This document shows, one piece after another, positions 1 through 64,000 of a stretch of DNA of 64,000 nt (position 1 is its first letter; each line of letters opens with the position of its first letter). Both the position numbers and the translations under genes were made by a program. A model generated the notes under the pieces. That model ran no database searches. It was not told the origin of the DNA and saw only the letters and a list, made by a program, of their open reading frames with translations. Location of the stretch: contig CAWGED010000005.1 in assembly GCA_963821525.1 (NCBI GenBank), forward strand, positions 196,675-260,674, read 5' to 3'. Source of the stretch: an uncultured Gemmatimonadales bacterium. GTDB lineage: Bacteria > Gemmatimonadota > Gemmatimonadetes > Gemmatimonadales > GWC2-71-9.

Positions 1-1283
1 ACCAGCCCCTCAACCATTCGCGCGCAGCGCTCCGCCGCTCCGCGTCCCTGATCGACCACCGCCCGGGCGACCCGTCCCGCCGCGGCCCGGGCCGCTTCAT
101 CCGTGTGCCAGGCAGTCCACGCGCGGACGAGGTCCGCGGCTCCGGTCGCGCCTCGCCGGATGGAAAGCCCGCCTCCCTGAGCCAATAGCCGGCTCGCGTC
201 CAGGCTCTCGTGCCAGTGGGGGCCCACGGTCACCGGAATCGCCCAGGCCGAGGGCTCCAGTACCGAATGGAGGCCCGCGGTGCCAAACGCGCCGCCCACA
301 TGAGCAACTTTTCCTGCTCCGTACAACCTCGCGAGCCTTCCGGAGCGATCCTCGACCATGAGGGGTGCGGGTTTGACGGCGTCCGCCACAAGCACCGGGG
401 GAGGCAGCCCGAGTTGAGCCGCGGTGCGTTCGATCCGGTGGAGCTGACGGGATGATGGTTCGTGAGGCACCAGGATGAGCCGGGAGTCGGGGTGCTGCCG
501 TCGCAGTGTCCTGAAAGCGCTGAGCAGCACCTGATCGTCGGAGTGCCAGGTCGATCCCCCCACGATGGTCCATGCATCCGCACCCAGGGCTAGCAGGGGG
601 TCTTCCGGTGACACCTCGGCGACCTTGGCCGCGACGCTGTCGTAGCGCGGGTCGCCCAGCGTCTGGATTCGATCCGCTTCCACGCCAAGTTGGACGAGCC
701 GGTCGGCATCGTCTTCCGATGCCGTTCCGACGGCGTCCAGGACAGAGTACCCCGGATGGAGCAATGCGCGGATCGGCCACCGGAGCCTGCCGCTGTGCGG
801 CCGCACTGTCCCCGTGATCAATCCGAGCTTGATGCCACGCTGATGCGCCCTGGTGGCGAGCTCGGGCCAGATATCGACTTTGGTGAAGATCAGGACGGTG
901 GGGGAGAGGAGGTCGAGGAACTCGGTGACGTCGTGCACCCGGTCGTAGGGGAGGTATCCGGTAACGTCGGCGGGGAGCTTCGTCAGAAGCGGTTCAGCCG
1001 AGGGACTGAAACAGCTGAAACCGATCTGCCAATCGGGCTGCAGGCGGCGGAGCTCACGCATCACCGCCTCGGCCTGGCGTGCTTCTCCCACCGATGGCGC
1101 GTGAAACCAGACCAGCGGCTTTGCCAGGTCGCGGCTCGCAGCGGCCCATTGGCGGAATCCTTCGAGACTCGCTGCGCGCCCTTCATGCCCGAGCACGATC
1201 TTCCGGCTCCAGGCCCCCGCCACCGGTGCGAGTGCGGTGCCGAGCGTGATCGCGGCGCGATAGAACGGGTTGGTTTCGGTCAA
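1..1283 (-). CDS. waaA: Kdo transferase (3-deoxy-D-manno-octulosonic-acid transferase); C-terminal residues lie beyond the left window edge
   Basis: Own minus-strand translation. The frame is open to position 1, so it is missing from the ORF track. TTG start at 1283, then LTETNPFYRAAITLG..., KPLVWFHAPSVGEARQAEAV (WaaA SVGE motif), LILVPHEPS, GGAFGTAGLHSVLEP. Track ORFs 97..780, 230..583 and 690..1319 are other frames of this gene. Confidence 0.8.
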   Translation of the reverse strand, partial: MTETNPFYRAAITLGTALAPVAGAWSRKIVLGHEGRAASLEGFRQWAAASRDLAKPLVWFHAPSVGEARQAEAVMRELRRLQPDWQIGFSCFSPSAEPLLTKLPADVTGYLPYDRVHDVTEFLDLLSPTVLIFTKVDIWPELATRAHQRGIKLGLITGTVRPHSGRLRWPIRALLHPGYSVLDAVGTASEDDADRLVQLGVEADRIQTLGDPRYDSVAAKVAEVSPEDPLLALGADAWTIVGGSTWHSDDQVLLSAFRTLRRQHPDSRLILVPHEPSSRQLHRIERTAAQLGLPPPVLVADAVKPAPLMVEDRSGRLARLYGAGKVAHVGGAFGTAGLHSVLEPSAWAIPVTVGPHWHESLDASRLLAQGGGLSIRRGATGAADLVRAWTAWHTDEAARAAAGRVARAVVDQGRGAAERCARMVEGL

Positions 1284-1527
1284 GGAACGCCGGGCGGTAA
1301 GAGCGCCGCTTTGGAGTGAGCCATCCTGTCGACTTGCGAGAGCGCCCTGCCTACTGCTAAACTAAGTCCGTTCGCCCTATGTTCCACCCTGTGAGAGGAG
1401 GTGATCCATTGTCTAGTGAGAGTTGCATCCGTAGCTCGAGCAGGGCAAGCGATCGCCTGAGCGAGTAGCGGCGTCGAAGTGACGCCGGAGGCCCGAGGCC
1501 GATCGTCTCGAGCTCGATGACAACCGA

Positions 1528-1571
1528 CCGCGCCATTCCGTGAACTCACGGGGTGGCGCGGCCTGCTTTTC
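1528..1571 (+). terminator. GC-rich hairpin followed by a short T tract, upstream of the CPBP gene
   Basis: CCGCGCCA (1528-1535) pairs with TGGCGCGG (1554-1561). Inner CCGTG/CACGG has a 4-nt loop. Followed by CCTGCTTTTCC. Confidence 0.4.
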
Positions 1572-1605
1572 CCTCCTCAGTCCTCAGTCCTTTCCCTCAT
1601 TACTT
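1572..1605. repeat. heptamer array (CCTCAGT-type), half-element of the 7-nt periodic repeat family
   Basis: tcctcag tcctcag tcctttc cctcatt. 1576-1590 is the exact reverse complement of 45857-45871. Confidence 0.6.
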
Positions 1606-1612
1606 TCTTTCC

Positions 1613-2338
1613 ATGCCCTCCTACTGGTCCACCACCCGGGCCCCCCGCTACAGCCTCACCTTCGCCTTCCCATTGCTGATCCTCTACGAGTTCATGGCCC
1701 GCGGCCTGTCCGGGCCGGACGGCTCGGGGATCCGGAATGGGGCCGATGTTCTTCTCAAGAGCCTGTTCGTCCTGCTGGGCGGAGGACATGGCCTGACGAT
1801 CTTCGGGGTGCTTCTGCTGGGCACCGGCATAGTCCTGGTGTGGCGAGACCGGCGGAAGAACGGGCCCATCGAGGGCCGGTACTTCGTTGGGATGCTGGCG
1901 GAGTCCGTGGTCTACGCGGTGCTGTTCGGGGTGGTGACGAGCCTGCTCACGACGCTGGTGCTTCAGGGACCGAGACTCCTGGCGCTCGGTCCAATGGAGG
2001 GACAGGGCCTCGGCACCCAGATCATGGTTTCGCTGGGTGCCGGGATCTACGAGGAATTGCTGTTCCGGGTCCTGATTGTCGGGGCGCTGTCGCGGTTTGC
2101 GATCGGGGCCTTCCAGATGAAGCCCTTTCCGGCGGGAGTCTTCGCGACGCTTCTGGGAGCGGTCATCTTCGCGGCATTTCACTATGTCGGCCCGCTGGGC
2201 GACAGCTTCGAGCTGACCTCCTTTACCTTCCGCACCATTGCCGGCGTGTTGCTGAGCGCCCTGTATCTCGTCCGGGGCTTCGGCGTCACGGCCTGGACCC
2301 ACGCGTTGTACGATGTGTTGCTGACGGTGGCGCGGTAG
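1613..2338 (+). CDS. CPBP family intramembrane glutamic endopeptidase (CAAX protease/Abi family)
   Basis: Multi-pass membrane protein with GIYEELLFR (EExxxR), FAAFHY (FxxxH) and a C-terminal H..YD motif. ATG at 1613 preferred over the track start 1553, which overlaps the hairpin. Confidence 0.8.
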   Translation: MPSYWSTTRAPRYSLTFAFPLLILYEFMARGLSGPDGSGIRNGADVLLKSLFVLLGGGHGLTIFGVLLLGTGIVLVWRDRRKNGPIEGRYFVGMLAESVVYAVLFGVVTSLLTTLVLQGPRLLALGPMEGQGLGTQIMVSLGAGIYEELLFRVLIVGALSRFAIGAFQMKPFPAGVFATLLGAVIFAAFHYVGPLGDSFELTSFTFRTIAGVLLSALYLVRGFGVTAWTHALYDVLLTVAR

Positions 2339-2340
2339 CG

Positions 2341-2480
2341 GTCGAGGTCGATGGTCGATGGTCGATGGTCAATGGTCTAAGGTCGTGAGTCTAGGGTCTT
2401 GAGTCTTGTGACCATGACTCATGACCCAAGACCTATGACCAACGACCTATCGACTATCGACTATCGACTATTGACTATCA
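2341..2480. repeat. 7-nt periodic inverted-repeat element A: (GTCNNNN)n facing (NNNNGAC)n
   Basis: gtcgatg x3, gtcaatg, gtctaag, gtcgtga, gtctagg, gtcttga, gtcttgt, then gaccatg actcatg acccaag acctatg accaacg acctatc, gactatc x2, gactatt, gactatc. Centre is gagtc...gactc. Lies between convergent gene ends. Confidence 0.9.
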
Positions 2481-3102
2481 CCCTTCACCCCCGTCCTCAC
2501 CTTCCACAACGAATCCAGAATGTGCCGGTAGGTTTCGAGGGGTGCGGCTCCCTTGAGTAGTCCGGCTCCCTCGATGTAGACCGTCGGCGTGCTGGAGACG
2601 CCGGAGCGGGCGGCCGAATTGGCTTCGCTCTGGATGAGGCCCGGGTTTCCTGCTTCTGGAGACAGGAAACAATCGAGTCTCGCGGCACGCCGGCCGAGTC
2701 GGCGAGCGTGAGGAGAAACGGCGCCGGATCCTTGAGCGGGGCCCACTTGGACTGGTACTGGAAGAGCAGGTCGTGGATCGGCCAGAAATGATCGGCCTTG
2801 GCGGCGCACATCGCGAACTCGGCGGCCGCCCCCGCGTTGGGATGGAGATCGGTGATCGGGAAGTTCACGAAGATCCAGCGCACTTTTCCGGTCGAGATGA
2901 ATTCCTGTTCCAACTGCGGCAGCACTTCCATGGCCTGCTTCCGGCACCAGGGACACTGGAAGTCTGACATTTCGTAGACCGTGACCGGCGCCGTCGGCGA
3001 ACCCTTGGTTCGTGCGGCAACCAGGCCCGGATCCTTGAGCTGCGCCGCGGCGCTCGTGAAGCCGCCGATCGTCAGCAAGAGCGCCAGCATCGGAATTCGC
3101 AT
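2468..3102 (-). CDS. DsbA-family thiol:disulfide oxidoreductase, secreted; frame broken near 2645-2665
   Basis: Signal peptide MRIPMLALLLTIGGFTSAAAQ and the CPWC active site. The C-terminal part (LIQSEANSAARSGVSSTPTVYIEG...) continues in the frame of ORF 2468..2956. Confidence 0.8.
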
Positions 3103-3103
3103 G

Positions 3104-3850
3104 TTAGTACCTCGACTGCCGCTTTCCCGTCGTGCGATCGAGCACGATCTTGCCACTGCGGATCGGGACATTCCAGTACCATTCTGCGTTGGGATCGTCG
3201 GCCACCCACGAACGAGCGTACACCCACCAGTCGCCATTCGGCAACCGGATCGTCACCGAACCATCGGCGCCCGTCGTGTCTGGAATCGGCTGGCGTCCAA
3301 CTACATTGTTGAGCCGGTCGACGATACTGTCGTAGCCCTTATAGGTGCTATCTTGCCAACGGCTCATCAGTTCGCGGAGGCTGTCGATCGGCGCGGCCAG
3401 CGTGTCGCGAGCCTTCTTGAGCTGGAGTTGTGCCGCGTCGCGCCGCTTGGCGAAGTCGGCGAGCGAGTCGGAGAGGGTGTTGAAGTGCCGGTAAAGGAAC
3501 GCGTAGTCCGGTGCCGACCGCGGCATTGAATCGAGCCGGACCTTGAGGCGTGCGAGGGAATCCTGGGTGCGGGTCACGGCCAGCGACGCAGTGACGTAGG
3601 CGTGGAACGGCTTCTGGAAGGCATGGAACAGCGTATCCAGTCGCTGCTTGATCCGTGTCGGCGGGGTGGCCTTGGCCTCGAGCAGGGCGATGATGCTGTC
3701 CCGGTCGTAGGAGAGTACGATCAGTGGTAGGTTCGCCACCGGCGCGTCAACAGAATCGGGGCCGGGAATGGCGACGTCTACACGGACTTCCCGGCCGCCG
3801 CAGGCGGCCAGAACCAGAGCGAGCGTGATCAAACAGCGGGGCACAGGCAA
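3104..3850 (-). CDS. lipoprotein of unknown function
   Basis: Lipobox LVLAAC|GG. 248-aa ORF with protein-like composition. Stop abuts the DsbA start. Confidence 0.6.
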   Translation of the reverse strand: MPVPRCLITLALVLAACGGREVRVDVAIPGPDSVDAPVANLPLIVLSYDRDSIIALLEAKATPPTRIKQRLDTLFHAFQKPFHAYVTASLAVTRTQDSLARLKVRLDSMPRSAPDYAFLYRHFNTLSDSLADFAKRRDAAQLQLKKARDTLAAPIDSLRELMSRWQDSTYKGYDSIVDRLNNVVGRQPIPDTTGADGSVTIRLPNGDWWVYARSWVADDPNAEWYWNVPIRSGKIVLDRTTGKRQSRY

Positions 3851-3854
3851 CCGG

Positions 3855-4728
3855 GTGAGGGGGACCGAAGGGGTATTCGGGCCGGGGAAAGCTAGGCGAG
3901 TCCTGGGGTTGCTTCAACTCATCCCGGCGCTGCTCGTGGCACAGCAGAGCGGCGGAATCGACTCGCTCTTTCCCGCGCGCCCCACCGGGTACCTCACCGA
4001 CGTTGCTGGCGTCGTGGATCAACCGTCGGCCTCCCGGATCGAAGACCTTGCCGCCCGCCTCCGGACCGCCACGGGCGCTGAGCTCGCCGTGGTTACCCTC
4101 CCCACTCAAGGACGCTACGAAACCTCCGAGCTTGCCCTGGCCATCGGTCGGGCTTGGGGCGTGGGGGCCAAGGCCGAGATCGGCGACCAGCGCCGCAACG
4201 CGGGCCTGGTACTCCTCGTCGTGCCGAAACGCGAAGGACAAAAGGGCGGGCTCTACCTCGCCACCGGGCGCGGAGTCGAGGGCATCGTCACCGATGCCAC
4301 CGCCGGCCGGATTCTGGATCTCATGATCCCGCAGCTCCGACAGGGTGAATACGGGCCCGGCGCTCGTCACCGGCACCGAGGCGATCGCAAGCACCGTCGC
4401 CAAGGGCTTCGGTGTCACCGACTCCGCCCTCACCGCGGCCGATCCCTTCAAGAGCTCCGGGGGCGGTGAGGGCGGCATTCCGGGCTGGGTGATTCCGGTT
4501 CTGTTCATCCTCGTGTTCTTTGTTCTGCCCATGTTGGCGCGCGCCGGTCGCGGCCGCGGTGGTCGAGGGGGTAGAGGCGGCCCCCCGATTTACTGGGGAC
4601 CGGGCTGGGGTGGCGGTGGCTGGGGCGGTGGCTTTGGCGGTGGAGGTTTTGGTGGTGGTGGGGGAGGATTCGGCGGCTTTGGTGGTGGCGGCGGGTTCAG
4701 TGGTGGCGGTGCGGGAAGGAGCTTCTGA
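3855..4728 (+). CDS. TPM-domain protein (YgcG-like) with TM helix and Gly-rich tail; frame broken near 4352-4361
   Basis: GYLTDVAGVV...AELAVVTLPT...AIGRAWGVG...NAGLVLLV...GRGVEGIVTD is typical TPM. The sequence continues in ORF 4345..4728 (PALVTGTEAIA..., TM helix, GGGFGGGG tail). GTG at 3855 proposed as start. Confidence 0.75.
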
Positions 4729-5450
4729 TGAGCAACGACGTCGAGCAACTGCTCCAGTCATTTCTCACTCGGGCCGATCAGGCAGGGTTGGGCAACTACG
4801 TTGCCGTACTCTACGGTTCCCATGCCCGGGGGCATGCGCTGCCCCGCCGGTCGGACGTGAACCTGCTCCTGATTCTGGACCAGGTAGACGCTGCGAGGCT
4901 GCGAGCATTGGGCCCCGCGTTCAGCGAATGGGAGGCGGCCGGGCAACCGCCACCAATAATTCTATCGAAGGTGGACTGGGAGCGGTCGGCCGACGCGTTC
5001 CCGCTCGAGATCTCCGACATGGCGTTGGCATACCGGGTCCTCAGGGGAGACAATCCGCTCGCGAGCATCGCCGTGGATCGCGCCGACCTCCGACGCGCGC
5101 TGGAGCGGGAGCTGCGCGGCAAGATGCTCCGGCTGAGACAAGCCTACGCCACGTTCACCGGCAAAGGGGACCGCCTGGCGGAGCTGGCGCAGGGTAGCGC
5201 GGGAGTCATCCAGTTTCTCTTCCGGATGCTGGTCAGTGTCGCCGGGGAAGCTCCCCCGGGAGACGCCCAGCAGGCGGCGGCCGCGGCGGGCCGGCTTGCC
5301 GGCTTCGATCCCGCCGCCACCCAGACAGTCTTCGCCCATCGGGGCGACCCCAATTGGCGCTGTAGCGACGAGGATTTCGTAGGGTATCTTCACGCGGTGG
5401 AAGCGGCCGCGCGCTTTGTGGACCAACTTCAGACTGGAGAGCGGAGATGA
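4728..5450 (+). CDS. nucleotidyltransferase-domain protein
   Basis: VAVLYGSHARGHALPRRSDVNLLLIL (GS...D.D pol-beta NTase signature) plus a helical C-terminal half. Overlaps the TPM stop by 1 nt and the lemA start by 4 nt. Confidence 0.7.
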   Translation: MSNDVEQLLQSFLTRADQAGLGNYVAVLYGSHARGHALPRRSDVNLLLILDQVDAARLRALGPAFSEWEAAGQPPPIILSKVDWERSADAFPLEISDMALAYRVLRGDNPLASIAVDRADLRRALERELRGKMLRLRQAYATFTGKGDRLAELAQGSAGVIQFLFRMLVSVAGEAPPGDAQQAAAAAGRLAGFDPAATQTVFAHRGDPNWRCSDEDFVGYLHAVEAAARFVDQLQTGERR

Positions 5451-6010
5451 TGCGGTACCTTCGGCTGTCTCTGTTGCTGCTCGCGGTGACGGCCACTGGC
5501 TGCGGCTATAACAGGATCCAGGCAATGGACGAGCAGGTCAATTCCGCCAAGGGACAGATTGCGGCCCAGCTGCAGCGGCGGGCCGACCTGATCCCGAACC
5601 TGGTGGAAACGGTGAAGGGCTACGCCAAGCACGAAGAGACGATCTTCACCGAAGTCGCCAACGCGCGGGCCAAGCTCGCGGGCAGCGTGCAGTCGGGGAA
5701 TGTCGAGGAGATGGCGCAGGCCAACCAGGCCATGAACGGCTCGCTGGGACGCCTCCTCGCGATCGCCGAGAACTATCCGCAGCTCAAGGCTGATCAGAAC
5801 TTCCGCCAGTTTGCCGACGAGCTGGCCGGCACCGAGAACCGGATCTCCGTGGCTCGGCAGGACTACAATACCGCGGCGCAGCAGTACAACACCTTCATCC
5901 GCACCTTCCCCTACAACCTCACGGCGAAGGTCTTCGGCGCCGGGGGACCCAAGCCCTACTTTGAGGCGAAGGAGGGGGCGGAGGAGGCGCCGTCTGTGAA
6001 GTTCAATTAG
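5447..6010 (+). CDS. lemA: LemA family protein
   Basis: N-terminal lipoprotein-like anchor, then NRIQAMDEQVNSAKGQIAAQLQRRADLIPNLVETVKGYAKHEETIFTEV...ENYPQLKA. Confidence 0.9.
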   Translation: MMRYLRLSLLLLAVTATGCGYNRIQAMDEQVNSAKGQIAAQLQRRADLIPNLVETVKGYAKHEETIFTEVANARAKLAGSVQSGNVEEMAQANQAMNGSLGRLLAIAENYPQLKADQNFRQFADELAGTENRISVARQDYNTAAQQYNTFIRTFPYNLTAKVFGAGGPKPYFEAKEGAEEAPSVKFN

Positions 6011-6012
6011 TC

Positions 6013-6127
6013 GGGAGCTGTTAGCTGTTAGCTATTGGCGGTCAGAAACTAAGAACCCTCCGGGGACACACCGGAGGGTTCGCTTTTCTGGGAGCTGCTA
6101 ACAGCTAATCGCTAACAGCTAGCCGCT
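6013..6127. repeat. 7-nt periodic inverted-repeat element B: (TAGCNNN)n / (GCTANNN)n enclosing a terminator hairpin
   Basis: agctgtt agctgtt agctatt on the left; gcta aca gcta atc gcta aca gcta gcc gcta on the right. Between convergent lemA and M23 peptidase ends. Confidence 0.85.
6054..6089 (+). terminator. rho-independent terminator after lemA
   Basis: AACCCTCCGG (6054-6063) / CCGGAGGGTT (6071-6080), 7-nt loop, then CGCTTTTCT. Confidence 0.75.
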
Positions 6128-7046
6128 AGTCCACCACAACCTGCGGCAGCACGTACCGCAGCGGATCGACCGGCTGGCCACGCACGTGGACCTCGTAGTG
6201 GAGGTGCGGGCCGGTGGCGAGGCCGGTATTCCCCACCTGGGCGATCAGGTCGCCCCGCTTCACCCGCTGGCCCTGGTGCACCAGAATCTTCGAGCAGTGG
6301 GCGAACTTGGTGGTAATCCCATAGCCGTGATCGATCTCGACCGTGTTCCCATAGCCGGTTTCCCAGCCGGTGGAAATCACTACGCCCGCGCCGGGGGACT
6401 GGATGGGGGCGCCGAGGGGGGCCTGCACATCGATGCCCTCGTGCGGCCGCGCGTAGTGCAGGATGGGATGCTCCCGCATCGAGGCAAATGCACTCGTGAG
6501 CCAGCCCGTGGTGGGCATGATGGACGGCATCGCCACCAGCCGATCGCGGTGGGCGGAGATGCTGTCCGTGGCTTCTTTGAACGAGAAGGCCAGCAGGTTG
6601 GCCCGACGGATCAGGCCGGCCAGATCCACCCGGACCTCCTCGGCCCGGCGGGCGAGCACGTTGATCGGCCGCGCGATCGCACCCTCGGGGGCCGGGCCAC
6701 CGATACCGGCCTGCTGCACCTGGGGATCGTTGGGCTCCAGGTTCGCCATCAGGCGAATCTTGGCGTCTCGCTGGGCGATGAGGCGCAGGGTATCCGACAG
6801 GACGTCGACCTTGCCGTTGAGCTGGCCGATCTGCTCGGCCAAGTCGGCGTTTTCACGCTGGAGGGCGGAACTCCGCTGGAGACTGACGCTTCGTGAAACG
6901 GTGGCGTAGCCGAGAAGGAGGGCGGAAAGGACGAGGACCACACCGAAGCCGGCTGCGATCTTCAGCAGCGCCTGAGATACCTCGACTGCTTTCGAGGCAC
7001 CTGAGCCAGGTGGCACGATGACAAGAGTCCACTTCCGTTCGCCCAT
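6126..7046 (-). CDS. M23 family metallopeptidase with N-terminal membrane anchor and coiled coil
   Basis: HEGIDVQAPLGAPI...GYGNTVEIDHG...GNTGLATGPHLHYEV. Confidence 0.9.
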   Translation of the reverse strand: MGERKWTLVIVPPGSGASKAVEVSQALLKIAAGFGVVLVLSALLLGYATVSRSVSLQRSSALQRENADLAEQIGQLNGKVDVLSDTLRLIAQRDAKIRLMANLEPNDPQVQQAGIGGPAPEGAIARPINVLARRAEEVRVDLAGLIRRANLLAFSFKEATDSISAHRDRLVAMPSIMPTTGWLTSAFASMREHPILHYARPHEGIDVQAPLGAPIQSPGAGVVISTGWETGYGNTVEIDHGYGITTKFAHCSKILVHQGQRVKRGDLIAQVGNTGLATGPHLHYEVHVRGQPVDPLRYVLPQVVVD

Positions 7047-7155
7047 TCGCCTGCCTTAGCTAAGCTGTTGGAGTTGTGTGAATAAGCTGGCGTTATAATG
7101 CTCCTCGGTCCCAGGCATGTCAAGGTACAAGACGACACGTTCAAGTGTTTGACTG

Positions 7156-8679
7156 TCAAGTTTTTACTATGGCTAACTTGGGGAAAAGTCCGGCGGGTTT
7201 TCTGACCTGCAGGCCGGCCACTTTGGGGCGCTCCAGCCCCTGAATCCGGCTCTTTTCGGCCCGGCCCTCCAAGCCCAGGTGGGTCCAAAGCTCCTCGGCC
7301 TTCCCGGGAAGGAACGGGGAGGTGAGGACCGCGAGCCGGAAGAGACAGCGGGCCAGCGCGGCAAGGGTGGCATCGAGTTCCGTCTCCTTGCCCTCCTTGG
7401 CCAAGGTCCAGGGGGCGCGCTGGACGATGAACTGGTTCGCCTCCCCTACCAGGGTCCAGGCAGCCTCGGCGCCACCCTTGAGGTCGGTGGCATCCATGGC
7501 CTTCCGGTAGGCGGCCAGCGCCGCCGCTCCAGCTGCATCCAAGGGCGTATCCGCTCCTTCGGGCACCACTCCGGCCCGGTACTTCTCGATCATGGCGAGA
7601 GAGCGTGAGGCGAGATTCCCAAGTCCGTCGGCCAGGTCGCTGTTGTAGCGCGCGTCGAATCGCTCCCAGCTGAATTCTCCGTCTCCGGAGAACCCGACCT
7701 CACGTAAAAGGAAGTAGCGCAGCGCATCCGGTCCGTGGTGGGCGATTGCCTCCGACAACTCGAGCCGCACCCCGGCGCTCTTGGAGAAGCGGTCGCCACC
7801 GAGATAAATGAAGCCATGGGCCCAGACCTGTTCCGGCAATGCTTCACCGGCAGCCTCGAGCATCGCGGGCCAGATCACCGTGTGGAACCGGGTGATGTCC
7901 TTGCCGACCACGTGAATCTGGGCGGGCCAGCTGGCGCGGGAATTGGGGAATCGCTGCGCGGTCCAGTAGTTCGGCAGGGCGTCGAACCAGACGTAGGTGG
8001 TTTGGGTCTCGCCGTCGCTGGTCGGACGGGGGAAGGGTACACCCCAGCTGAAGCGGCTGCGGCTCGCCGAGACGTCCTCCAGCCCTTCTCTCAGGAGTCC
8101 GAGAATTTCGTTGCGGCGGATCTCCGGCTGGACGAACTCCGGTTTCCTGGCGAGCAGATCCTCGAGGAACTTCTGGTAGCGGGAGAGCCGGAAGAACCAG
8201 TTCCGCTCCTCGACCAGCTCGAGGGTCCGGGTGGGATGCAGCGCGCAGTGCCCGTCCACGATGTCCGCTTCGGTCTTGAACGACTCACATCCGACGCAAT
8301 AAAGCCCGGAGTACGACTTCTCGTAAAAGTCATCCGGGTTCCGCGCGAAGATCTTCTCGATCAGCTCACGCACCCCCGCCTTGTGCTCGGGGGCGGTGGT
8401 GCGAATGAACTGGTCGTAGCTGATGTTGAGCTCCGCCCAGGTGCGCTGGAAGGACGTTGCCACCTGATCCACCAGGGCCTGAGGAGTGATGCCCTGGTCG
8501 GCCGCGGTCTGGGCCACCTTCTGGCCGTGCTCGTCCATGCCGATGAGGAACCAGACGTCGTCCCCCTTCAGCCGGTGATATCGCGCGATGCAGTCGGCGC
8601 CGACCTTTTCGAAGGCGTGACCCATGTGAGGGTCGCCATTCGCATAGTCGATCGCAGTCGTAATGAAGAAGTGACCCAC
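7156..8679 (-). CDS. metG: methionine--tRNA ligase
   Basis: FFITTAIDYANGDPHMGHAFEKVGADCIARY...GMDEHGQKV, KFSKS-like DRFSKSAG. GTG start. Confidence 0.95.
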   Translation of the reverse strand: MGHFFITTAIDYANGDPHMGHAFEKVGADCIARYHRLKGDDVWFLIGMDEHGQKVAQTAADQGITPQALVDQVATSFQRTWAELNISYDQFIRTTAPEHKAGVRELIEKIFARNPDDFYEKSYSGLYCVGCESFKTEADIVDGHCALHPTRTLELVEERNWFFRLSRYQKFLEDLLARKPEFVQPEIRRNEILGLLREGLEDVSASRSRFSWGVPFPRPTSDGETQTTYVWFDALPNYWTAQRFPNSRASWPAQIHVVGKDITRFHTVIWPAMLEAAGEALPEQVWAHGFIYLGGDRFSKSAGVRLELSEAIAHHGPDALRYFLLREVGFSGDGEFSWERFDARYNSDLADGLGNLASRSLAMIEKYRAGVVPEGADTPLDAAGAAALAAYRKAMDATDLKGGAEAAWTLVGEANQFIVQRAPWTLAKEGKETELDATLAALARCLFRLAVLTSPFLPGKAEELWTHLGLEGRAEKSRIQGLERPKVAGLQVRKPAGLFPKLAIVKT

Positions 8680-9726
8680 TCAGGACTCAGTCGGAGGGGA
8701 TTCGGGGCCTTCGCTCGCTCCGCCACGGCCTCTGCGGCCACGCCGCCGCCGCCGCCGTCGGGGCCCGCTTCCCGGCTCCGCGGGGGCCTGAGACGAAGGA
8801 GGCGCGGACTCCCTGGCGGGAGCGGGAGTAGGAGCGGGCGCCGGAGGCGGAGGCGGAGCGATGGTGGCCGCTTCCGGGTGGGCGGCTTCCATTTCGTCCC
8901 GGAGTTGCACCAGCGGGATAATGCGCGAGCCCTGCTCTTCGTGGCGGAGGAAGACCCGCTCCCGGAAGATGTCGACCGCCACCACCTTCTCCGGGCCGCG
9001 GGCAGTCTGAAGCGTCTTCCCCTCGCGGGGGAATCGCTTGCGCGAGGCGACGTAGAACTCGTGTTCGTACTTCAGGCAGCAGAGCAGCCGGCCGCAGCCG
9101 CCGGAGATCTGAGCCGGGTTGAGCGAGAGATGCTGGTCCTTCGCCAACGCCAGGCTCACCGGGGACAGCTCGGTCAGCCAGGTTGAGCAGCAGTATTCCC
9201 GCCCGCAACGGCCCACGCCCTTGAGCCGTGCCGCCTCATCCCGCACGCCGATCTGACGCAACTCGATCCGGGTACGAAACTGTGCTGCGAGATCGCGGAC
9301 CAGGGCGCGGAAGTCCACCCGCTTTTCCGCCGTGAAGAAGATGGTGAGCTTGCCCCGGTCCCACTGCCACTCGGCATCGCTCACCTTCATCTCGAGGGAG
9401 TGTTGCCGGACCTTGTCGATCACCTTGCGGCGGGCTTCTTCTTCGTTCTGGCGCAGTTCGTTTGCGGTGCGGATCTCTTCCTGGGAGGCACGTCGTACCA
9501 CTGGACGCATCGCGGGAGGGGCCGTGGCGCCTACCGCGCACCCGTTGCAGGCGCCGGCGCATTTCTTCTGCGCCACCTCTCCCGCCGAAAACACCCGTCC
9601 GAAGTCGAGGCCACGCTCCGCCTCGACCACGACCGCTTCCTTCAGCCGGAGCGGATCCTGCTCGTCGGTCCAGAGGAAAAAGTCGCGGCGGGTACCCTTG
9701 AAGCGTACTTCGACGGTTTGAGGCAT
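8680..9726 (-). CDS. ricT: PSP1 domain protein (RicT/YaaT-like) with Pro/Arg-rich tail
   Basis: GRCGREYCCSTWL...GGCGRLLCCLKYE, the PSP1 C-terminal signature. Confidence 0.85.
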   Translation of the reverse strand: MPQTVEVRFKGTRRDFFLWTDEQDPLRLKEAVVVEAERGLDFGRVFSAGEVAQKKCAGACNGCAVGATAPPAMRPVVRRASQEEIRTANELRQNEEEARRKVIDKVRQHSLEMKVSDAEWQWDRGKLTIFFTAEKRVDFRALVRDLAAQFRTRIELRQIGVRDEAARLKGVGRCGREYCCSTWLTELSPVSLALAKDQHLSLNPAQISGGCGRLLCCLKYEHEFYVASRKRFPREGKTLQTARGPEKVVAVDIFRERVFLRHEEQGSRIIPLVQLRDEMEAAHPEAATIAPPPPPAPAPTPAPARESAPPSSQAPAEPGSGPRRRRRRRGRRGRGGASEGPESPPTES

Positions 9727-10688
9727 CAGGTCTCGGTAAAAGCGCCCATGGCCGCGTACTTGTCAGCACGGCGGCGCACCAGCTTTTCGGGCCGGACCTT
9801 TCGCAACTCCGTCATGTGGCGAATGAGAGCTTCTCGCAGAGCCTCACCGGTCGCGTCGGGGTCGAAATGCGCCCCTCCGAGCGGTTCCGGAATAATTTCG
9901 TCAATGAGCTTGAGTCGGAGCAGGTCCTGCGCCGTCAGCTTCAATGCATCGGCCGCCCGTTCCCGCTGAGAGGCGTCCTTCCAGAGAATCGCCGCGCATC
10001 CCTCGGGCGAAATGACTGAATAGACCGAGTTCTCCAGCATCAGCACCCGGTCGGCCACACCGAGCGCGAGCGCTCCGCCGGAGCCACCCTCGCCGACGAC
10101 GACCGCGATGCAGGGCGTCGGGAGTGCGGCCATCTCCAGAATGCTGCGGGCCAGGGCTTCCGACTGTCCCCGCTCCTCCGCGCCGAGTCCTGGATAGGCG
10201 CCCGGCGTGTCGATGAGGGAGATGACCGGAGCGCTGAACTTGGCCGCCAGCTTCATGAGGCGGAGCGCCTTGCGGTATCCCTCCGGGTGCGCCATGCCGA
10301 AATTGCGCTTGAGATTCTCCTTGGTGTCCCGCCCCTTCTGGTGCCCGATCACCATCACCGAGACGCCGGCCAGCCGGGCCCAGCCCCCGACGATCGCCGG
10401 ATCGTCGCGGTACAACCGGTCTCCGTGAAGCTCGATGAAGTCGGTAAAGATGGTGCTCAGGTAATCGAGCGTGTAAGGCCGGCGTGAATGGCGCGCCACC
10501 TGCACCCGCTGCATTGGGGTCAGGTTCATGTAGATCTCGGATCGGAGGGTGTTGAGCCGGACCTGGAGGAGACGGGCTTCTTCCGAAACGTCGATCTGCT
10601 GCTTCTCGCCCAGCTGGGTGAGATCCTCGATCTGCCGCTCCAGTTCCTGCAGGGGCCGCTCAAAATCGAGACTGTAGGTGTTCGCCAT
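9726..10688 (-). CDS. accA: acetyl-CoA carboxylase carboxyltransferase subunit alpha
   Basis: LDFERPLQELERQIEDL...ARHSRRPYTLDY...LIDTPGAYPGLGAEERGQSEA. Confidence 0.95.
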   Translation of the reverse strand: MANTYSLDFERPLQELERQIEDLTQLGEKQQIDVSEEARLLQVRLNTLRSEIYMNLTPMQRVQVARHSRRPYTLDYLSTIFTDFIELHGDRLYRDDPAIVGGWARLAGVSVMVIGHQKGRDTKENLKRNFGMAHPEGYRKALRLMKLAAKFSAPVISLIDTPGAYPGLGAEERGQSEALARSILEMAALPTPCIAVVVGEGGSGGALALGVADRVLMLENSVYSVISPEGCAAILWKDASQRERAADALKLTAQDLLRLKLIDEIIPEPLGGAHFDPDATGEALREALIRHMTELRKVRPEKLVRRRADKYAAMGAFTET

Positions 10689-10711
10689 TTCGTTTCTAAG
10701 AGAGGAGCCCC

Positions 10712-10770
10712 AAGCCCGAAGCCGTAAGCCATAAGCATGAGAGCCTAAGGCCTATGGCTTATGGCATTCC
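10712..10770. repeat. 7-nt periodic inverted-repeat element C (CCGTAAG/CCATAAG vs CCTATGG/CTTATGG)
   Basis: ccgaagc cgtaagc cataagc atgagag cctaagg cctatgg cttatgg. Lies between the dnaE stop and the accA start. Confidence 0.75.
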
Positions 10771-10807
10771 CCCGAAAGGGGTTTCTGGTTCGCGGTTTCG
10801 CCCAGGG

Positions 10808-13800
10808 TTAGCCTGCCCGAACATACTGCACGTGCTCGGCACCCAGCAACCTGCGGAGTCCCTGGATCAGCTCCTCATCCGGGGCAATCCTGACCCGTCT
10901 GGACCGGGCCCTCAGCCGCTCTCCATTCCCGTCGCTCCATTCAATATAGAGCGGAGCCGGGCCCGGGTGAGCGGCGCAGAGCGCTACGGCTTCCTTGATT
11001 CGCTCGGGGGGCGGGGCTTCTGGTGCCTTCCAGCGGAGCGCCACGCCGAGGGCTCCGCTGGGTATGAGCTCATCGAGCGGCCGCGCCAATTCTACGACGA
11101 ACGGTGCCCGTTCCTCCCCGCGATCCCGGGCGCTGTAGCCGCCCGTGAGCAGCACAGGCAAATCGTCACGGATCACCTGGTTGAGCCGGGCCCAGGCGTC
11201 CGGGAAGACGATGGCTTCCGCCGTCCCGTGGAAATCCTCGAGGGTGATCCGGGCGTACTCCTTCCCGGTCTTCTTGGAGATCTGCCGTTTCACCAAAGTG
11301 ATGACCGCCGCGATCGTCACCTGGTGTTCACTCCATTCTCCGAGCGTGCTCGTGGTCCGGGTGCCGAACACTTCAACCTCGGCGCGGAACCGTTCCAGCG
11401 GATGGCCCGAGATGAAGAAGCCCAGGACCTCCTTCTCCTTCGCCAACCGGTCGGCTTCACTCCATTCGGGCACTTCCGGCAACGTCTCCTGGTGATGCCG
11501 CGCGGCGACCGCATCTCCGAACAAGGAGGCTTGTCCCGCCTCCCGCTCCTGTTGGGCCAGTTGTGCTTCGCCCAGCGCCTCATCCAGCCCAGCCGCGAAC
11601 TGCGCGCGGTGCCCGCCCAGGGAGTCCAGCGCACCTGCAGCGACGAGGGATTCGATCACCCGCTTGTTGGCGAGGCGCAAATCAATCCGGCTGGCGAAGT
11701 CTGGCAGTGATTTGAACGGCGCGTCCTTCCGCGCGGCGATGAACGAGTCGATTGCCCCGCGCCCCACGTTCCGCACCGCGCCCAGCCCGAAGCGCAGCCT
11801 CCGGTCTCCAATCACCGTGAACTTGAACCCCGACTCATTCACGTCGGGTGGGAGCACCTCGAGGTCCAGCTCCCGGGCCTCGTTGATGTACTGCACCACC
11901 TTGTCAGTATTCCCGATTTCGGACGAGAGCAGCGCAGCCAGAAACTCGGCGGGGTAGTAGGTCTTGAGCCACGCCGTCTGGTACGACAGGAGCGAGTAGG
12001 CGACCGAGTGCGACTTGTTGAAGCCGTACCGGCCGAAGGTCTTGATCTGGCCTCCCAGCTCCTCCGCCAGTCTGCGCTGAATGCCGTTGGCGACGGCCCG
12101 CTCGATGAACCGCCCAACTTCCTTGTCGATGAGCTCCTGATCTTTCTTGCCTACTGCCTTCCGCAGCACGTCGGCTTCGGCCAGGCTGTATCCCGCGAGC
12201 ACGTTCGCGATGCGCATCACCTGCTCCTGGTAGGTGATGACGCCATAGGTCGGCTCGAGCACCTCGGCAAGCAACGGATGCGGGTAGGTAACCGTTTCCT
12301 GTCCCAGCTTGCGCCGAATGAAGACCAGGTGCATGCCGGCATCGAGCGGCCCGGGACGCAATAGCGCGTTCGAAGCCACCAGATCATCGAACCGGTCGCA
12401 CTTCATGTTGCGTAGGGTGTCGGTGGCCAGCGGAGATTCGAACTGGAATACGCCGGCCGTCCGGCCGTGCCTCAGCATCTCGTAGACTTTGGGATCGTCG
12501 AGCCCCAGCGTGTCCATGTCGAGCGTAATGCCGTGACGCTCCTTGATCATTTCGATCGCATCGTGGATCACGGTCAGCGTCTTGAGGCCGAGCATGTCCA
12601 TCTTCAGCATGCCGACCTTCTCGAGGGCGTCCATTTCGTACTGCGTGATGATCGCGTCTTCGCCCTCGGCCGTGGCCCCGGCGCCCTTGGTCGGCGCGGT
12701 GCATACCGGTACGTACTCGGTAAGTGGTCCCGGAGCGATCACCACTCCCGCCGCATGCACCGACATGTGCCGGGAGATGCCTTCGATTCGGGAGCCCAGA
12801 CGTCACCAGCCGGCTGTACACCGGATCGTTCCGCACCAGGTCCCGGAGCTCGGGTACTCGGTCTACGGCCTCTTCGATGCTCAGGCTGTAGGCCGGTCCC
12901 GAGGGGATGAGCTTGGTGAGCCGGTCGGCGTCACTGGGCGGGATCCGCAGCAGCCGGGCTACGTCCTTGAGCGCTGCCCGCGCCTTCAGGGTTCCAAAGG
13001 TGATGATCTGACCCACGCTCTGGCGCCCGTAACGTTCCCGGACGTACTCGATCACTTCACCCCGGCGTTCGAAGCAGAAGTCCACGTCGATGTCCGGCAT
13101 GGATATCCGCTCGGGATTCAGGAAGCGCTCGAACAGCAGATCGAACCTGAGCGGATCGACGTTGGTGATGCCGAGCGAATAGGCGACCAGCGAGCCGGCG
13201 GCGGAACCGCGGCCGGGGCCCACGGGGATCCCGCGCTCCCGTGCCGCCGCGATGAAGTCTTGTACAATCAGGAAGTAACCCGCGTATCCCGCCTTGTTGA
13301 TCACCCCGAGCTCGTAGGCCAGCCGCTCCTGGACTGCCTGGGGCAAGGGTGAGCCGTACCGGGCGCTGGCTCCTTGCCGCGCGAGATCCTCCAGGAGCTG
13401 CTCATCACTCGTGTGCGTGGCAGGGCGGGGGAAACTCGGGAGGAAATACTTCTTCTCGAAGCTGAATTCGCAGAGGTTGGCCACCTTCGCCGTATTGGCC
13501 AGGACCTCCGGCGTGCGCTCGAACAGCGCCGCCATCTCCCGCTCCGACTTGACGTACGACTCCTGCCCCATGAAGCGGAATCGCTTCGGGTCGTCCAGTT
13601 CGGCGCCGGTTCCGATCGCGAGCAGTACGTCGTGGGCCTCGGCATCCTCCCGCCGGAGGTAGTGCGCGTCATTGGTAGCGACGACTCCAAGGCCCAACTC
13701 CTGGCCCAGCTGGAACATTCCGGCATTCACCTGGACCTCTTCCGGAATGCCGTGCTGCTGCACCTCCAGCCAAAAGCCGTCCGGTCCGAAGGTCCTGGCG

Positions 13801-14288
13801 AACCATTCGGCGGAGCGCTTCGCCTCCTCGTAGTTGCCTTGCCGCAGGTAGAGCGAGATCTCCCCAGACAGACATGCCGCGAGCCCGACCAGTCCCTCGG
13901 AATGTTCCGCGAGGACTTCCTTGTCGATCCGCGGCCGGCGGTAGAAGCCCTCCAGATAACCGATGGAGCTCAGCCGGACCAGGTTCCGGTAGCCCGCACG
14001 GTTCTTTGCCAGCAACACGAGATGGCTGTAGATCCCGGGCGCGCCCTGCGGCTTCTGCTGATTTCTTCGGGAACCGAAGGCGAGATACGCCTCGAAGCCG
14101 AGGATCGGGCGGATGCCCTTCGCCTTGGCGTGATCGTAGAACGACCATGCCGCGTGAAGGTTGCCGTGGTCCGTCACGGCCAGGCTGTCCATACCGAGGC
14201 GCTTTACGTGATCAACCAGCTCGGGTATTCGGTTGGCGCCGTCGAGGAGGGAGTACTCGGAGTGGGTGTGGAGATGAACGAATGCCAT
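10808..14288 (-). CDS. dnaE: DNA polymerase III subunit alpha; frame broken near 12791-12806
   Basis: MAFVHLHTHSEYSLLDGA (PHP domain) in ORF 12384..14336. Continues as GSRIEGISRHMSVHAAGVVIAP... in ORF 10808..12766. Confidence 0.95.
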
Positions 14289-14373
14289 GGTAGTTCGCTG
14301 TCCACGGTTCCTCGTCGCGATCCTGCCGTGCCGCATGCGCGGCCGGCCCCAATCGCTGATGGCCCGCGAACAG

Positions 14374-15060
14374 CTATTTCTCCCGGTCCTGGAGCTCCTT
14401 CAACACGGCGCCCAGCGGGACACCGCGCGACTGCAGGAGCACCAGCAGGTGATAGAGGAGATCGGCCGCCTCGGACGCGAGACGGTGTTCATCCTCCGAA
14501 TTCGCTGCGACTACAACTTCAACTGCCTCTTCTCCGACCTTCTGCGAGATCTTGCCACGGCCCTGTTCCAGCAGCGAGGCCGTGTAGGAACCCGGCTGAG
14601 GATTCCGCGCCCGGCTGGCGATCAGGGCGGCGAGGCGACTCAACTGATGCCCGCCCGGATCTTCCTCTTCAACCGGCCGGATCGATTCATCCTGCGGGGA
14701 AGAATCCCGCCGAACCGCCTTCGAGAAGCAAGTCCGGGTTCCGGTGTGGCAGGCGGGCCCGGTCTGCTCCACCCGGTACAACACCGCGTCGCCGTCGCAG
14801 TCGAGCCGGATCTCGACGACTCGCTGTTCGTGCCCGGAGGTCTCGCCCTTGCGCCACAGCGTCTGGCGGCTGCGACTGTAGTAGTGCGCTTTGCCGCTCA
14901 GCAGCGTCTGTTCCAGCGCTTCCCGGTTGGCCCAGGCGAGCATCAGCACATCGCCCGAGAGGCGTTCCTGAGCGACCACGGGCACCAGTCCATCGGTGCC
15001 GAAACGGACCTCTTCGAGCCAGTTCGCGGCAGTCACGCCCGAAGGTATTCGGAGGGTCAA
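14374..15060 (-). CDS. hisIE: bifunctional phosphoribosyl-AMP cyclohydrolase / phosphoribosyl-ATP pyrophosphatase
   Basis: LVPVVAQE...MLAWANREA...[18 protein letters not shown]...DCDGDAVL...ACHTG, plus the HisE-type C-terminus [14 protein letters not shown]. Confidence 0.9.
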
Positions 15061-15101
15061 CGATTGTCAAAACCCGTTGTGCTGCTTTATCTTGCCTCGC
15101 G

Positions 15102-15989
15102 ATGCCGAGCCTCCGGCTTGCCGCGTACTGTTCTCTCCTCACGATGTCGGCAGCCACTAACGGGGCCGCACAATCTCCCCGACCCACCCCACTCGCCACC
15201 ACCTTACCGATTTCGGTCCGTTTCGCCGGATTGGGCGGTGCCTCCGTGGCCGTGAGCGGGGACGCCGGTTCAGTGTTCTTCAACCCGACCGGGCTTGCCA
15301 CCGTACGGAATATCGCGGTCGAAGGCTCGCTGCAGCGATATCCCGATGGCACCGCCGAAACCATGGGTGCTGCGGCGTTTCGGTTGCTGCAATTCGATCT
15401 GGGGGGCGGGTATCACTACCTTCGATTCAACAGTGATTCGCCGATCAAGGACAACATCATGTGGGTCGGTTCGGCCACGTACCGATTCGGAATCATTGCG
15501 GTCGGTGGCACGACCAAGTACGTCTCGCAGGAGGACTCGGCGGGAAAGATTCTCCGCTCCGGGTCGGTCGACGCCGGACTCGGCATCTATGTGTTCGACC
15601 TGATGTCGCTCGGCTTCTCGGTGCAGAACCTGGGAGACTGGGCGGTGAGCGGAGGCGGCGTCGAGCTTCCGACGAGCAAGCATTTCGGGTTCACCTTCAA
15701 TTTCGTGGATCCGCAGGAGACGGCGCGGCTTCTTGCTACCATGGACGTCGCCTGGACCGAAGGCCAGGACCGGCGGACCGTGCTCGGCGCCGAAGCCGGT
15801 GTAGTCTTGAGCGGAGTCGGGCTGGTGGGTCGGGTCGGATATGGCGCGGCGCCCGATGGTTCAGGCCAGCGCGACGTCTCCTTCGGCGCCAGCCTGGTGT
15901 TGAGTCGGGTGAATATTGACTACGCCCATCAAACACGCACTACGCTGGGCGACTACGTTCACCGGTTCGGCGTGCGGTTCACCCTCTGA
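15102..15989 (+). CDS. outer-membrane beta-barrel protein (FadL/PorV-like NPxGL motif)
   Basis: Real 3' part of the 871-aa track ORF 13374..15989. Signal peptide, GLGGASVAVSGDAGSVFFNPTGLA, alternating beta-strand pattern, C-terminal RFGVRFTL. Confidence 0.65.
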   Translation: MPSLRLAAYCSLLTMSAATNGAAQSPRPTPLATTLPISVRFAGLGGASVAVSGDAGSVFFNPTGLATVRNIAVEGSLQRYPDGTAETMGAAAFRLLQFDLGGGYHYLRFNSDSPIKDNIMWVGSATYRFGIIAVGGTTKYVSQEDSAGKILRSGSVDAGLGIYVFDLMSLGFSVQNLGDWAVSGGGVELPTSKHFGFTFNFVDPQETARLLATMDVAWTEGQDRRTVLGAEAGVVLSGVGLVGRVGYGAAPDGSGQRDVSFGASLVLSRVNIDYAHQTRTTLGDYVHRFGVRFTL

Positions 15990-17062
15990 TGAAGCGGCGG
16001 GCGATCGTGATCTTTCTCATCGTGGTTGGCGCGCTCATGGCCGGCTATGGCACCGCGTATGTCGCGAGCGAAGACGTTCGCTACATCACCCGTGCCGGGT
16101 TCGAACAAACCCACATTCTTCAGGCCCGGCGCCCCATCTCGAAAATCCTGGCCGATCCCAAGACCGACGCCGCTACTCGCGGTTCACTCGAACTGGTGCT
16201 GGCCGCGCGCGACTTCGCGGCTCAGCTCGATTTCGAGGCGAAGGACACCTACACGACGTACTCCGATATCGGGCGCGACACCCTGCTCGTCGTGCTGTCT
16301 GCGTCTCCCAAGAATTGTCTCTGCCCCTATACGTGGAAGTACCCGATCGTCGGGAGGATTCCCTACAAGGGCTTCTTCGATCCCGCGATGGCGCGGAAGG
16401 AAACCAGCAAGCTCGACGCGATGGGCTACGACACCTATCTGCGGCCGGCCGCCGCGTTCTCGACGCTGGGCTGGTTCAACGACCCGCTGCTTTCGACCGC
16501 GATGACCCGGGATTCAGTCGAGCTTGCGGCGCTGGTCCTGCACGAGATCGCCCACAACACACTCTACGTGAAGAGTGCGACACCCTTCAACGAAAGCTTC
16601 GCCCAGCTCGCCGGATATCGCGGAGCGGAAGCGTTCTTCCGCTCCCGCGGAGAGCAGGAGGCCGCTGACAAAGCAGCCGCACGCTGGGAGGACGAAGTCG
16701 TTCTGAGCGGCTACTACACCGCTCTCGCTGCCCGGCTCGACAGCCTGTATCAGTCCACGCCCGACTCGGCAGCACTCGCCGCTGGGCGAGCCAGTATCGC
16801 CGCCTGGGCCCGGGAGCAGCTCCAGGGGCCGATCGCCCAGCAGCTTCGCTCCTACCGGATCGGACGGATCTCCGAGCGTCCCATCAACAACGCGCAGATC
16901 ATCTCGGCGAGAATCTACCGGACGCGGCTCGACCTGTTTGACCGCTGGTATCAGAAGGAGGGACAGGACATCAAGCTGGCGGTGAAGGATCTCAAGGCAC
17001 AGCTGGATGGAGTCACGGGCGACTCGGCGTTTGCGGTGCTGGAAAAAGCGGTGGGCGAGTAA
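15989..17062 (+). CDS. putative aminopeptidase (DUF2265/Aminopep family zinc peptidase)
   Basis: N-terminal anchor and the HEIAHN zinc motif followed by NESFAQ. Start overlaps the stop of the barrel gene. Confidence 0.7.
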   Translation: MKRRAIVIFLIVVGALMAGYGTAYVASEDVRYITRAGFEQTHILQARRPISKILADPKTDAATRGSLELVLAARDFAAQLDFEAKDTYTTYSDIGRDTLLVVLSASPKNCLCPYTWKYPIVGRIPYKGFFDPAMARKETSKLDAMGYDTYLRPAAAFSTLGWFNDPLLSTAMTRDSVELAALVLHEIAHNTLYVKSATPFNESFAQLAGYRGAEAFFRSRGEQEAADKAAARWEDEVVLSGYYTALAARLDSLYQSTPDSAALAAGRASIAAWAREQLQGPIAQQLRSYRIGRISERPINNAQIISARIYRTRLDLFDRWYQKEGQDIKLAVKDLKAQLDGVTGDSAFAVLEKAVGE

Positions 17063-17068
17063 CTGAAA

Positions 17069-17258
17069 GCGGTGAACAGGGAACCGGGAAAGGGAACCGG
17101 AGCAGGGTGAACTGATCTAGCACCTCATCCCGAGGAGTTACGTCGCGAGCAGGATCTCCCTGCCTTGACACTTCGGATAGGACGCTAGATCCCTCGCTGC
17201 GCTCGGGATGAGGTTCTCACCCGGTCCCGCATTCCCCTTCCGCCCTCCCGCCTTACCG
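17069..17258. repeat. 7-nt periodic inverted-repeat element D with a nested inner palindrome pair
   Basis: Outer arms ggtgaac agggaac cgggaaa gggaacc ggagcag ggtgaac vs gttctca cccggtc ccgcatt cccctt.. The core carries CCTCATCCCGAG (17124-17135) and its complement CTCGGGATGAGG (17201-17212). Confidence 0.8.
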
Positions 17259-18293
17259 CCTCAGGGTCACATCCCCCGACCCGGTCTCGATATCAATCCT
17301 CCCCTGACCGTCCCCCAGCTTCGCGATCAGTTTGCCTTCCTCTTTACGGATCAACTGGACCGGAAAGTCCACCTGGAATTCGCCGCTCCCGGTCTCGAGG
17401 CTCAGCTCGGCTCCGACAGCTTCTGGAATTCGCAGGGTGACATTGCCGGAACCGGTCTCCGCGTCCAGCGAATTGACGTCGGTCTCGAGGGTCACCTCCA
17501 CGTCGCCGCTCCCGGCGCTCAGCTCGAGGTCGGTGGACTTGGCGGCGGCGATCGTGATGTTGCCCGAACCGGTCTCGATGTCGAGCCGGGGCGATTCGAT
17601 CTGGCTGCCTTGCACGTTGCCGCTCCCCGTCTCGATGTCGAGGACGGTTCCCTTGAACGTGGTTACCCTGACGTCTCCCGAACCGGTGTCGATATTGAGC
17701 GTGCCGCTGGCCGTCGTCGCCTCGACGTTGCCCGATCCCGTGTCCACGTGGAGCTGACCGCCGACCGAGGTCATCCGGATATCGCCTGAAGCGGCGTCCA
17801 GGCTGATGTCTCCATTCACATTCGAGGCCTCAATCTTCCCCACGCCAAGGAATACGGCGATTCGCTGGCCCTCGGGTACTCGAACCGTGATGTCGGCATG
17901 GGCCTCGAGGCCGTCACCGTCGCCTCTTACCGAGATGCGGCGGGAGTGCTTGCCGCTGTCGCCCCAGGTCCCGTCGTCATTGACGCTGAAGTTGGAATTG
18001 GAGTGGCGGCCGAGAGCGGGATAGACGATGTGATCTTCGGGGAAATTGACTCGGATCGCCGGGCGACCCCTGATCGAGGTGGATTCAACCGTGAGCTTGC
18101 CGGCGTCCTTGCCACCCGGCCTCACTTCGACCTGGACCGAAGGGCCGCTCCCTCGCTCAACCGTCATCTCGCCGACCAGATCGTATACCGCCACGTCCTG
18201 GCCCTGCAGAGTGAAGGTCTTGGTTTGAGCCGCGGCGACAGCGGGGAAGGCAGCCAGCACTGCTACGAGTGTAGAAGAAAGGGCGCGCATCAT
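17253..18293 (-). CDS. DUF4097-family beta-strand repeat protein (putative adhesin), secreted
   Basis: Signal peptide MMRALSSTLVAVLAAFPAVAAAQ. Repeated xxTGSGNVxx / ETGSGDV units. ATG at 18293 chosen over track start 18500. Confidence 0.8.
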   Translation of the reverse strand: MMRALSSTLVAVLAAFPAVAAAQTKTFTLQGQDVAVYDLVGEMTVERGSGPSVQVEVRPGGKDAGKLTVESTSIRGRPAIRVNFPEDHIVYPALGRHSNSNFSVNDDGTWGDSGKHSRRISVRGDGDGLEAHADITVRVPEGQRIAVFLGVGKIEASNVNGDISLDAASGDIRMTSVGGQLHVDTGSGNVEATTASGTLNIDTGSGDVRVTTFKGTVLDIETGSGNVQGSQIESPRLDIETGSGNITIAAAKSTDLELSAGSGDVEVTLETDVNSLDAETGSGNVTLRIPEAVGAELSLETGSGEFQVDFPVQLIRKEEGKLIAKLGDGQGRIDIETGSGDVTLRR

Positions 18294-18412
18294 GTTCTCC
18301 GGGGAGCGGTGCTGGCTTTGACGGGCCCGGGAGAGGGAAGGTTGCACCAGCCTATCGCCCACAGGCTTGGGGCGGCATACTACACCTGTCTTTTCGGGAA
18401 AGGTCAGCGAGG

Positions 18413-19263
18413 ATGGCGCGGGATCTTCTGCCCATGGTGCGGCAGGCACTAAGCGGGCGTTATGAAGTCGATCGCGAGATCGGCCGGGGCGGAGCCGCAC
18501 GGGTGTTCGCCGCGCGGGCCAGCGATGGGAGACTGGTGGCCCTCAAGGTCCTGCATCCCCAGCTTGCCGCCAGCGTTGCCGCGGAGCGTTTCTTCCGGGA
18601 GATCCATCACCTGGCACCGCTGGAGCATCCCCACATCGCCCGTCTGATTGACTACGGTGAGGAAGACTGGGTCCTCTACTACGTGATGGATTACGTCGAA
18701 GGGCCTACCCTCAAGCAACATCTTCAGGCGGTGCGGCGGGCAGGGATCAGCGATACGCTGCGAATCGCGCATGACGTGCTGGATGCCCTGGCCTGCGCTC
18801 ATGACCGGGGCATCGTGCACCGAGACGTCAAGCCGGAAAACATTCTGCTGGCACCTCAGGGTGCGGTGCTCGTGGATTTTGGGATCGCGCGGGCAGTCTC
18901 CCAGGCCGGGGCGGACCGGCTGACCCGTTCAGGCTTCGCCGTCGGCACTTCGGCCTACATGAGCCCGGAGCAGATCGCCGGTTCCGACGATATCGACGCC
19001 CGCTCCGATATCTATTCGCTGGGGTGTGTGCTGTTCGAATGCCCTGGCTGGACGACCGCCCTACGAGGATCCGCTTCGAGGATGCCGTGTTGCGGCTCCA
19101 CCGGACCGCTCCGGTTCCATCGGTTCTGGAACGCCGGGAAGACACGCCGCCGGCACTCGCGGAGGCCATTCACCGCGCGATGGCGAAAGATCCTGCGGAC
19201 CGGTGGCCCAGCGCCCAGATGATGCGTTCGGCCCTGCCCGAGTTGGAACCCTCCCCCCGCTAG
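18413..19263 (+). CDS. serine/threonine protein kinase (kinase domain only); two frame breaks near 19038-19045 and 19066-19082
   Basis: GRGGAARVF...VALKVL, HRDVKPENILL, DFGIA, SAYMSPEQ. LAGRPPYE and AMAKDPADRWPSA lie in the two other frames. Confidence 0.85.
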
Positions 19264-19269
19264 CTCCGC

Positions 19270-19782
19270 TCAGCTCGTCTCACTCAAGACCCTCTGGTAT
19301 TCGTGCAGGTCCGTCTCGCTGAAACAGACGAACCGTACCAGCTCCACGTTCGGATGAGTTCGGACCGTATCGCGCACGGTGCGCACCGCGATTTCCGTCG
19401 CCTGATCCAGCGGGTAGCCGTAGATCCCGGTGCTGATGGCGGGGAATGCGATGGATCGAAGCCCGTACTCGTCCGCCAGCTCGAGTGACCGCCGGTAACA
19501 ACTGGCCAAATCGTCCGGTTCTCCCTTGGCGCCACCGTGCCACACCGGGCCGACGGCGTGAATCACATGGCTGGCCTTGAGAGCAAATCCCGGAGTAATC
19601 CGGGCATCTCCGGTCGGGCAGCCTCCCAGTTCGGCGCAGGCCCTGGCTAACTCGGGGCCAGCTGCCCTGTGGATGGCGCCGCAAACTCCCCCGCCCGGAG
19701 CGAGCGAGGAGTTGGCGGCATTGACGATGGCGTCGGTGGTTTCCTGCGTGATATCGCCGCTTACGGCGAGCAACCTGGACAT
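19270..19782 (-). CDS. macro domain protein (O-acetyl-ADP-ribose deacetylase-like)
   Basis: [34 protein letters not shown]...[10 protein letters not shown]...[15 protein letters not shown]. Confidence 0.9.
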
Positions 19783-20883
19783 TACGACAACACCCGTCGC
19801 TGCAGCCTCCCTTCCGGATGCTGGGCTGCTTCGGTCGCGAAGGGGAGATCACACGCGGCGCCGCCGGCACCGACCAGGACGCCGAAGACGTCCGCGGCCT
19901 CCACGTCGGGCACCTGTTGCAGCGCCAACGACAATCCGCGGCCGAGGCAGGCGAGATCCGCGTTCGCGGCACTCCAGCGCGAATCGGTTCCATCGGGACG
20001 CCGGGCTACGAGCAATGGCACCGGACTCGGATCCGAAGGGAGCCCATCGAGCACCGGGATGTCGAGCGCAGTGGAGAGTCGCCGCCAGCCTTCCCAATTG
20101 TCGGTCGAGATCAAGCAGGTGAAGCGCCATCCCTGTTCTCGAGTGAGTTGGGCGAAGGCGTCCAGCAACTGGCCTTCGGTCGGTGGCGCGACACTGGAGG
20201 TGGATGTGAGCGGCACCGCGCCCGTCTCCGCGAACCAGCGGCGGGGAAGAGGGATGTTGTCGGGACGCTGGCCGGGGAACGCGGCGTAGCGGCGGGTCAC
20301 CCTGACCTGGCGCTCCGCCTCGGCGCGTTGTTCGGGGAACTCTGCCGCCTCGGCGGCGCCCTCGAAAGAAACCTCGGCGGCGAGGTACCGTCCCGCCTGC
20401 CGAAGGACCTTCCCTCTGAGGTGAAGAGTTCCGCTATGGGGCTCCAGTGCGAAGGCACGGTCCAGTGCCATGAGGGCCCGGGAATACTCGCCCAGCCGGT
20501 ACGCTGCGTACCCTGCCTCATGCCATACGATGCCCAGATTGGGATCCCGTGGCAGCTGCCTCTTCCAGCGCGGCGAGCCCGTCGCGATAGCGTCCCAGCT
20601 CCACCAGCGCCGCACCCCGGAGCGCCGGGCCGAGCGCATCGTCGCCAAAGCGGCTCATCGCCTTCTCGCTCAAATCCAGCGCGTCTTCGAAGCGGCGGTG
20701 GTGTCGCAGCAACCCGAAGTACTCGAGCCAGGCCGCGCGCAGGTCGGGTTCCTGTTCCAATACGGTGCGGTAGGCGAGGTCGGCGTCGTGGGCCCGGCCC
20801 TCGTGCAGCAATCTCCGGGGACGGGAGAGAATGCGGTCGGAGTGCTCACCGCTGAAGACCCGGTACTGGCCAGTCGAGAACAT
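19782..20883 (-). CDS. TPR-repeat protein with uncharacterised C-terminal domain; frame broken near 20546-20553
   Basis: ORF 20518..20883 (TPR-like helices) continues as [37 protein letters not shown] in ORF 19782..20648. The stop shares one nt with the macro ATG (TAATG). Confidence 0.6.
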
Positions 20884-20974
20884 GAGCGCGAATGTATCCG
20901 GCCCGCGACCGAGCGCTAGAGGTCAATCGTCCCTCACTTTTCCCCCGTCCGATGACTCAGTAGTTTCCTCTCCC

Positions 20975-22342
20975 ATGCCAAACCATACCCTTGCCCGCTC
21001 GCACGATCTCCTGCTCGGCGAACTGACCGAGTTCCTGTCCATCCCCAGCATCAGCGCGCTCCCCAACCACGCCCCCGACTGTCGTAAGGCCGCTGAGTGG
21101 CTACTCGCTGATCTTCGGCGGCTGGGCTGCCCGGTCGCGACCCTCATCGAGGGAGACGGGCAGCCCGTGGTCTGGGCCGAAAGCCCGCCGGTCCCCGGCG
21201 CCCCGACGCTGCTGATCTACGGCCACTACGATGTCCAGCCGGTCGATCCTCTCGACGAATGGGTCACACCGCCATTCACGCCGACGGTTCGGGACGGCAA
21301 GCTGTACGCCCGCGGTTCCGCCGACGACAAAGGCCAGGTCTTCTGTCTTCTCAGGGCGTATGAGGCGCTCTGCGATACCACTGGCCACCCGCCCCTCAAC
21401 GTCCATTTCATCTTCGAGGGCGAGGAGGAGAGTGGGGGCCACGTCATCTACGACCTGCTCAAGCGGGAACCCGAGCGGACCAAGGCCGATGTCGTCCTGG
21501 TGTGTGACATGTCCTACTACGCCAGCGGGTATCCCGCGGTGTACACGGCGCTGCGCGGCATGTGCTACGCCGAGATATCGGTGCGCACTCTGCGGCGGGA
21601 CCTCCACTCGGGAACTTATGGCGGTGTCGCGCCCAACGCGGTCGAGACGCTGGTGCATCTGCTCCATGATTTGAAGAGCGAAGACGGGCGGATCCACATC
21701 CCCAAGCTCTACAAATCGGTGAAGCCGCCCTCAAAGCTGGAGCTGAGAACCTGGAAGCGGCTCCCGTTCAAGAAGAAGCAGTTCCTTCAGGAGGAGGTGA
21801 CCGGCAAGGGACTGACCGGCTTGAGGAAGTACTCGGTGTTCGAGCGCACCTGGGCGCTTCCCACCTTCGAAATTCACGGCATCAAGGGTGGATTCGTTGG
21901 CGATGGAGCAAAGACGGTGATTCCCGCTCAGGCGACCGCGAAGGTGAGTCTCCGGCTGGTCCCGGGGCTGAGCTTCGATGCGGTCCAGAAGTGGCTGACC
22001 CGTGCGGCGCAGCGCGCGGCTCCATCGTACGCCGAGGTCCAGGTCAAGATCCTGCACGGAGGGGATCCAGTTCAGGTGGACGTCAACCATCCGGCATTCG
22101 CGGCGCTCGACGAAGCGTTCAAGGAAGGCACCGGGCGAGAGGCGGTGCGGGTGCGGGCCGGCGGTTCGATTCCGATCGTGCCTCAACTGGGTGCCATGGG
22201 TGCGCCGGTCGTTCTCACCGGCATCGGGCTTCCCGATGACGGGCTGCACTCTCCCAATGAAAAACTGGATCTGCAGCAGCTGTGGGACGGGATCGGAATC
22301 TTTGCGAGCTTCATGGAGAAGCTGGCGCAACGCGGGACGTAA
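20975..22342 (+). CDS. M20 family dipeptidase
   Basis: LLIYGHYDVQPVDPLDEWVTPPF...LYARGSADDKGQ...IFEGEEESGG. Confidence 0.9.
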   Translation: MPNHTLARSHDLLLGELTEFLSIPSISALPNHAPDCRKAAEWLLADLRRLGCPVATLIEGDGQPVVWAESPPVPGAPTLLIYGHYDVQPVDPLDEWVTPPFTPTVRDGKLYARGSADDKGQVFCLLRAYEALCDTTGHPPLNVHFIFEGEEESGGHVIYDLLKREPERTKADVVLVCDMSYYASGYPAVYTALRGMCYAEISVRTLRRDLHSGTYGGVAPNAVETLVHLLHDLKSEDGRIHIPKLYKSVKPPSKLELRTWKRLPFKKKQFLQEEVTGKGLTGLRKYSVFERTWALPTFEIHGIKGGFVGDGAKTVIPAQATAKVSLRLVPGLSFDAVQKWLTRAAQRAAPSYAEVQVKILHGGDPVQVDVNHPAFAALDEAFKEGTGREAVRVRAGGSIPIVPQLGAMGAPVVLTGIGLPDDGLHSPNEKLDLQQLWDGIGIFASFMEKLAQRGT

Positions 22343-22493
22343 GAAGTAAGAAGTAGGACGTGAGTAGTACGCGACTGCGGACGTGATACGTGGACTAGGC
22401 AAAAGCAAGCCTCCGCGCAGTCGAGGCGGAGGCTTCTGTTTTGTCTCACGTCTCTCACTTCTCACTTCTTACTCCTTACTCCTACTCTTACTG
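22336..22493. repeat. 7-nt periodic inverted-repeat element E (GTAAGAA-type vs CTCAC/CTTAC-type) enclosing a terminator
   Basis: acgtaag aagtaag aagtagg acgtgag on the left; ctcacgt ctctcac ttctcac ttcttac tccttac tcctac on the right. The 17-mer 22338-22354 is identical to 38096-38112. Confidence 0.9.
22407..22444 (+). terminator. rho-independent terminator after the M20 peptidase gene
   Basis: AAGCCTCCGC (22407-22416) / GCGGAGGCTT (22426-22435), then CTGTTTTG. Confidence 0.75.
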
Positions 22494-23051
22494 CTCGTCC
22501 TCCTCCTGCACCACCCTCTTTCCTCCGGCGTACTGCGCCTCGGTCCGGGCATGCAGCTCGTCTACTCCGACAACCGCACGCACCGACGCCACGATTCCGG
22601 CCACGACGTCTTCCGACCAGTAGGGATCAGGCCGCTCTGAGGCAGGCAGGCCGGCCGCACACGATTCGAGAAACTGAATCGCCGTCGTGATCCACTCCGA
22701 CTGGGCGCTCGGCACCAGGGCCCAGGATCCCGTCGCTTTCAGCTCCAACTCGGTGAGTCCCGCGAGTTCCTTCTCGACTCCCGAGGTTACGGCGCTGGAG
22801 GAAAGGCGCTTGGCCACGAGAGAGAGCACGGTGCGACGCTCCGTTTCCTGCGGCTCGGGCAACGGTGCCAAATAGTGTCGTTGATCCGCCACCATCTCGC
22901 CCAGCCGGATGCATACCGCGCGCACCGCTGGTTGCAACGCAGGCGGAGCCTCCCGGGCCCAGCCTGCTGCAGCCTTCAGAATATCGTTCACCCGCTGGTC
23001 CGCCTGCGACTCCGGACTCGGCCGGTCTGTGCTTTCTGCCATAGGACTCAC
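22488..23051 (-). CDS. hypothetical protein
   Basis: 187-aa ORF with protein-like composition, immediately downstream of the Mo-enzyme gene. No motif recognised. Confidence 0.5.
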   Translation of the reverse strand: MSPMAESTDRPSPESQADQRVNDILKAAAGWAREAPPALQPAVRAVCIRLGEMVADQRHYLAPLPEPQETERRTVLSLVAKRLSSSAVTSGVEKELAGLTELELKATGSWALVPSAQSEWITTAIQFLESCAAGLPASERPDPYWSEDVVAGIVASVRAVVGVDELHARTEAQYAGGKRVVQEEDEQ

Positions 23052-23087
23052 AGAATCGCCCCAAGGCGCCCGAAAGGCAATGCCCCG

Positions 23088-23715
23088 TCACGATCTGGGG
23101 CCTCGCCGCATTCGCACCGGATCGGGTCGGCCGTATCGCTCTTCGGCCCAGGGCTCGCCGCGCTTGTGATAGCCGTTCTGCTCCCAGAATCCGGGGTAGT
23201 CTTCCTCGAGGAACTCGAACCCCGTCACCCATTTGGCGCTCTTCCACAAGTAGAGGTGCGGAATCAGCAGCCGAACCGGACCGCCGTGTTCCGGATCCAG
23301 ATCGCTTCCATTGTGAGTCAAGGCGAGGAGATTGGCCGGCCGATCGAGGTCGGAGAGGGGGAGATTCGTGGTGTACCCTTGTTCCGCATGCACGAGGACG
23401 AAGCGAGCCTCGGGCTTGACCTTCGCCCGCTGGATGATGGACTGGACCGGAATCCCGCCAAACACATTGTCGTAGCGGCTCCAGCGCGTCACGCAGTGAA
23501 TGTCGCAGACAGTTTCCTGACGGGGCAGCCCCATGTAGCTCGTCCCAGGTGAGCTCGAAGGGCTGTTCCACCGCTCCCCAGACGCGGAAGCGCCAGGTGG
23601 CGAGGTCAACCTTGGGTACTGTCCCGTAGTGAAGGACGGGCCACTTCACCGTGACAATCTGTCCCGGTGGAAGCCGTTTCCCTTCCTGGTTGCGGACGTC
23701 AACGCGATCGGTCAT
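23088..23715 (-). CDS. small sulfite-oxidase-like molybdopterin oxidoreductase (YuiH-like); frame broken near 23533-23545
   Basis: LPPGQIVTVKWPVLHYG...WRFRVWG...FELTWDEL, then (other frame) MGLPRQETVCDIHCVTRWSRYDN...GGPVRLLIPHLYLWKSAKWV. Confidence 0.75.
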
Positions 23716-23819
23716 TGCGGGCTCCGACTGAAGTAACCTGTGAACCAGTTCTTAACGCCGGCTGGCCTCGGTTGGTTCTCTCGATCGGAGGAACTATTGA
23801 AAGGCCGCTGTGGGCCGGC

Positions 23820-24549
23820 TCAGGCAGGAACGGCCGGAAGGAAGCGGGGCAGTGTCGCGGGGATCGCTTCTCGGCTCAGTATCTTCGCGACCTCCTGAAT
23901 CACCGACTCCCGAGTCGCCTGCCACAAATCGGCACCGTGCAGCCTCGTGTCTCCATCAGCCGCATCGGCCCAGGCGCCTTCCCGTTCGACGGAGGTCATC
24001 TCCACTCCGGCGTATCCCGCAGGGAATGATGAGATTGAAACCGGATTCCTCATCCAGGACATTCAACGCGAAGCCATGGGTTGTAACCCACTGCCGGACG
24101 TGAATGCCGATGCTCGCGATCTTCCGCCCTCCGGTCCAGACTCCGGTCAGCCCCGCTGTGCGCTCCGCGGTGATCCCCAATCTTTCGAGCGCTGAAATGA
24201 GGCCTGCCTCGAGCTGGCGCAGATACCAGTGCAGGTCCTGGCGATGGTGGTGGAGATCGAGAATCGGATAGCCGACCAACTGCCCGGGGCCGTGGTAGGT
24301 CACATCGCCACCCCGCTCCACTTCCGCCACCTCCAGCCCCTTCGCAGCCAGTGCCGCCGGAGAGAAGGGAAGGCTGCTTTCGCGGGTGCCGCGACCGAGG
24401 GTCACGACGGGATCATGCTGCACCAGCAGCAAGATGTCATCGCTGATCTCGCCGGCGATACGGCGATCGGCAAGGTCCCGCTGCAACCGGTGAACCTCGT
24501 CGTAGCCCCGACGGCCGAGGTCGATCACGTAGAGCGGAGGATTACTCAT
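23820..24549 (-). CDS. lipB: lipoyl(octanoyl) transferase; frame broken near 24008-24020
   Basis: LLLVQHDPVVTLGRG...ERGGDVTYHGPGQLVGYPI...GVW...KIASIGIHV..WVTTHGFALNV...IIPCGI. The C-terminus AGVEMTSVERE lies in ORF 23820..24062. Confidence 0.9.
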
Positions 24550-24968
24550 TGGGGGCGTGGCTGTCGGGCGCGACCAAGCCAGAGGCAGGCTAGAACCGCC
24601 GCGGCGGCCAGAGCGAGGAGACCCATGCGCCCGAAGGCGCGGTCGAGCGGCATCGCGATGAGAGCGGCGACGAGCGACGCGAATCCGGCCACGAGCGAGA
24701 ATGCCCCCCGCCGGTACAGCGATTCGACCGGCCTCAGCAGCGACCAGGTCGCGGCACCGCCCGCGAGCACACCGGCCAAGGTTCCAATCAACAGGAGCAT
24801 GGCCTGGGGACCGCCGGTCTCAGGCGAGGTCGTAGGGGGAGACTGCAGTTGCAGGGTGCGCACGAGCCACAGGACCATCGCGATGACTGCCGTGCCGAAC
24901 AGCACCCCGAAGGGGAGAGCGCGGAGCACAAGGCCGAGCTGGTGCGCCTCCTCGTCTTCGTTCAGCAA
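24546..24968 (-). CDS. hypothetical membrane protein (4 predicted TM helices)
   Basis: Hydrophobic segments throughout. Overlaps the lipB start by 4 nt. Confidence 0.55.
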   Translation of the reverse strand: MLNEDEEAHQLGLVLRALPFGVLFGTAVIAMVLWLVRTLQLQSPPTTSPETGGPQAMLLLIGTLAGVLAGGAATWSLLRPVESLYRRGAFSLVAGFASLVAALIAMPLDRAFGRMGLLALAAAAVLACLWLGRARQPRPQ

Positions 24969-24983
24969 TTAGCCTTCCCGTTC

Positions 24984-25096
24984 GATTGAAGATTGAAGAT
25001 TTCAGATTGAAGATTAAATGCGTTTCCGCTGGACCTTGGCGATGGCAGATTCGAAACTGAAACAATCTGCAATCTGAAATCTTCAATCTGAAATCC
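24984..25096. repeat. 7-nt periodic inverted-repeat element F (GATTGAA-type vs AATCTGA-type)
   Basis: gattgaa gattgaa gatttca gattgaa gattaaa ... aatctgc aatctga aatcttc aatctga aatcctc. Shares CAATCTGCAATC (25063-25074) with element J. Confidence 0.9.
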
Positions 25097-26492
25097 TCAG
25101 ATGTGCAGCACCCGGCCCATCGAATCGAGCGCTGCCTCGGCGATCGCCTCGGAGAGTGTCGGGTGGGCATGGATCGCCAGATCCACTTCCTCGACGGTGT
25201 ATTCGTTCTCCCGGGCCACGGCGAGTTCATGGATCATCTCTGATGCGTGAGACGCCACGATATGGGCTCCGAGGATCTCGCCGTACTTCTTATCGCGAAT
25301 GATTTTTACGAAGCCTTCTGTCTCGTTCGACGCGCGGGCTCTTCCGTTGGCGCTGAAGGGGAACCGGCCTACCTGGTAGTCAAGCTTCTTTTCCTTGCAC
25401 TGATCCTCGGTCAGCCCGATGCTGGCGACTTCCGGATGGCAATAGGTTACGCTGGGCACATTGTCGTAGCGGATCGGATGGGGCTTGTGGCCCGCGAGCA
25501 GCTCGGCCACGAACACCCCCTCACGGCTCCCCTTGTGGGCCAGCATGGGAGGCCCGGCCACGTCGCCGATGCAATAGACCCCGGGCGCGGTCGTCTCGAG
25601 AGTCGCAAGGTTGACCTTGACGAACCCCCGCTGGTCCAACTGCACTCCCGCTTCCTTGAATCCCATGTTTTCCGTGTTCACCGCGCGACCCGCGGCCATG
25701 AGCACCTTCTCCGCCTGCACCGTTTCGGTCTTGCCGCCCACTTCAACCGTCAGCGTCACCTTGTCCTTGCTCGACCTGGGCCTTGGTGACCTTGGCACCC
25801 GCGAACACATCCATCTTCCGCTTCCGGAAGCTTTTGCTGATCACATCCGATGATTCGGCGTCCTCCAGCGGAAGGATCCGAGGCAGCGCCTCGATGAGCG
25901 TGACCTTCGACCCGAAGGCGTTGAAGATGTCGGCAAACTCGCAACCGACCGCTCCTGCTCCGATCACCGCGACCGAGGCCGGCAGTTTCTCCAGGAAGAG
26001 CGCCTCATCGGAGCTGATGACCGTCGTCTTGTTGATCTCGAGCCCGATCTGCGGAATGCCCTTCACTCGCGAGCCGGTCGCGATGATGACCGCCTTCTTG
26101 GCTTCGTGGGTCTCCCCGCCGACCTTCACTTTTTTCCCCGGAAGCAGGCTCCCCTCACCCTTCAACACCGTCACCTTGTGCTTCTTCATCAGGAACTCGA
26201 CGCCCTTCGAGTTCTGCTCGGCGACTCGCCGCGACCGCTTCATCGCGACCCCGTAATCGGTCTTCACGCTGCCGACTTCGATGCCGAGGTCCTTCGCGTC
26301 GTGGGCGATGAGATTGGCCGTGTATGCGCTGTGAAGCAGCGCCTTGGTCGGGATACACCCGATATTGACGCACACCCCACCGAGTTTGTCTTTCTCCACG
26401 ACGGCGGTGGCGAGCCCAAGCTGTGCGCACCGGATGGCGCAGACGTAGCCTGCAGGGCCACCGCCGAGGATGATCACATCAAACTGGGCCAC
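25097..26492 (-). CDS. lpd: dihydrolipoyl dehydrogenase (E3); frame broken near 25765-25775
   Basis: FDVIILGGGPAGYVCAIRCAQLG, GGVCVNIGCIPTK redox disulfide, C-terminal HAHPTLSE. Confidence 0.95.
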
Positions 26493-26514
26493 ACTACCTC
26501 CAGAGGTCGTTGTC

Positions 26515-27835
<1,321 letters not shown>

Positions 27836-27882
27836 GCAGGTCCGAATTACCGTAACCGAGATGCTCAGTCTTACGGCCTGGC

Positions 27883-28866
27883 TTATGGCCCTGTATATGT
27901 CACCTTCCGCACCGCCGCCACCACCTTATCCGCATCCACTTTGGCCGCCTTCTCCAGCCGCTTGTTGTACGGCATGGGAACATCGGCGCCGGTGACTCGC
28001 AGTACCGGGGCATCCAACTCGTCGAATACCTCGCGCTGGATCTCGTCCACTACCTGCGCCCCGACGCCGGCGAAGGGCCACCCTTCCTCGACTACGACGC
28101 AGCGGTGGGTCTTTCCGACCGACTCGAAGATGGCCGCCGTATCCAGCGGTCTGATGGTGCGAAGGTCGATGACTTCGGCCGAGATTCCGTCCGCTTCGAG
28201 CTGCTGCGCTGCCTTGAGTGCGATGGCGACCGTCTTCGCGTGGCAGACGAGCGTCACGTGCTCGCCGGGACGTTTGATGTCCGCGACCCCGATCGGAAGC
28301 GTGTACTCTCCTTCTGGCACTTCACCCTTCACGTTGTAGAGCATCTCGCCTTCCATGAACACGATCGGGTCGTCATCCCGGATCGCGCTCTTGAGCAGGC
28401 CCTTTGCGTCGGCCGGTGTCGCCGGCATCACGACCTTCAAGCCGGGGATATTGGCGTACATGCTCTCGAACGACTGCGAGTGTTGCGAGGCGAGCTGCAG
28501 TGCGGCGCCTGACGGGCCGCGGAAGACGATCGGAACTCCGACCTGCCCGCCGGACATGTAGCGCATCTTGGCCGCGGAATTCACCAGCTGGTCGATTGCG
28601 AGCAACGCGAAGTTCCAGGTCATGAACTCGATGATCGGTCGCAGGCCAACCATCGCCGCCCCGACCCCGACTCCGGCGAATCCCAGCTCGGTGATCGGCG
28701 TATCCACGACCCGGTTGGGGCCGAACTCCTCCAGCAGGCCGCGGCTCACCTTGTAAGCGCCCTGGTAGACCCCGACCTCCTCGCCCATGAGGAAGACATC
28801 GGGATCCCGTTGCATCTCCTCGCGGAGAGCCTGGTTGAGGGCGTCCCTGTATGTCAGTGTCGGCAT
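27883..28866 (-). CDS. pdhB: pyruvate dehydrogenase E1 component subunit beta
   Basis: [18 protein letters not shown]...[20 protein letters not shown]. The longer track ORF 27883..29214 reads through repeat H and is rejected. Confidence 0.9.
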
Positions 28867-28880
28867 GGTCTCGATTTCGC

Positions 28881-28958
28881 AGGTAGTGGGTTGTAGGTGG
28901 TAGGGAGTAGGTGCGGCATCCCCACTCCCTACTCCCCACTCCCTACTCCCTACTCCCT
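28881..28958. repeat. 7-nt periodic inverted-repeat element H (GTAGNNN vs CCCYACT), intercistronic pdhA-pdhB
   Basis: gtagtgg gttgtag gtggtag ggagtag gtgcggc | atcccca ctcccta ctcccca ctcccta ctcccta ctccctg. Confidence 0.9.
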
Positions 28959-29966
28959 GTTTTAACCGGCGCATACACATCCGTATACAACTCCTCCGGC
29001 TCCGGATCCTCCGCCGCATCCGCGAAGTCATAGGCATCCTGTACCTCTGCCACGACTTCCTTGTCCATCGCGGCGATCTGCTCGTCGGTGATGATGCCGT
29101 CGGCCTTGAGCTTCTCCTGCCAGAGCAGGATCGGATCCCGCTTGCGGTGCGCCTCCACCTCTTCCTTGGTCCGGTAGTGCCCGTGGATCGGGTCGGACAT
29201 CGAGTGCCCGACAAATCGGTAGGTCCTGATCTCGAGAAGCGTCGGTGCTGCAGGTCGGCGGGCCCGGACCACTGCGCGGTCCATTGCGGCCATCACTTCC
29301 AGCAGATCCTGCCCGTCCACCACCTCTCGTGACATGTCGTACGAAGCGGCGCGCTCGGAGATGTTCCAGGTGGCGGTCGCCCGGTCGAGCGCGGTGCCCA
29401 TCCCGTAGCCGGTTGTTCTCGCAGATGAAGATGCAGGGCAGCTTCCAGATCCCCGCCATGTTCAGCGCCTCATGGAAGGCGCCGTTGTTGATCGCCGCCT
29501 CTCCGAAGAAACAGACCGCGACCTGATCTTTCTCGCGGTACTTGATGGCGAAGCCGATTCCCGCGGCGAGCGGAATATGCCCGCCGACGATTCCGTGTCC
29601 TCCAAGGAAGCCGAGAGAGGCGTCGAACAGGTGCATCGACCCGCCCTTGCCCTTCGAACACCCCGCCGCCTTGCCGAATAACTCGGCCATCACCGCGCGG
29701 GAGGATATCCCCCGCACCAGGGCCTGACCGTGGTCGCGATAGGTGGTGACGATGTAGTCGTCGGGTCGCAGCTGAGACAGGCAGCCGACTCCCACCGCTT
29801 CCTGGCCGATGTAGAGGTGACAGAACCCGCCGATCTTCCCCAGGCTGTACGCCTCGCCGGCCTTCTCCTCGAAGCGCCTGATGAGCAGCATCTGGCGGAG
29901 ATACAGCCGGTACTTCTCGGCGAGCTTGGTGTCGGGCTTGCGCGAGGCCTTGGTGGAAGCGGTCAT
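28943..29966 (-). CDS. pdhA: pyruvate dehydrogenase E1 component subunit alpha; frame broken near 29404-29412
   Basis: [29 protein letters not shown]...GKGGSMH...ICENN in ORF 29028..29966. Then [10 protein letters not shown]...[11 protein letters not shown] in ORF 28943..29401. Confidence 0.9.
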
Positions 29967-30925
29967 GGTGTCAGAGCGGCCGAGCTAGCCGCCGAGCCGT
30001 CCTGTCGCCGAGCCGCCGCATCTGCCTGCTCCCAGGCGTGGTAGGACGACCGAGTCAGCGGGCTCGACTGAACGTGGGTGAATCCCAGATCCATTCCGAT
30101 GTCTCGCAGCTCGTCGAATTCGGCCGGCGTGTAGTAACGGGCGATCGGCAGGTGAGCGGCGGAAGGCCGGAGATACTGGCCCAGCGTGAGAATATTCACG
30201 TCCTTGCGTCGCAGGTCCCGCATGCAGGTCACGATCTCGTCCCACTCCTCACCCATGCCGAGGATTACTCCCGACTTGGTCAGTCCTTCCGGGGCCATGC
30301 GGCGAGCCGCACCGAGAAGGTTCAGGGCGCGGTCGTAGCGTCCGCCCGGACGGGCCAGGCGGTACAGCCGCTCGCAGGTTTCCAGGTTGTGATTGAAGAT
30401 GTCAGGCTTGGCCTCGAGCACGATGGCCAGCGCCGTCTCCGAACCCTTGAAATCCGGCGTCAGCACCTCGACCGTGGTTTCCGGCAAGCGCTGGTGGATT
30501 TCCGAGATGCACGCCGCAAATGCCTCGGCGCCACCGTTGGGGAGGTCGTCCCGGTCTACCGATGTGATGACCACGTGGCGCAGGCCCATCTCCGCCACGG
30601 CCTCAGCCAGTCGCACCGGCTCGAGCGGGTCGTAGGGTGCCGGAGTACCGTGCGAAACCGCGCAGTACGCGCAGTTCCTGGTGCACACGTCGCCCAGGAT
30701 CATGAAGGTGGCGGCTTTGTGCTCCCAGCACTCGCCGATGTTGGGACAGCGAGCCTCTTCGCAGACCGTGTGAAGCCCGAGGTCTCGCATCAATTGCTGG
30801 ATTTGCAGGTAGGTTGGTCCGCCCGGAGCCTTCACCTTGAGCCAAGCGGGCTTCCGGGGCGGTGGATTGGCAGGGACTGAGGTCAGCTCGTTGCTGCGAG
30901 TGAGCTGGACCAGCGGGAGAACCAT
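29963..30925 (-). CDS. lipA: lipoyl synthase
   Basis: [13 protein letters not shown] and [10 protein letters not shown] cluster motifs. Confidence 0.95.
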
Positions 30926-31045
30926 ATGGTCTCCAGACCTCTAAACGAGGAGAGCCGGAATACTTACCGGGGATGCAAGCTAGTGCGACCGGTCGGAGGG
31001 GGCCATGGGCAAAAGGGGCATTTTCAACCGAATGGATGAAATTAT

Positions 31046-31501
31046 CTACATCCCGGCAGGGGCCTCCTTACAGCGGTCCATAAGAGTGGCAGCATCCGTC
31101 CTTACCGTCGACGTGGCGTGAGCCTCGACCGTGGTAATACCGCGTTCGGTCTGGTACTCGTCAAACGTGCTCGCCTTGACAGTGAGATCGGAGCCAAGCG
31201 TGGTACCGGTCGCAGCCTGGAGCTCGATTTGATCGTAATGGCGGCGGAATTTCACGTTCGACTCCCGGTAGGTGCTGTCGTTCTTCTGCCCCATGACCCG
31301 ACGCGCATCGTCATCGTGGACAATCTGCTTGTACCCCATCGATTTGAGCTGTTGCTGGGCACAGGTGTACGCGTCGTCTCTCGCCAGACTGGAAGACGCG
31401 GCGCCGGTGCTGTACAGGGTTCCGCCGCCGCATGCGGCGAGAACAAGAGCGATACTCAGACTGGAGGTGATCCCGACTCCGACTCGCAGGGACATTTTCA
31501 C
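31046..31501 (-). CDS. lipoprotein of unknown function
   Basis: Lipobox LVLAAC|GG. 151 aa. Confidence 0.55.
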   Translation of the reverse strand: MKMSLRVGVGITSSLSIALVLAACGGGTLYSTGAASSSLARDDAYTCAQQQLKSMGYKQIVHDDDARRVMGQKNDSTYRESNVKFRRHYDQIELQAATGTTLGSDLTVKASTFDEYQTERGITTVEAHATSTVRTDAATLMDRCKEAPAGM

Positions 31502-31573
31502 AACGCTCCGACGTGGAATTGAAGAGGATGGTGTGGCGGAATAGTAATCGGTTGCGCCTCAGGACAGAGAGGG

Positions 31574-31610
31574 CAGGAAAACCAACGGCCCCCCATGACG
31601 GGGGGCCGTT
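31574..31610 (-). terminator. rho-independent terminator after the porin gene
   Basis: AACGGCCCCCC / GGGGGGCCGTT, an 11-bp stem (31584-31610). On the minus strand it is followed by GGTTTTCC. Confidence 0.7.
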
Positions 31611-31646
31611 GTTAGCACCGAATGAACCGCTGAAGCGCTGCCGGGC

Positions 31647-32826
31647 CTAGTAGAACAGCATGAAACCAAACGCGCCGGTGAAGGCCTTGTTTTGCTCTAC
31701 GTTGTTCTCGGTGTCGTCGGATATCATGTAGTTGCCTTCAACGACGATCTTCAGAGACTTGGTAGCCTGGTGGTAAAGGCCGCCGGAGATCAGGCTGTTG
31801 CTGGTCTTGAAGTCGGGCTCGCCGTCGGTGCTCTGGAGCATGCTGGTGCCGTAGCTGGCCGCCAGGGTGTTCTTCTCGCCCAAGCCGATCGTCGCCTGAG
31901 CAAAGCCGCCGTAGGAGTCGCGCAGCTCGCCATCGGCTCCGACGCCCAATCCGCCCAGGGCCGGGCCAACGCCAGAGAAATAAGGGTGGTGCCGATGCCC
32001 TTGCCCCAGTAGCCGGTTCCGGTGAGCGAGAACTTGCCGTTCTCCGTCTTGAAGGTGAGGCCGCCGCCTACGCCCGTGGCAGTCTTGGACTGATCAGCCA
32101 CCGGGTCCTTGGCGTTCTGGGCCGTTCCGTTGATGAACAGGTTGATGTTCTTGCCCTTCCACGTGAACTCGCCTTCCAGCCGCGGGAGATCGGTCTGGGT
32201 GTAGTTGCCGTCGAGCGCGGAAGGATCCATCAGGCCGATGCTCAACTGGGTGGGTCTGCCACTCTTCGTCGAGTAGGTGATCTGGCCCACGAAGTTGGCA
32301 TAGGGATACCCATAGCCGATACGGCCCAGCGTGGTGCCGCTCGGGGCGATGCCACCGCCACCGACGCCGAACAGGGTCTGGTCCGCCAGGATGTTCCCGC
32401 GGGCGAACAGGCCCAGTTCCTTACCGGCCAGGATCTGGCCCCAGCCCCCGCCGACGGTCAGGAACACCTGACGCATATCGATCTGGGCGCCGAAGCAGTC
32501 GTGGATGCCGCCACCGCACTGCACTTCGGGCGCGAAGCCGAAGTGGACGCCGAGGTCAGTATTGCCCTCTTTGCCCTTGGCTTCAAACGTCGCGAACGCA
32601 GGCAGCAGGCCGGTGCCGTAGTAGAAGCCCTGGCCTCCCACGCCGGTCAGGGTTCCCGGGGAATCGGTTGTGCCGCCATCTTCTGGCTCTGGTACTGCGC
32701 GAAGATGTTGACGTTCCCCGCGAACGAGAACGTCCAGCCGTTACTCATCTGCATGGTCAGCTGCGCGTTGGCGGTACTCGCCGCGGCTAGCAGCAGACCG
32801 CCCAACAACAGTGCGGAACGCTTCAT
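31647..32826 (-). CDS. outer-membrane porin; frame breaks near 31972-31985 and 32640-32660
   Basis: Signal peptide MKRSALLLGGLLLAAASTANAQ. Three collinear ORFs (32647..32904, 31790..32641, 31647..31949) with beta-strand pattern and C-terminal GFMLFY. Confidence 0.7.
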
Positions 32827-32923
32827 CGGTGCCTTCTCCTGACTAGAAGAGGAATTGGAACTACCCGCTTCATCAACAAGTGCCTGCACCAACTGACGTC
32901 TCAAACAAAGTCAGCGATAGATC

Positions 32924-33286
32924 TCACTCCTTCTGTTGCATCTGCCGTTTGAGATCGTTGTTCACCTCCCAGAAAGCGTACCAGAGCGCGTTTGGACGAT
33001 GGTTCTCCCACCAGAAATAATCGTCGAGCCGGGCCCCATAAACATTGGCCGCATAGCGAAATACCAGCCCATTCACCCGCAGGCTGTCCATTACCCGCCA
33101 CAACCCGGCCGAATCCCGAACGCCAGAGGCAAGCGCCTGACTCAGCGCGCTGCCTGCGAGAAAGCCCGAAAGGAAGGTGTTGCGTGCGTCCGGACTGAGT
33201 TTCGCCCAATCCTGGCCGCTGATCGAAAACCAGTTAGGGTCCCGTATCTCACGAATCGGAAAAAAGATACAAAGACCCGCCAGCAA
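32924..33286 (-). CDS. hypothetical protein
   Basis: 120-aa ORF with TTG start as listed and protein-like composition (Trp/aromatic rich). The frame stays open upstream, so the true start is uncertain. Confidence 0.45.
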   Translation of the reverse strand: MLAGLCIFFPIREIRDPNWFSISGQDWAKLSPDARNTFLSGFLAGSALSQALASGVRDSAGLWRVMDSLRVNGLVFRYAANVYGARLDDYFWWENHRPNALWYAFWEVNNDLKRQMQQKE

Positions 33287-33380
33287 CGCAACCCGGGGCC
33301 ATTGAATTCCTAGGCATCTTAGTCGGATATGAGCGTCCTGTTGGGTTCAATCCACAACCTCGGAATTCACCGGCTCCCCC

Positions 33381-33935
33381 TTAGTTGCTGGTTGAAGCCT
33401 CCACGGAGGGGGCCGAAACCTGGGAACTCACCACGAAACGGATCCACATTCCTGAATGCCCGTGCCCCGGCACTCCGCAAATTATCCGGTACTCCGCAGC
33501 GGGTTCGGCCTTGAAGCGCATGGTGTCCTTCTGCCCCTGGGCGAGTCCCTGCGTGGCTTCCCGAGTGTAAGCTCTAGGGATCGCCGCTTCTTCCGCCATG
33601 TTCGGTATCGGCCCCTCGGCGGGAATCATCACGGCACTGTGCGGGGTGCCATCATCATTCACGAAGGGCATCACGACGGTGGATCCGGCCGGTACTGTGA
33701 GAGTGAGTTCTCCGTTGGTAAAGCCGTTGAAGTTGAACGGACTCTTGGCTCCCCCGGTGAGCCCCGCAATCAACTTGAAGGAGACCGTCTTGGATGCTGA
33801 ATCATAGCTGAGCCAGGTTGAATCAATTGGAAAATGACCGGCGTGTTGCGCTTCGGTGGTCTGCGTCGCCGCCGTGCGGGCAGCGACCAGAGCCGCAAGA
33901 ACTAGCAGAACCTGCCGGGACTCTCGCCAAATCAT
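33381..33935 (-). CDS. sulfocyanin/rusticyanin-type cupredoxin (type 1 blue copper protein), secreted
   Basis: His ligand in DDGTPHSAVM, then C-GVPG-H-GHSG-M-W (C-x4-H-x4-M; 33447-33479). AGGAG plus ATG at 33935 preferred over the GTG at 33962, which abuts the hairpin. Confidence 0.8.
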   Translation of the reverse strand: MIWRESRQVLLVLAALVAARTAATQTTEAQHAGHFPIDSTWLSYDSASKTVSFKLIAGLTGGAKSPFNFNGFTNGELTLTVPAGSTVVMPFVNDDGTPHSAVMIPAEGPIPNMAEEAAIPRAYTREATQGLAQGQKDTMRFKAEPAAEYRIICGVPGHGHSGMWIRFVVSSQVSAPSVEASTSN

Positions 33936-33969
33936 GCCGACTCCTGAAAAAGAAGTAACCACTCAAAGT

Positions 33970-34002
33970 GAAGCGGGCCAGCCGGCATGGCTGGCCCGCT
34001 TC
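33970..34002 (-). other. perfect 14-bp stem hairpin between the PQQ dehydrogenase and cupredoxin genes
   Basis: GAAGCGGGCCAGCC (33970-33983) / GGCTGGCCCGCTTC (33989-34002), 5-nt loop. Only a weak, distal T-rich stretch follows on the minus strand. Confidence 0.7.
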
Positions 34003-34053
34003 TCAAGATAGAACCGGCAAGGGCCTATGAGGAAGCCTCGCCGATCGCCCCGG

Positions 34054-35722
34054 TCATGCGGGGGGCGTATACGCCTTCGGCAGGCCGAAGATGTACACGC
34101 TGTTGCCCAGCGGGTAGCTCAGCTGGAAGTTGCCACCGCAGGCCACCGCGATGAACTGCTCGTTCTTGAACTGTGTAGGTCATCGGAGCGGAGTTGCATC
34201 CGGCGCCCGCCTGGAACTGCCAGAGCAGCTTCCCGGTGCGGGAATCGTAGGCGTTGAAATTCCCGTTGCCTTCTCCGGTGAAGACGAGCCCGCCGGCCGT
34301 CGCCAGGGCCCCGCCCATCATCGGCTGCGGCACCTTCACCTGCCACGCCTTCTTGCCGGTGCCGAGGTTGAGCGCCGTGAACGAGCCCGTACTGCTCCTC
34401 ACCCGGCGATCGCGACGAAGGCCGAACCGAGCCACAGTTTTCCCTTGTCCCACGGCGGCGTTGTGGGTGATGTAGTTCATCGGCTGATGGAGGCCTGCTA
34501 CGAAGGCGTAGTTGAGCTTGGGATCCACCGCGATCGGCGACCACTCTGCACCGCCGTTGGCGCCGGGAAGCATCCGGGTACCCGAAGCGGTGGGCTGGGC
34601 GAACATGTTTTCCTGCGGGGTGAAGTTCTCAGTCTTGCGCACCAGCGTGCCGGTTGCGGCGTCCAGCACGTAGACCCAGGCGGTCTTGCCGGCATGGACC
34701 ACGACCTTCTTGCCGCCCAGCGTGGTGACGACCGGCGGGGACACGGCGTCGAGGTCCCACACGTCGTGCGGAACCGTCTGGTAGTACCACTTGGTCTTGC
34801 CGGTTGTCGCCTCGATGGCGACGACGCAGTCGGTGTACAGGTTATCGCCCGGGCGCACGCTGCCGTCGAGGTCGGGCGAGGGGTTACCAACCGCCACGTA
34901 GATGAGACCGAGGCTCTGGTCGTAGGCCGGAGTCATCCAGACGCCGCCGCCGCCGCGGGTCCACGCGTCCGCGTACTTGGCGCTGTCCGACTTCTCGGCG
35001 CCGGTGTTGCGGTTCAGGTTGTTGCCTTCGGGGGTCGCGTCAACCCAGTTGCCGTACCAGCCATTGGGAGCCGCCTCATCGAAGGTGGGATCGCCCTTGG
35101 GAGCGGGAATCGAATACCAGCGCCAGACCTGCTTGCCGGTCACCGCATCGTAGGCGGTCACGTGGCCCCGGATGCCGTATTCACCGCCCGAGACACCGAC
35201 GATCACGTTGTTGCCGATGACAAGCGGCGCGTGGGTGATGCTGTAGCCGAAGGCCGGATCGGCCACCTCGTTGTCCCAGACAACGTCACCGGTCATCCGG
35301 TCGAAGGCGATGAGGTGGGCATCGAGGGTGCCCATGTAGACGTGCGGGCCATGCACGCCCACGCCGCGGTTGTTGGGGCCGCAGCAGAAGATCGTAGTGC
35401 CGAGCTTGTGCTCGTAACGCCAGACCTGTTTCCCGGTGTCGAGGTTGTACGCGATCAGGGTGTTGTACGGGGTGGTCACGTACATCATGTTCTCAACCAC
35501 GATCGGCGTATTCTCGAACGAGCCGAGCTTGCTGATCCCGGTCTGGAAGACCACCCGAGGCACCAGCGACTTCACGTTTGTGGTATTGATCGCCGTAAGC
35601 GTGGAGTAGCGCTGGTTCCAGTCATTCCCGCCATACGTCATCCACTTGGTCTGGGCGGAGAGGTTGCTGGCAGCCGCTGCGCAAACGAGCATGGCCAGAC
35701 CCCAACGAGAAGCACTGCGCAT
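34054..35722 (-). CDS. PQQ-dependent alcohol/methanol dehydrogenase family quinoprotein with D-x-D (lanthanide-type) signature; C-terminal frame break near 34168-34178
   Basis: Signal peptide. WMTYGGNDWNQRYSTL, vicinal disulfide FCCGPNNRG, eight-bladed propeller W-motifs, PHDVWDLDAV (DLD at 34748-34756). The true C-terminus FKNEQFIAVACGGNFQLSYPLGNSVYIFGLPKAYTPPA is in a shifted frame, with stop at 34054. Confidence 0.85.
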
Positions 35723-35874
35723 GGGAGAAGGTCTCCTGGGTATAGGGAACTGAGGAAACGACCATCGTGCCGCCACGACACAGCCAGACGCGGGCGGAAG
35801 CGCCATTGATACGCAGGCTTTAAGAGGCTCGGGAAGATGCCACCGCCCACGGCCGTGGGACGGCGGCGCTTTTG

Positions 35875-35903
35875 GAAATAGGGCTTGCGACCGGAACCGT
35901 CAA
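35875..35903 (-). promoter_or_regulatory. candidate sigma-70-type promoter for the PQQ dehydrogenase gene
   Basis: On the minus strand: TTGACG (35903-35898), 17-nt spacer, TATTTC (35880-35875). AGGAGA lies 8 nt before the ATG at 35722. Confidence 0.3.
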
Positions 35904-35910
35904 GTGGCCT

Positions 35911-36051
35911 TTAGTGGAATAGGAGCACTGCCTTCTGGAAGGTCATGAAGACCCCCCATCCCAGCGGAATCCCCACCGCGATCCAGGCCAGTGCGACCAG
36001 CCCCCAGTTCCCCGGTTCGGGCTGGCTGCCGGTCGGCTCGTTGGGTTGCAT
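35911..36051 (-). CDS. small membrane protein resembling the MFS transporter small subunit found next to OFA-family transporters (46 aa, below ORF-track cutoff)
   Basis: Own translation: MQPNEPTGSQPEPGNWGLVALAWIAVGIPLGWGVFMTFQKAVLLFH. One TM helix with an IPLxWGV pattern, directly downstream of the OFA MFS gene. Confidence 0.6.
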   Translation of the reverse strand: MQPNEPTGSQPEPGNWGLVALAWIAVGIPLGWGVFMTFQKAVLLFH

Positions 36052-36093
36052 GTGCGTCCCTCCTAGAGGTACCGCTTCTCCGGAACCGTCTCG

Positions 36094-37471
36094 TCAGTGG
36101 CCCCGCAGGCGCTCCCGGGCCAGCTCCTCGTCGGACATGAAGTAGCGATCGGGAAGCGGCCGGACCAGCAGGTTGCAGATGAAACCGATCACCAGGAGCC
36201 CAGCCAGGACGTACATAGTCGTGTTATACGCCTCCGCCACTGGTACCCCGCGGTCCACCTGATGTTGCCGGATCTCGTTCACCAGCAGCGGGCCCACGAC
36301 ACCGGCGGTCGACCAGGCCGTCAGCAATCTTCCGTGAATGGCGCCCACAAACTGGGTCCCGAAGATGTCCGACAAATAGGCGGGGATGGTGGCGAAGCCG
36401 CCGCCATACATCGTGATGATCACGCAGAAGATCGCCACGAAGAGCGCGACGCTGCCGATCCGGCCCGCATGCGGGACCAGTGAGTAGAGCACGATCCCAA
36501 GGGCGAAGAAAATGAAGTAGGTCGGCTTGCGGCCGAGCTTATCAGAGAGCGACGCCCACCCGATCCGCCCCCCGATGTTGAACAGACTCAGGAGTCCCAC
36601 GAAGCCCGCCGCGGCGGAGGCCGACACTTTGTCCTTGAAGACCTCCTGGATCATGGGCGATGCCTGTTCCAGGACGCCGATACCGGCGCTCACGTTGGTG
36701 CACAGGACCAGCCAGAGCAGTATGAAGGGCACCGTCTTCCAGGCCACGTCCACGTGAACATGGCGACGAGTGACCATGCTGACATTAGTGGTAGCGGGCG
36801 TCCACCCCGCGGGTTTCCAGTCATTGGGCGGAATCCGATAACTGAACGCGCCGCACATCATCGTCACGAAGTCAGATGAGACCCATCGTGACGAAGGTCT
36901 CCCAAACACCGACCGAGGTCGGCGTGGCGTAGTGCTTCATCAGGATAACGGCCAGCGGCGCCCCGATCATGGCACCGCCTCCGAATCCCATGATCGCCAT
37001 GCCGGTTGCCATGCCGCGGCGGTCCGGGAACCACTTGATGAGGGTGGAAACCGGTGAGATGTATCCCAGTCCGAGTCCGCACCCACCAATCACCCCGTTG
37101 CCGAGATACAGGAGCCAGAGCTGGTGGGTGCGAACGCCGATTGCGGAGATCAGGTACCCTCCACCCCAGCAGAAGGCGGCCGCGACACCCGCCCTGCGCG
37201 GGCCCACTCGCTCGAGCCAGCGTCCGAACACCGCCGCTGACAGACCCAGGAACACGATGAAAATCGTGAACACGAGGGCGATTTGCGTCTGCGTCCAGTC
37301 GCCTGGGCCGGACTCGGTGATGCCGAGGGCACGAGTGAGCGGAAGTTTGAAGACGCTGTAGGCGTAGGCTTGGCCGATCGAGAGATGGATGGCGAGCGCC
37401 GCCGGTGGGACCAGCCACCGATTGAACCCTGGCTTCGCGACAATACGTTCCTTGTCGAGCAGGCCGGACAT
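36094..37471 (-). CDS. MFS transporter, oxalate/formate antiporter (OFA) family; frame broken near 36870-36885
   Basis: NRWLVPPAALAIHLSIGQAYAYSVFKLPL..., FPDRRGMATGMAIMGFGGG. The C-terminal six helices are in ORF 36094..36909. Confidence 0.8.
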
Positions 37472-37540
37472 CAGCGACTCCTGATGTGGGACGGGTACAT
37501 CCGGGAGGAACCGGCATACATTACCGCGAGCCCGAGAAAA

Positions 37541-38087
37541 ATGCCAACCGACCCGAACCTTTCGATTCCCTCGCTCACGCGAGCCGGACTCACCAGCCTC
37601 ATGCTCGTCCTGGCGGCGATGGGCACTTTGTCCGCCCAGCAGACCGGCGCGCTTCCCCAGTGGATGACCGCAGATTCGGCGAGTCGAACGGTCTCTCTGG
37701 AGCTCAAGGTTGCATGGAGCTGCGGGTTCGCCAGCGACTATCTCGGGCTACCGCCAGGGGGGCGTGGAGGTCGTGGTTCCGGTCGGCTGGACGATTCGCT
37801 GGCGATGGATCAATGGGGACAGCACCGCGGCGCATAGCCTGGTGGTGATGGTGGAGCGGGAGAAACTGCCGGCTGAAGGCGGCAGCCCGGTGTTCGACAA
37901 CGCGATGAGCCGGAATGTCGTCCGTGGTCTAGGCCCCGGGAAAACCGACGAGACCACATTCACTGCGGATCAGGCGGGGTGGTACTGGCTGCTCTGCGGC
38001 GTCCCGGGCCACGCGCTGGGCGGAGAATGGATCGGTCTGAAGGTGGACGCTGAGGCCAAGGCTCCCGCTGCGACGTTCCGGCAGTGA
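37541..38087 (+). CDS. second sulfocyanin-type cupredoxin, axial Met position occupied by Glu; frame broken near 37706-37722
   Basis: Signal anchor LTSLMLVLAAMGTLSAQQ and WMTADSASRTVSLELKV (parallels WLSYDSASKTVSFKLI of the first copy). Then STAAHSLVVM and C-GVPG-H-ALGG-E-W (Glu codon 38025-38027). Confidence 0.7.
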
Positions 38088-38094
38088 GGGGGCC

Positions 38095-38147
38095 GCGTAA
38101 GAAGTAAGAAGTTTTGCCTCTCACTTCTCACGTCTTACTTCTCACGC
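38095..38147. repeat. 7-nt periodic inverted-repeat element I (same sequence family as E)
   Basis: cgtaaga agtaaga ag ttttgcc tctcact tctcacg tcttact tctcacg. Confidence 0.85.
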
Positions 38148-38161
38148 ATTCACGGCGTCAC

Positions 38162-39328
38162 TTACCTCTCTTGGAGTAACCCCTCCACTTCCGCCCGCAT
38201 CTCCTTCACCAGCTTCGCGTGCTGCTCCGGCAGGGCGGGGCCATAGAAACCGGCGTGAATCCGACGGACTCGACCAGTGCGGTCGAGAAAGATCGTGGTG
38301 GGGAACGCCGTAAAGTTGGTGAGCTGCGGCAGGGTCGCCGCGGCGGCCTCGGTGTCATTGGTTCCCGCCCGAAGCAGGATGAACGGGATGTGGTAGGCAT
38401 CCCGGTACAGTCGCACCTGGTGATTGTCGGTGGCGCTGTCGCCGCTTACCTCATAGGCGAGTCCGACGATCTCCAGCCCGCGGGCGTGGTAGTCCTTATA
38501 GAGCTGCACCAGGGCGGGGGCCGCGTCGTGGCAGGTGGGGCACCAGGTCCCGAACACGTCGATCACGACCACCTTGTCCTTGAGTCGCGGGTCGGCCTCG
38601 GTGATCTGCCGGCCTTCGAGATCGGGGAAGCTGAAGCGGAACGGTGTCGTGTCCGCCGTCGTGATCTCGCTGGGCGACTTGAGATGAGGAACTCCGGTGC
38701 TGCGGACGGCGATGAATCGGGTCTGGGTTCGGAGGCCGGCGTGGAAGATCCCGCGGAGGGTGTCTGCCTTAAGCTGGCCGGTCAGCATGTAGACGTAGGA
38801 GCCGTCGAAGTGGGAGATCGAAAAACTGTCCGCCTGCGCATGTCCCCAGAAAAGACCGTAGTCCCCCGTGTTGGAGATGATGGTTCCCTCGAGGCCCGCC
38901 TGGCCATTGCGTAGCTCGATGACGCGAGGGCTCGCGTCGAAATCGGTCAGGAACTGCGCGTCCCAGCGACCGGTCAGCCCCGCGGGACCTTTCTCGACCG
39001 GCCAACGGCCGCGTCCCGCGCGAAAAGGAATGGTGCGGGGTCCGCGCCGTCCTACGTTGTGATACTCCCCGACCAGGGAATCCCCTCTGGCCACCGCGGC
39101 AATGGTGGCTGCGTAGGCCGAGATGTCGAACACCACGCTGTCGCCGGCGACGCGTACCGCGCTCAGCGCCTGGCACTGCGTCCCATTGCAGAGCTTACCC
39201 TGCCACGTTCCTCCCTTTTGTTCTACCGTGAGCGCGAAGCGAAGAGGGCCTCCGGCAATGTCGAGCACGGCCCGCCACGGGCCAGCGGGGGTGGGAGCGA
39301 CAGTGAGGGCTAGGAGAAGCGTAAACAA
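38162..39328 (-). CDS. TlpA-family thiol:disulfide oxidoreductase with large N-terminal domain
   Basis: VVVIDVFGTWCPTCHDAAP thioredoxin-fold motif. The track start 39409 reads through repeat J. TTG at 39328 followed by FTLLLALTVAPTPA (signal-like) is proposed. Confidence 0.75.
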   Translation of the reverse strand: MFTLLLALTVAPTPAGPWRAVLDIAGGPLRFALTVEQKGGTWQGKLCNGTQCQALSAVRVAGDSVVFDISAYAATIAAVARGDSLVGEYHNVGRRGPRTIPFRAGRGRWPVEKGPAGLTGRWDAQFLTDFDASPRVIELRNGQAGLEGTIISNTGDYGLFWGHAQADSFSISHFDGSYVYMLTGQLKADTLRGIFHAGLRTQTRFIAVRSTGVPHLKSPSEITTADTTPFRFSFPDLEGRQITEADPRLKDKVVVIDVFGTWCPTCHDAAPALVQLYKDYHARGLEIVGLAYEVSGDSATDNHQVRLYRDAYHIPFILLRAGTNDTEAAAATLPQLTNFTAFPTTIFLDRTGRVRRIHAGFYGPALPEQHAKLVKEMRAEVEGLLQER

Positions 39329-39429
39329 TTGACGATTGACGATTGATGATTGATGATTGAACTGCTGTGGACTCGAGATGATTACCAATCTGCAATCGGC
39401 AATCGGCAATTACCAATTGGCAATCATCA
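39326..39429. repeat. 7-nt periodic inverted-repeat element J (GATTGAC/GATTGAT vs CAATCNN; same family as F)
   Basis: attgacg attgacg attgatg attgatg attgaac ... attacca atctgca atcggca atcggca attacca attggca atcatca. Confidence 0.9.
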
Positions 39430-40170
39430 GTACTTCTCCCCGGCACGAATCTCCGCCGACACCCGATTCCCCGGCCACGGCGCCGGGCAGGCGTACGCGG
39501 TGCTGTAGGCGCAGAAGGGATTGCGCGACCGGTTGAAGTCGAGCAGGTAGGTGCTCTCGTCGCGCGGAGTCAGAGTGACGAACCGCCCCGCCGGATAGCT
39601 CCCCTTTCCATTGGTCAGATCCTGGAAATAGATGATCAGCTCCGACTCGCCGCTGTCTTCATCGGCGATCCGGTAGGCCTTGAGATTGGCGGCACCTGAC
39701 TCGAGCGGGATGGTGAAGACGCCGGCCTCTATCGCTTCGGTTTCCACTCCGTCCAGCATGAGAATTCGGTGTGTCACCCGGCTGGCTGGCTTGGTCAGGC
39801 TGCCTATTAGGACGAGGTGAGTATCGGCCGGAAAGTAGCTCGGTATGAGAGTACGGTGCTCCGGGCCGAACACGGTGAGGACGGACCGGCCAGAGGGCCC
39901 CGTCGGCCGGAGCTGGTAGGATCCAATGGCGGTGAGGCGGTCGCGAGGCAGGGGTGTCTTGGTCCCCTGTTGGCTCAGCACCACGCTGCGCCCTTCTTCC
40001 CGCACCGTCATGCGCGTCGAGTTCTTGAGCGGGACGTCGGCGTCCTCCGGTCCGAGCGTGAGCCCCGTTCCGATGGCCTGCTGGGCCAGCGCGGCCAGAG
40101 GTGAATCGGGGGCGTTGGCCAGCCAAAGGGCGAATGCGCTCCGCTCCGCGACGAGGTCATCTCTGGGCAG
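39427..40170 (-). CDS. DUF1684 domain protein; start codon unresolved
   Basis: NRSRNPFCAYSTAYACPAPWPGNRV C-terminal signature. Conserved-looking sequence (AERSAFALWLANAPDSPLAAL) continues in frame upstream of the listed ATG (40011), with no ATG/GTG/TTG before the upstream stop. A CTG lies at 40170. Confidence 0.65.
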   Translation of the reverse strand: MPRDDLVAERSAFALWLANAPDSPLAALAQQAIGTGLTLGPEDADVPLKNSTRMTVREEGRSVVLSQQGTKTPLPRDRLTAIGSYQLRPTGPSGRSVLTVFGPEHRTLIPSYFPADTHLVLIGSLTKPASRVTHRILMLDGVETEAIEAGVFTIPLESGAANLKAYRIADEDSGESELIIYFQDLTNGKGSYPAGRFVTLTPRDESTYLLDFNRSRNPFCAYSTAYACPAPWPGNRVSAEIRAGEKY

Positions 40171-40310
40171 TAAGCGGTGAGCGGTGAGCAGTGAGCAGGA
40201 GTGGAATAATCAGTGTGGTGCGGATTGCCGAGGCGAACCCGCGCCGAGGGAAGACCACCTCTGCTTTCGGTGCCCGCCGCTCACCGCTCACTGCTTACCG
40301 CTCACAGTAG
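40168..40310. repeat. 7-nt periodic inverted-repeat element K (GGTGAGC/GTAAGCG vs CTCACCG/CTTACCG)
   Basis: cagtaag cggtgag cggtgag cagtgag ... ccgctca ccgctca ctgctta ccgctca c, with a ~75-nt core. Confidence 0.85.
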
Positions 40311-40311
40311 T

Positions 40312-41118
40312 TCAGCTCCCGATCGTCCCAACCAGGATGGGCTGGGTCGTGGGCTGGGGCGAACCACCAGCAGGTTCGTTGGTGACCGCGGCGACAGCGA
40401 GGTTCGGGGCTTCCGGAATTGCGACCTGTTGCACCATGGCATGCCCGGTCGGCTCCGCGGTGAACGTCACCGAGGGAATCGGCTTGCCGCCCTTGGGGAT
40501 GAACCAGAGCTGGTAGACCCGTCCGCTCTCGGTCGGCTGCAGGTTGAAGGCGTGAATCAGTGCCACCCGCTTCTTCGGATTCATGAAGAGCTGAATCACC
40601 GGTGCGGGCGTCGAGGTCGATGTCAGGGTCGTAAGGCGTACATCGGGTTCCAGAATCGCATTCAGGGTTGCCTCTCGCTCGGCGAGCTGGGCCTGGGTCG
40701 CTCCGAAGTCTCGTCTCAGCTCGGCGATCGCGGTGTCTCGCTCCGTCACCTGGCGCCGGAGGGCAATCGACTGAAGTCCAAACCCGACAGCCAGCAGGAC
40801 AGCCGCAGCGGCAGCCCAGGGGATCCAGTTGGGCCGGGCCGCCGCCGGCCGTAGCGCTACCACCTTCTCCTTCGCTACGCGAGCGAGCACCCGGTCGCGC
40901 AGGTCGCTGGAGGGACCGGACCCGGCGCCCGCCGTCGTCGTGGTGAGGAGTGTGGCGACTTCCCGGAATTCGGCCACCTCCCGCTGTGCCTCGGGAGACG
41001 TAGCCAGAAAGGCCTCGAACGAGCGAGCCTCCGCCGGATCGAGGGCGCCCAGCGCGTAGGCCGCGGCGAGATCCTTCAAGTCCTGACTATCCCTGTCTTG
41101 ACTATCCGCGCTGCTCAC
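40312..41118 (-). CDS. anti-sigma factor (RskA-like)
   Basis: LAAAYALGALDPAEARSFEAFLATSPEAQREV, central TM helix, C-terminal VYQLWFIPKGGKPIPS. Confidence 0.8.
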   Translation of the reverse strand: MSSADSQDRDSQDLKDLAAAYALGALDPAEARSFEAFLATSPEAQREVAEFREVATLLTTTTAGAGSGPSSDLRDRVLARVAKEKVVALRPAAARPNWIPWAAAAAVLLAVGFGLQSIALRRQVTERDTAIAELRRDFGATQAQLAEREATLNAILEPDVRLTTLTSTSTPAPVIQLFMNPKKRVALIHAFNLQPTESGRVYQLWFIPKGGKPIPSVTFTAEPTGHAMVQQVAIPEAPNLAVAAVTNEPAGGSPQPTTQPILVGTIGS

Positions 41119-41717
41119 AGGCCCGCCTCGTGAAAATAGGGACGCAATGCGTCCCGCAATTTCTGCATTCCCAGTCGCATCCGTGTCTTGACCGTCCCCA
41201 GCGGCTCCGCGAGTCGCTCGGCGATTTCCGATTGCGACAACCCTTCGAAATAGGCAAGCTCGATCGCCTGTCGTTGCGGTGGCGAAAGGTCCGCGAGCGC
41301 GATTGCCACACGCTTGCGGCGCTCGTCGGATTCAACCGCATCGCCCGGCTTCTCCGGCCATCCACCCATCGCCGGGGAGGACGTCGGGTTCTCCCGCGCC
41401 GCCGTCTCAGTGATTCGGGTTCGCCGCTGGCGCGAACGGACCAGATCGAGGGCCCGGCTCCGGGTCATCATCGTGAGCCAGGCGGCCACCGATCCCCGTT
41501 CGCCTTCGAAGCGGGCCGCGCCGCGCCAGGCCTGGGCGAAAGCCTCGAGCACGACCTCTTCCGCATCGGCTCGCTGGCCGAGCATACGGTACGCCACGGC
41601 GTACAGAGTGGGTCCGTATTTGTCGTAGAGGGAAGCCGCCGCGCGTTCGTCGCCTGCTGCCATCTGAGCAACCAGGTCGGCGTCCCGCACTCCGGTGGAG
41701 GTGGTGAGATCGGCCAT
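41115..41717 (-). CDS. ECF (sigma-70 family) RNA polymerase sigma factor
   Basis: Region 2 (LYAVAYRMLGQRADAEEVVLEAF) and region 4 (LSPPQRQAIELAYFEGLSQSEIAERLAEPLGTVKTRMR). Overlaps the anti-sigma start by 4 nt. Confidence 0.9.
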   Translation of the reverse strand: MADLTTSTGVRDADLVAQMAAGDERAAASLYDKYGPTLYAVAYRMLGQRADAEEVVLEAFAQAWRGAARFEGERGSVAAWLTMMTRSRALDLVRSRQRRTRITETAARENPTSSPAMGGWPEKPGDAVESDERRKRVAIALADLSPPQRQAIELAYFEGLSQSEIAERLAEPLGTVKTRMRLGMQKLRDALRPYFHEAGL

Positions 41718-41875
41718 CTGCGCTCGGGCGCGCGAGCTCCGCACAACTGAGGTGACGTGCAACACCGGAACGGTGTCCATCAGTCTATACCCCAGTGCGG
41801 AGCCGCCACAAGACGGCAGCATGCGGTCGCCTCTCCTCTACCGGTCATTTCCTACGCACGGGGCGGCGGTTCAGA

Positions 41876-42337
41876 TCAGTGGACGGTCTTTTCTCCGTCG
41901 TCGCCGGTGAACAGGAGACTCGCTGAGCGGCCGGCGAAGCGAGCCTGCACGATGTTGACCTGATCGGAGAACAACTCGTTGTGAATGGCATTTCGTAAAT
42001 GAGCGCCTGCCAGGCCGCCGGGAACATCGGCCTCCATCGTGATCCAGGTGAGGTCGCCCGTGGCACGGCGGCCGATCCAGTTCATGGCGACCGGAACTCC
42101 CGCTGCCGTCCTGAGGCCGAGGTGAGTCCTGACATACCGGGACAGGAGGGTGTCTTCCGCGGACGGCGAGATGGCGGCCCCCGCTTGCACGGCCGTGTTG
42201 AGGTCGTCGCTGAACGCACGGACTACAATCGTCACTCGCTTTCCACCCGGCTGTTCGACCAGCTCGGTCAATGTGGTGTGCAGCGGGTGCAGGGCGGCAA
42301 CCAGCAATGGAGCCATGAGGAATCGCAGGTCTACCAT
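41876..42337 (-). CDS. DUF6702-like protein
   Basis: HPLHTTLTELVEQPGGKRVTIVVRAFSDDL resembles the HPxH..T..-type N-terminus of proteins encoded next to HupE-like genes. Family call is from memory. Confidence 0.5.
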   Translation of the reverse strand: MVDLRFLMAPLLVAALHPLHTTLTELVEQPGGKRVTIVVRAFSDDLNTAVQAGAAISPSAEDTLLSRYVRTHLGLRTAAGVPVAMNWIGRRATGDLTWITMEADVPGGLAGAHLRNAIHNELFSDQVNIVQARFAGRSASLLFTGDDGEKTVH

Positions 42338-42933
42338 GGCAGCCTCTCTGCAACCATGCGGGACCCGAGCAGTAGTACGAGGCAGCTGACCGCCGTGATG
42401 CGAATCCGAAGCGGAGTCCACCGGCTCCAGACCACGCCGCGGCGCAGGGCGCCATCCAGGGCAGTCAGCGCCGCACCAGCTGCGACCAGTACTACGATTT
42501 GCCCCAGCTCGATCCCGATGTTGAAGCCGAACAGTGGGACCACGATGTGGTCCATGAACAGCCTTTGCAGGTATTCGGCAAACCCGGCGCCGTGAACCAG
42601 ACCAAACAGTGCCGCAAAACCGGCGCGCCAGCGGGTCGGTCGTGCCACCCCCTCACCCGCATGGGTGAAGACGTTGCTCGCCGCGGTCATCACGATCGTG
42701 ACCGGAATCAGGAACTCGATCCAGCGGATCGGCAGCACCAGCGCCCCGGTGGCAGCGAGAACCAGGGTGACCGAGTGGCCCACCGTGAACGCTGTTATGA
42801 CCCACAACGCATCCCGCCAATCCTGCCGCCGGTAGATGGCAGCGAGGGCGAGGAGAAAGAGGATGTGGTCCAGGGCTTCGCGGTTCACGATGTGACCGAA
42901 GCCGAGCTGGATGTAGGTTGTCAGTTCGGACAT
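42331..42933 (-). CDS. HupE/UreJ-family membrane protein
   Basis: GFGHIVNREALDHILFLLALA, TVGHSVTL, GLVHGAGFA; six hydrophobic segments. Confidence 0.7.
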   Translation of the reverse strand: MSELTTYIQLGFGHIVNREALDHILFLLALAAIYRRQDWRDALWVITAFTVGHSVTLVLAATGALVLPIRWIEFLIPVTIVMTAASNVFTHAGEGVARPTRWRAGFAALFGLVHGAGFAEYLQRLFMDHIVVPLFGFNIGIELGQIVVLVAAGAALTALDGALRRGVVWSRWTPLRIRITAVSCLVLLLGSRMVAERLPW

Positions 42934-42946
42934 GGTGGTATTAGCT

Positions 42947-43013
42947 GCAGCCGTCAGCCGTCAGCCGTCAGCCATAAGCTCACGCGTCGAGCTTACGGCT
43001 TACGGCCTATGGC
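42947..43013. repeat. 7-nt periodic inverted-repeat element L (GCCGTCA/GCCATAA vs CTTACGG/CTATGGC; related to C)
   Basis: gccgtca x3 gccataa gctc acgcgtcg agc ttacggc ttacggc ctatggc. Confidence 0.9.
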
Positions 43014-44262
43014 CCCGTAAAAGGGATTGATCTCCTTCGCCATCTCCAACCGCTCCCGCGACAGCAACGAATCCCCCAGTGCCGCAGCGATCTGGCCGGC
43101 ATGCCAGTAGAGCATCGCGTCGCGAGTGCCTTGTGACAGGGCCTGCTCGACGAGCGGAGCCGCTTCGATATCGCGGCCCGACTGGTGTAAGGCCCAGGCG
43201 ACGAGGTCGTAACCGTAGACATCCTTGCGCGTGCGCAGTTCCTCGCTTGCCTTTCGCAGCACAAGAGGAACATCCCGGCCGTGATCCAGCAGGAAGAGGG
43301 ACCAGGCTCTGTGAAAGGCGCCGGGCTGCTGGCTCACCGATACTTCCATCGCCTTGGCGTATTCCGCGGCCTTCGCGGTGTCGCCCTCCGCCGCATAGCA
43401 ATCGCTGAGGAGTCCCAGCGTCGCTGGGTCCAGCACGTTCGCGATCGCCCGTTCGCCGAAACGAATCGCGCCCGACCAATCCTTCTTTGCCGCGTGGAGC
43501 CGTGCCTCAGCACCAAGCAGCCGGTAGTCTTCGGGTGCTTCGCTCAATCCAGAGGCGAATGCCTTGCCAGCCTCGCGGAGCCTTCCCCGACGAAGTTCCA
43601 GATCACCAATTCGCAGATCGAACCAGGCGAGCTGCTCGGCAGGGACGCGGAAGCCGTTGTCCAGGTCGCGACGCACCGAGCGCAGCAGGTCCAGGGCCTC
43701 CACCGGCCTGCCTTCCAACTCGAGCCAGCGGGCGTAGCGGGGCGCCAGTGCCGGTGCATAGCGCTGAGTCGCGATCGTGGAGAAGAGCCGCTTCGCTTCC
43801 TCGTAATGCCCCAGTTCGAGCGCGATCTCGCCCAACATCGCGCGTGTGCCGGGCTCCGAGGAGTCGGCCGCAACCAGTGCCTTCGCCGTCGTGTACGCCT
43901 CGGTGAATCGGTGTTCGGCCAGCAGGGCCGAAGCGAGGAGTGCTGCGGCCTCGCCGTTTCTCCTCGCGCGATGACGATAAGAGGTGCGGGCCGCGTCTTC
44001 CGCTCGAAGCAGGTCCTGATAACTCCCGGTTTCTCGCGCCCGCGCGAGATAAAGGCTGCCGAGCATTGCAAGGTCGCGTGCGCCGTAGGGATCGCGGGCC
44101 ACCCGGGCCTGGTAGAAGGCGATGTCCTGTTCTCGGATCTCGGCGGGAAGGCGGGAAGGTGGTACGGCGGGACGCTTGCTCGTCCGCATGGTGAAACGAC
44201 CAGCCAAGCAGACCAGCGGACGCCAACATGGTAAGAATTCCAAACTGCAGTCGACGAGTCAT
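42993..44262 (-). CDS. TPR-repeat protein with N-terminal signal anchor; frame broken near 44165-44195
   Basis: Multiple TPR-like helices (YGARDLAMLGSLYLARARETG..., GHYEEAKRLF...). The anchor MTRRLQFGILTMLASAGLLGW lies in the frame of ORF 43603..44262. Confidence 0.65.
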
Positions 44263-44362
44263 CGCCAGGTACTCCCAGTCGCAAGAGCCATCGGTTGGTG
44301 ATCAGCGCCGAAGCGGACGGGTGGGCGTTGTGACCGTCCAGCCCGTCCGCCTTCCCGCCCGC

Positions 44363-44950
44363 CTAGTTCGGCGGCGCCAGATACGGGAAGCTCGCCGAGA
44401 ACGGCGAGTCGCTCGCCACGTTATCAGTTGTCAGAGCCGGCGTAGTGTGGGTCGGATCGGCGCCAAACGGATCGCCGAAGATCGCGAGCAGCGCGAGATC
44501 CACTACGTCGTCATCCAGCTTCCGCCCACCCCAGCCGTTCACCAGCGGCGGCAGGTCCACGATGTTGAGCCAGCTGGCGGTATTGGTCGGCTTGTCGGTC
44601 TGGACTACCAGCACATCCGGCAGCAACACGCTGCCCAGCGCGCTGATGTATGCGGGATCGCGTCCCGCGACGGTGGTCACGAAATTCACCACCTTGGGCG
44701 CCACCAGAGCCGCATCCTGGTCGGGGCCGATCGAGCCATGCAGCGAGTGGTCCCGCTTGTCGAGCAGCACTTCGCTGATCAGAGGATTGCCCAGCCGCTG
44801 GACCTGGTTGAAGGCCTGGTTGGGATCGGGGCCGGCGGTGCCACCGCTGTTGCTATCGTCGCTGCAGGCGCCGGCCAGCAGCGCAAGCCCGAGCGCGAGG
44901 CCGGGCAGGACCACGCGGCGCAGGGCCGGCAAATCGATGGAGTTCTTCAT
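44363..44950 (-). CDS. lipoprotein matching the C-terminal half of DUF4331
   Basis: Lipobox LALLAGAC|SDD. RLGNPLISEVLL...GRKLDDDVVDLAL. The ATG at 44980 is an alternative start. Confidence 0.65.
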   Translation of the reverse strand: MKNSIDLPALRRVVLPGLALGLALLAGACSDDSNSGGTAGPDPNQAFNQVQRLGNPLISEVLLDKRDHSLHGSIGPDQDAALVAPKVVNFVTTVAGRDPAYISALGSVLLPDVLVVQTDKPTNTASWLNIVDLPPLVNGWGGRKLDDDVVDLALLAIFGDPFGADPTHTTPALTTDNVASDSPFSASFPYLAPPN

Positions 44951-44994
44951 GAGAGCTATCCTCGGAGTCGGGTCAGTCATGGTGTGGGAGGTCT

Positions 44995-45723
44995 TCAGCG
45001 GCTGATGGTGCCCCAGATGTTGAGCTTGCCGGGCGCTCCATTCTCAAGCATCGAGCTGGGCAGCTCGACCACGATCGAAAGCACGTTGAAGCCTTCGATG
45101 TAGTTCACCCCGGGATTCCGGAAGGCGGCACCGCCGGGGAGTGCGCAGGGCTGTGAGAGGGCACCGGTCGAAGGACGCCGGTCAGGCAGGATGCAGAAGG
45201 CCGCCTCGAGATCGAGGAAGAACGAATCGTCCCGGGGGCCGGCGAAGGCCTGAATGCCGCTGGCCGAACCAAGATTGGTGTTGAAAGCGCCACTCAGGTC
45301 CGTGGCGCCGAAGTCGATCACGTTCATCATGGCGCCGGTTACCGTCGGCGTGAACGGACCGCGGACGTGAACCGTCTGGCTGGTGGTTTTGCCGTCGAAG
45401 GTGACCTGAATGACCTTGTCTTCGACGTAGTCTCCATCGTTGTCCACCTTGAACTGATAGAGAATGTTCGGATCGAACGCGGCGGACCCGGTCTGACCCG
45501 GGCTGAGGAATCCGCTGGTATTCATGACCAGCACGATTCTGCCCGGGGCCGAGCCGGGGAACGCGTACACGTCGGTGAGATCCATTCGGGGGTTGAGTTC
45601 CACCAGAGGAGTGTCCTGGTGGTCCGAGCCCGCCAGCAGTCTCACGCCGCCGGCCAGTGCGCCGGTGAGGACGAGGATTGCGGCGAGCCGCTGGGTGCGT
45701 GGAAGGGCGCGCCAAGGGTACAT
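44995..45723 (-). CDS. secreted protein matching the N-terminal half of DUF4331
   Basis: GSDHQDTPLVELNPRMDLTDVYAF...ILYQFKVDNDGDYVED...NVLSIVVELP. Confidence 0.7.
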   Translation of the reverse strand: MYPWRALPRTQRLAAILVLTGALAGGVRLLAGSDHQDTPLVELNPRMDLTDVYAFPGSAPGRIVLVMNTSGFLSPGQTGSAAFDPNILYQFKVDNDGDYVEDKVIQVTFDGKTTSQTVHVRGPFTPTVTGAMMNVIDFGATDLSGAFNTNLGSASGIQAFAGPRDDSFFLDLEAAFCILPDRRPSTGALSQPCALPGGAAFRNPGVNYIEGFNVLSIVVELPSSMLENGAPGKLNIWGTISR

Positions 45724-45850
45724 GACCGGACTCCTGGAGATGAGAGTGACGAAGCCTGGGACCGTCGGCGACGGAGACCGTCTCCTTCGCCTGCGCCCCA
45801 TCTACGCCCGTCACCGGGGTCCGGATCTATGGCCTATGTATGAGTGGAAA

Positions 45851-45965
45851 GGACTGGGACTGAGGACTGAGAGGTAGCGAGTACCTGGTACCGAGTACCG
45901 AGTACCGAGAAGCTCAGCTTACCGCTCACCGCTTACCGCTCACCGCTTACCGCTTACCGTTCACC
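45851..45965. repeat. element M: three consecutive heptamer arrays (GACTGAG, GAGTACC, CTTACCG/CTCACCG), not a simple hairpin
   Basis: ggactgg gactgag gactgag | gagtacc tggtacc gagtacc gagtacc | cttaccg ctcaccg cttaccg ctcaccg cttaccg cttaccg. Confidence 0.85.
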
Positions 45966-47064
45966 ACTCCCAGAACCGCTCCGGCCTCACCGCTTCGAGG
46001 TGTTCGATCTCGTTCTCACCCGAAATCAGTCGCGCAATCATCACGGCGGTAATCCCCGCGAGGAGAATGCCGTTTCGTCCGTGTCCGGTCGCATACCAGA
46101 GACCACGGGCTCGTGGCTCTTTCCCGATGATCGGCAAGCCATCTGGGGTGCCGGGTCTGAGGCCAGCCCAGGTTCGAGTGACTTCCGCCTGAGCCAGGGA
46201 AGGACAGAGTCCGCTCGCAGTCGTGAAGATGCTGGCGAGACCGGCGGCGCTGACCTGGGTGTCGAAGCCCGCGTTCTCCATTGTGCTGCCGAGAATCGCT
46301 TCACCATCACGGGCAACGATGTAGCCGCCGTTACCTACGACGATGGCGTTGGGGACTCCTTTGGGCCATGCGGTGGCTGCCATCTGGCCCCGAACCGGTT
46401 CCACCGACAGCGGCCGGGGCAATCCGCCGAGATTCTTGGACCAAGCTCCCGCGGCGATGATGACGTCCCCGGCTGAATAGCGTTGGGCTCCGCGGACTCC
46501 GATTACCAGATCTCCCCGCCGCTCCACCTCGCTTACTTCCTCAGTGACCACCTCGGCCCCAAGACGCCGGGCATCGGTCAACAGTCCCTCGACCAGGCGC
46601 TCCGGGTGAAGAGCAGCATCGTTGGGCGCCCACAAGGCCCCGTGGGTTGGGCCCAGCCAGGGCCATCTTCCCTTAACTTCAGCAGCATCGAACCAGTCAC
46701 AGACATGGCCCTGCTGTCGCTGCCACGCCACCTTGGACCGGAGCACAACGGTCTCTGCCTCGGTGCTGGCGACCCGAGCAATGCCGGATTCCCACCATCC
46801 GATGTCGATTCCGGTTTCAGCTTTCAGGGAGGCGGCGAGGCTCTGGTAGTATTCCCGGCCGGCCAGGCCGAGCTCGAAGAGAGGGTCTTCGGCGCCGGCA
46901 TCGACCTGGGGAGCCAGCATTCCGGCGGCGGCGCGCCATCCTTCGCCGGAAGAGATGCCCCGCTCGCACACGAGGACCCGGCGGCCGGCCAACGCGAGTT
47001 CCCGGGCGCATGCGGCCCCTACTGCGCCGCCCCCGACCACGATAACATCGTACGCTGTAGTCAC
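45961..47064 (-). CDS. thiO: FAD-dependent oxidoreductase, glycine oxidase ThiO-like
   Basis: YDVIVVGGGAVGAACARELA (dinucleotide fold), C-terminal GHGRNGILLA. Confidence 0.65.
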   Translation of the reverse strand: MTTAYDVIVVGGGAVGAACARELALAGRRVLVCERGISSGEGWRAAAGMLAPQVDAGAEDPLFELGLAGREYYQSLAASLKAETGIDIGWWESGIARVASTEAETVVLRSKVAWQRQQGHVCDWFDAAEVKGRWPWLGPTHGALWAPNDAALHPERLVEGLLTDARRLGAEVVTEEVSEVERRGDLVIGVRGAQRYSAGDVIIAAGAWSKNLGGLPRPLSVEPVRGQMAATAWPKGVPNAIVVGNGGYIVARDGEAILGSTMENAGFDTQVSAAGLASIFTTASGLCPSLAQAEVTRTWAGLRPGTPDGLPIIGKEPRARGLWYATGHGRNGILLAGITAVMIARLISGENEIEHLEAVRPERFWEW

Positions 47065-47137
47065 TTAGGGCTCGACGAAACTTTCTGAAACGCAGTGCGT
47101 ATGAGTCGCTGCCCGCAACATCCCGGAGGAAAGTAGC

Positions 47138-47353
47138 ATGATAAGGAATATGCTCGGCTTCGCGGCGCTGGCCGTGGTCGCGATGATAGCCATCAAATTC
47201 ATCTTCAGCATCTTCGGCATCATCGTGAGCCTGTTCATGGCCTTGGTGTGGTTCGCTTTTGTAGGGTTTCTGATCTACATGGTGCTTCGCGTGCTCAGTC
47301 CCAGCACCGCAGATCGAGTCAAGGAGATGATTTCAGGCAAACCCGTAGTGTGA
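47138..47353 (+). CDS. small membrane protein (2 TM helices)
   Basis: GGAGGA Shine-Dalgarno 8 nt upstream. Hydrophobic 71-aa product, followed by a terminator. Confidence 0.6.
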   Translation: MIRNMLGFAALAVVAMIAIKFIFSIFGIIVSLFMALVWFAFVGFLIYMVLRVLSPSTADRVKEMISGKPVV

Positions 47354-47372
47354 TGACGAGTTCCTCCGGCAA

Positions 47373-47410
47373 AGCGCCCGGTCTCACGGCCGGGCGCTGT
47401 TGTTTCTGGC
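47373..47410 (+). terminator. rho-independent terminator
   Basis: AGCGCCCGG (47373-47381) / CCGGGCGCT (47390-47398), then GTTGTTTCT. Confidence 0.7.
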
Positions 47411-47695
47411 TGATCCTTCCGATCTAATTTCCCGAAGCACTGTGGGCGTGGACAATTTTGATGCGGCGTAACGAGGAACTCCGCCGCGACGGTTCCCATT
47501 GGCGGTGATGAGCACCGCCGGATCATAGAGGGAATCTGCCCGCTCCAATCGAGCGTCGGCTGTAAGCGCCTCAGTCACGAGGTCGGTGATCTGATCTGCG
47601 GCCTGTGTGTTGAGTGGCGTTGGGGAATGTGAGGGGGACGACTTGGCACAGGCCAAGCCGATGACCAGGATGGCGGGGAGGAGACTACCTCGCAT
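47384..47695 (-). CDS. short lipoprotein, possibly a truncated remnant
   Basis: Lipobox VIGLAC|AK. The C-terminal 30 residues look off-composition. Confidence 0.35.
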   Translation of the reverse strand: MRGSLLPAILVIGLACAKSSPSHSPTPLNTQAADQITDLVTEALTADARLERADSLYDPAVLITANGNRRGGVPRYAASKLSTPTVLREIRSEGSARNNSARP

Positions 47696-48644
47696 CCAGC
47701 CGATCGAACACGGCCCAGGTGAGGAGGGGAAACATGATTTCGTGATGTCCGGTGATCTGCATCCCGATACCCGACGGCCGGGTCGGTCGTTCGACCACGT
47801 TCACCTGAGGACGGTAGTGCCGTTGCATGTCGAAGTCGGCGGCGACGAACCCGGTTGGACGTCCCTGATCCAGATTGCGCGCCACGCTTAACGCCTTGAC
47901 GAAAACTTCCGGCAGGATGACCGCGCTGCCCAGGTTGATCACCACTCCGCCGTCGTCGAGGCTCGCGAGCGATGCAGCCAGCCGTTTGAAGTCACGATGA
48001 CTCGTGGCGCCCAAAGCCGCTCCATCAGCCGATGGGTGCTGATGGATCACGTCGCTGCCGAGCGCTACGTGAACCGTGATCGGGACCGCTGCCTGCCGCG
48101 CGCCGAGCAGGATGGAGGCTTCCGCGCCGGGTAGTGCGCTGCGCCGGGAGAGCGCATCGGCCAGTCCCTCTCCAAGTCCGAAGTCACCGCGCTGCCGCCT
48201 GCCGAGGCCGCCTGGTTCATCGCGGCTCCGGTCTCCTCGGCCATGCCGAAACTGCCATCCGCCAGCCCCGACTCGACATCCTCGCTGGTCTGGCCAAATG
48301 CCGCGAGCTCGAAATCGTGGATCGCCGCTGCACCGTTCAGTGCGACGTGGGTGACGATCCCTCGACGGAGCCACTCGACGACCAACGGCCCCAGCCCGAC
48401 CTTGGCGACGTGACCTCCGATCAGGAAGAGAACCCCACGCTGTTGTTTCTTCGCGTGAGCGAGTGCTGCAATCAGCAGCCCGCAGGTTACGGGCCGCCAG
48501 CACGTCGGGAAGCGACTCGAGGAAGGCGTGGAAGGAGCGGTCGGCTCCGGGCACCGACGCTAGAAGGGAGGTGTCGACCTTCGTGGGGCGGTTCCCGACC
48601 GGAACCGTCCTCACCCGGGTCAGGTCCACCTCCCGGTAGTGCAC
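47685..48644 (-). CDS. conserved protein, tentatively deoxyhypusine-synthase-like fold; at least two frame breaks (near 48455-48475 and 48183-48200)
   Basis: The middle third of the listed 319-aa ORF is Arg-rich junk. Good sequence lies in other frames (LLIAALAHAKKQQRGVLFLIGGHVAKVGLGPLVVEWLRRGIVTHVALNGAAAIHDFELA...). Family assignment is from memory only. Confidence 0.4.
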   Translation of the reverse strand: MHYREVDLTRVRTVPVGNRPTKVDTSLLASVPGADRSFHAFLESLPDVLAARNLRAADCSTRSREETTAWGSLPDRRSRRQGRAGAVGRRVAPSRDRHPRRTERCSGDPRFRARGIWPDQRGCRVGAGGWQFRHGRGDRSRDEPGGLGRRQRGDFGLGEGLADALSRRSALPGAEASILLGARQAAVPITVHVALGSDVIHQHPSADGAALGATSHRDFKRLAASLASLDDGGVVINLGSAVILPEVFVKALSVARNLDQGRPTGFVAADFDMQRHYRPQVNVVERPTRPSGIGMQITGHHEIMFPLLTWAVFDRLDAR

Positions 48645-48646
48645 GC

Positions 48647-49410
48647 TCAGCTGCCTGCGGTAGTACCGTCGGGGAGTTTCATCGAGATCAGGCGCAAAGT
48701 CACGCTCCCGAAGGGGAGCTTCGACTTGATCTGTACCGGGATCCTTCGCTCGTCATCGGTAAGCCAGAGCTTGGCTTCGGCCCGCGGAGCGAAGAGACCG
48801 TCGCTGCCAACCGCTGGGCTCAGCACCAGGCATTGCACCTTCTTGCCATCGGGCAGCTCCATCTCCTCCCGCTTCTCCACCTTGATTACCACCGGATTCA
48901 GATCCTTCCGGAAGTACCGGTTGTACTTGTAGGTCTGCCCTTTTTCCAAGGGGATGGTGCGGAGAAAGTAGAAGAAGGCGGCGTCGTCCAGCGGATCGGC
49001 CACAGTAGATCCGGTGTCGCCGTGCGTCGTCTGGATCCAGGTAGAGTCAGGGTAGATCTCGAATTTGCGTTGCTTGGGCTTTCCGTTCTCATCCAGGTCC
49101 TGGTAGAACCGGCGGGAAATCATGTCGCTGGTTCCAGTCCACGAAGTGAGAACGCTCGTCAGGTCTTGTAGAAAGGAGCCGAAGCATCGAGCCCGAACAC
49201 GAACACGAAGGATTCAACTCCACGCACCGTATCGATGCCGGTCACCGCCATCCGCGCCGTCCCCAGCCGGAGAACTCCCAGCTTGGCGGAGTACTCGAAC
49301 TCCTCGCCGACGGCGAAGGGATAAGCGCCCACCGGATGGGCCGGTGGTGGTGAAGGCACGAACGCTACGCTCGCGCCCAGCAGCGAAAGGGCGAGGGCGA
49401 TGGCTTTCAT
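48647..49410 (-). CDS. DUF3108 domain protein; frame broken near 49145-49160
   Basis: Signal peptide plus GEEFEYSAKLGVLRLGTARMAV (ORF 49159..49410), continuing in ORF 48647..49123. Confidence 0.65.
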
Positions 49411-50204
49411 GAGGTTGCCTCCTGCAATTCGTTCGACTCGGAGGGCGGACCGCCGGGGCCTGACGACTCGGCTCGCGGTCCGCTCCGAATTCGGAGCCGC
49501 CGGCCGTTCCGCCAGAGCTCCTTCGCATATCCCCAGGGATCGACCCGACTTGGCCGCTCCCGCAGATCATGTCTTTCCACTGTCTGTACCACGTCCACGC
49601 GCCGGGCCTGTTGTGCCGCTCGGGCGAACAACTCGGCGTTGGCAGTCCATCCATCGGTAGTGATGAGGCTGCCTCCCGATGCCCGAATCGCGTTGCGCAG
49701 ACAGATCAGACGGATTGCGCCGCAGCCCGAGACGACGTCGGTCGACCCGGGGATCGAGAGACCCGGGAGCAGAAAGCGCGCGGCTTTCCGCACCCACCGG
49801 CGACCTCGCGAGGGCTCGCCCTGTACCGTGGCTCGGGTGACGACCACATCGGCCCCGCTGTCCAGGCGCCGAACAAGTTCGGGCAGGCACTCGGGGCTGT
49901 GGGCGAAGTCCGCGTGGAGAAGTATGGCGGCGTCCCGCTTCGGACGGTCCGAGCGCTCCAGCGCGGCTCGAATCAGTTCCTCGACTGAACCGCCGTAACC
50001 GCGACGCTCGCCGTGCCGAATCACGGTCAGCGGCAAGGCCTTGGCATACGGCTCCAGCACTTCGGCGGTGGGATCGGTCGATCCATCATCCACCACAAGC
50101 AACTGGTATTCTCGCGGGAACTCCTCGAACACCCGCCGGATTTTCCAGAGCACGAGGCCCACGGTCGAGGCTTCGTTGTAGCTCGGTATGCAGACGTAAA
50201 TCAT
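49407..50204 (-). CDS. family 2 glycosyltransferase
   Basis: VCIPSYNEASTVG...LLVVDDGSTDPT. Confidence 0.85.
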   Translation of the reverse strand: MIYVCIPSYNEASTVGLVLWKIRRVFEEFPREYQLLVVDDGSTDPTAEVLEPYAKALPLTVIRHGERRGYGGSVEELIRAALERSDRPKRDAAILLHADFAHSPECLPELVRRLDSGADVVVTRATVQGEPSRGRRWVRKAARFLLPGLSIPGSTDVVSGCGAIRLICLRNAIRASGGSLITTDGWTANAELFARAAQQARRVDVVQTVERHDLRERPSRVDPWGYAKELWRNGRRLRIRSGPRAESSGPGGPPSESNELQEATS

Positions 50205-50210
50205 TTGCCT

Positions 50211-51287
50211 TCAATCATCTGAGACGAGGGAACGATACACAGGGAGATGCTCACTTGCCATCCTTTCATCACTGAATACCACGGTCCGGTGGCGGCCTGC
50301 TGTCGTAAGCCTCTCTCGTTCAACCGGATCGGCCAGAATCCGTTCGACGGCCGCGGCGATTTGATCGGGTCTGCCCTTGGAGCAAATCACTCCAGCCTGA
50401 GTTCCCACAATCTCGGGCAATCCTCCGGCATCGGTGGTCACTACAGGCACGCCGAGTGCCATCGCATCGAGAACCGAAGTGCCTAGGCCTTCTTCACTTG
50501 AGCTCATGACGAAGACATCTGCGTCGGCAATGAGCGACACTCCATCGGGAATCGTTCCCAGAAGGTGGACAACTCCCGTAAGGCCTGCCTCTGCTACCTG
50601 CACTTCAATTTCGTTTCTAAGGGGTCCGTCACCCGCGACTACCCAATGCAGGTCGGGCAGGCGGGGCCGGAGCAGGCGGGCGGTCTCGACTAGTGTGTGA
50701 TGATCCTTGTGCCCGACCAGTGCCGCCACGTTGACGGCGATCCGGCAGTTGTGTCCCAAGCCGAGCGACTCTCGAATATTGAGCGGCTGAGTTTCGGCAT
50801 GGTGGCTTGGAGATCGATGCCCGAGTGGATGACGGAGATCCGGTCGGGCGCGACTCCACTCGTGATCAGCACTTCCCGAACGGCCTGCGATATCGCAATG
50901 ACGCGATTGGCCTGTCGCCAGGGCCAGGGCCGCCGAAGCGGAAAGTCCACTCGGCGAGTTGCGACGAGGGCTGCACCGGTCCAGCGGGCACAGAGTGCGG
51001 CAAGAGCGAGAGCATGGCCGTCGTGGGCGTGGAGAATCGGGCGGACGCTACCACGCGTGACGCGAAGGAGCGGCAGAATCACCCGCGGGTCGAGTCCTGC
51101 GCTCCACGGTACCGATTCGACCGATACTCCGGCGCTCCGGAGCCGGCGTTCGAGCTCGCTGTTGCGCGGAAGTTATCACTGTCTGGCTCAGGTCCCGCTC
51201 GCGGCCCAGCGCGCGGGCAAGCAGTAGAACCTGGCGCTGCCCCCCTCGCCATTCGCGACCGGAGGCAACGTGGATGATACGCGGCAT
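50211..51287 (-). CDS. family 1/4 glycosyltransferase; frame breaks near 51165-51178 and 50785-50800
   Basis: Three collinear ORF pieces. C-terminal SSEEGLGTSVLDAMALGVPVVTTDAGGLPEIV. Confidence 0.8.
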
Positions 51288-51289
51288 CC

Positions 51290-53207
51290 TCAGTGATCGA
51301 GGGCCCGTCGTCTCGTCACCGGCGGCAACTGGGAGAATTCCCGAAGCAGCCCGCGCAGTTCGCTCAGACTGAATGGTTTGCGTAGCCACGGCCGGTGCTG
51401 TTTCTCCAGAAACTGCAGGGTGTCGCCACGAATCGTGTCTCCGGTGCTGAATGCCACCCGGTCGGCCATGCTGGGGAAACGGCGGCCCAGCTCCTCGTAG
51501 AATTCCTGGCCTCCGGTTCGCGGCATGCGCAGGTCGGAGATGATCAGGTCGTAGGCGGCTTCTCCAACCTGGGCCAGAGCGGCCTGGCCATCGGCCGCAA
51601 CGTCAACCTTGTGTCCCCAAGCCTCGAGGGTGGCACGGACGTAGTGAAGAATGTGGGGCTCATCGTCAACCACCAGAACTCTCAGTGGACGAATGGCAAC
51701 CGGGGGAGCTTCCTCGGCCGGCGGCCGGTGGAGGTGTTGGTCGAGCGGGGAGTTCGACGGTAAAGGTGGCACCCTCTCCCGGTCGGGTGGACAGACCGAT
51801 CATGCCCTGGTGTTCCTTCACGATTCCCTGGCTGATCGAGAGGCCGAGCCCGGTGCCCTCGCCCTCGGGCTTGGTGGTAAAGAACGGCTCGAAGGCCCGG
51901 GCCGCGAGTGACTCATCCATTCCGGGCCCGTCGTCCGCCACGGTCACCGACACTCCACCGAGCCAGCGTCGAGCCTGAATCCGGATGGTGCCCGGGCGTC
52001 CGGTGGATGCGATAGCCTGTGCGGCGTTGTTGATCAGGTTGACGAACACCTGCTGGATTTGCACCGGATCGAGATCCAGTTCCGGCACATCGGGGTCGCA
52101 GGAGAGCTCCGCCTCGACGCCCACCGCCATGAGCTGATTTCGAAGAAGAGTGAGCGTCGCTTCGAGCAGGGAACGCATCGAGGTCGGCCTGCGACGATGC
52201 TCCTGCTTCCGGGCGAACCCAAGGAGATTCTTGACGATCAGGGCCGCGCGTTCGGCCTCCTGCTGGATCACCAGCAGCGGTTCGCGAATGCGGGGCGGCA
52301 CTTCGCTGAACTCGGCGAGATAGTCGGCAAAGCCCACGACTGAAGTGAGCGGGTTGTTGAGGTCGTGCGCGATGCCCGCGATCAGCTGGCCGATCGCGGA
52401 CAGCTTTTCCGACTGTACCAACTGATCCTGGAGACGTTGCCGTTCGGTCTGGTCGCTGAGCAGCAGTACACCCTCCCGCTCTCCCCGCCGCTGATGGGGA
52501 AGACGGTCGCTCCATAAATGCGGTCCCGATGTCTGAGCGTAGCCGAGGTCGCGGTGCCCGCCTCGCCCAAGGGCCTGACGGATCCCGGGGTGCCAGTCCT
52601 GCGGCATCAGTTCATGCCAGGGCCGACCCACAAGGGTGGAGATCGGAATCTCGAGTAACTCGGCAAGTGCGCGATTAGCCCGCTGGACCCGGCCGCCTGG
52701 TTCGATGATGCACAGCGCGAGGGAAACAGCATCCAGCGTCTCTTCCCACGCACGCTTCGAATTGTCGGCCAGCTCAACGACTCTCGCGCTATCGAGTGCC
52801 ACACCGGCCGCAGCGGCGAGCGCTTCAAGCAGAGCAAGGTTGGGACTGCTAGGGTGCTCCAGGCGGGCGAGCAGCACTCCAAGCCCCGGTCTTCGCGTGT
52901 GCAGGCGCACGGCGATCAGCGTGCTGGTACCGTTGGCGTCGCTGACCGGCTCCGTTCTACTGAGTGCCGCCTCGATCAGCCGCCGGTTTTCTCCCAGGCT
53001 TCTATCGCCACTCACAGTTTCGAGTTGGAGGGTTTCGGGGTGTAAAAGCGCCACCGCGCTTGCCACTGGCCCGAAGGTTGCTTTGACTTGAGCGACAAGG
53101 AGATCCGCGACCGATTGCGGACGCAGGGTGCCGGCAAGCGACCGGGCAAAGGCGGTAACTACCGAGAGGTCACGACCGGGAGAGTCTGTCATGATTCTCG
53201 CCAACAT
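51290..53207 (-). CDS. hybrid sensor histidine kinase/response regulator (GAF-like, PAS, HisKA, HATPase, receiver); frame break near 51715-51745 and probably two more near 52470-52570
   Basis: IAGIAHDLNNPL (H box), NLINNAAQA (N box), DDGPGM, GTGLGLS. The receiver LRVLVVDDEP...DLIISDLRMP...KPF is in ORF 51290..51772, which would otherwise overlap the kinase by about 100 nt. Confidence 0.8.
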
Positions 53208-53871
53208 TCGTGGTCAACTGAAGCCAAACGACCTGCAGCTGGTTCTTCTGCTGTTGAGCCGAGGCTCCGCAACGCGTCGAGCGCTGCTGGAACGGCGACT
53301 CACTGAGGAAGGGCCTGACAGCCTTCTCGAATCTCCCGATCTGCCTGAAGCACTCCTCGCCGTTCGGACCATCCTTGTCCCGAGTCCCGCGCTGTTCTTC
53401 TATGTGATGGTTCGCCACGCGCTGCGTACCGCGGAGGTGGACGACCGGGAGTTGGCGGACTACCTCGCGTCGATGCTGCTGGAGTTCGGGCGTCGGGAGC
53501 GGGCCTACCAAGTCGACTGGAACGACGACCAGCGGCATCGCTACATGATCGATATCCTGGCGGATCTCGAGCTCTCGCAGGGCGCGCGACGATTCAAGGT
53601 GATGGTCCATCTGGGCAATTACGCGCTCTGGCTGGCAGGGCTCTTTCCGGACTACATCGCGGCGCGACAGCTTCGGAGCGGCGGCCCGGATCTCAGCTAC
53701 TACGATACGCTCGGTCGCCGGGGCTTCGAGCTCGCTTCGGACCACGCGCTGGCCGACCACTACAACCTCGAGACGGTTTTTCGCTCGGCGGCCGAACGCT
53801 ATCCCGAAGTTCGCGGTGCGCTCAACGACATCAGCGAGCGCGTCTTTTTCCCTTCCGGCTACCTCCACTGA
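53191..53871 (+). CDS. hypothetical protein
   Basis: 226 aa from the ATG at 53191. Protein-like composition (the antisense ORF 53170..53868 is Arg-rich). No motif recognised. Confidence 0.5.
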   Translation: MILANIRGQLKPNDLQLVLLLLSRGSATRRALLERRLTEEGPDSLLESPDLPEALLAVRTILVPSPALFFYVMVRHALRTAEVDDRELADYLASMLLEFGRRERAYQVDWNDDQRHRYMIDILADLELSQGARRFKVMVHLGNYALWLAGLFPDYIAARQLRSGGPDLSYYDTLGRRGFELASDHALADHYNLETVFRSAAERYPEVRGALNDISERVFFPSGYLH

Positions 53872-53934
53872 TCCTGCCGGGCTGCGGTCGAAGCCCGGTT
53901 CGCCTCTCGCACCAGAGCCTGAAACAATCCCAAA

Positions 53935-54614
53935 TCAGGTCGATTCCGCCTCGGCGTGGAACTCCTCCGGATGCCACTGCACGGCGAGGAGCCAGGCCAG
54001 GCCCTGCTTCCTGTTCCAATCCTTCGGCCAAGCCGTCAGGCGACAGAGCGGAAACCTTGAGGCCCGGCGCCAGCTTGCGAATGCCCTGATGATGGAACGA
54101 GTTCACCTCGAGTTGCGTGGCTCCCAAGGCCTTAGCCAGTATCGTCTGGGGCACGACCTCAACTCGGTGGGACTGCGGTCGTTCCTCGCGCCCTTCTGCC
54201 GGTGATCGATCTCCGCCGGACGCTGGCTCGGCAGGTCCTGCCAGAGCGTGCCGCCCAAGGCGACGTTCACCAGTTGGAAGCCGCGGCAGATCGCGAGCGT
54301 CGGCACCTGCCGCTCGCGGCGCGGCGCGGAACACCGCCAGCTCGAACGCGTCCCGCTGAGGATCGATCGGATCGAGCGAAGGATGAGGAGCCTCGCCGTA
54401 GTGCGAGGGATCCATGTCGTCTCCGCCGGTGAGCAGCAGACCGTCCACCGTCTCCACCACCTGTCCGGCGAGCTCCGGGCCCAACAGCGGCGAAAGAATC
54501 AGGGGGATTCCGCCGGCCCGAAGCACGCTGCGCACGTAGGCGGACGTTCACCCCGCTGCGGTCCGCGCCGCTTACGGCCCGAGTCAGTCCAGTGACACCG
54601 ATCCTTGGCGTCAT
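53935..54614 (-). CDS. class I glutamine amidotransferase, gamma-glutamyl-GABA hydrolase (PuuD/peptidase C26)-like; at least four frame breaks
   Basis: Pieces in three frames: MTPRIGVTG..., YVRSVLRAGGIPLIL...LLLTGGDDMDP, PTLAICRGFQLVNVALGGTLWQD (nucleophile Cys), NSFHHQ, LLAVQWHPE. Confidence 0.7.
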
Positions 54615-55093
54615 GGGTGCACCGAGTCCGGGAAGAATGGGCATCGTGGGTCCTCGTACCGCTCGACGGGGAGCTGGATTCCGAGCAGTGGTACCATGAC
54701 GGAATCAATAGCCACCGAGCCAAGCTCCGGTGCGCCCTTGATCGGGGCGGATTCATAAAGCATCACGCCACGCGGCTTCCCGGTGGGATCTACCACGAGC
54801 ACCCCAAAACCTGGCCGCACCTTGCTGGGAAGATTTCCTTCCATTCCGATCACCAGTTTTTCCCCGGTCCGCCCGGCGATGGCGGAGTAGGCCGGTCCGG
54901 CGGCAAGGCGGACGACGACTCGCTCCGGCAGGGCCGAGGGCGGAGTGCTCAGGGTCTGGTCCGGGACTCCGAATTGTTCCAGCAGCAGGCTGGCGCCCGC
55001 CATCGCGGTGAACCCGCAGGTGGCACCACCCGAAGGCTTGCCACATGCCCCCAGGACGACCAGAAGCAGCGGAGTGAAACGGGTCATCCACAT
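54611..55093 (-). CDS. lipoprotein of unknown function
   Basis: MWMTRFTPLLLVVLGAC|GK lipobox. Stop overlaps the amidotransferase ATG (ATGA). Confidence 0.55.
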   Translation of the reverse strand: MWMTRFTPLLLVVLGACGKPSGGATCGFTAMAGASLLLEQFGVPDQTLSTPPSALPERVVVRLAAGPAYSAIAGRTGEKLVIGMEGNLPSKVRPGFGVLVVDPTGKPRGVMLYESAPIKGAPELGSVAIDSVMVPLLGIQLPVERYEDPRCPFFPDSVHP

Positions 55094-55159
55094 GCCGTAA
55101 GTTAACACCCGGGCGACGGTTCCTTGACGGTCGGTGGGTCGGTACCGTAGCATTTGGGC

Positions 55160-55324
55160 ATGGCCCTCTATGAATATCGTTGTACCGCCTGCGACCACAT
55201 CTTTTCGGTGTTCCATCCGGTCGAGGAGCACGGGAAGGCGCGGGTGACCTGCCCCAAATGCAAGTCGGCGAAAGTCGAACAGGTCTTTTCTCCGTTCTAC
55301 GCCAAGACCGTCCGGAAATCCTGA
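55160..55324 (+). CDS. FmdB-family zinc-ribbon protein (54 aa, below ORF-track cutoff)
   Basis: Own translation: MALYEYRCTACDHIFSVFHPVEEHGKARVTCPKCKSAKVEQVFSPFYAKTVRKS, with the YEYRC..C...CP.C signature. Confidence 0.8.
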   Translation: MALYEYRCTACDHIFSVFHPVEEHGKARVTCPKCKSAKVEQVFSPFYAKTVRKS

Positions 55325-55326
55325 GC

Positions 55327-55779
55327 GTGTTCGAAGGACTGCGCGGGCGTGCGCGGGCAGCGGCCCTGCAGGCCGCGGTCATCGAGGCCAAGGTGGCGGT
55401 CGGTCTCTTGCGTGACGGCATCGCGGCGACGGAGCGCGAGCTCGCGCTGGAACAAAGGCATTTGGGGGACGCCGAGCGGCGTGGTGAACTCGCACGGCAG
55501 ATTCCCGATCCCGAAACCGTCGCGATTGCGGAACGGTTCGCGGCCAAACACCGGGAGCGGGCCACCGTTCTGGAACGGAAGCTGTCCGTCCAGAGAGACG
55601 AACTGGTGCTGGCGGAGCGCGAGCTGGCGGAGATGACCGAAGCCCTGAAAAACCCGGCGGGCGAGACCGACGCCGATGATCCGGCCCTGAAAATCCGGAT
55701 GGACCGCGCCGGCTATGAGGCGGCCGCCGAGGCGCAGCTCGCGCACCTGAAGAGGAAGCTGGGAAAGGACAAACCGTGA
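55327..55779 (+). CDS. coiled-coil protein of unknown function
   Basis: GTG at 55327, 2 nt after the FmdB stop. Heptad-like E/R/L/A-rich sequence. The 5' part of track ORF 55180..55779 is the FmdB gene in another frame. Confidence 0.5.
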   Translation: MFEGLRGRARAAALQAAVIEAKVAVGLLRDGIAATERELALEQRHLGDAERRGELARQIPDPETVAIAERFAAKHRERATVLERKLSVQRDELVLAERELAEMTEALKNPAGETDADDPALKIRMDRAGYEAAAEAQLAHLKRKLGKDKP

Positions 55780-55977
55780 GACCAACGGTGATTGCTCGTC
55801 CTGCAACATCCCGCCGACCTCTCGCTCACAACTAATAAAGTCGCAAACCGCTGGTGACCTGCGGTCCCGGGAGATGTTCGGGGTCAGAATTCTGTCAGAG
55901 CTTGCGGTCGCTCGTACGCGGCACGTGATTGGCTGCTAGCGTTCACTGGGAAATCCCCCTCTAAGGAGAAAACCACC

Positions 55978-57538
55978 TTGGCGACGACGTCCGCACCGCC
56001 CTCGCAGCACGCGCCGGCGGCGGGGCAATCCGCGCAGCATGACGCCGCCTTCTTCGGGCACCCCCGCGGGCTGGCGACACTTTTCTTCACCGAGATGTGG
56101 GAGCGGTTCGCCTACTACGGCAAGCGCGCCATCCTGATCCTCTTCATGACGGCCTCGGCCGCGGCCGGCGGACTGGGCTGGGACGTCGCGAAGGCCGGTG
56201 CGGTCTACGGGACCTACGTCGCGCTGGTGTACATGCTGTCGCTGCCGGGCGGGTGGATGGCCGACAAGATCCTGGGGCTCCGCCGGGCGGTGCTCTACGG
56301 CGGCATCTTCATCATGTGCGGGCAGATCTGTCTCGCCATTCCGGGGAGCACGCTCTTCTTCCCGGGACTGGCCTGCATCATCATCGGCACCGGATTGCTC
56401 AAGCCCAACGTCAGCGCGATCGTGGGTGAGCTGTATACCCAGGAAGATCGCCGGCGGGACGCCGGCTTTTCGATTTTCTACATGGGGATCAACCTCGGCG
56501 CATTCATCTCCCCGCTGGTCGTCGGATCGCTGGCTCAGGGCAGCACGTTCCAGGGCTTTCTGCAGAACATGGGATTCGATCCCCGCAATTCATGGCATTG
56601 GGGATTCGGGATCGGCTCGCTGGGCATGCTGTTCGGCCTCATTCAGTACATGCGAGGCTGGAAGTACCTGGGTGAAGCGGGCATCCATCCCAGTGTAACG
56701 CCGGCGTCGCCGCAGGGCGCGCAGGCCCGGCGCCAGGTCTGGATCGGTGCGCTCGTAATCATCGCCATCATCGGCCTCATCGCCGCGCTGGTGCAGCAGA
56801 ATGTGATCTCGATTCAGACCGTCACCAATGGATTCAGCTGGCTCTACCTCGCGATCGTGGTCGGCTTCTTCGTCTGGCTCTTCCAGTTCGGCCAATGGAC
56901 CAGGGAGGAACGGAAGCGACTGATCGTGATCCTGGTGCTGTTCTGCTCCGCGGCGGTGTTCTGGTCGGCGTTCGAGCAGGCCGCATCCAGCCTGAATCTG
57001 TTCGCCCAGCGGAACACCGATACCAAGTTCCTGGGCATCGCGTTCCCGCCGAGCTGGCTCCAGTCGGTGAACGCCGCTGATGATCATCATCTTCGCCCCC
57101 GTCTTCGCCTGGCTCTGGATACGGTTGGGCAAGCATGATCCCTCGAGTCCCACCAAGTTCGCCTTCGGCCTGCTCTTCGTAGGGCTCGGATTCGCCGTCA
57201 TGATCGGCGCGGCAGCTGCGTCGGCGAGCGGTCAGCTGGTCAGTCCGATGTGGCTGATGGTCACCTACTTCCTGCACACTGTCGGCGAGCTCTGCCTGAG
57301 CCCGGTCGGACTTTCTTCGATGACGCGGCTCGCCCCGGACCGGGTGAAGGGCATGATGATGGGTGTGTGGTTCCTGGCAACGTCGGTGGGCAACCTGATC
57401 GCCGGCCGGGTGGCCGGCTTCTACACTTCGTTCTCGCTCACCCAGCTGTTCGGCGCGGTCACGGTCTTCGCACTCGTCGCGAGCCTGATCATGTTCCTGC
57501 TGGTCCGGCCCATCAAGCAGATGCTGGCGAGGGACTAG
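55978..57538 (+). CDS. POT/PTR2-family proton-dependent oligopeptide transporter; frame broken near 57070-57082
   Basis: GHPRGLATLFFTEMWERFAYYGKRAILILFM signature. The last helices are in ORF 57080..57538. AAGGAGA precedes the TTG start. Confidence 0.85.
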
Positions 57539-57540
57539 GA

Positions 57541-58548
57541 TTACTTACTCTTGAACACCCGGAAGAGGTAGCGCAGAGAAGGGAACAAGACCGCCGCACC
57601 CAGGGCCAGGGCAGCCAAGGTGAGCTGCAGGGTTATCCGAGGTGCGGCGGCGTCTTTTATGGTGAGGTCGGGAGGAAGCAGGTAAGGATACTGCGCCGCC
57701 GCCCACCCCCAGATGATGCAGCTGAGCTGTGCCGCGGCCGCAAACCGTGCCAGGTGCCACCGCCGCTTCCAGAGTGCCAGCAGCGCAGTCACTGCAAAGG
57801 CTCCGGTGAGCAGGTGAATCGGGATCGCGCGAGTGGAGCCGAGCAGCCCCTCCTCCATGAGCGGCGCATCGCGGAGCGCCGTCAGCAGAGTCAGCACCGC
57901 CGCCACAAAGCAGAGCCCGCCCGCGACGAGCGCCCGGGTCCGGAAATCCTCCTTCAAAGATTCGCTGTCCGCCTCGATGGTGAGATAGACCGCCGCGAGG
58001 AACGCGAACAACACCACCGTGAAGAGCCCCAGCGACAGGGCGAACGGCGTGAGCCATGGAGAGACATAGCCGGCGAGAAAATCGGTTCCTGCCGGCGGAC
58101 GACGGACGCGCCCCGATGCGATCGCGCCCACACACACCCCCAACAAGAACGGAGTCAGCAGGCTCGCGATGGAAAAGGTCCGGCCCCAGCGGCGCTGGGC
58201 CACATCGTGATGGGTATCGTAGGAGCGGAAGATGAAGGCGGATCCCCGGAGCACGATGCCGAAGAGCATCAGGGTGAGCGGGATGTGGAGACCCACCGCG
58301 ACGCGGCTGAACCCGAGGGGGAAACAGGTGAAGAGCAGGACGACCACGAGAATCAGCCATACATGGTTCGCTTCCCACACCGGGCCGATCGCGTTGGCGA
58401 TGAGCTCGCGCTGCCGGTCGCGCCGCGGCCCGGACGCAAGCAGGTCCCAGACTCCTCCACCGAAATCCGCTCCGGCCAGGAGCATGTAACCGTTCAGGGC
58501 GATGAGAATTACACCCGCGATGAGCAGCGCTTCGATCGCAGGAGACAT
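57541..58548 (-). CDS. cydB: cytochrome bd-type quinol oxidase subunit II
   Basis: LNGYMLLAGADFGGGVWDLLA...GPVWEANHVWLI. ATG at 58548 overlaps the cydA stop. Confidence 0.9.
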   Translation of the reverse strand: MSPAIEALLIAGVILIALNGYMLLAGADFGGGVWDLLASGPRRDRQRELIANAIGPVWEANHVWLILVVVLLFTCFPLGFSRVAVGLHIPLTLMLFGIVLRGSAFIFRSYDTHHDVAQRRWGRTFSIASLLTPFLLGVCVGAIASGRVRRPPAGTDFLAGYVSPWLTPFALSLGLFTVVLFAFLAAVYLTIEADSESLKEDFRTRALVAGGLCFVAAVLTLLTALRDAPLMEEGLLGSTRAIPIHLLTGAFAVTALLALWKRRWHLARFAAAAQLSCIIWGWAAAQYPYLLPPDLTIKDAAAPRITLQLTLAALALGAAVLFPSLRYLFRVFKSK

Positions 58549-59899
58549 CAGCCCTTCACCTCGATCTTGGGGCCGGGCGTATAGCTGCGGCTCCAGTCTC
58601 TGGTCACCGGGCTTCTGATGATCTGGGAGTAGAGCATCCAGGCGACGATCGTGCCGAGGAAGAGATAGAGCAGCGTAATCAGGGTAAACGGCACTACGAG
58701 GCCCGGCATCGGAGTGACTGCCTCCGCCGTTCTCAAGACACCGGTGATGATCCACGGTTGCCGGCCAACCTCGGTCACCACCCAGCCCGCTTCGATGGCG
58801 AGAAACCCCATCGGACCGGCCAGGATGATCGCCTTGAGCAGGGTACGATTCTGCGGAATTTCGCGGCGTCGTAAGGCTGTAATCGCCACCCACAGAGCGA
58901 GGAGAGCCATGTAGCTGCCGAGCCCCACCATGATCTGAAATGCCAGGTGGACGATCGTGACGTGGGGCCAATCTTCACGGGGTACCTGGTCGAGGCCCTT
59001 CACCTCCGCGTGGGGATCATGATACGCCAGGAGTGACAGTCCGTAGGGAATCTCGATTCCAAAGCGAACCTCCCGCCGTTCAATGTCAGGCAGCCCGCCG
59101 ATCAGGAGTGGGGCTCCGCGCCGGGTCTCGAAGACGGACTCCATCGCGGCGAGTTTGGCCGGCTGATACTCGGCTACGTTCCGGGCGCTGATGTCCCCCG
59201 AGACAGGCTGCAGCAGGGCGGCCGGTGTTCCGACCATGAGGCCGATCTGCAGGGCCCGCCGGTGGAAGGCGTTCATGGGATCGCCGAGGAGGAAGACCGC
59301 ATGGACCGCGGAGACGGCGAGGCCGGTTGCGGCGTACGCGGCAAGCGTCATGTGCAGCGTCTGCTGAAATGCCGCGGGGTTGAGCATCGCGCGGATCGGA
59401 TCGAGCTCCGTGAGCTGACCCGAGACCGCGCGTGAATCCCGTGGGGGTATTCATCCAGGCGTTCGCGATGACGACGAAGATTCCGGAGAGCACGCCGCTG
59501 AGTGCCACCAGGATTCCCGCCCCTATGTGCGCCTTGGGCGGAAATCCTTTCCCAGCCATAGAGGTAGATCCCGAGGAAGATGGCTTCCGTGAAGAAGGCG
59601 AAGCCTTCGAGGGAGAAAGGCATGCCGATGATCGGGCCCGCCATCTCCATGAACCTGGGCCACAGGAGACCCAGCTCGAAGCTCAGGACGGTTCCCGAAA
59701 CGGCGCCGACGGCAAACAGAATCGCCGTGCCCTTCGCCCAGCGCTTGGCCAGCTCGAGGTAGACCGGATCGCGGGTTGCCCGCCAGCGCCATTCCGCCAG
59801 CACCATGAGCAGCGGCATGCCGATGCCTACCACCGCGAAGATGATATGAAAGGCCAGCGAGATGGCCATCTGGGAGCGGGCGGCGAGCAGGTCGGACAT
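58548..59899 (-). CDS. cydA: cytochrome bd-type quinol oxidase subunit I; frame breaks near 59540-59555 and 59420-59440
   Basis: ARSQMAISLAFHIIFAVVGIG...FSLEGFAFFTEAIFLGIYLYGW, then KAHIGAGILVALSGVLSGIFVVIANAWMNTPTGF (other frame), then ...GRQPWII. Confidence 0.9.
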
Positions 59900-59904
59900 G
59901 CCGC

Positions 59905-62672
59905 CTAGAACAATAGCTCTATCCCCAGGCGGAAGAGGTGAGGCGGGCCGTAGAAGAAGAGCGGCTGGGTATAGTCCTTGACCGCGGCCTGGTAGAGCGG
60001 CATCAGCTCCCCGGCGCCGTCCACATAGCCGTTGTGGTCGAGGTCCGCCCAGGCACGGTAGCGCGGCGACTCATAGGGGATCGGTTCGGGGTGCATGGCG
60101 TACGCACTATCCACCAGCCCCTGAACCTCGGCGTTGGTGGGGTTCACGCCTCCTGAATTGCGGCGGACGGCCACGATGTTGCGCTTGTTGAGAATGTTGC
60201 GGCCGTCGAGGTAGACGCTCCCCCCATTTTGCCCAGCCTGAACGGCCGCCGAATCAGCATGTCCAGCGTGCTGGTGCTCGGCAGGCGATTGTCGTTGGGC
60301 AGGCCGACCAGACTGTCTCCCGCCAGATTGGTACGCGAATAAGGCAACCCCGACCCCCAGCGGAAGATCAGCGATGCCTGGAAGTCGGCGAGCACGTGGG
60401 CGCCCAGGAGAGTCGGTCCCCAACGGGTAGGAGTCTGTCCCGTGCCGATCAGGATAAGGCCGTGCCGGCGATCGTAGTCCAGAGGGAATTCGACCTTGGC
60501 GGGGAAGGTGGTGTCCCCGGTGATAGGATCAACTCTGATTTGCTGGCGCAACAGGAACGCGGTGGTAGACGTCGCAGTAGCCTGTTGCAGAGTGTAGCTC
60601 ACCCGGAGTCCCCAGTTCCGCCGGAACTCCCGCTCCAGAATCAACTCGAGTCCCTTTACCGATCCTGCGTCGGCATTACCGAAAATGCTCGAATCGGGAT
60701 CCACGCCGAAGGGAACTGAAGCGACGAGCCCGTCGAGCCGCTTGATGTAGAGATTCGCCCGGACGGAAGTGATCTGGGAGGGCCGCACCCGGAGGCTGAA
60801 CTCGTATTGGGTGTTCTCCTCGAATCCGAGGTTCGGATTACCCTGACGGAACCTCCCGGTGCGTACCGTATCGTCGAAGGCGGCGTCCACCAGGTACTGA
60901 TAGTCTGGTGGCTGGCGGAATACGCCGTAGCTCGCGACGAATGTCGCTCCTTTGAAGACCGTGCTCACGGCAAAGCGGGGACTCAGTCCATGCTGGGTCT
61001 CGGCAGGCTGTCCGGGCAGATCGAGCCGTCCGCTGAACTGGTCGTACCGCAGTCCTGCCGTGAAGGCCAACTCGTCTTTCCGGTACTGCGCCTCGGCGTA
61101 GAGCGCCGCGGCGTAGGGGTCAAAACTGCTGGCTGTGGCGTCGGGAACCGAATCGCCCGCGGGGAGGTAGCCCAGCACGCGGTTGAAGGTGCGTACCTCC
61201 TGGCTGGCGTATTCACCGCCGACGTAGAAGTCTCCGGAGGTCCCGGCGCTGATGCTCAGATCGAGCCGGCTGCGCAGGTCCTTGTACTTATTCCAGGCGA
61301 CATCTCCCTTCGATGAACCACCCATGTAATAGGCGGGCACTCCCCACGGAGTCTTATCGCTGGGCGCGGGAGGAGAGAATCCGATAATCTGGCGGTTCCC
61401 GGCAACGGTGTCTTGCCGGCGCGCGATGTCCTCTCCGACGATGTCAAGCTTATCGAAGGTGAATGCGCCGACGTTGTAGTCGGGCGGATTAACACTGGTT
61501 CCGCGGAGGAATTCGCGGTCGAAATACCCCACGCGAACGTCCCCCACGATCCCGGGCTTCTCAAGAACCTGCTGGAAGTGTCCGCTGATGAAAGTCCCGG
61601 TCAGCCGGCGAGCGGGCCCAAGATCAGGCTCGTATTTGTAGAGCGGATCATAGAGGAAGCGCTGTTCGTTGCTCTGTGCGGCCAGCAGGCGAAGGGTCCT
61701 GGTGCGGCCAAGCGGCGCGGTCACCTTCCCCGCGAGGTTGATGAGCTGGCCGCTGTTGTGGGGAAGAAGCCATGGCTCAGCGTGCCGGGGATCCCTCGAA
61801 TCGGATGGCGCCGGCGCGTTGACCGGGTCGGCATCCATGCGCGCCGACAGATCCGCCGCACCTACCACGGTGACTCCACCGGCTACGGGCCCGTCGCCCG
61901 AGAGAATCGCGCGGTCGAGTCCGTAGTCCAGCCCGTCGCCGAAGGGACGGTCGGTCTCGTAGGCGGCGTGGCCGCTCCACTTCTGTCCTCCATCCCGGGT
62001 TACCACGTTCACCAGCGCCGAGATGGCCTGGCCGTAGCGCGCCGAAAAGCCGTTGGTGATGAGGGAGGTCTCGGCCAGCATGTCGAGAGGCAGTCCCAAC
62101 GTGGTCGCGCTGGTCGACGCATCGAGCTGATTCTTGATTCCTAAGCCGTCCACGATGAACGCTTGCTCTCCAATCCGGCCTCCGCGATAGCTCTCGCCCA
62201 CGGTTCCGGCGGACAAGGCAACCGCCTCTTCCAAGGTGGTGACCGGAATTCTGCGCAGCTCTTCCGCGGTGAAACGCTGGGCGTCGGTCACGACGAACGG
62301 ATCGAGGACCGAGTCCACTCGCTGACTGACCACTTCGATGGGTTCGAGTCCGACGGGGTCAACGGTCAGCGAAAAATCGAGCCTGGTGACCTGGCCACTT
62401 CGAATGAGCACGCTGTCGCGGCTGACCGGCCGATGGCCGATGGAGGCGGCGCTGATCGCGTGCCAGCCGGCAGGCACCTCCCGCAAGCGATAGAACCCCT
62501 CGGCGTCGGTCACCGCGACGTAACGTCCATCGTCCACCACCAGCCGGGCGCCCTGCAGCGGAGTCTTCGTCTCCCCCGCCTCCCGCACGAACCCGGACAC
62601 GCCACCTACTGCCTGAGCGCCAAGTGGCGCGGCGGCGGCCATGAATGCCGCTGCGAGAAGGAGGCGTCTCAT
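59905..62672 (-). CDS. TonB-dependent receptor with N-terminal carboxypeptidase-regulatory-like domain; frame broken at the C6 run 60220-60225
   Basis: Signal peptide, GFVRE...PLQGARLVV...GFYRLREVPAG, plug (TAEELRRIPVTTLEEAV). The C-terminal barrel end ...LFRLGIELLF is in ORF 59905..60423. Confidence 0.85.
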
Positions 62673-63766
62673 GGTTCCTCCAGCGCCCAGAGGTCAGCAC
62701 TGGGGAGGGGGCGAGCCCCGCCGAGATCCACGTATGACTCGACCACGAGCCTCTGTCCCGATGGGGAGAGCGCCGGATACCGGTGCAGCCGGCCCGGCAT
62801 GGTGATGTCGGTTTCCAGTCCGGAGGTGAGATCAACCGAGAAAAGCCGGCCACCAAAGTCCCGGGTTATGGGTCCCAGGACTGGGTCGTTTGTGAAGGTG
62901 ATGTCGCCGCCGACGATCGCGACCAGACGGTTGCCCGAGACCTGCACATCCCGCGCGATTCCCGCCACCCCGAAGTCGTGCACTGTCTGGACGTTTGTGG
63001 TCGCCAGGTCCATGCGGTACACGGCGCTGCTGTTCGCCACGGTGTAATAGATCGCTTTGCCGTCCGGGGTCGGCTGCACCGAGGACGCGAGCGAGGTTCC
63101 CGGAATGATGCCGACCACCGGACTACCACCGTTCAGGTCGATCCTCGCGATCTCGATTCCCGTGACCACGGTGTCGGGCGGTTCAAATGGAGCCGGAGGG
63201 ACGTAGTCGATCCTGGCGGCGACGTAGATCAGTGCGTCATCGCCCAGCCAGGCCATGTGGACGGGGATGTCATGGATCTGGGTGCTGGGCGAGACAAAGG
63301 GGAATTTCTGGATGGTGTCGACGTGGATCAGATCGTCCAGCCGGGTGACCAGGAGCTCACGATGATTGGGCGTGAGCGCGAATTGCTCGCCGACGCTGGA
63401 CAGGTAGACGAGGAGCGAATCGGAAACCACCGGGCGTTCCAGGGCATCGATCGAATCGATGCTGAACGACGCGTGGGTGCAGAGGGTGAGGGTGCGGGTG
63501 CCGCCTCCCGGAGGCAATTCCGCGATGCAGCGATCACGCTGAGACGAATCCGTCCGCTCGTAGCTGTAGAACAACCCTGTCTCGTCCGGTTTCCAGACGG
63601 GGAAGAGATCGGTTCCCAGGTTGAGGGTCAGCTGTCGGGGGACGGCCGTGCTGAAAGGGCCTTCAGGGGTGAAGGCTCCGGTGGAGAACGGCTCGGTGTG
63701 CTCACAGCCCACAGTCAGGGCGGCCAGCAGGTACAGGACGCCCTTCGGGAGGGGGCTCCGGTTCAC
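62669..63766 (-). CDS. lipoprotein, probable beta-propeller (TolB-like repeats)
   Basis: Lipobox LAALTVGC|EH. Repeated P.WxPDG-like and SPSGQRLV motifs. Stop overlaps the receptor ATG. Confidence 0.55.
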   Translation of the reverse strand: MNRSPLPKGVLYLLAALTVGCEHTEPFSTGAFTPEGPFSTAVPRQLTLNLGTDLFPVWKPDETGLFYSYERTDSSQRDRCIAELPPGGGTRTLTLCTHASFSIDSIDALERPVVSDSLLVYLSSVGEQFALTPNHRELLVTRLDDLIHVDTIQKFPFVSPSTQIHDIPVHMAWLGDDALIYVAARIDYVPPAPFEPPDTVVTGIEIARIDLNGGSPVVGIIPGTSLASSVQPTPDGKAIYYTVANSSAVYRMDLATTNVQTVHDFGVAGIARDVQVSGNRLVAIVGGDITFTNDPVLGPITRDFGGRLFSVDLTSGLETDITMPGRLHRYPALSPSGQRLVVESYVDLGGARPLPSADLWALEEP

Positions 63767-64000
63767 GAGTGTTCCATGTCTTCTGGGTTGTTGCTAAGAC
63801 GAACGAACGGCGTCGCGGCTACACGCGTTGGTGGGCCAAGTGTACCGCTGGTGGGGGCGGGCGGGAAGAGGAGGCGATCGATGTCCGATTCCGGGACGGT
63901 CGAATCCCACAGCCGAACGGAAGCGCAACCTTCCGCGGGAACGCCGAGTCTAAGTGCTTGTCGTTTCAGCCTTGAGAAGGCGTCCCCCGAGTCACCTGAG

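Follow-up and report, generated by a model that had tools for sequence, protein, structure and literature searches.

A stretch of 64,000 nucleotides from an uncultured Gemmatimonadales soil bacterium (hereafter, the window) carries between its genes a series of elements built from tandem 7-nt units, which are new members, in the phylum Gemmatimonadota, of an already described class, the intergenic heptameric SSRs. Xanthomonas and cyanobacteria are among the many prokaryotes in which this class occurs (PMC4692102; PMC4679880; PMC6344855). The first-pass annotation of this DNA had not recognised the elements as any named repeat, and had itself given a match to a known one as an outcome that would speak against it; their fit to the heptameric class is such a match (PMC4692102; PMC6344855). 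As to their nature, we lean with moderate confidence towards heptanucleotide microsatellites of this intergenic class laid out as convergent inverted arrays ("palindromic microsatellites").

The 7-nt unit is the sole enriched short period in the window. When self-matches per 21 nt were scanned along the whole 64 kb, with 20 dinucleotide shuffles as control, nine segments with at least 18 of 21 matches were found at lag 7, seven at lag 14 and one at lag 12, and none at lags 3–6, 8–11, 13, and 15; at lag 7, none of the 20 shuffles contained any such segment. At a threshold of 17 of 21, lag 7 gave 15 segments versus 0–2 at lags 5–11. The autocorrelation suggested in the first-pass annotation thus yields, for this window, a specific excess over shuffles, and the tandem heptameric spacers described there are real. 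Tandem Repeats Finder locates about 35 period-7 arrays at the coordinates of that annotation, and every array lies in a gap between predicted genes or overlaps just the final 1–5 codons of an ORF. Several conserved genes of the window contain apparent frameshifts, and certain units of irregular length (6 or 8 nt) may therefore reflect indel errors in sequencing.

Ten sites are hairpins composed of a G-rich array, a loop, and a complementary C-rich array. A detector of complementary arrays (partner at most 350 nt away, at most two mismatches per unit) found the partner in A, B, C, E, F, H, J, K, and L; in I, where the 5′ arm has no more than 2.3 units and falls below what the detector can pick up, it was judged by eye. 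Element A (2340–2483, dG −87.1) opposes about ten GTC-N4 units (2340–2408) to about ten N4-GAC units (2409–2483) and spans an entire convergent gap, from the stop codon at 2338 to that at 2497; its outer units are homogeneous and its inner ones diverged, with the GTC/GAC core kept in 10/10 units. In element B (6013–6128), an AGCTGTT array (6013–6043) and an AACAGCT-type array (6093–6128) flank a canonical bidirectional terminator (6053–6081, with a T tract on both strands), and the two convergent genes each end in a stop codon that keeps the register of the units' TAG. Likewise, the GTRAGNN array (22336–22375) and the CTYAC array (22444–22495) of element E (22336–22495) surround a canonical terminator (GC hairpin plus T tract, 22407–22444), the first unit containing the TAA stop of the upstream gene; the enclosed terminators reported earlier for these two sites are present. 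Element C (10706–10770) has five AAGCCNN versus four GGCTTAT-type units within the 119-nt dnaE–accA spacer. Element F (24981–25099), with five GATTGAA versus five TTCAATC-type units, starts immediately after the lpdA stop codon (25097, minus strand), and element H (28881–28963), with four GGTAGNN versus seven CCCYACT units and a higher-order period of 14 nt, takes up all of the DNA that separates E1-alpha from E1-beta in a 2-oxoacid dehydrogenase operon. Element I (38095–38147), in a convergent gap, pairs 2.3 GTAAGAA units, of the type seen in E, with four TCTCACN units. Six GATTGAY versus six CAATCNN units make up element J (39321–39429), the first of them containing the TGA stop of the upstream gene (minus strand). 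Element K (40164–40310) arranges five GGTGAGC and five GCTCACC units around a structured 65-nt centre and adjoins the stop of an anti-sigma factor gene (40312), while a TPR gene terminates within the array of element L (42942–43014; five CAGCCGT versus four ACGGCTT units).

The remaining three sites depart from this layout. Element D (17069–17262) is an imperfect long inverted repeat (−91/−94 kcal/mol), G-rich in its 5′ arm and C-rich in its 3′ arm; the 5′ arm consists of GGGAACN-like units with a period of 6–7, and lag 7 is no better than other lags (14/21 vs 14/21). Element M (45850–45971) is a succession of three GGACTGA, five GTACCGA, and eight GCTYACC units that forms no hairpin. The so-called half element (1572–1605; 2.6 units of TCCTCAG) has no partner array, follows immediately upon a hairpin resembling a terminator (1528–1561) in a gap between divergent genes, and reads on the other strand as GGACTGA, the unit of the first array of M. 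The statement that complementary arrays occur at almost every site consequently stands for the ten hairpins and not for M and the half element, which are unpaired, or for the weakly periodic D. The folding calculation proposed earlier, done here against 200 dinucleotide shuffles per element, gave z-scores of −11.3 for A, −9.0 for B, −7.3 for K, −6.7 for H, −6.5 for F, −5.0 for E, −4.6 for L, −4.5 for I, −3.4 for J, and −2.2 for C, versus −0.1 for M.

Comparison with related contigs reveals how these arrays change. Whole 7-nt units, and sometimes 14-nt doubles, are gained and lost far faster than substitutions accumulate in the flanks. Two contigs (L090 and L091) differ across 6156 aligned nt by one mismatch and one 7-nt insertion (GGTACTC), which falls in the array orthologous to element M. 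Among contigs that encode an identical LemA protein, element B varies by +7 nt (L083), −7 nt (L084), or −9 nt (L087) in a single arm, with the central terminator and the coding flanks conserved. The two arms thus change independently of each other. In element A, all outer unit pairs share one G·T mismatch (GTCGATG vs TATCGAC), which indicates that each arm expanded separately after the arms had diverged. Whole arrays are also remodelled or lost between close relatives, although most orthologous sites retain an array and usually a hairpin: relatives that are about 91–97% identical in DNA over alignable blocks have heptamer arrays, usually hairpins, at I, J, K, L, and M, with differences in unit number and unit sequence. 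At element J, for instance, the window's TGATTGA/TCAATCA corresponds to GGAATGA/TCATTCC in L091, with two substitutions per unit that are present in all units and mirrored by the other arm. Arm changes of the kind that the first-pass annotation suggested looking for are seen in J; in B, unit number changes in a single arm. The hairpin of I is lost in L093, element L is missing in L098, where the spacer is 24 nt, the dnaE–accA spacer that holds element C measures 1–10 nt in 13 of 15 Gemmatimonadota relatives, and L127 contains long single arrays that lack a partner. The persistence of an array, and usually of a hairpin, through full sequence turnover suggests that some selection operates, rather than pure neutrality.

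If the elements are palindromic microsatellites, the arrays would arise by replication slippage with a preferred step of 7 nt, seeded on both sides of a stem already present between genes or of an ORF end, and would extend outward until stopped by coding sequence; the outer units are the most homogeneous. The sense-side units tend to hold a stop triplet, and therefore an array can overlap the end of an ORF. The arms would stay complementary because both derive from a single stem, one from each strand, and because versions able to form a hairpin persist, whether by selection for that hairpin or by template switching within a strand. Transcribed as part of a 3′ UTR or intercistronic spacer, the arrays would fold into very stable hairpins that probably act like the 3′ hairpins of REP/BIME elements, as an exonuclease barrier or by partial termination; this effect on RNA would be a side effect or a weakly selected role, with no conserved sequence-specific function. 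Against this reading, slippage alone leaves unaccounted for the preference for 7 nt, the G-richness of the 5′ arm (13/15 hairpins), and the invariant core of 3–5 nt amid drifting positions. The selection suggested by the persistence of arrays at orthologous sites and the recurrence of unit types at unlinked sites and in distant lineages also weigh against it.

The location of the elements at gene 3′ ends, already noticed in the first-pass annotation, is borne out: elements occupy 0/8 divergent gaps versus 12/35 convergent or co-directional ones (one-sided p=0.054), and in co-directional gaps they adjoin the upstream stop codon, with array starts between −15 and about +20 nt from it. Array-bearing gaps fold far better than shuffles, unlike most other gaps, and several convergent gaps hold a canonical terminator or a heptamer hairpin, both being found in B and E. 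An RNA-level role is plausible from this position. These observations, as well as the hairpin potential kept in most orthologues and its mirrored arm changes, favour an explanation in which the hairpins are RNA elements selected for ending transcription, shielding mRNA 3′ ends, or offering cleavage sites to RNase III, and tandem heptamers are just the cheapest mutational way to a longer stem. We nevertheless regard it as rather unlikely. Among 13 co-directional hairpins there is no sense-strand folding advantage (the G·U signature), since six favour the sense and seven the antisense strand, and no T tract follows the stem in A, C, F, H, I, J, K, and L. Intrinsic terminators were rejected for the class as a whole because only the centres of B and E qualify. 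Moreover, C and H sit in operons that need read-through, their downstream genes accA and E1-beta having to be expressed; L is absent from L098 and the hairpin of I from L093; M and the arrays of L127 are partnerless; and the arms are polarised the other way from the window's five canonical terminators, which are C-rich on the 5′ side. The transcript-level role proposed earlier remains putative: its position makes it plausible, but a sense-strand bias is absent, T tracts are mostly lacking, and copies lie within essential operons.

The arms have a polarity. With the relatives included, 13 of 15 independent pairs carry the G-rich arm on the 5′ side (p=0.007), and a TAA, TAG, or TGA triplet occurs in 23/31 readings of 5′-arm units, compared with 16.5 expected from letter shuffles (p=0.02), and in 6/31 of 3′-arm units. 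A conceivable but improbable reading would make the elements, instead of passive microsatellites, self-renewing polar gene-end hairpins: the 5′ arm would always be G-rich, start at the stop codon, and present one URR triplet per 7 nt, to be recognised in steps of 7 nt by a factor, ring-shaped or cooperative, that controls read-through or the stability of mRNA at the ends of dozens of genes. Candidates for this putative factor are proteins of the HutP/TRAP type, cold-shock proteins, and the ribosome as it terminates. With a stop-like URR triplet every 7 nt, each reading frame would meet a stop within three units. If true, this logic would account for the dominance of heptamers in prokaryotic intergenic DNA.

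Improbable too, in our view, is a related proposal in which the arrays are periodic sites for an oligomeric RNA-binding (or ssDNA-binding) protein that recognises a core of 3 nt at 7-nt intervals and, by binding the 5′ arm, opens the hairpin and regulates read-through at many gene ends. Precedents are HutP, which reads (UAG-N4)3, and the cold-shock domain, which covers about 7 nt. The array units do consist of a constant core with variable positions between, the excess of stop-like triplets is confined to the 5′ arms, several arrays read as (TAG-N4)n or (TRA-N4)n, and cold-shock, S1, and CsrA proteins have been proposed as binders of the TAACTGA repeats of Beggiatoaceae (PMC4679880). However, the core differs between sites (GTC, TAGC, GTRAG, GATTG, or GG) and changes between strains at one site, no universal unit consensus was found (information 4.09 vs 3.92 ± 0.13 in shuffles), some 5′ arms have no stop-like triplet (GGTCGAT, GGGAAGC, GGAATGG), and no candidate protein is encoded in the window. 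Repeated protein binding had been put forward among the possible roles; in a sequence-specific form it is, given this variation of the units by site and by strain, unlikely.

The elements had been described as a dispersed family, yet they are not homologous copies: in an all-against-all BLAST of the 13 sites, the shared sequence is limited to 15–29 nt of repeat units, with no common termini or core between sites. A mobile family, MITE-like or REP-like with a RAYT/Y1 transposase to move it, whose palindromic cassettes would be inserted behind genes is highly improbable. It would fit the dispersed, palindromic, and intergenic nature of the elements, the differences in presence (C vs relatives; L vs L098), and the identical unit types at unlinked sites (E/I, K/M, C/L, F/J, and M/half element). 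On the other hand, no conserved ends or duplications at element borders are seen in the orthologous spacers of relatives, near-identical strains differ by single-unit steps within one arm, and none of the approximately 60 ORFs of the window contains a transposase or RAYT (Y1 transposase) domain. The earlier exclusion of REP/BIME, MITE, and CRISPR is upheld: there is no conserved 20–40 nt palindrome; terminal inverted repeats, target-site duplication, and conserved internal sequence are lacking; and the units are contiguous and 7 nt long, whereas CRISPR has repeats of 23–47 nt with unique spacers of similar size. A search of Rfam gave no match in the whole window at the gathering score. The recurrence of unit types extends to distant lineages, as GTRAGNN units occur in E, I, K, and M and also in contigs L126, L127, and L168 (46% GC), and CAGCCGT units in element L and in contigs L097 and L127, a hint that certain sequences are preferred or that units are copied from site to site. 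Lastly, chance or an assembly artefact, to which the frameshift-like breaks in conserved genes might point, is refuted by the absence of lag-7 segments in shuffles and by the presence of the arrays at matching positions in metagenome assemblies made independently from other samples.

The palindromic microsatellites proposed here can be set beside several known systems. REP/BIME elements of enterobacteria and pseudomonads lie in transcribed spacers, within operons or where these end, rather than in promoters, and form hairpins that likely confer 3′ exonuclease protection or partial termination; REPs are copies of a conserved 20–40 nt consensus with a GTAG/CGTC head, mobilised by RAYT transposases. 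The elements of the window share this niche and the capacity to form hairpins, and by analogy their transcript effect may well be the same; unlike REPs, they have no common consensus, are internally periodic at 7 nt, and differ between strains by unit steps. With intrinsic (Rho-independent) terminators they share a stable hairpin after the stop codon, and B and E hold a canonical one centrally; they differ in the mostly missing T tract, stems of 20–70 bp, and a G-rich 5′ side.

The cyanobacterial STRR units are CCCCAGT, TTGGTCA, and CAACAGT. An assignment to STRR was rejected, as the unit sequences differ and the host, judged by the similarity of its AccA, belongs to Gemmatimonadota. STRR and the TAACTGA repeats of Beggiatoaceae are likewise intergenic tandem heptamers of variable copy number for which a post-transcriptional role has been suggested, but each has single defined unit sequences; TAACTGA arrays, furthermore, stand just upstream of start codons (169 direct sets vs 1 inverted), and those of the window after stops, mostly as inverted pairs (PMC4679880). 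Across 7006 prokaryotic genomes, tandem heptamers are the commonest intergenic periodic repeat (Mori, 2019, PMC6344855), and long SSRs with units of 5–11 nt were described by Mrazek (2007, as cited in PMC4679880 and PMC4692102), whose polymerase-contact idea is, judging from these citing papers, the sole published proposal for the 7-nt step. As far as Mrazek's work is described there, the window agrees with both surveys in the dominance of 7 nt, the intergenic location, the sporadic lineage-specific distribution, and slippage as the proposed origin, whereas the surveys treat arrays as direct repeats, so that the paired hairpin layout and its chirality fall outside their definition.

The closest likeness is to the GGGAATC/(GGGANTN)n heptamers of Xanthomonas, which combine a core with variable positions and occur for the most part as convergent inverted pairs, of which there are 70–75 (Rehm, 2015, PMC4692102). 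They lie on average 28 nt from the upstream ORF versus 160 nt from the downstream one, just 7–8% are between divergent ORFs, and at conserved positions they vary in length and sequence between Xcc and Xac (PMC4692102). The arrays of the window similarly repeat a 7-nt unit in which some positions vary around a core; they lie mostly between genes and are paired convergently, with the G-rich strand 5′ on each strand and the capacity to form stem-loops; they are nearer to the upstream than to the downstream ORF and rare between divergent genes, and relatives retain the same gene context with a different length and sequence. In Xanthomonas, one GGG-tract unit family able to form G-quadruplexes dominates, while here there are at least eight unit types (GTCNNNN, AGCTGTT, AAGCCNT, GTRAGNN, GATTGAN, GGTGAGC, and others), most of which cannot form G-quadruplexes, GGG runs being found only in D and H. 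The present elements differ also in phylum and in arms that reach about 70 nt.

The heptamer elements of the window are best explained as palindromic heptanucleotide microsatellites of an already known class. Tandem heptamers had been described at the intergenic sites A-F and H-M, with a half element at 1572-1605, and Tandem Repeats Finder gives about 35 period-7 arrays there, all of which fall in gaps between predicted genes. When segments with at least 18 self-matches in 21 positions were counted, nine were found at lag 7, seven at lag 14 and one at lag 12; the remaining lags between 3 and 15 gave none, and 20 dinucleotide shuffles were empty at lag 7. With a threshold of at least 17 in 21, lag 7 gave 15 segments versus 0-2 at lags 5-11. 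The sole short period present in the window is 7, with its multiple 14, and the autocorrelation analysis proposed in the first-pass annotation, run on the window, does find a 7-nt excess over dinucleotide shuffles.

A reverse-complement second array, with at most two mismatches in its consensus unit, is found within 350 nt in A, B (arrays flanking a terminator in a convergent gap), C, E, F, H, J, K and L (adjoining a TPR gene); element I also has a complementary array, its 5' arm consisting of 2.3 units only. The hairpins claimed earlier are real at these sites, and the claim fails for M, three different arrays in series which form no hairpin (z -0.1), and for the half element, an unpaired array of 2.6 units. 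The long imperfect inverted repeat described earlier is present at D, where the 7-nt periodicity is marginal. Once folded, the hairpins are far more stable than their dinucleotide shuffles, with z values from -2.2 (C) to -11.3 (A, -87 kcal/mol), and most array-free spacers give z near 0. An ordinary GC hairpin plus T tract, reported to be enclosed by several elements, was confirmed in B and E. Separately, a 15-bp GC-rich hairpin followed by CCTGCTTTTC (1528-1570, + strand) has a terminator-like appearance in the gap between the divergent Kdo transferase and CAAX protease genes; it is located directly upstream of the half element, about 50 nt ahead of the CAAX protease start codon, and could be a 5' leader or attenuator.

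According to PMC4679880, heptanucleotide repeats are the commonest class of long simple sequence repeats (SSRs) in most SSR-rich genomes, and the cause proposed there is slippage tied to the DNA stretch that contacts the polymerase. In two Xanthomonas genomes, Rehm et al. found about 185 (GGGANTN)n arrays apiece; these have a conserved core with variable positions, form 70-75 convergent inverted pairs, lie on average 28 nt from the upstream ORF versus 160 nt from the downstream ORF, are placed between divergent ORFs in only 7-8% of the cases, and keep their gene context between species in 83% of them, with length and sequence altered (PMC4692102). All of these features recur in the window elements, which differ in belonging to another phylum, in having at least eight unit types side by side and in mostly lacking G-quadruplex potential. 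The elements had been taken for an unrecognised family; this must be abandoned, since their features match those of described heptameric repeats and the sites share only repeat units. A search of the accessible literature for heptamer repeats in Gemmatimonas, Gemmatimonadetes or Gemmatimonadota found no report, and the window brings these repeats to a new phylum. With many unit types in one genome and relatives at both strain and species level, it is also an apt comparative set.

At the strain level, nine metagenome contigs share an identical LemA protein with the window. In these contigs the central terminator and the coding flanks of B are conserved and the arrays vary by whole units, in a single arm each, the length changes being +7 nt in L083, -7 nt in L084 and -9 nt in L087. 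The alignment of two relatives, L090 and L091, covers 6156 nt and shows a single substitution and a single 7-nt insertion, the latter in the array orthologous to M, which implies that gain or loss of units per array is at least as frequent as substitution across several kb; array mutation in 7-nt steps runs on the time scale of single SNPs. Six further flanking genes were looked up by exact protein identity and gave no match, and the strain-level comparison is therefore confined to B and I-M.

Species-level relatives share about 91-97% DNA identity with the window along 36-49 kb. Every extractable spacer orthologous to I, J, K, L and M contains heptamer arrays except L in L098, and these spacers barely align with those of the window. 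For instance, J is built of TGATTGA/TCAATCA in the window versus GGAATGA/TCATTCC in L091; every unit differs by two substitutions, mirrored in the opposite arm, and the spacer hairpin is kept in L091 (-64 kcal/mol). Hairpin arms are remodelled jointly over short evolutionary distances. K is made anew of GTGAGAA-type units in L091 and L093, the hairpin of I is lost in L093, and L is absent from L098, whose spacer measures 24 nt; parsimony favours a deletion in this contig over an ancestral 'seed' of L. Element C represents the gain of a whole element: it sits in a dnaE-accA spacer of 119 nt, and 13 of the 15 Gemmatimonadota relatives have only 1-10 nt there. The outer units of A are homogeneous, its inner units have diverged and an identical G.T mismatch is present in every outer pair, which indicates that the arms expanded separately, at their outer ends, after they had diverged. 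Such arrays would arise and turn over through slippage in 7-nt steps at gene ends, and the versions able to form hairpins would persist.

Arrays are found in 12 of about 43 gaps of at least 40 nt, with 0 of 8 divergent gaps versus 12 of 35 convergent or co-directional ones (one-sided Fisher p=0.054), and they adjoin stop codons, in agreement with the location at gene ends that had been assigned to them. In convergent gaps, the element spans from stop codon to stop codon, and in co-directional gaps it lies against the stop codon of the upstream gene, at 55-150 nt from the following start codon (J, K and M). Likewise, the arrays of L091, L093 and L127 start between -15 and about +20 nt from the upstream stop. 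Some ORFs terminate within an array; thus, the TPR protein at L ends in YGAIGRKP, versus YGP in L098. Because ORF ends and spacers are unstable at these sites, annotation there calls for caution.

Of 15 independent hairpins from the window and its relatives, 13 have a G-rich 5' arm and a C-rich 3' arm (binomial p=0.007); by symmetry, this polarity holds on either strand. It is reversed in the window's five canonical terminators (Fisher p=0.0014). Units of the 5' arm contain a TAA, TAG or TGA triplet in 23 of 31 arm readings, versus 16.5 expected from letter shuffles (p=0.02), and those of the 3' arm in 6 of 31, the readings not being fully independent. Since 7 is coprime to 3, three stop-bearing units give a stop in all frames, which would enable the arrays to overlap the end of an ORF. 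Stop-codon content as the cause of arm polarity was considered and is only a partial explanation: the stop-free units GGTCGAT, GGGAAGC and GGAATGG keep the G-rich-5' rule. The fixed polarity, reverse to that of ordinary terminators, and the anchoring at stop codons, together with the rate of change and the coupling of the arms, are testable constraints on models of the 7-nt step and of pairing.

The role at the transcript level suggested in the first-pass annotation is still conjectural. The hairpins of C, between dnaE and accA, and of H, which makes up the whole spacer between the E1-alpha and E1-beta genes, lie between genes of operons and therefore cannot be efficient terminators. If selection acted on the sense transcript, G.U pairs should favour folding of the sense strand; among 13 co-directional hairpins, the sense strand was better in six and the antisense strand in seven. 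This outcome is neutral, or mildly negative, as regards a function at the RNA level and fits a DNA-level process symmetric between strands. A REP-like effect of the elements on transcripts would be secondary, and is unproven. As for a universal heptamer consensus, the rotation-optimised alignment of 41 unit types contains no more information (4.09) than shuffled units (3.92 +/- 0.13), which speaks against a single recognition sequence. REP/BIME, MITE and CRISPR are excluded as families, as the first-pass annotation had anticipated, because an all-against-all comparison of 13 sites found only 15-29 nt of repeat units shared (E/I, K/M, C/L and M/half element) and no common ends, core or duplications, and because the window encodes neither a transposase nor a RAYT domain; the proposed Rfam search of the whole window gave no match to a named RNA family at gathering score. 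A small hairpin adjoining C and L, seemingly shared, was discarded, being too short to score and part of coding sequence in L.

Arrays are few or missing around accA in most of the Gemmatimonadota relatives compared at this locus, and L005, L010 and L015 have the hairpin architecture of the window. Contigs of more than 8 kb from close relatives contain 1.2 to 3.2 arrays per 10 kb, the L126/L127 lineage (68-69% GC) contains 5.6-6.1 per 10 kb, of up to 15 units each, and GTGAGTA hairpins are present in L168, a 1.36-Mb contig of 46% GC. This patchy density points to a sporadic, lineage-specific trait, as reported for long SSRs in PMC4679880, citing Mrazek 2007. The arrays would serve as high-resolution strain markers for uncultured Gemmatimonadota. 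L127 (1294-1390, 2993-3098 and 10746-11131) and L168 (9058-9152 and 9984-10111) carry arrays far longer than those of the window with shared unit types, namely CAGCCGT x14, TCACGTC x15, GTGAGTA x12, and GTGAGAA x12 opposite CTCACTT x14 across a 200-nt loop; GTRAG-type units recur in the window and in these distant 68% GC and 46% GC lineages. Over 8156 nt, the sole difference between L126 and L127 is that a GGCGGACGGGC-type repeat contains a 19-nt insertion (L126 position 126), which means that repeats with periods other than 7 are unstable too in this lineage.

With a GC content of 64%, the window represents ordinary chromosomal DNA and contains the housekeeping genes accA, dnaE, metG, a 2-oxoacid dehydrogenase operon, lipA/lipB, cytochrome bd and an ECF sigma/anti-sigma pair; a tRNA scan of it gave 0 tRNA genes. 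The nearest AccA proteins belong to Gemmatimonadaceae/Gemmatimonadales metagenome-assembled genomes (best identity 87%), which assigns the source to the Gemmatimonadota, and the nearest metagenome contigs belong to JGI environmental metagenome assemblies. Several conserved genes are split. The dnaE gene (10808-14336) consists of two ORFs in different frames with complementary Pfam domain halves, 12384-14336 encoding PHP and NTPase positions 2-216 and 10808-12766 encoding NTPase 210-260 plus the finger, HHH and OB domains; in the relative L002 it is a single ORF of 1174 aa. The genes for E1 alpha (28943-29966), lpdA (25097-26492), an MFS transporter (36094-37471) and cytochrome bd subunit I (58548-59899) are likewise split in two frames with complementary domain halves. 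This suggests indel errors of the source assembly, or pseudogenes. Ten 1-nt indels in coding DNA also separate contig L121 from the window. The DUF4331 protein (44363-45723) is also encoded by two overlapping ORFs (N-terminal part 44995-45723, C-terminal part 44363-44950); since the split is at the identical place in the independent relatives L090, L091 and L093, it may be genuine rather than an error, representing two genes or a programmed frameshift. L121 has the identical junction, plus extra 1-nt indels. Finally, two genes for sulfocyanin (SoxE)-like blue-copper proteins (33381-33935 and 37710-38087) are located near a PQQ-dependent dehydrogenase gene (34025-35692), with which they may constitute a periplasmic electron-transfer module of no relation to the repeats.

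What the first reader, a model, noticed from the sequence alone, without database searches (positions are those of the whole stretch)
31647..38087. Lanthanide-signature PQQ dehydrogenase clustered with two cupredoxins, an OFA transporter with its small subunit, and a porin, with no cytochrome c partner
The quinoprotein (34054-35722) has the vicinal Cys-Cys and the sequence PHDVWDLDAV. An Asp two residues after the catalytic Asp (D-x-D, 34748-34756) is the diagnostic usually used to separate lanthanide-dependent XoxF/PedH-type enzymes from Ca-dependent ones, which carry Ala/Ser/Thr there. Canonical xox/mxa loci encode a cytochrome cL (XoxG/MxaG) and XoxJ next to the dehydrogenase. Here the next gene is a secreted sulfocyanin/rusticyanin-type blue copper protein (33381-33935), and a second copy is divergently encoded at 37541-38087. 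The same strand also carries an oxalate/formate-antiporter-family MFS gene plus its 46-aa small subunit (upstream), a small unknown gene and a porin (downstream). This could be a periplasmic alcohol or C1 oxidation module that hands electrons to a cupredoxin and exports or imports a C1/C2 acid. The electron-transfer pairing is inference.
Basis: partly seen in the sequence, partly recalled or inferred. Interest (0 to 1): 0.65.

Follow-up and report, generated by a model that had tools for sequence, protein, structure and literature searches.

The report
Copper-protein-coupled PQQ alcohol dehydrogenase locus
A soil Gemmatimonadales bacterium encodes a lanthanide-type PQQ alcohol dehydrogenase whose likely electron acceptor is a small blue-copper protein rather than the usual cytochrome c, because close relatives carry that copper domain fused to the enzyme.

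Summary
Window 31647-38087 holds a PQQ dehydrogenase with Cys-Cys, Glu, Asn and D-x-D, and two sulfocyanin-family (SoxE) cupredoxins. It also holds an MFS transporter with its 46-aa small subunit, a conserved small gene and a porin-like gene. No c-type cytochrome gene occurs anywhere in the 64 kb.

Three corrections apply:
- The window is full of single-base indels. Four +1 insertions lie inside the dehydrogenase gene, most likely sequence errors (dN/dS 0.049 once removed).
- The transporter matches the SfMCT L-lactate/monocarboxylate model, not oxalate/formate.
- The upstream cupredoxin belongs to a separate lineage with Glu at the axial-Met position.

The enzyme lies outside the MxaF, XoxF and PedH/ExaA groups, in an uncharacterised Gemmatimonadota radiation.

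New evidence supports the electron-transfer pairing:
- 67 of the 120 best matches to a relative are PQQ propeller plus C-terminal Met-type SoxE fusions, and other relatives carry plastocyanin-type domains.
- The sister clade has an overlapping PQQ-DH/SoxE/small-gene operon.
- Proteobacterial homologues have a cytochrome c gene at that position.
- 80 related species loci hold no cytochrome c.

I found no description of this pairing. Lanthanide use, substrate and actual electron transfer remain untested. I rate it a new variant of a known kind.

The parts
34054..35722 (-). PQQ-dependent alcohol dehydrogenase, 555 aa after frame correction. It has a Sec-type signal peptide, Cys113-Cys114, Glu181, Asn280, Asp323 and Asp325.
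   Evidence: Pfam PF01011 E 7.5e-82. The corrected protein is 98% identical to the intact P0001. The best solved match is PedH 6zcv, E 1.8e-76. Motif columns were checked against an MxaF control.
34748..34756 (-). Codons for Asp323-Leu324-Asp325, the D-x-D lanthanide-ligand signature.
   Evidence: Translation. 129 of 152 aligned relatives read DxD at these columns, and MxaF reads DYA.
34172..34458 (-). Stretch holding four single-base insertions (about 34455, 34405, 34383, 34173) that break the dehydrogenase reading frame.
   Evidence: DNA alignment to three independent relatives, L010, L021 and L022. Three-frame translation. dN/dS is 0.049 after their removal.
33381..33935 (-). Met-type sulfocyanin-family cupredoxin with ligands His, Cys, His and Met (CGVPGHGHSGMW). 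It is the proposed direct electron acceptor.
   Evidence: Pfam SoxE E 1e-27. It has the same ligand set as the SoxE domains fused to related dehydrogenases. It is present downstream in 28 of 68 related loci, all in the subclade at 79% identity or above that holds the window.
32924..33310 (-). Conserved small gene of about 120-130 aa. It has an N-terminal hydrophobic segment and the motifs FLAG(S/A)ALSQA and Y(Y/F)WW(E/K)N. Function unknown.
   Evidence: Homologues lie in 50 of the 80 surveyed loci and in the sister-clade operon, where the start overlaps the SoxE stop. There is no Pfam or NCBIfam match. The single-sequence AF2 model is unreliable, pLDDT 56.
31647..32826 (-). Porin-like outer-membrane protein of about 390 aa, with a signal peptide and a C-terminal ...FMLFY. 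It carries two frameshifts in the window.
   Evidence: tblastn with the intact L001 homologue. Weak Porin_4 match, E 0.0022. Present in 50 of 50 loci with enough downstream flank.
31583..31611 (-). Terminator-like hairpin (13-bp stem, 10 GC pairs) just after the porin stop codon.
   Evidence: Terminator-like sites overall were not more frequent than in shuffled sequence.
31046..31501 (-). Small lipoprotein with lipobox LVLAAC. Function unknown. A conserved neighbour.
   Evidence: Sequence. Present in 43 of 46 loci with enough flank. No family match.
35911..36051 (-). 46-aa MFS transporter small subunit.
   Evidence: NCBIfam NF047966, 43.9 bits against a cut-off of 24. Present in 60 of 64 loci.
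36094..37471 (-). MFS transporter of the SfMCT (L-lactate/monocarboxylate) type, with one +1 insertion at about 36873.
   Evidence: The corrected protein scores 331.4 bits on NF049980 (cut-off 320). It scores 171 bits on the OFA model TIGR00890 (cut-off 375). Present in 62 of 64 loci.
37541..38087 (+). Glu-type sulfocyanin-family cupredoxin (His, Cys, His, then Glu at the axial position: CGVPGHALGGEW). It is transcribed divergently, 70 bp from the MFS start, and has one +1 insertion at about 37713.
   Evidence: Pfam SoxE E 2.5e-12. Glu is kept in 120 of the 120 best homologues. AF2 core pLDDT is 85-97, and the nearest solved folds are rusticyanin and auracyanin. 58 of 64 loci are classed Glu-type and 3 more have a SoxE hit of undetermined type.
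38162..39409 (-). TlpA/ResA-like periplasmic thiol:disulfide oxidoreductase (WCPTC motif). A conserved neighbour, possibly involved in maturation of the copper proteins.
   Evidence: Pfam AhpC-TSA and Redoxin. NCBIfam ResA, DsbE and TlpA matches below cut-off. Present in 54 of 60 loci.
39427..40011 (-). DUF1684 protein, a conserved neighbour of unknown function.
   Evidence: Pfam E 1.1e-29. Seen in relatives.
40312..45801 (-). Possibly associated upstream block: anti-sigma RskA (40312-41118), ECF sigma (41115-41822), DUF6702 (41876-42421), HupE/UreJ_2 (42331-42933), a TPR protein (42993-44243) and a split DUF4331 (44363-44980 and 44995-45801).
   Evidence: Pfam. In the sister clade the sigma, anti-sigma, DUF4331 x2 and TPR genes plus a PqqU-like TonB receptor lie directly upstream of PQQ-DH/SoxE. 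The functional link is inferred only.

Best explanation
The locus most likely encodes a periplasmic PQQ-dependent alcohol or aldehyde dehydrogenase of a Gemmatimonadales bacterium.

Shown from sequence:
- The enzyme has the full metal-ligand set of lanthanide-dependent quinoproteins (Glu, Asn, Asp, plus the extra Asp).
- It belongs to an uncharacterised clade outside the MxaF, XoxF and PedH/ExaA groups.
- It is flanked by two SoxE-family cupredoxin genes, and no c-type cytochrome gene is nearby.

Inferred from comparative genomics: reduced PQQ is re-oxidised in one-electron steps by a type-1 copper protein of the sulfocyanin family, not by a cytochrome cL/c550. The downstream Met-type cupredoxin is the free-standing counterpart of the C-terminal SoxE domain that many Gemmatimonadaceae relatives carry fused to the propeller. 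That fusion is the copper analogue of the haem domain of type II quinohaemoprotein ADHs.

Inferred more weakly:
- The upstream Glu-type cupredoxin is the most conserved neighbour. It acts as a second carrier, or in lineages lacking the Met-type gene as the only one. It probably has a lower, pH-sensitive potential.
- The cupredoxin then delivers electrons to a terminal oxidase encoded elsewhere.
- Substrate enters through the co-encoded porin-like protein.
- The carboxylate product is taken up by the SfMCT-like monocarboxylate transporter with its small subunit.
- The TlpA-like oxidoreductase may keep the copper-site cysteines reduced for metal loading.

The frameshifts in the window are most likely sequence errors, not gene decay.
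For: Active-site signature: CC, E, N and DxD are all present, and the alignment was validated by MxaF reading DYA. The requirement for the extra Asp in Ln enzymes is established (Good et al., bioRxiv 10.1101/2020.02.25.964783, listed; the content cited is from my own knowledge).

Fusions:
- P0122 and P0123 (47% identical) are PQQ plus C-terminal SoxE.
- 67 of the 120 best P0122 homologues are such fusions. 66 have an axial Met and 65 have DxD. All are Gemmatimonad-labelled where a name is given.
- Further 50%-cluster representatives carry Copper-bind or Cupredoxin_1 domains: P0128, P0171, P0188, P0190, P0208 and P0269.
- The fused domains share H/C/H/M with the downstream gene.

Phylogeny: the window clade (bootstrap 100) is sister to an unfused Gemmatimonadales clade (100). 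The next group out is the SoxE-fused P0364/P0370 pair (72).

Sister-clade operon: PQQ-DH, Met-type SoxE and the small-gene homologue have 4-nt overlaps.

Positional replacement: Caballeronia, Ideonella and Alloyangia homologues (47-50% identical) have a c-type cytochrome gene immediately downstream.

Conservation across 80 species-level loci: 58 of 64 loci are classed Glu-type SoxE and 3 more have a SoxE hit of undetermined type, MFS in 62 of 64, porin in 50 of 50, TlpA-like in 54 of 60. None holds a cytochrome c, XoxG, PedF or XoxJ homologue. Two sampled Glu-type cupredoxin genes lie in the same locus.

Gene integrity: dN/dS is 0.049 against L010. The same insertions appear against three relatives, and housekeeping genes are equally affected.
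Against: - There is no biochemical evidence for metal, substrate or electron transfer.
- The Met-type cupredoxin is absent downstream in 40 of 68 related loci.
- Some close unfused relatives (P0290, P0363) have no partner gene nearby at all, so partners can be encoded elsewhere.
- The Glu-type protein may not be a normal type-1 electron carrier.
- Deep nodes of the tree are poorly supported, and the tree is only neighbour-joining.
- As written, the window gene is frameshifted.
- No pqq, lanthanide-uptake or terminal-oxidase genes are in the window.
- No interdomain or PQQ-Cu distance could be measured with these tools.
Confidence: 0.6

Rival explanations
1. The cupredoxin genes are conserved neighbours with another role, such as copper handling or another respiratory branch. 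The dehydrogenase uses a cytochrome c or another carrier encoded elsewhere in the genome.
For: The Met-type SoxE is missing downstream in 40 of 68 related loci. Unfused relatives P0290 and P0363 have no adjacent carrier. Synteny in one order-level lineage can persist without a functional link. The Glu-type gene lies on the opposite strand next to a TlpA-like gene.
Against: Repeated, independent domain fusions join this dehydrogenase lineage to three cupredoxin subtypes. The sister clade has overlapping PQQ-DH/SoxE genes. A cytochrome c gene sits at the same position in proteobacterial homologues.
Confidence: 0.2
2. The dehydrogenase and its neighbours are pseudogenes in this genome, so the module is non-functional here.
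For: Four +1 insertions lie in the dehydrogenase CDS. Further frameshifts lie in the MFS, porin and upstream cupredoxin genes. The insertions are not in homopolymer runs.
Against: Frameshifts also hit essential genes: PDH E1a, E2 and E3, and dnaE is split into two overlapping ORFs. This points to sequence quality rather than decay. dN/dS is 0.049 across the whole CDS, including the shifted part. Intact orthologues exist at 98-99% identity.
Confidence: 0.1
3. The enzyme uses calcium or another metal despite the D-x-D motif, and the lanthanide signature is misleading in this uncharacterised clade.
For: No member of this clade has been characterised. The enzyme is only about 35-38% identical to any Ln enzyme with a structure. 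It scores below the NCBIfam TIGR03075 cut-off (446 against 480). No lanthanide-uptake gene is in the window.
Against: All four ligand positions match Ln enzymes, and the Ca-dependent MxaF control in the same alignment lacks the second Asp. The sister-clade operon lies next to a PqqU/Ln-type TonB receptor homologue. DxD is kept in 129 of 152 relatives.
Confidence: 0.2

Closest known systems
Lanthanide-dependent type I quinoprotein alcohol dehydrogenases (PedH of Pseudomonas putida, ExaF, XoxF)
   Same: Eight-bladed PQQ propeller, vicinal Cys-Cys, Glu/Asn/Asp ligands plus the extra Asp two residues after the catalytic Asp, and a periplasmic location. PedH is the best solved match (E 1.8e-76).
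   Different: Identity is only about 35-38%. The enzyme falls outside the XoxF and PedH/ExaA groups in the tree. There is no XoxG/PedF cytochrome and no XoxJ in the window or in 80 related loci. The partner genes are cupredoxins.
Type II quinohaemoprotein alcohol dehydrogenases (ADH-IIB 1kv9, ADH-IIG 1yiq, qhEDH 1kb0)
   Same: A PQQ propeller with a C-terminal one-electron redox domain on a linker. The SoxE-fused relatives have the same layout. ADH-IIB is the third-best solved match. From my own knowledge, ADH-IIB passes electrons on to the cupredoxin azurin.
   Different: In the relatives the fused domain is a type-1 copper domain, not haem c, and in the window it is a separate gene. The known type II enzymes are Ca-dependent, whereas this clade has DxD.
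Methylamine dehydrogenase-amicyanin system (mau operon)
   Same: A periplasmic quinoprotein dehydrogenase whose dedicated acceptor is a cupredoxin encoded in the same operon (my own knowledge).
   Different: The cofactor there is TTQ, not PQQ. The enzyme is unrelated and the substrate is an amine. Amicyanin belongs to the plastocyanin/azurin family rather than the SoxE family.
Sulfocyanin (SoxE of the Sulfolobus SoxM complex) and rusticyanin
   Same: Both window cupredoxins match Pfam PF06525 above its cut-off. The nearest solved folds to the Glu-type model are rusticyanin and auracyanin. The downstream gene has the His/Cys/His/Met ligands.
   Different: Both score below the NCBIfam sulfocyanin equivalog cut-off (91 against 168). 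They are bacterial and are not next to a terminal oxidase. The upstream lineage has Glu at the axial position in 120 of 120 homologues.
SfMCT, the bacterial SLC16-type L-lactate transporter, with the 'MFS transporter small subunit'
   Same: The corrected window MFS passes the NF049980 cut-off (331 against 320). The 46-aa ORF passes NF047966.
   Different: The substrate is untested. The link to a periplasmic dehydrogenase has not been described as far as I found. The pair is missing from the L005/L006 loci and was undetected in 2 to 4 of the 64 surveyed loci.

Membership tests
PQQ-dependent methanol/ethanol dehydrogenase family (PF01011 / TIGR03075) | Eight-bladed PQQ propeller domain over the full length | tested here: met
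   PF01011 E 7.5e-82. Full-length alignments to PedH, ExaA, XoxF and MxaF structures.
PQQ-dependent methanol/ethanol dehydrogenase family (PF01011 / TIGR03075) | Vicinal Cys-Cys, catalytic Asp, and Glu and Asn metal ligands | tested here: met
   CC113-114, E181, N280 and D323 fall in the aligned columns.
PQQ-dependent methanol/ethanol dehydrogenase family (PF01011 / TIGR03075) | Score above the curated NCBIfam cut-off for TIGR03075 | tested here: not met
   446.1 bits against a cut-off of 480.05 for P0001, which is 98% identical to the window protein.
Lanthanide-dependent quinoproteins (XoxF / ExaF / PedH type) | Additional Asp two residues after the catalytic Asp | tested here: met
   D323-L-D325. 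The MxaF control reads DYA, and the XoxF5 and PedH-like controls read DxD.
Lanthanide-dependent quinoproteins (XoxF / ExaF / PedH type) | Phylogenetic placement inside the XoxF or the PedH/ExaF clade | tested here: not met
   The NJ tree places the window clade in a separate Gemmatimonadota radiation. Scores to all solved clades are similar and low, 208-261 bits.
Lanthanide-dependent quinoproteins (XoxF / ExaF / PedH type) | Adjacent dedicated cytochrome c (XoxG/PedF/ExaB) and XoxJ-like protein | tested here: not met
   None in the 64-kb window or in 80 related loci. The positive controls were detected.
Lanthanide-dependent quinoproteins (XoxF / ExaF / PedH type) | Lanthanide-dependent catalytic activity | not testable with these tools
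   Requires a purified enzyme.
Sulfocyanin / SoxE cupredoxins | SoxE domain above the Pfam gathering score | tested here: met
   96.9 bits (downstream gene) and 47 bits (upstream gene) against a cut-off of 21.
Sulfocyanin / SoxE cupredoxins | Type-1 copper ligands His, Cys, His, Met | tested here: met
   This row applies to the downstream gene only: PHS ... CGVPGHGHSGMW.
Sulfocyanin / SoxE cupredoxins | Type-1 copper ligands His, Cys, His, Met (upstream gene) | tested here: not met
   The upstream gene has Glu at the Met position, conserved in 120 of 120 homologues.
Sulfocyanin / SoxE cupredoxins | Score above the NCBIfam sulfocyanin equivalog cut-off (TIGR03094) | tested here: not met
   91.3 bits against a cut-off of 168.4. 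The L001 homologues score 65.8 and 42.2 bits.
Oxalate/formate antiporter (OFA) family MFS | Score above the TIGR00890 / TIGR04259 cut-offs | tested here: not met
   171.5 against 374.85 and 123.8 against 335.
SfMCT-type L-lactate MFS transporter (NF049980) with small subunit (NF047966) | Scores above the curated cut-offs | tested here: met
   331.4 against 320 for the frame-corrected MFS, and 43.9 against 24 for the 46-aa ORF.
Gram-negative porin | Porin family profile match above the cut-off | tested here: inconclusive
   Porin_4 scores 18.3 bits against a cut-off of 27. There is no NCBIfam match. The signal peptide and C-terminal aromatic residue fit an outer-membrane barrel.

The most novel reading that the evidence does not exclude
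Gemmatimonadota have a large family of lanthanide-type PQQ alcohol dehydrogenases that use type-1 copper instead of haem c as the primary electron acceptor. The copper domain is either fused to the propeller (a 'quinocuproprotein') or encoded in the operon. With them travels a dedicated, previously undescribed lineage of sulfocyanin-like cupredoxins with an axial glutamate, which tunes the acceptor potential to the PQQ-lanthanide cofactor.
Probability: 0.5. Interest if true: 0.75.

Novelty: new variant of a known kind. Interest (0 to 1): 0.68.

Why it matters
Lanthanide-type PQQ dehydrogenases are abundant in soil phyla such as Gemmatimonadota. Their electron-transfer partners outside the Proteobacteria and Verrucomicrobia are essentially unknown.

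A copper-protein acceptor would add a third type of redox partner design to quinoprotein ADHs, next to free cytochrome c and a fused haem domain. It would also couple lanthanide and copper requirements in one pathway.

The work gives concrete intact sequences for direct biochemical tests: P0001, the fusions P0122 and P0370, and the Glu-type cupredoxin P0390. Self-contained PQQ-cupredoxin fusions could also interest bioelectrocatalysis. The axial-Glu cupredoxin lineage is a natural case of a ligand set that, to my knowledge, has mostly been studied in engineered azurins.

Tried and rejected
- The small 120-aa ORF: I first thought it was not a gene because it is uncalled in L001. I withdrew this when homologues turned up in L005, L010, 50 of the 80 surveyed loci and the sister-clade operon.
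- Single-sequence AF2 of that small protein gave pLDDT 56. It was unusable and I ran no fold search on it.
- An Rfam scan of the whole window found nothing.
- The promoter and terminator scans were no richer than shuffled sequence. Only the hairpin after the porin gene is worth noting.
- The Keltjens 2014 classification paper is not held. I therefore could not check whether this clade equals the 'PQQ-ADH type 8' that a 2026 preprint reports as abundant in Gemmatimonadota.
- Literature searches for PQQ or quinoprotein together with cupredoxin, sulfocyanin or a cupredoxin domain found no description of this pairing.
- XoxF3 membership: reported Gemmatimonadetes XoxF3 clusters contain XoxG, XoxJ and Cox genes (PMC10875860). 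In my tree a XoxF with cox-gene context sits with the methanol dehydrogenases, far from the window clade.
- A PqqU/Ln-type TonB receptor was sought in the window and not found.
- The reference MxaF used as a search probe came from my memory. Only the retrieved database sequences were used in analyses.

Full report
**What is in the sequence**

The region lies in DNA of about 64% GC from a Gemmatimonadales bacterium. All close protein and locus matches that carry a name are labelled Gemmatimonadales, Gemmatimonadaceae, Gemmatimonadota or Gemmatimonadetes, apart from one partial hit labelled Zoogloea.

Reading the minus strand from 37471 down to 31046, the genes are:
- an MFS transporter (36094-37471);
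- a 46-aa ORF (35911-36051);
- the PQQ dehydrogenase (34054-35722);
- a SoxE-family cupredoxin (33381-33935);
- a small conserved ORF (32924-33310);
- a porin-like gene (31647-32826), followed by a strong hairpin (31583-31611);
- a small lipoprotein gene (31046-31501).

A second SoxE-family cupredoxin (37541-38087) is transcribed divergently, 70 bp from the MFS start.

The dehydrogenase has Cys113-Cys114, Glu181 (SGGEYG), Asn280 (GNPSP), and Asp323 and Asp325 (PHDVWDLDAV, codons 34748-34756). In the same alignment a Methylobacterium MxaF reads DYA, while XoxF5 and PedH-like proteins read DxD. The columns are therefore correctly placed.

**Sequence quality**

The window carries isolated single-base indels in many genes.
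- Against three independent relatives (L010, L021, L022; 89-96% nucleotide identity), the dehydrogenase CDS has four +1 insertions at about 34455, 34405, 34383 and 34173.
- The MFS gene has one at about 36873, and the upstream cupredoxin one at about 37713.
- The porin gene has two deletions.
- PDH E1a, E2 and E3 are frameshifted as well, and dnaE is split into two overlapping ORFs.

After removing the four insertions the protein is 98% identical to the intact 554-aa P0001. dN/dS against L010 is 0.049, including the shifted part. I therefore treat the indels as sequence errors. Very recent decay cannot be fully excluded.

**Placement of the enzyme**

- The best solved relatives score alike: PedH 261 bits, ADH-IIB 256, ExaA 242, XoxF 215-235 and MxaF about 208. 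Identity is about 35-38%.
- The protein falls just below the NCBIfam cut-off for the methanol/ethanol family.
- About 150 clusters at 50% identity are at least as close to it as PedH is.
- I built a neighbour-joining tree of 152 sequences with reference MxaF, XoxF5, a XoxF with cox-gene context, and PedF-context enzymes taken from annotated plasmids.
- In that tree the window clade (bootstrap 100) is sister to an unfused Gemmatimonadales clade (100). The next group out is a pair of SoxE-fused proteins (72).
- It lies far from the methanol dehydrogenases and from the PedH/ExaA-like group. Deep nodes are weak.

So the enzyme shares the lanthanide ligand signature but is not a member of the XoxF or PedH clades.

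**Evidence on the electron acceptor**

1. Fusions.
   - The closest out-of-clade representatives, P0122 and P0123 (47% identical), are PQQ propellers with a C-terminal SoxE domain.
   - Of the 120 best homologues of P0122, 67 have this architecture. 66 have an axial Met and 65 have DxD.
   - Other representatives carry a C-terminal plastocyanin/azurin-type or Cupredoxin_1 domain (P0128, P0171, P0188, P0190, P0208, P0269).
   - More than thirty others carry N- or C-terminal haem c domains.
   - The fused SoxE domains have the same His/Cys/His/Met set as the window's downstream cupredoxin.
2. Sister-clade operon. In the sister clade (66% identical) the order is PQQ-DH, Met-type SoxE, then the small-gene homologue, with 4-nt overlaps between them.
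3. Positional replacement. Proteobacterial homologues at 47-50% identity (Caballeronia, Ideonella, Alloyangia) have a c-type cytochrome gene immediately downstream, at the position of the SoxE gene.
4. Absence of cytochrome c. A generic class I cytochrome c HMM detected XoxG, PedF and those adjacent cytochromes. It found nothing in the 64-kb window or in the six-frame ORFs of 80 related loci. XoxJ was also absent.

**Conservation across species**

A scan of one genome per species found 268 loci, and the best 80 (74-99% identical, all Gemmatimonadales) were analysed. Each count below is out of the loci with enough flanking sequence.

| Neighbour | Loci with it |
|---|---|
| Upstream divergent SoxE classed Glu-type | 58 of 64 (3 more have a SoxE hit of undetermined type) |
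| MFS transporter | 62 of 64 |
| MFS small subunit | 60 of 64 |
| TlpA-like oxidoreductase | 54 of 60 |
| Porin-like gene | 50 of 50 |
| Lipoprotein | 43 of 46 |
| Small gene | 35 of 50 with at least 3 kb of downstream flank (50 of all 80 loci) |
| Downstream Met-type SoxE | 28 of 68 |

All loci with the Met-type gene belong to the subclade at 79% identity or above that holds the window. PQQ-DH/SoxE(Met)/small gene therefore looks like the older core, shared with the sister clade, and one subclade has lost the Met-type gene. The Glu-type cupredoxin is the constant companion within the window clade. Two Glu-type genes sampled independently also lie in this locus.

**The Glu-type cupredoxin**

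All 120 best homologues keep C-x4-H-x4-E-W, with His98, Cys152, His157 and Glu162 invariant, along with a VVMxEREKLP loop. The AF2 core is confident, and the nearest solved folds are rusticyanin and auracyanin at about 20% identity. I could not verify the copper geometry. From my own knowledge of engineered azurin Met121Glu, a lower and pH-dependent potential is plausible. Its role as a carrier is inference.

**Transporter and other neighbours**

The frame-corrected MFS passes the NCBIfam equivalog cut-off for the SfMCT L-lactate transporter (331 against 320). It stays well below the OFA models. The 46-aa ORF passes the 'MFS transporter small subunit' model. This fits uptake of a carboxylate product, but the substrate is unknown.

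Upstream on the same strand lie DUF1684, an ECF sigma/anti-sigma pair, DUF6702, HupE/UreJ_2, a TPR protein and a split DUF4331. In the sister clade, homologues of the sigma, anti-sigma, DUF4331 and TPR genes plus a PqqU-like TonB receptor lie directly upstream of the PQQ-DH/SoxE operon. That hints at a cofactor or metal acquisition function, which is untested. The window itself has no pqq genes, no PqqU-like receptor and no terminal oxidase.

**Comparison with the literature**

Published Gemmatimonadetes XoxF3 clusters contain XoxG, XoxJ and Cox genes (PMC10875860). A 2026 preprint describes many Ln-type eight-bladed clades and cytochrome partners but no copper partner (10.64898/2026.07.10.737718). 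Searches of the held library that combined PQQ or quinoprotein with cupredoxin, sulfocyanin or cupredoxin domain found no description of this pairing or of the fusions. Subscription journals are not covered, so this absence is not proof.

**Verdict**

The locus is best described as a cupredoxin-coupled, lanthanide-signature PQQ alcohol dehydrogenase module typical of Gemmatimonadales. It is a new variant of the quinoprotein ADH systems. Its fused relatives are the copper analogue of quinohaemoproteins. Metal, substrate and electron transfer all remain to be shown experimentally.

Noticed in passing
window, many genes (e.g. 10808-14336, 25103-29966, 31647-32826, 34172-34458, 36873, 37713): Isolated single-base insertions and deletions break many genes, including PDH E1a, E2 and E3, and dnaE is split into two overlapping ORFs. 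The four in the dehydrogenase are all +1 and are not in homopolymer runs. The window looks like an error-prone assembly.
   Followed up: yes
window 37541-38087 (+); homologues P0390-P0509: A lineage of sulfocyanin-like cupredoxins has Glu at the axial Met position (C-x4-H-x4-E-W) and an invariant EREK loop. It has 1215 homologues at E 1e-5 or better, and 120 of the 120 best keep the Glu. I found no description of it.
   Followed up: partly
window 32924-33310 (-); L105:9291-9686; L005:11726-12127: A conserved protein of about 120-130 aa has an N-terminal hydrophobic segment and the motifs FLAGxALSQA and YYWWxN. It always lies just after the PQQ-DH (and SoxE) gene, and it overlaps SoxE in the sister-clade operon. 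It has no family match and no usable structure model.
   Followed up: partly
window 40312-45801 (-); L105:589-6890: An ECF sigma/anti-sigma pair, a split DUF4331, a TPR protein, HupE/UreJ_2 and DUF6702 travel with the dehydrogenase locus. In the sister clade the DUF4331/TPR set, with a PqqU-like TonB receptor (NF041535, 350 bits, far below the cut-off of 1200), lies directly upstream of PQQ-DH. This may be a metal or cofactor uptake system.
   Followed up: partly
L016 (Variovorax boronicumulans plasmid NZ_CP138497.1) 3917-6058: A PedH-like DxD PQQ dehydrogenase has a high-potential iron-sulfur protein gene immediately downstream. This suggests yet another type of electron acceptor for this enzyme family.
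   Followed up: no
representatives P0132, P0133, P0136, P0146, P0170, P0214 and others: A clade of relatives has Gly in place of the catalytic Asp (GYD), and several lack the Cys-Cys. They may be non-catalytic or 'empty' quinoprotein homologues (compare the TIGR04528 match).
   Followed up: no
representatives P0159, P0168, P0176, P0183, P0184, P0254 and others: Many relatives carry one or two haem c motifs in an N-terminal extension rather than the C-terminal haem domain of the classical type II enzymes. P0124 carries an N-terminal PMT-type glycosyltransferase region, and P0247 a C-terminal carbohydrate-binding module.
   Followed up: no
window 23956-30925 (-): Lipoyl synthase, the pyruvate dehydrogenase E1a/E1b/E2/E3 genes and a lipoate-protein ligase lie directly downstream of the locus. 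LipA follows the locus in most of the 80 surveyed loci, and the PDH genes were seen in the few Pfam-annotated relatives (L001, L004, L006). Next to an L-lactate-type transporter this may or may not be meaningful.
   Followed up: no
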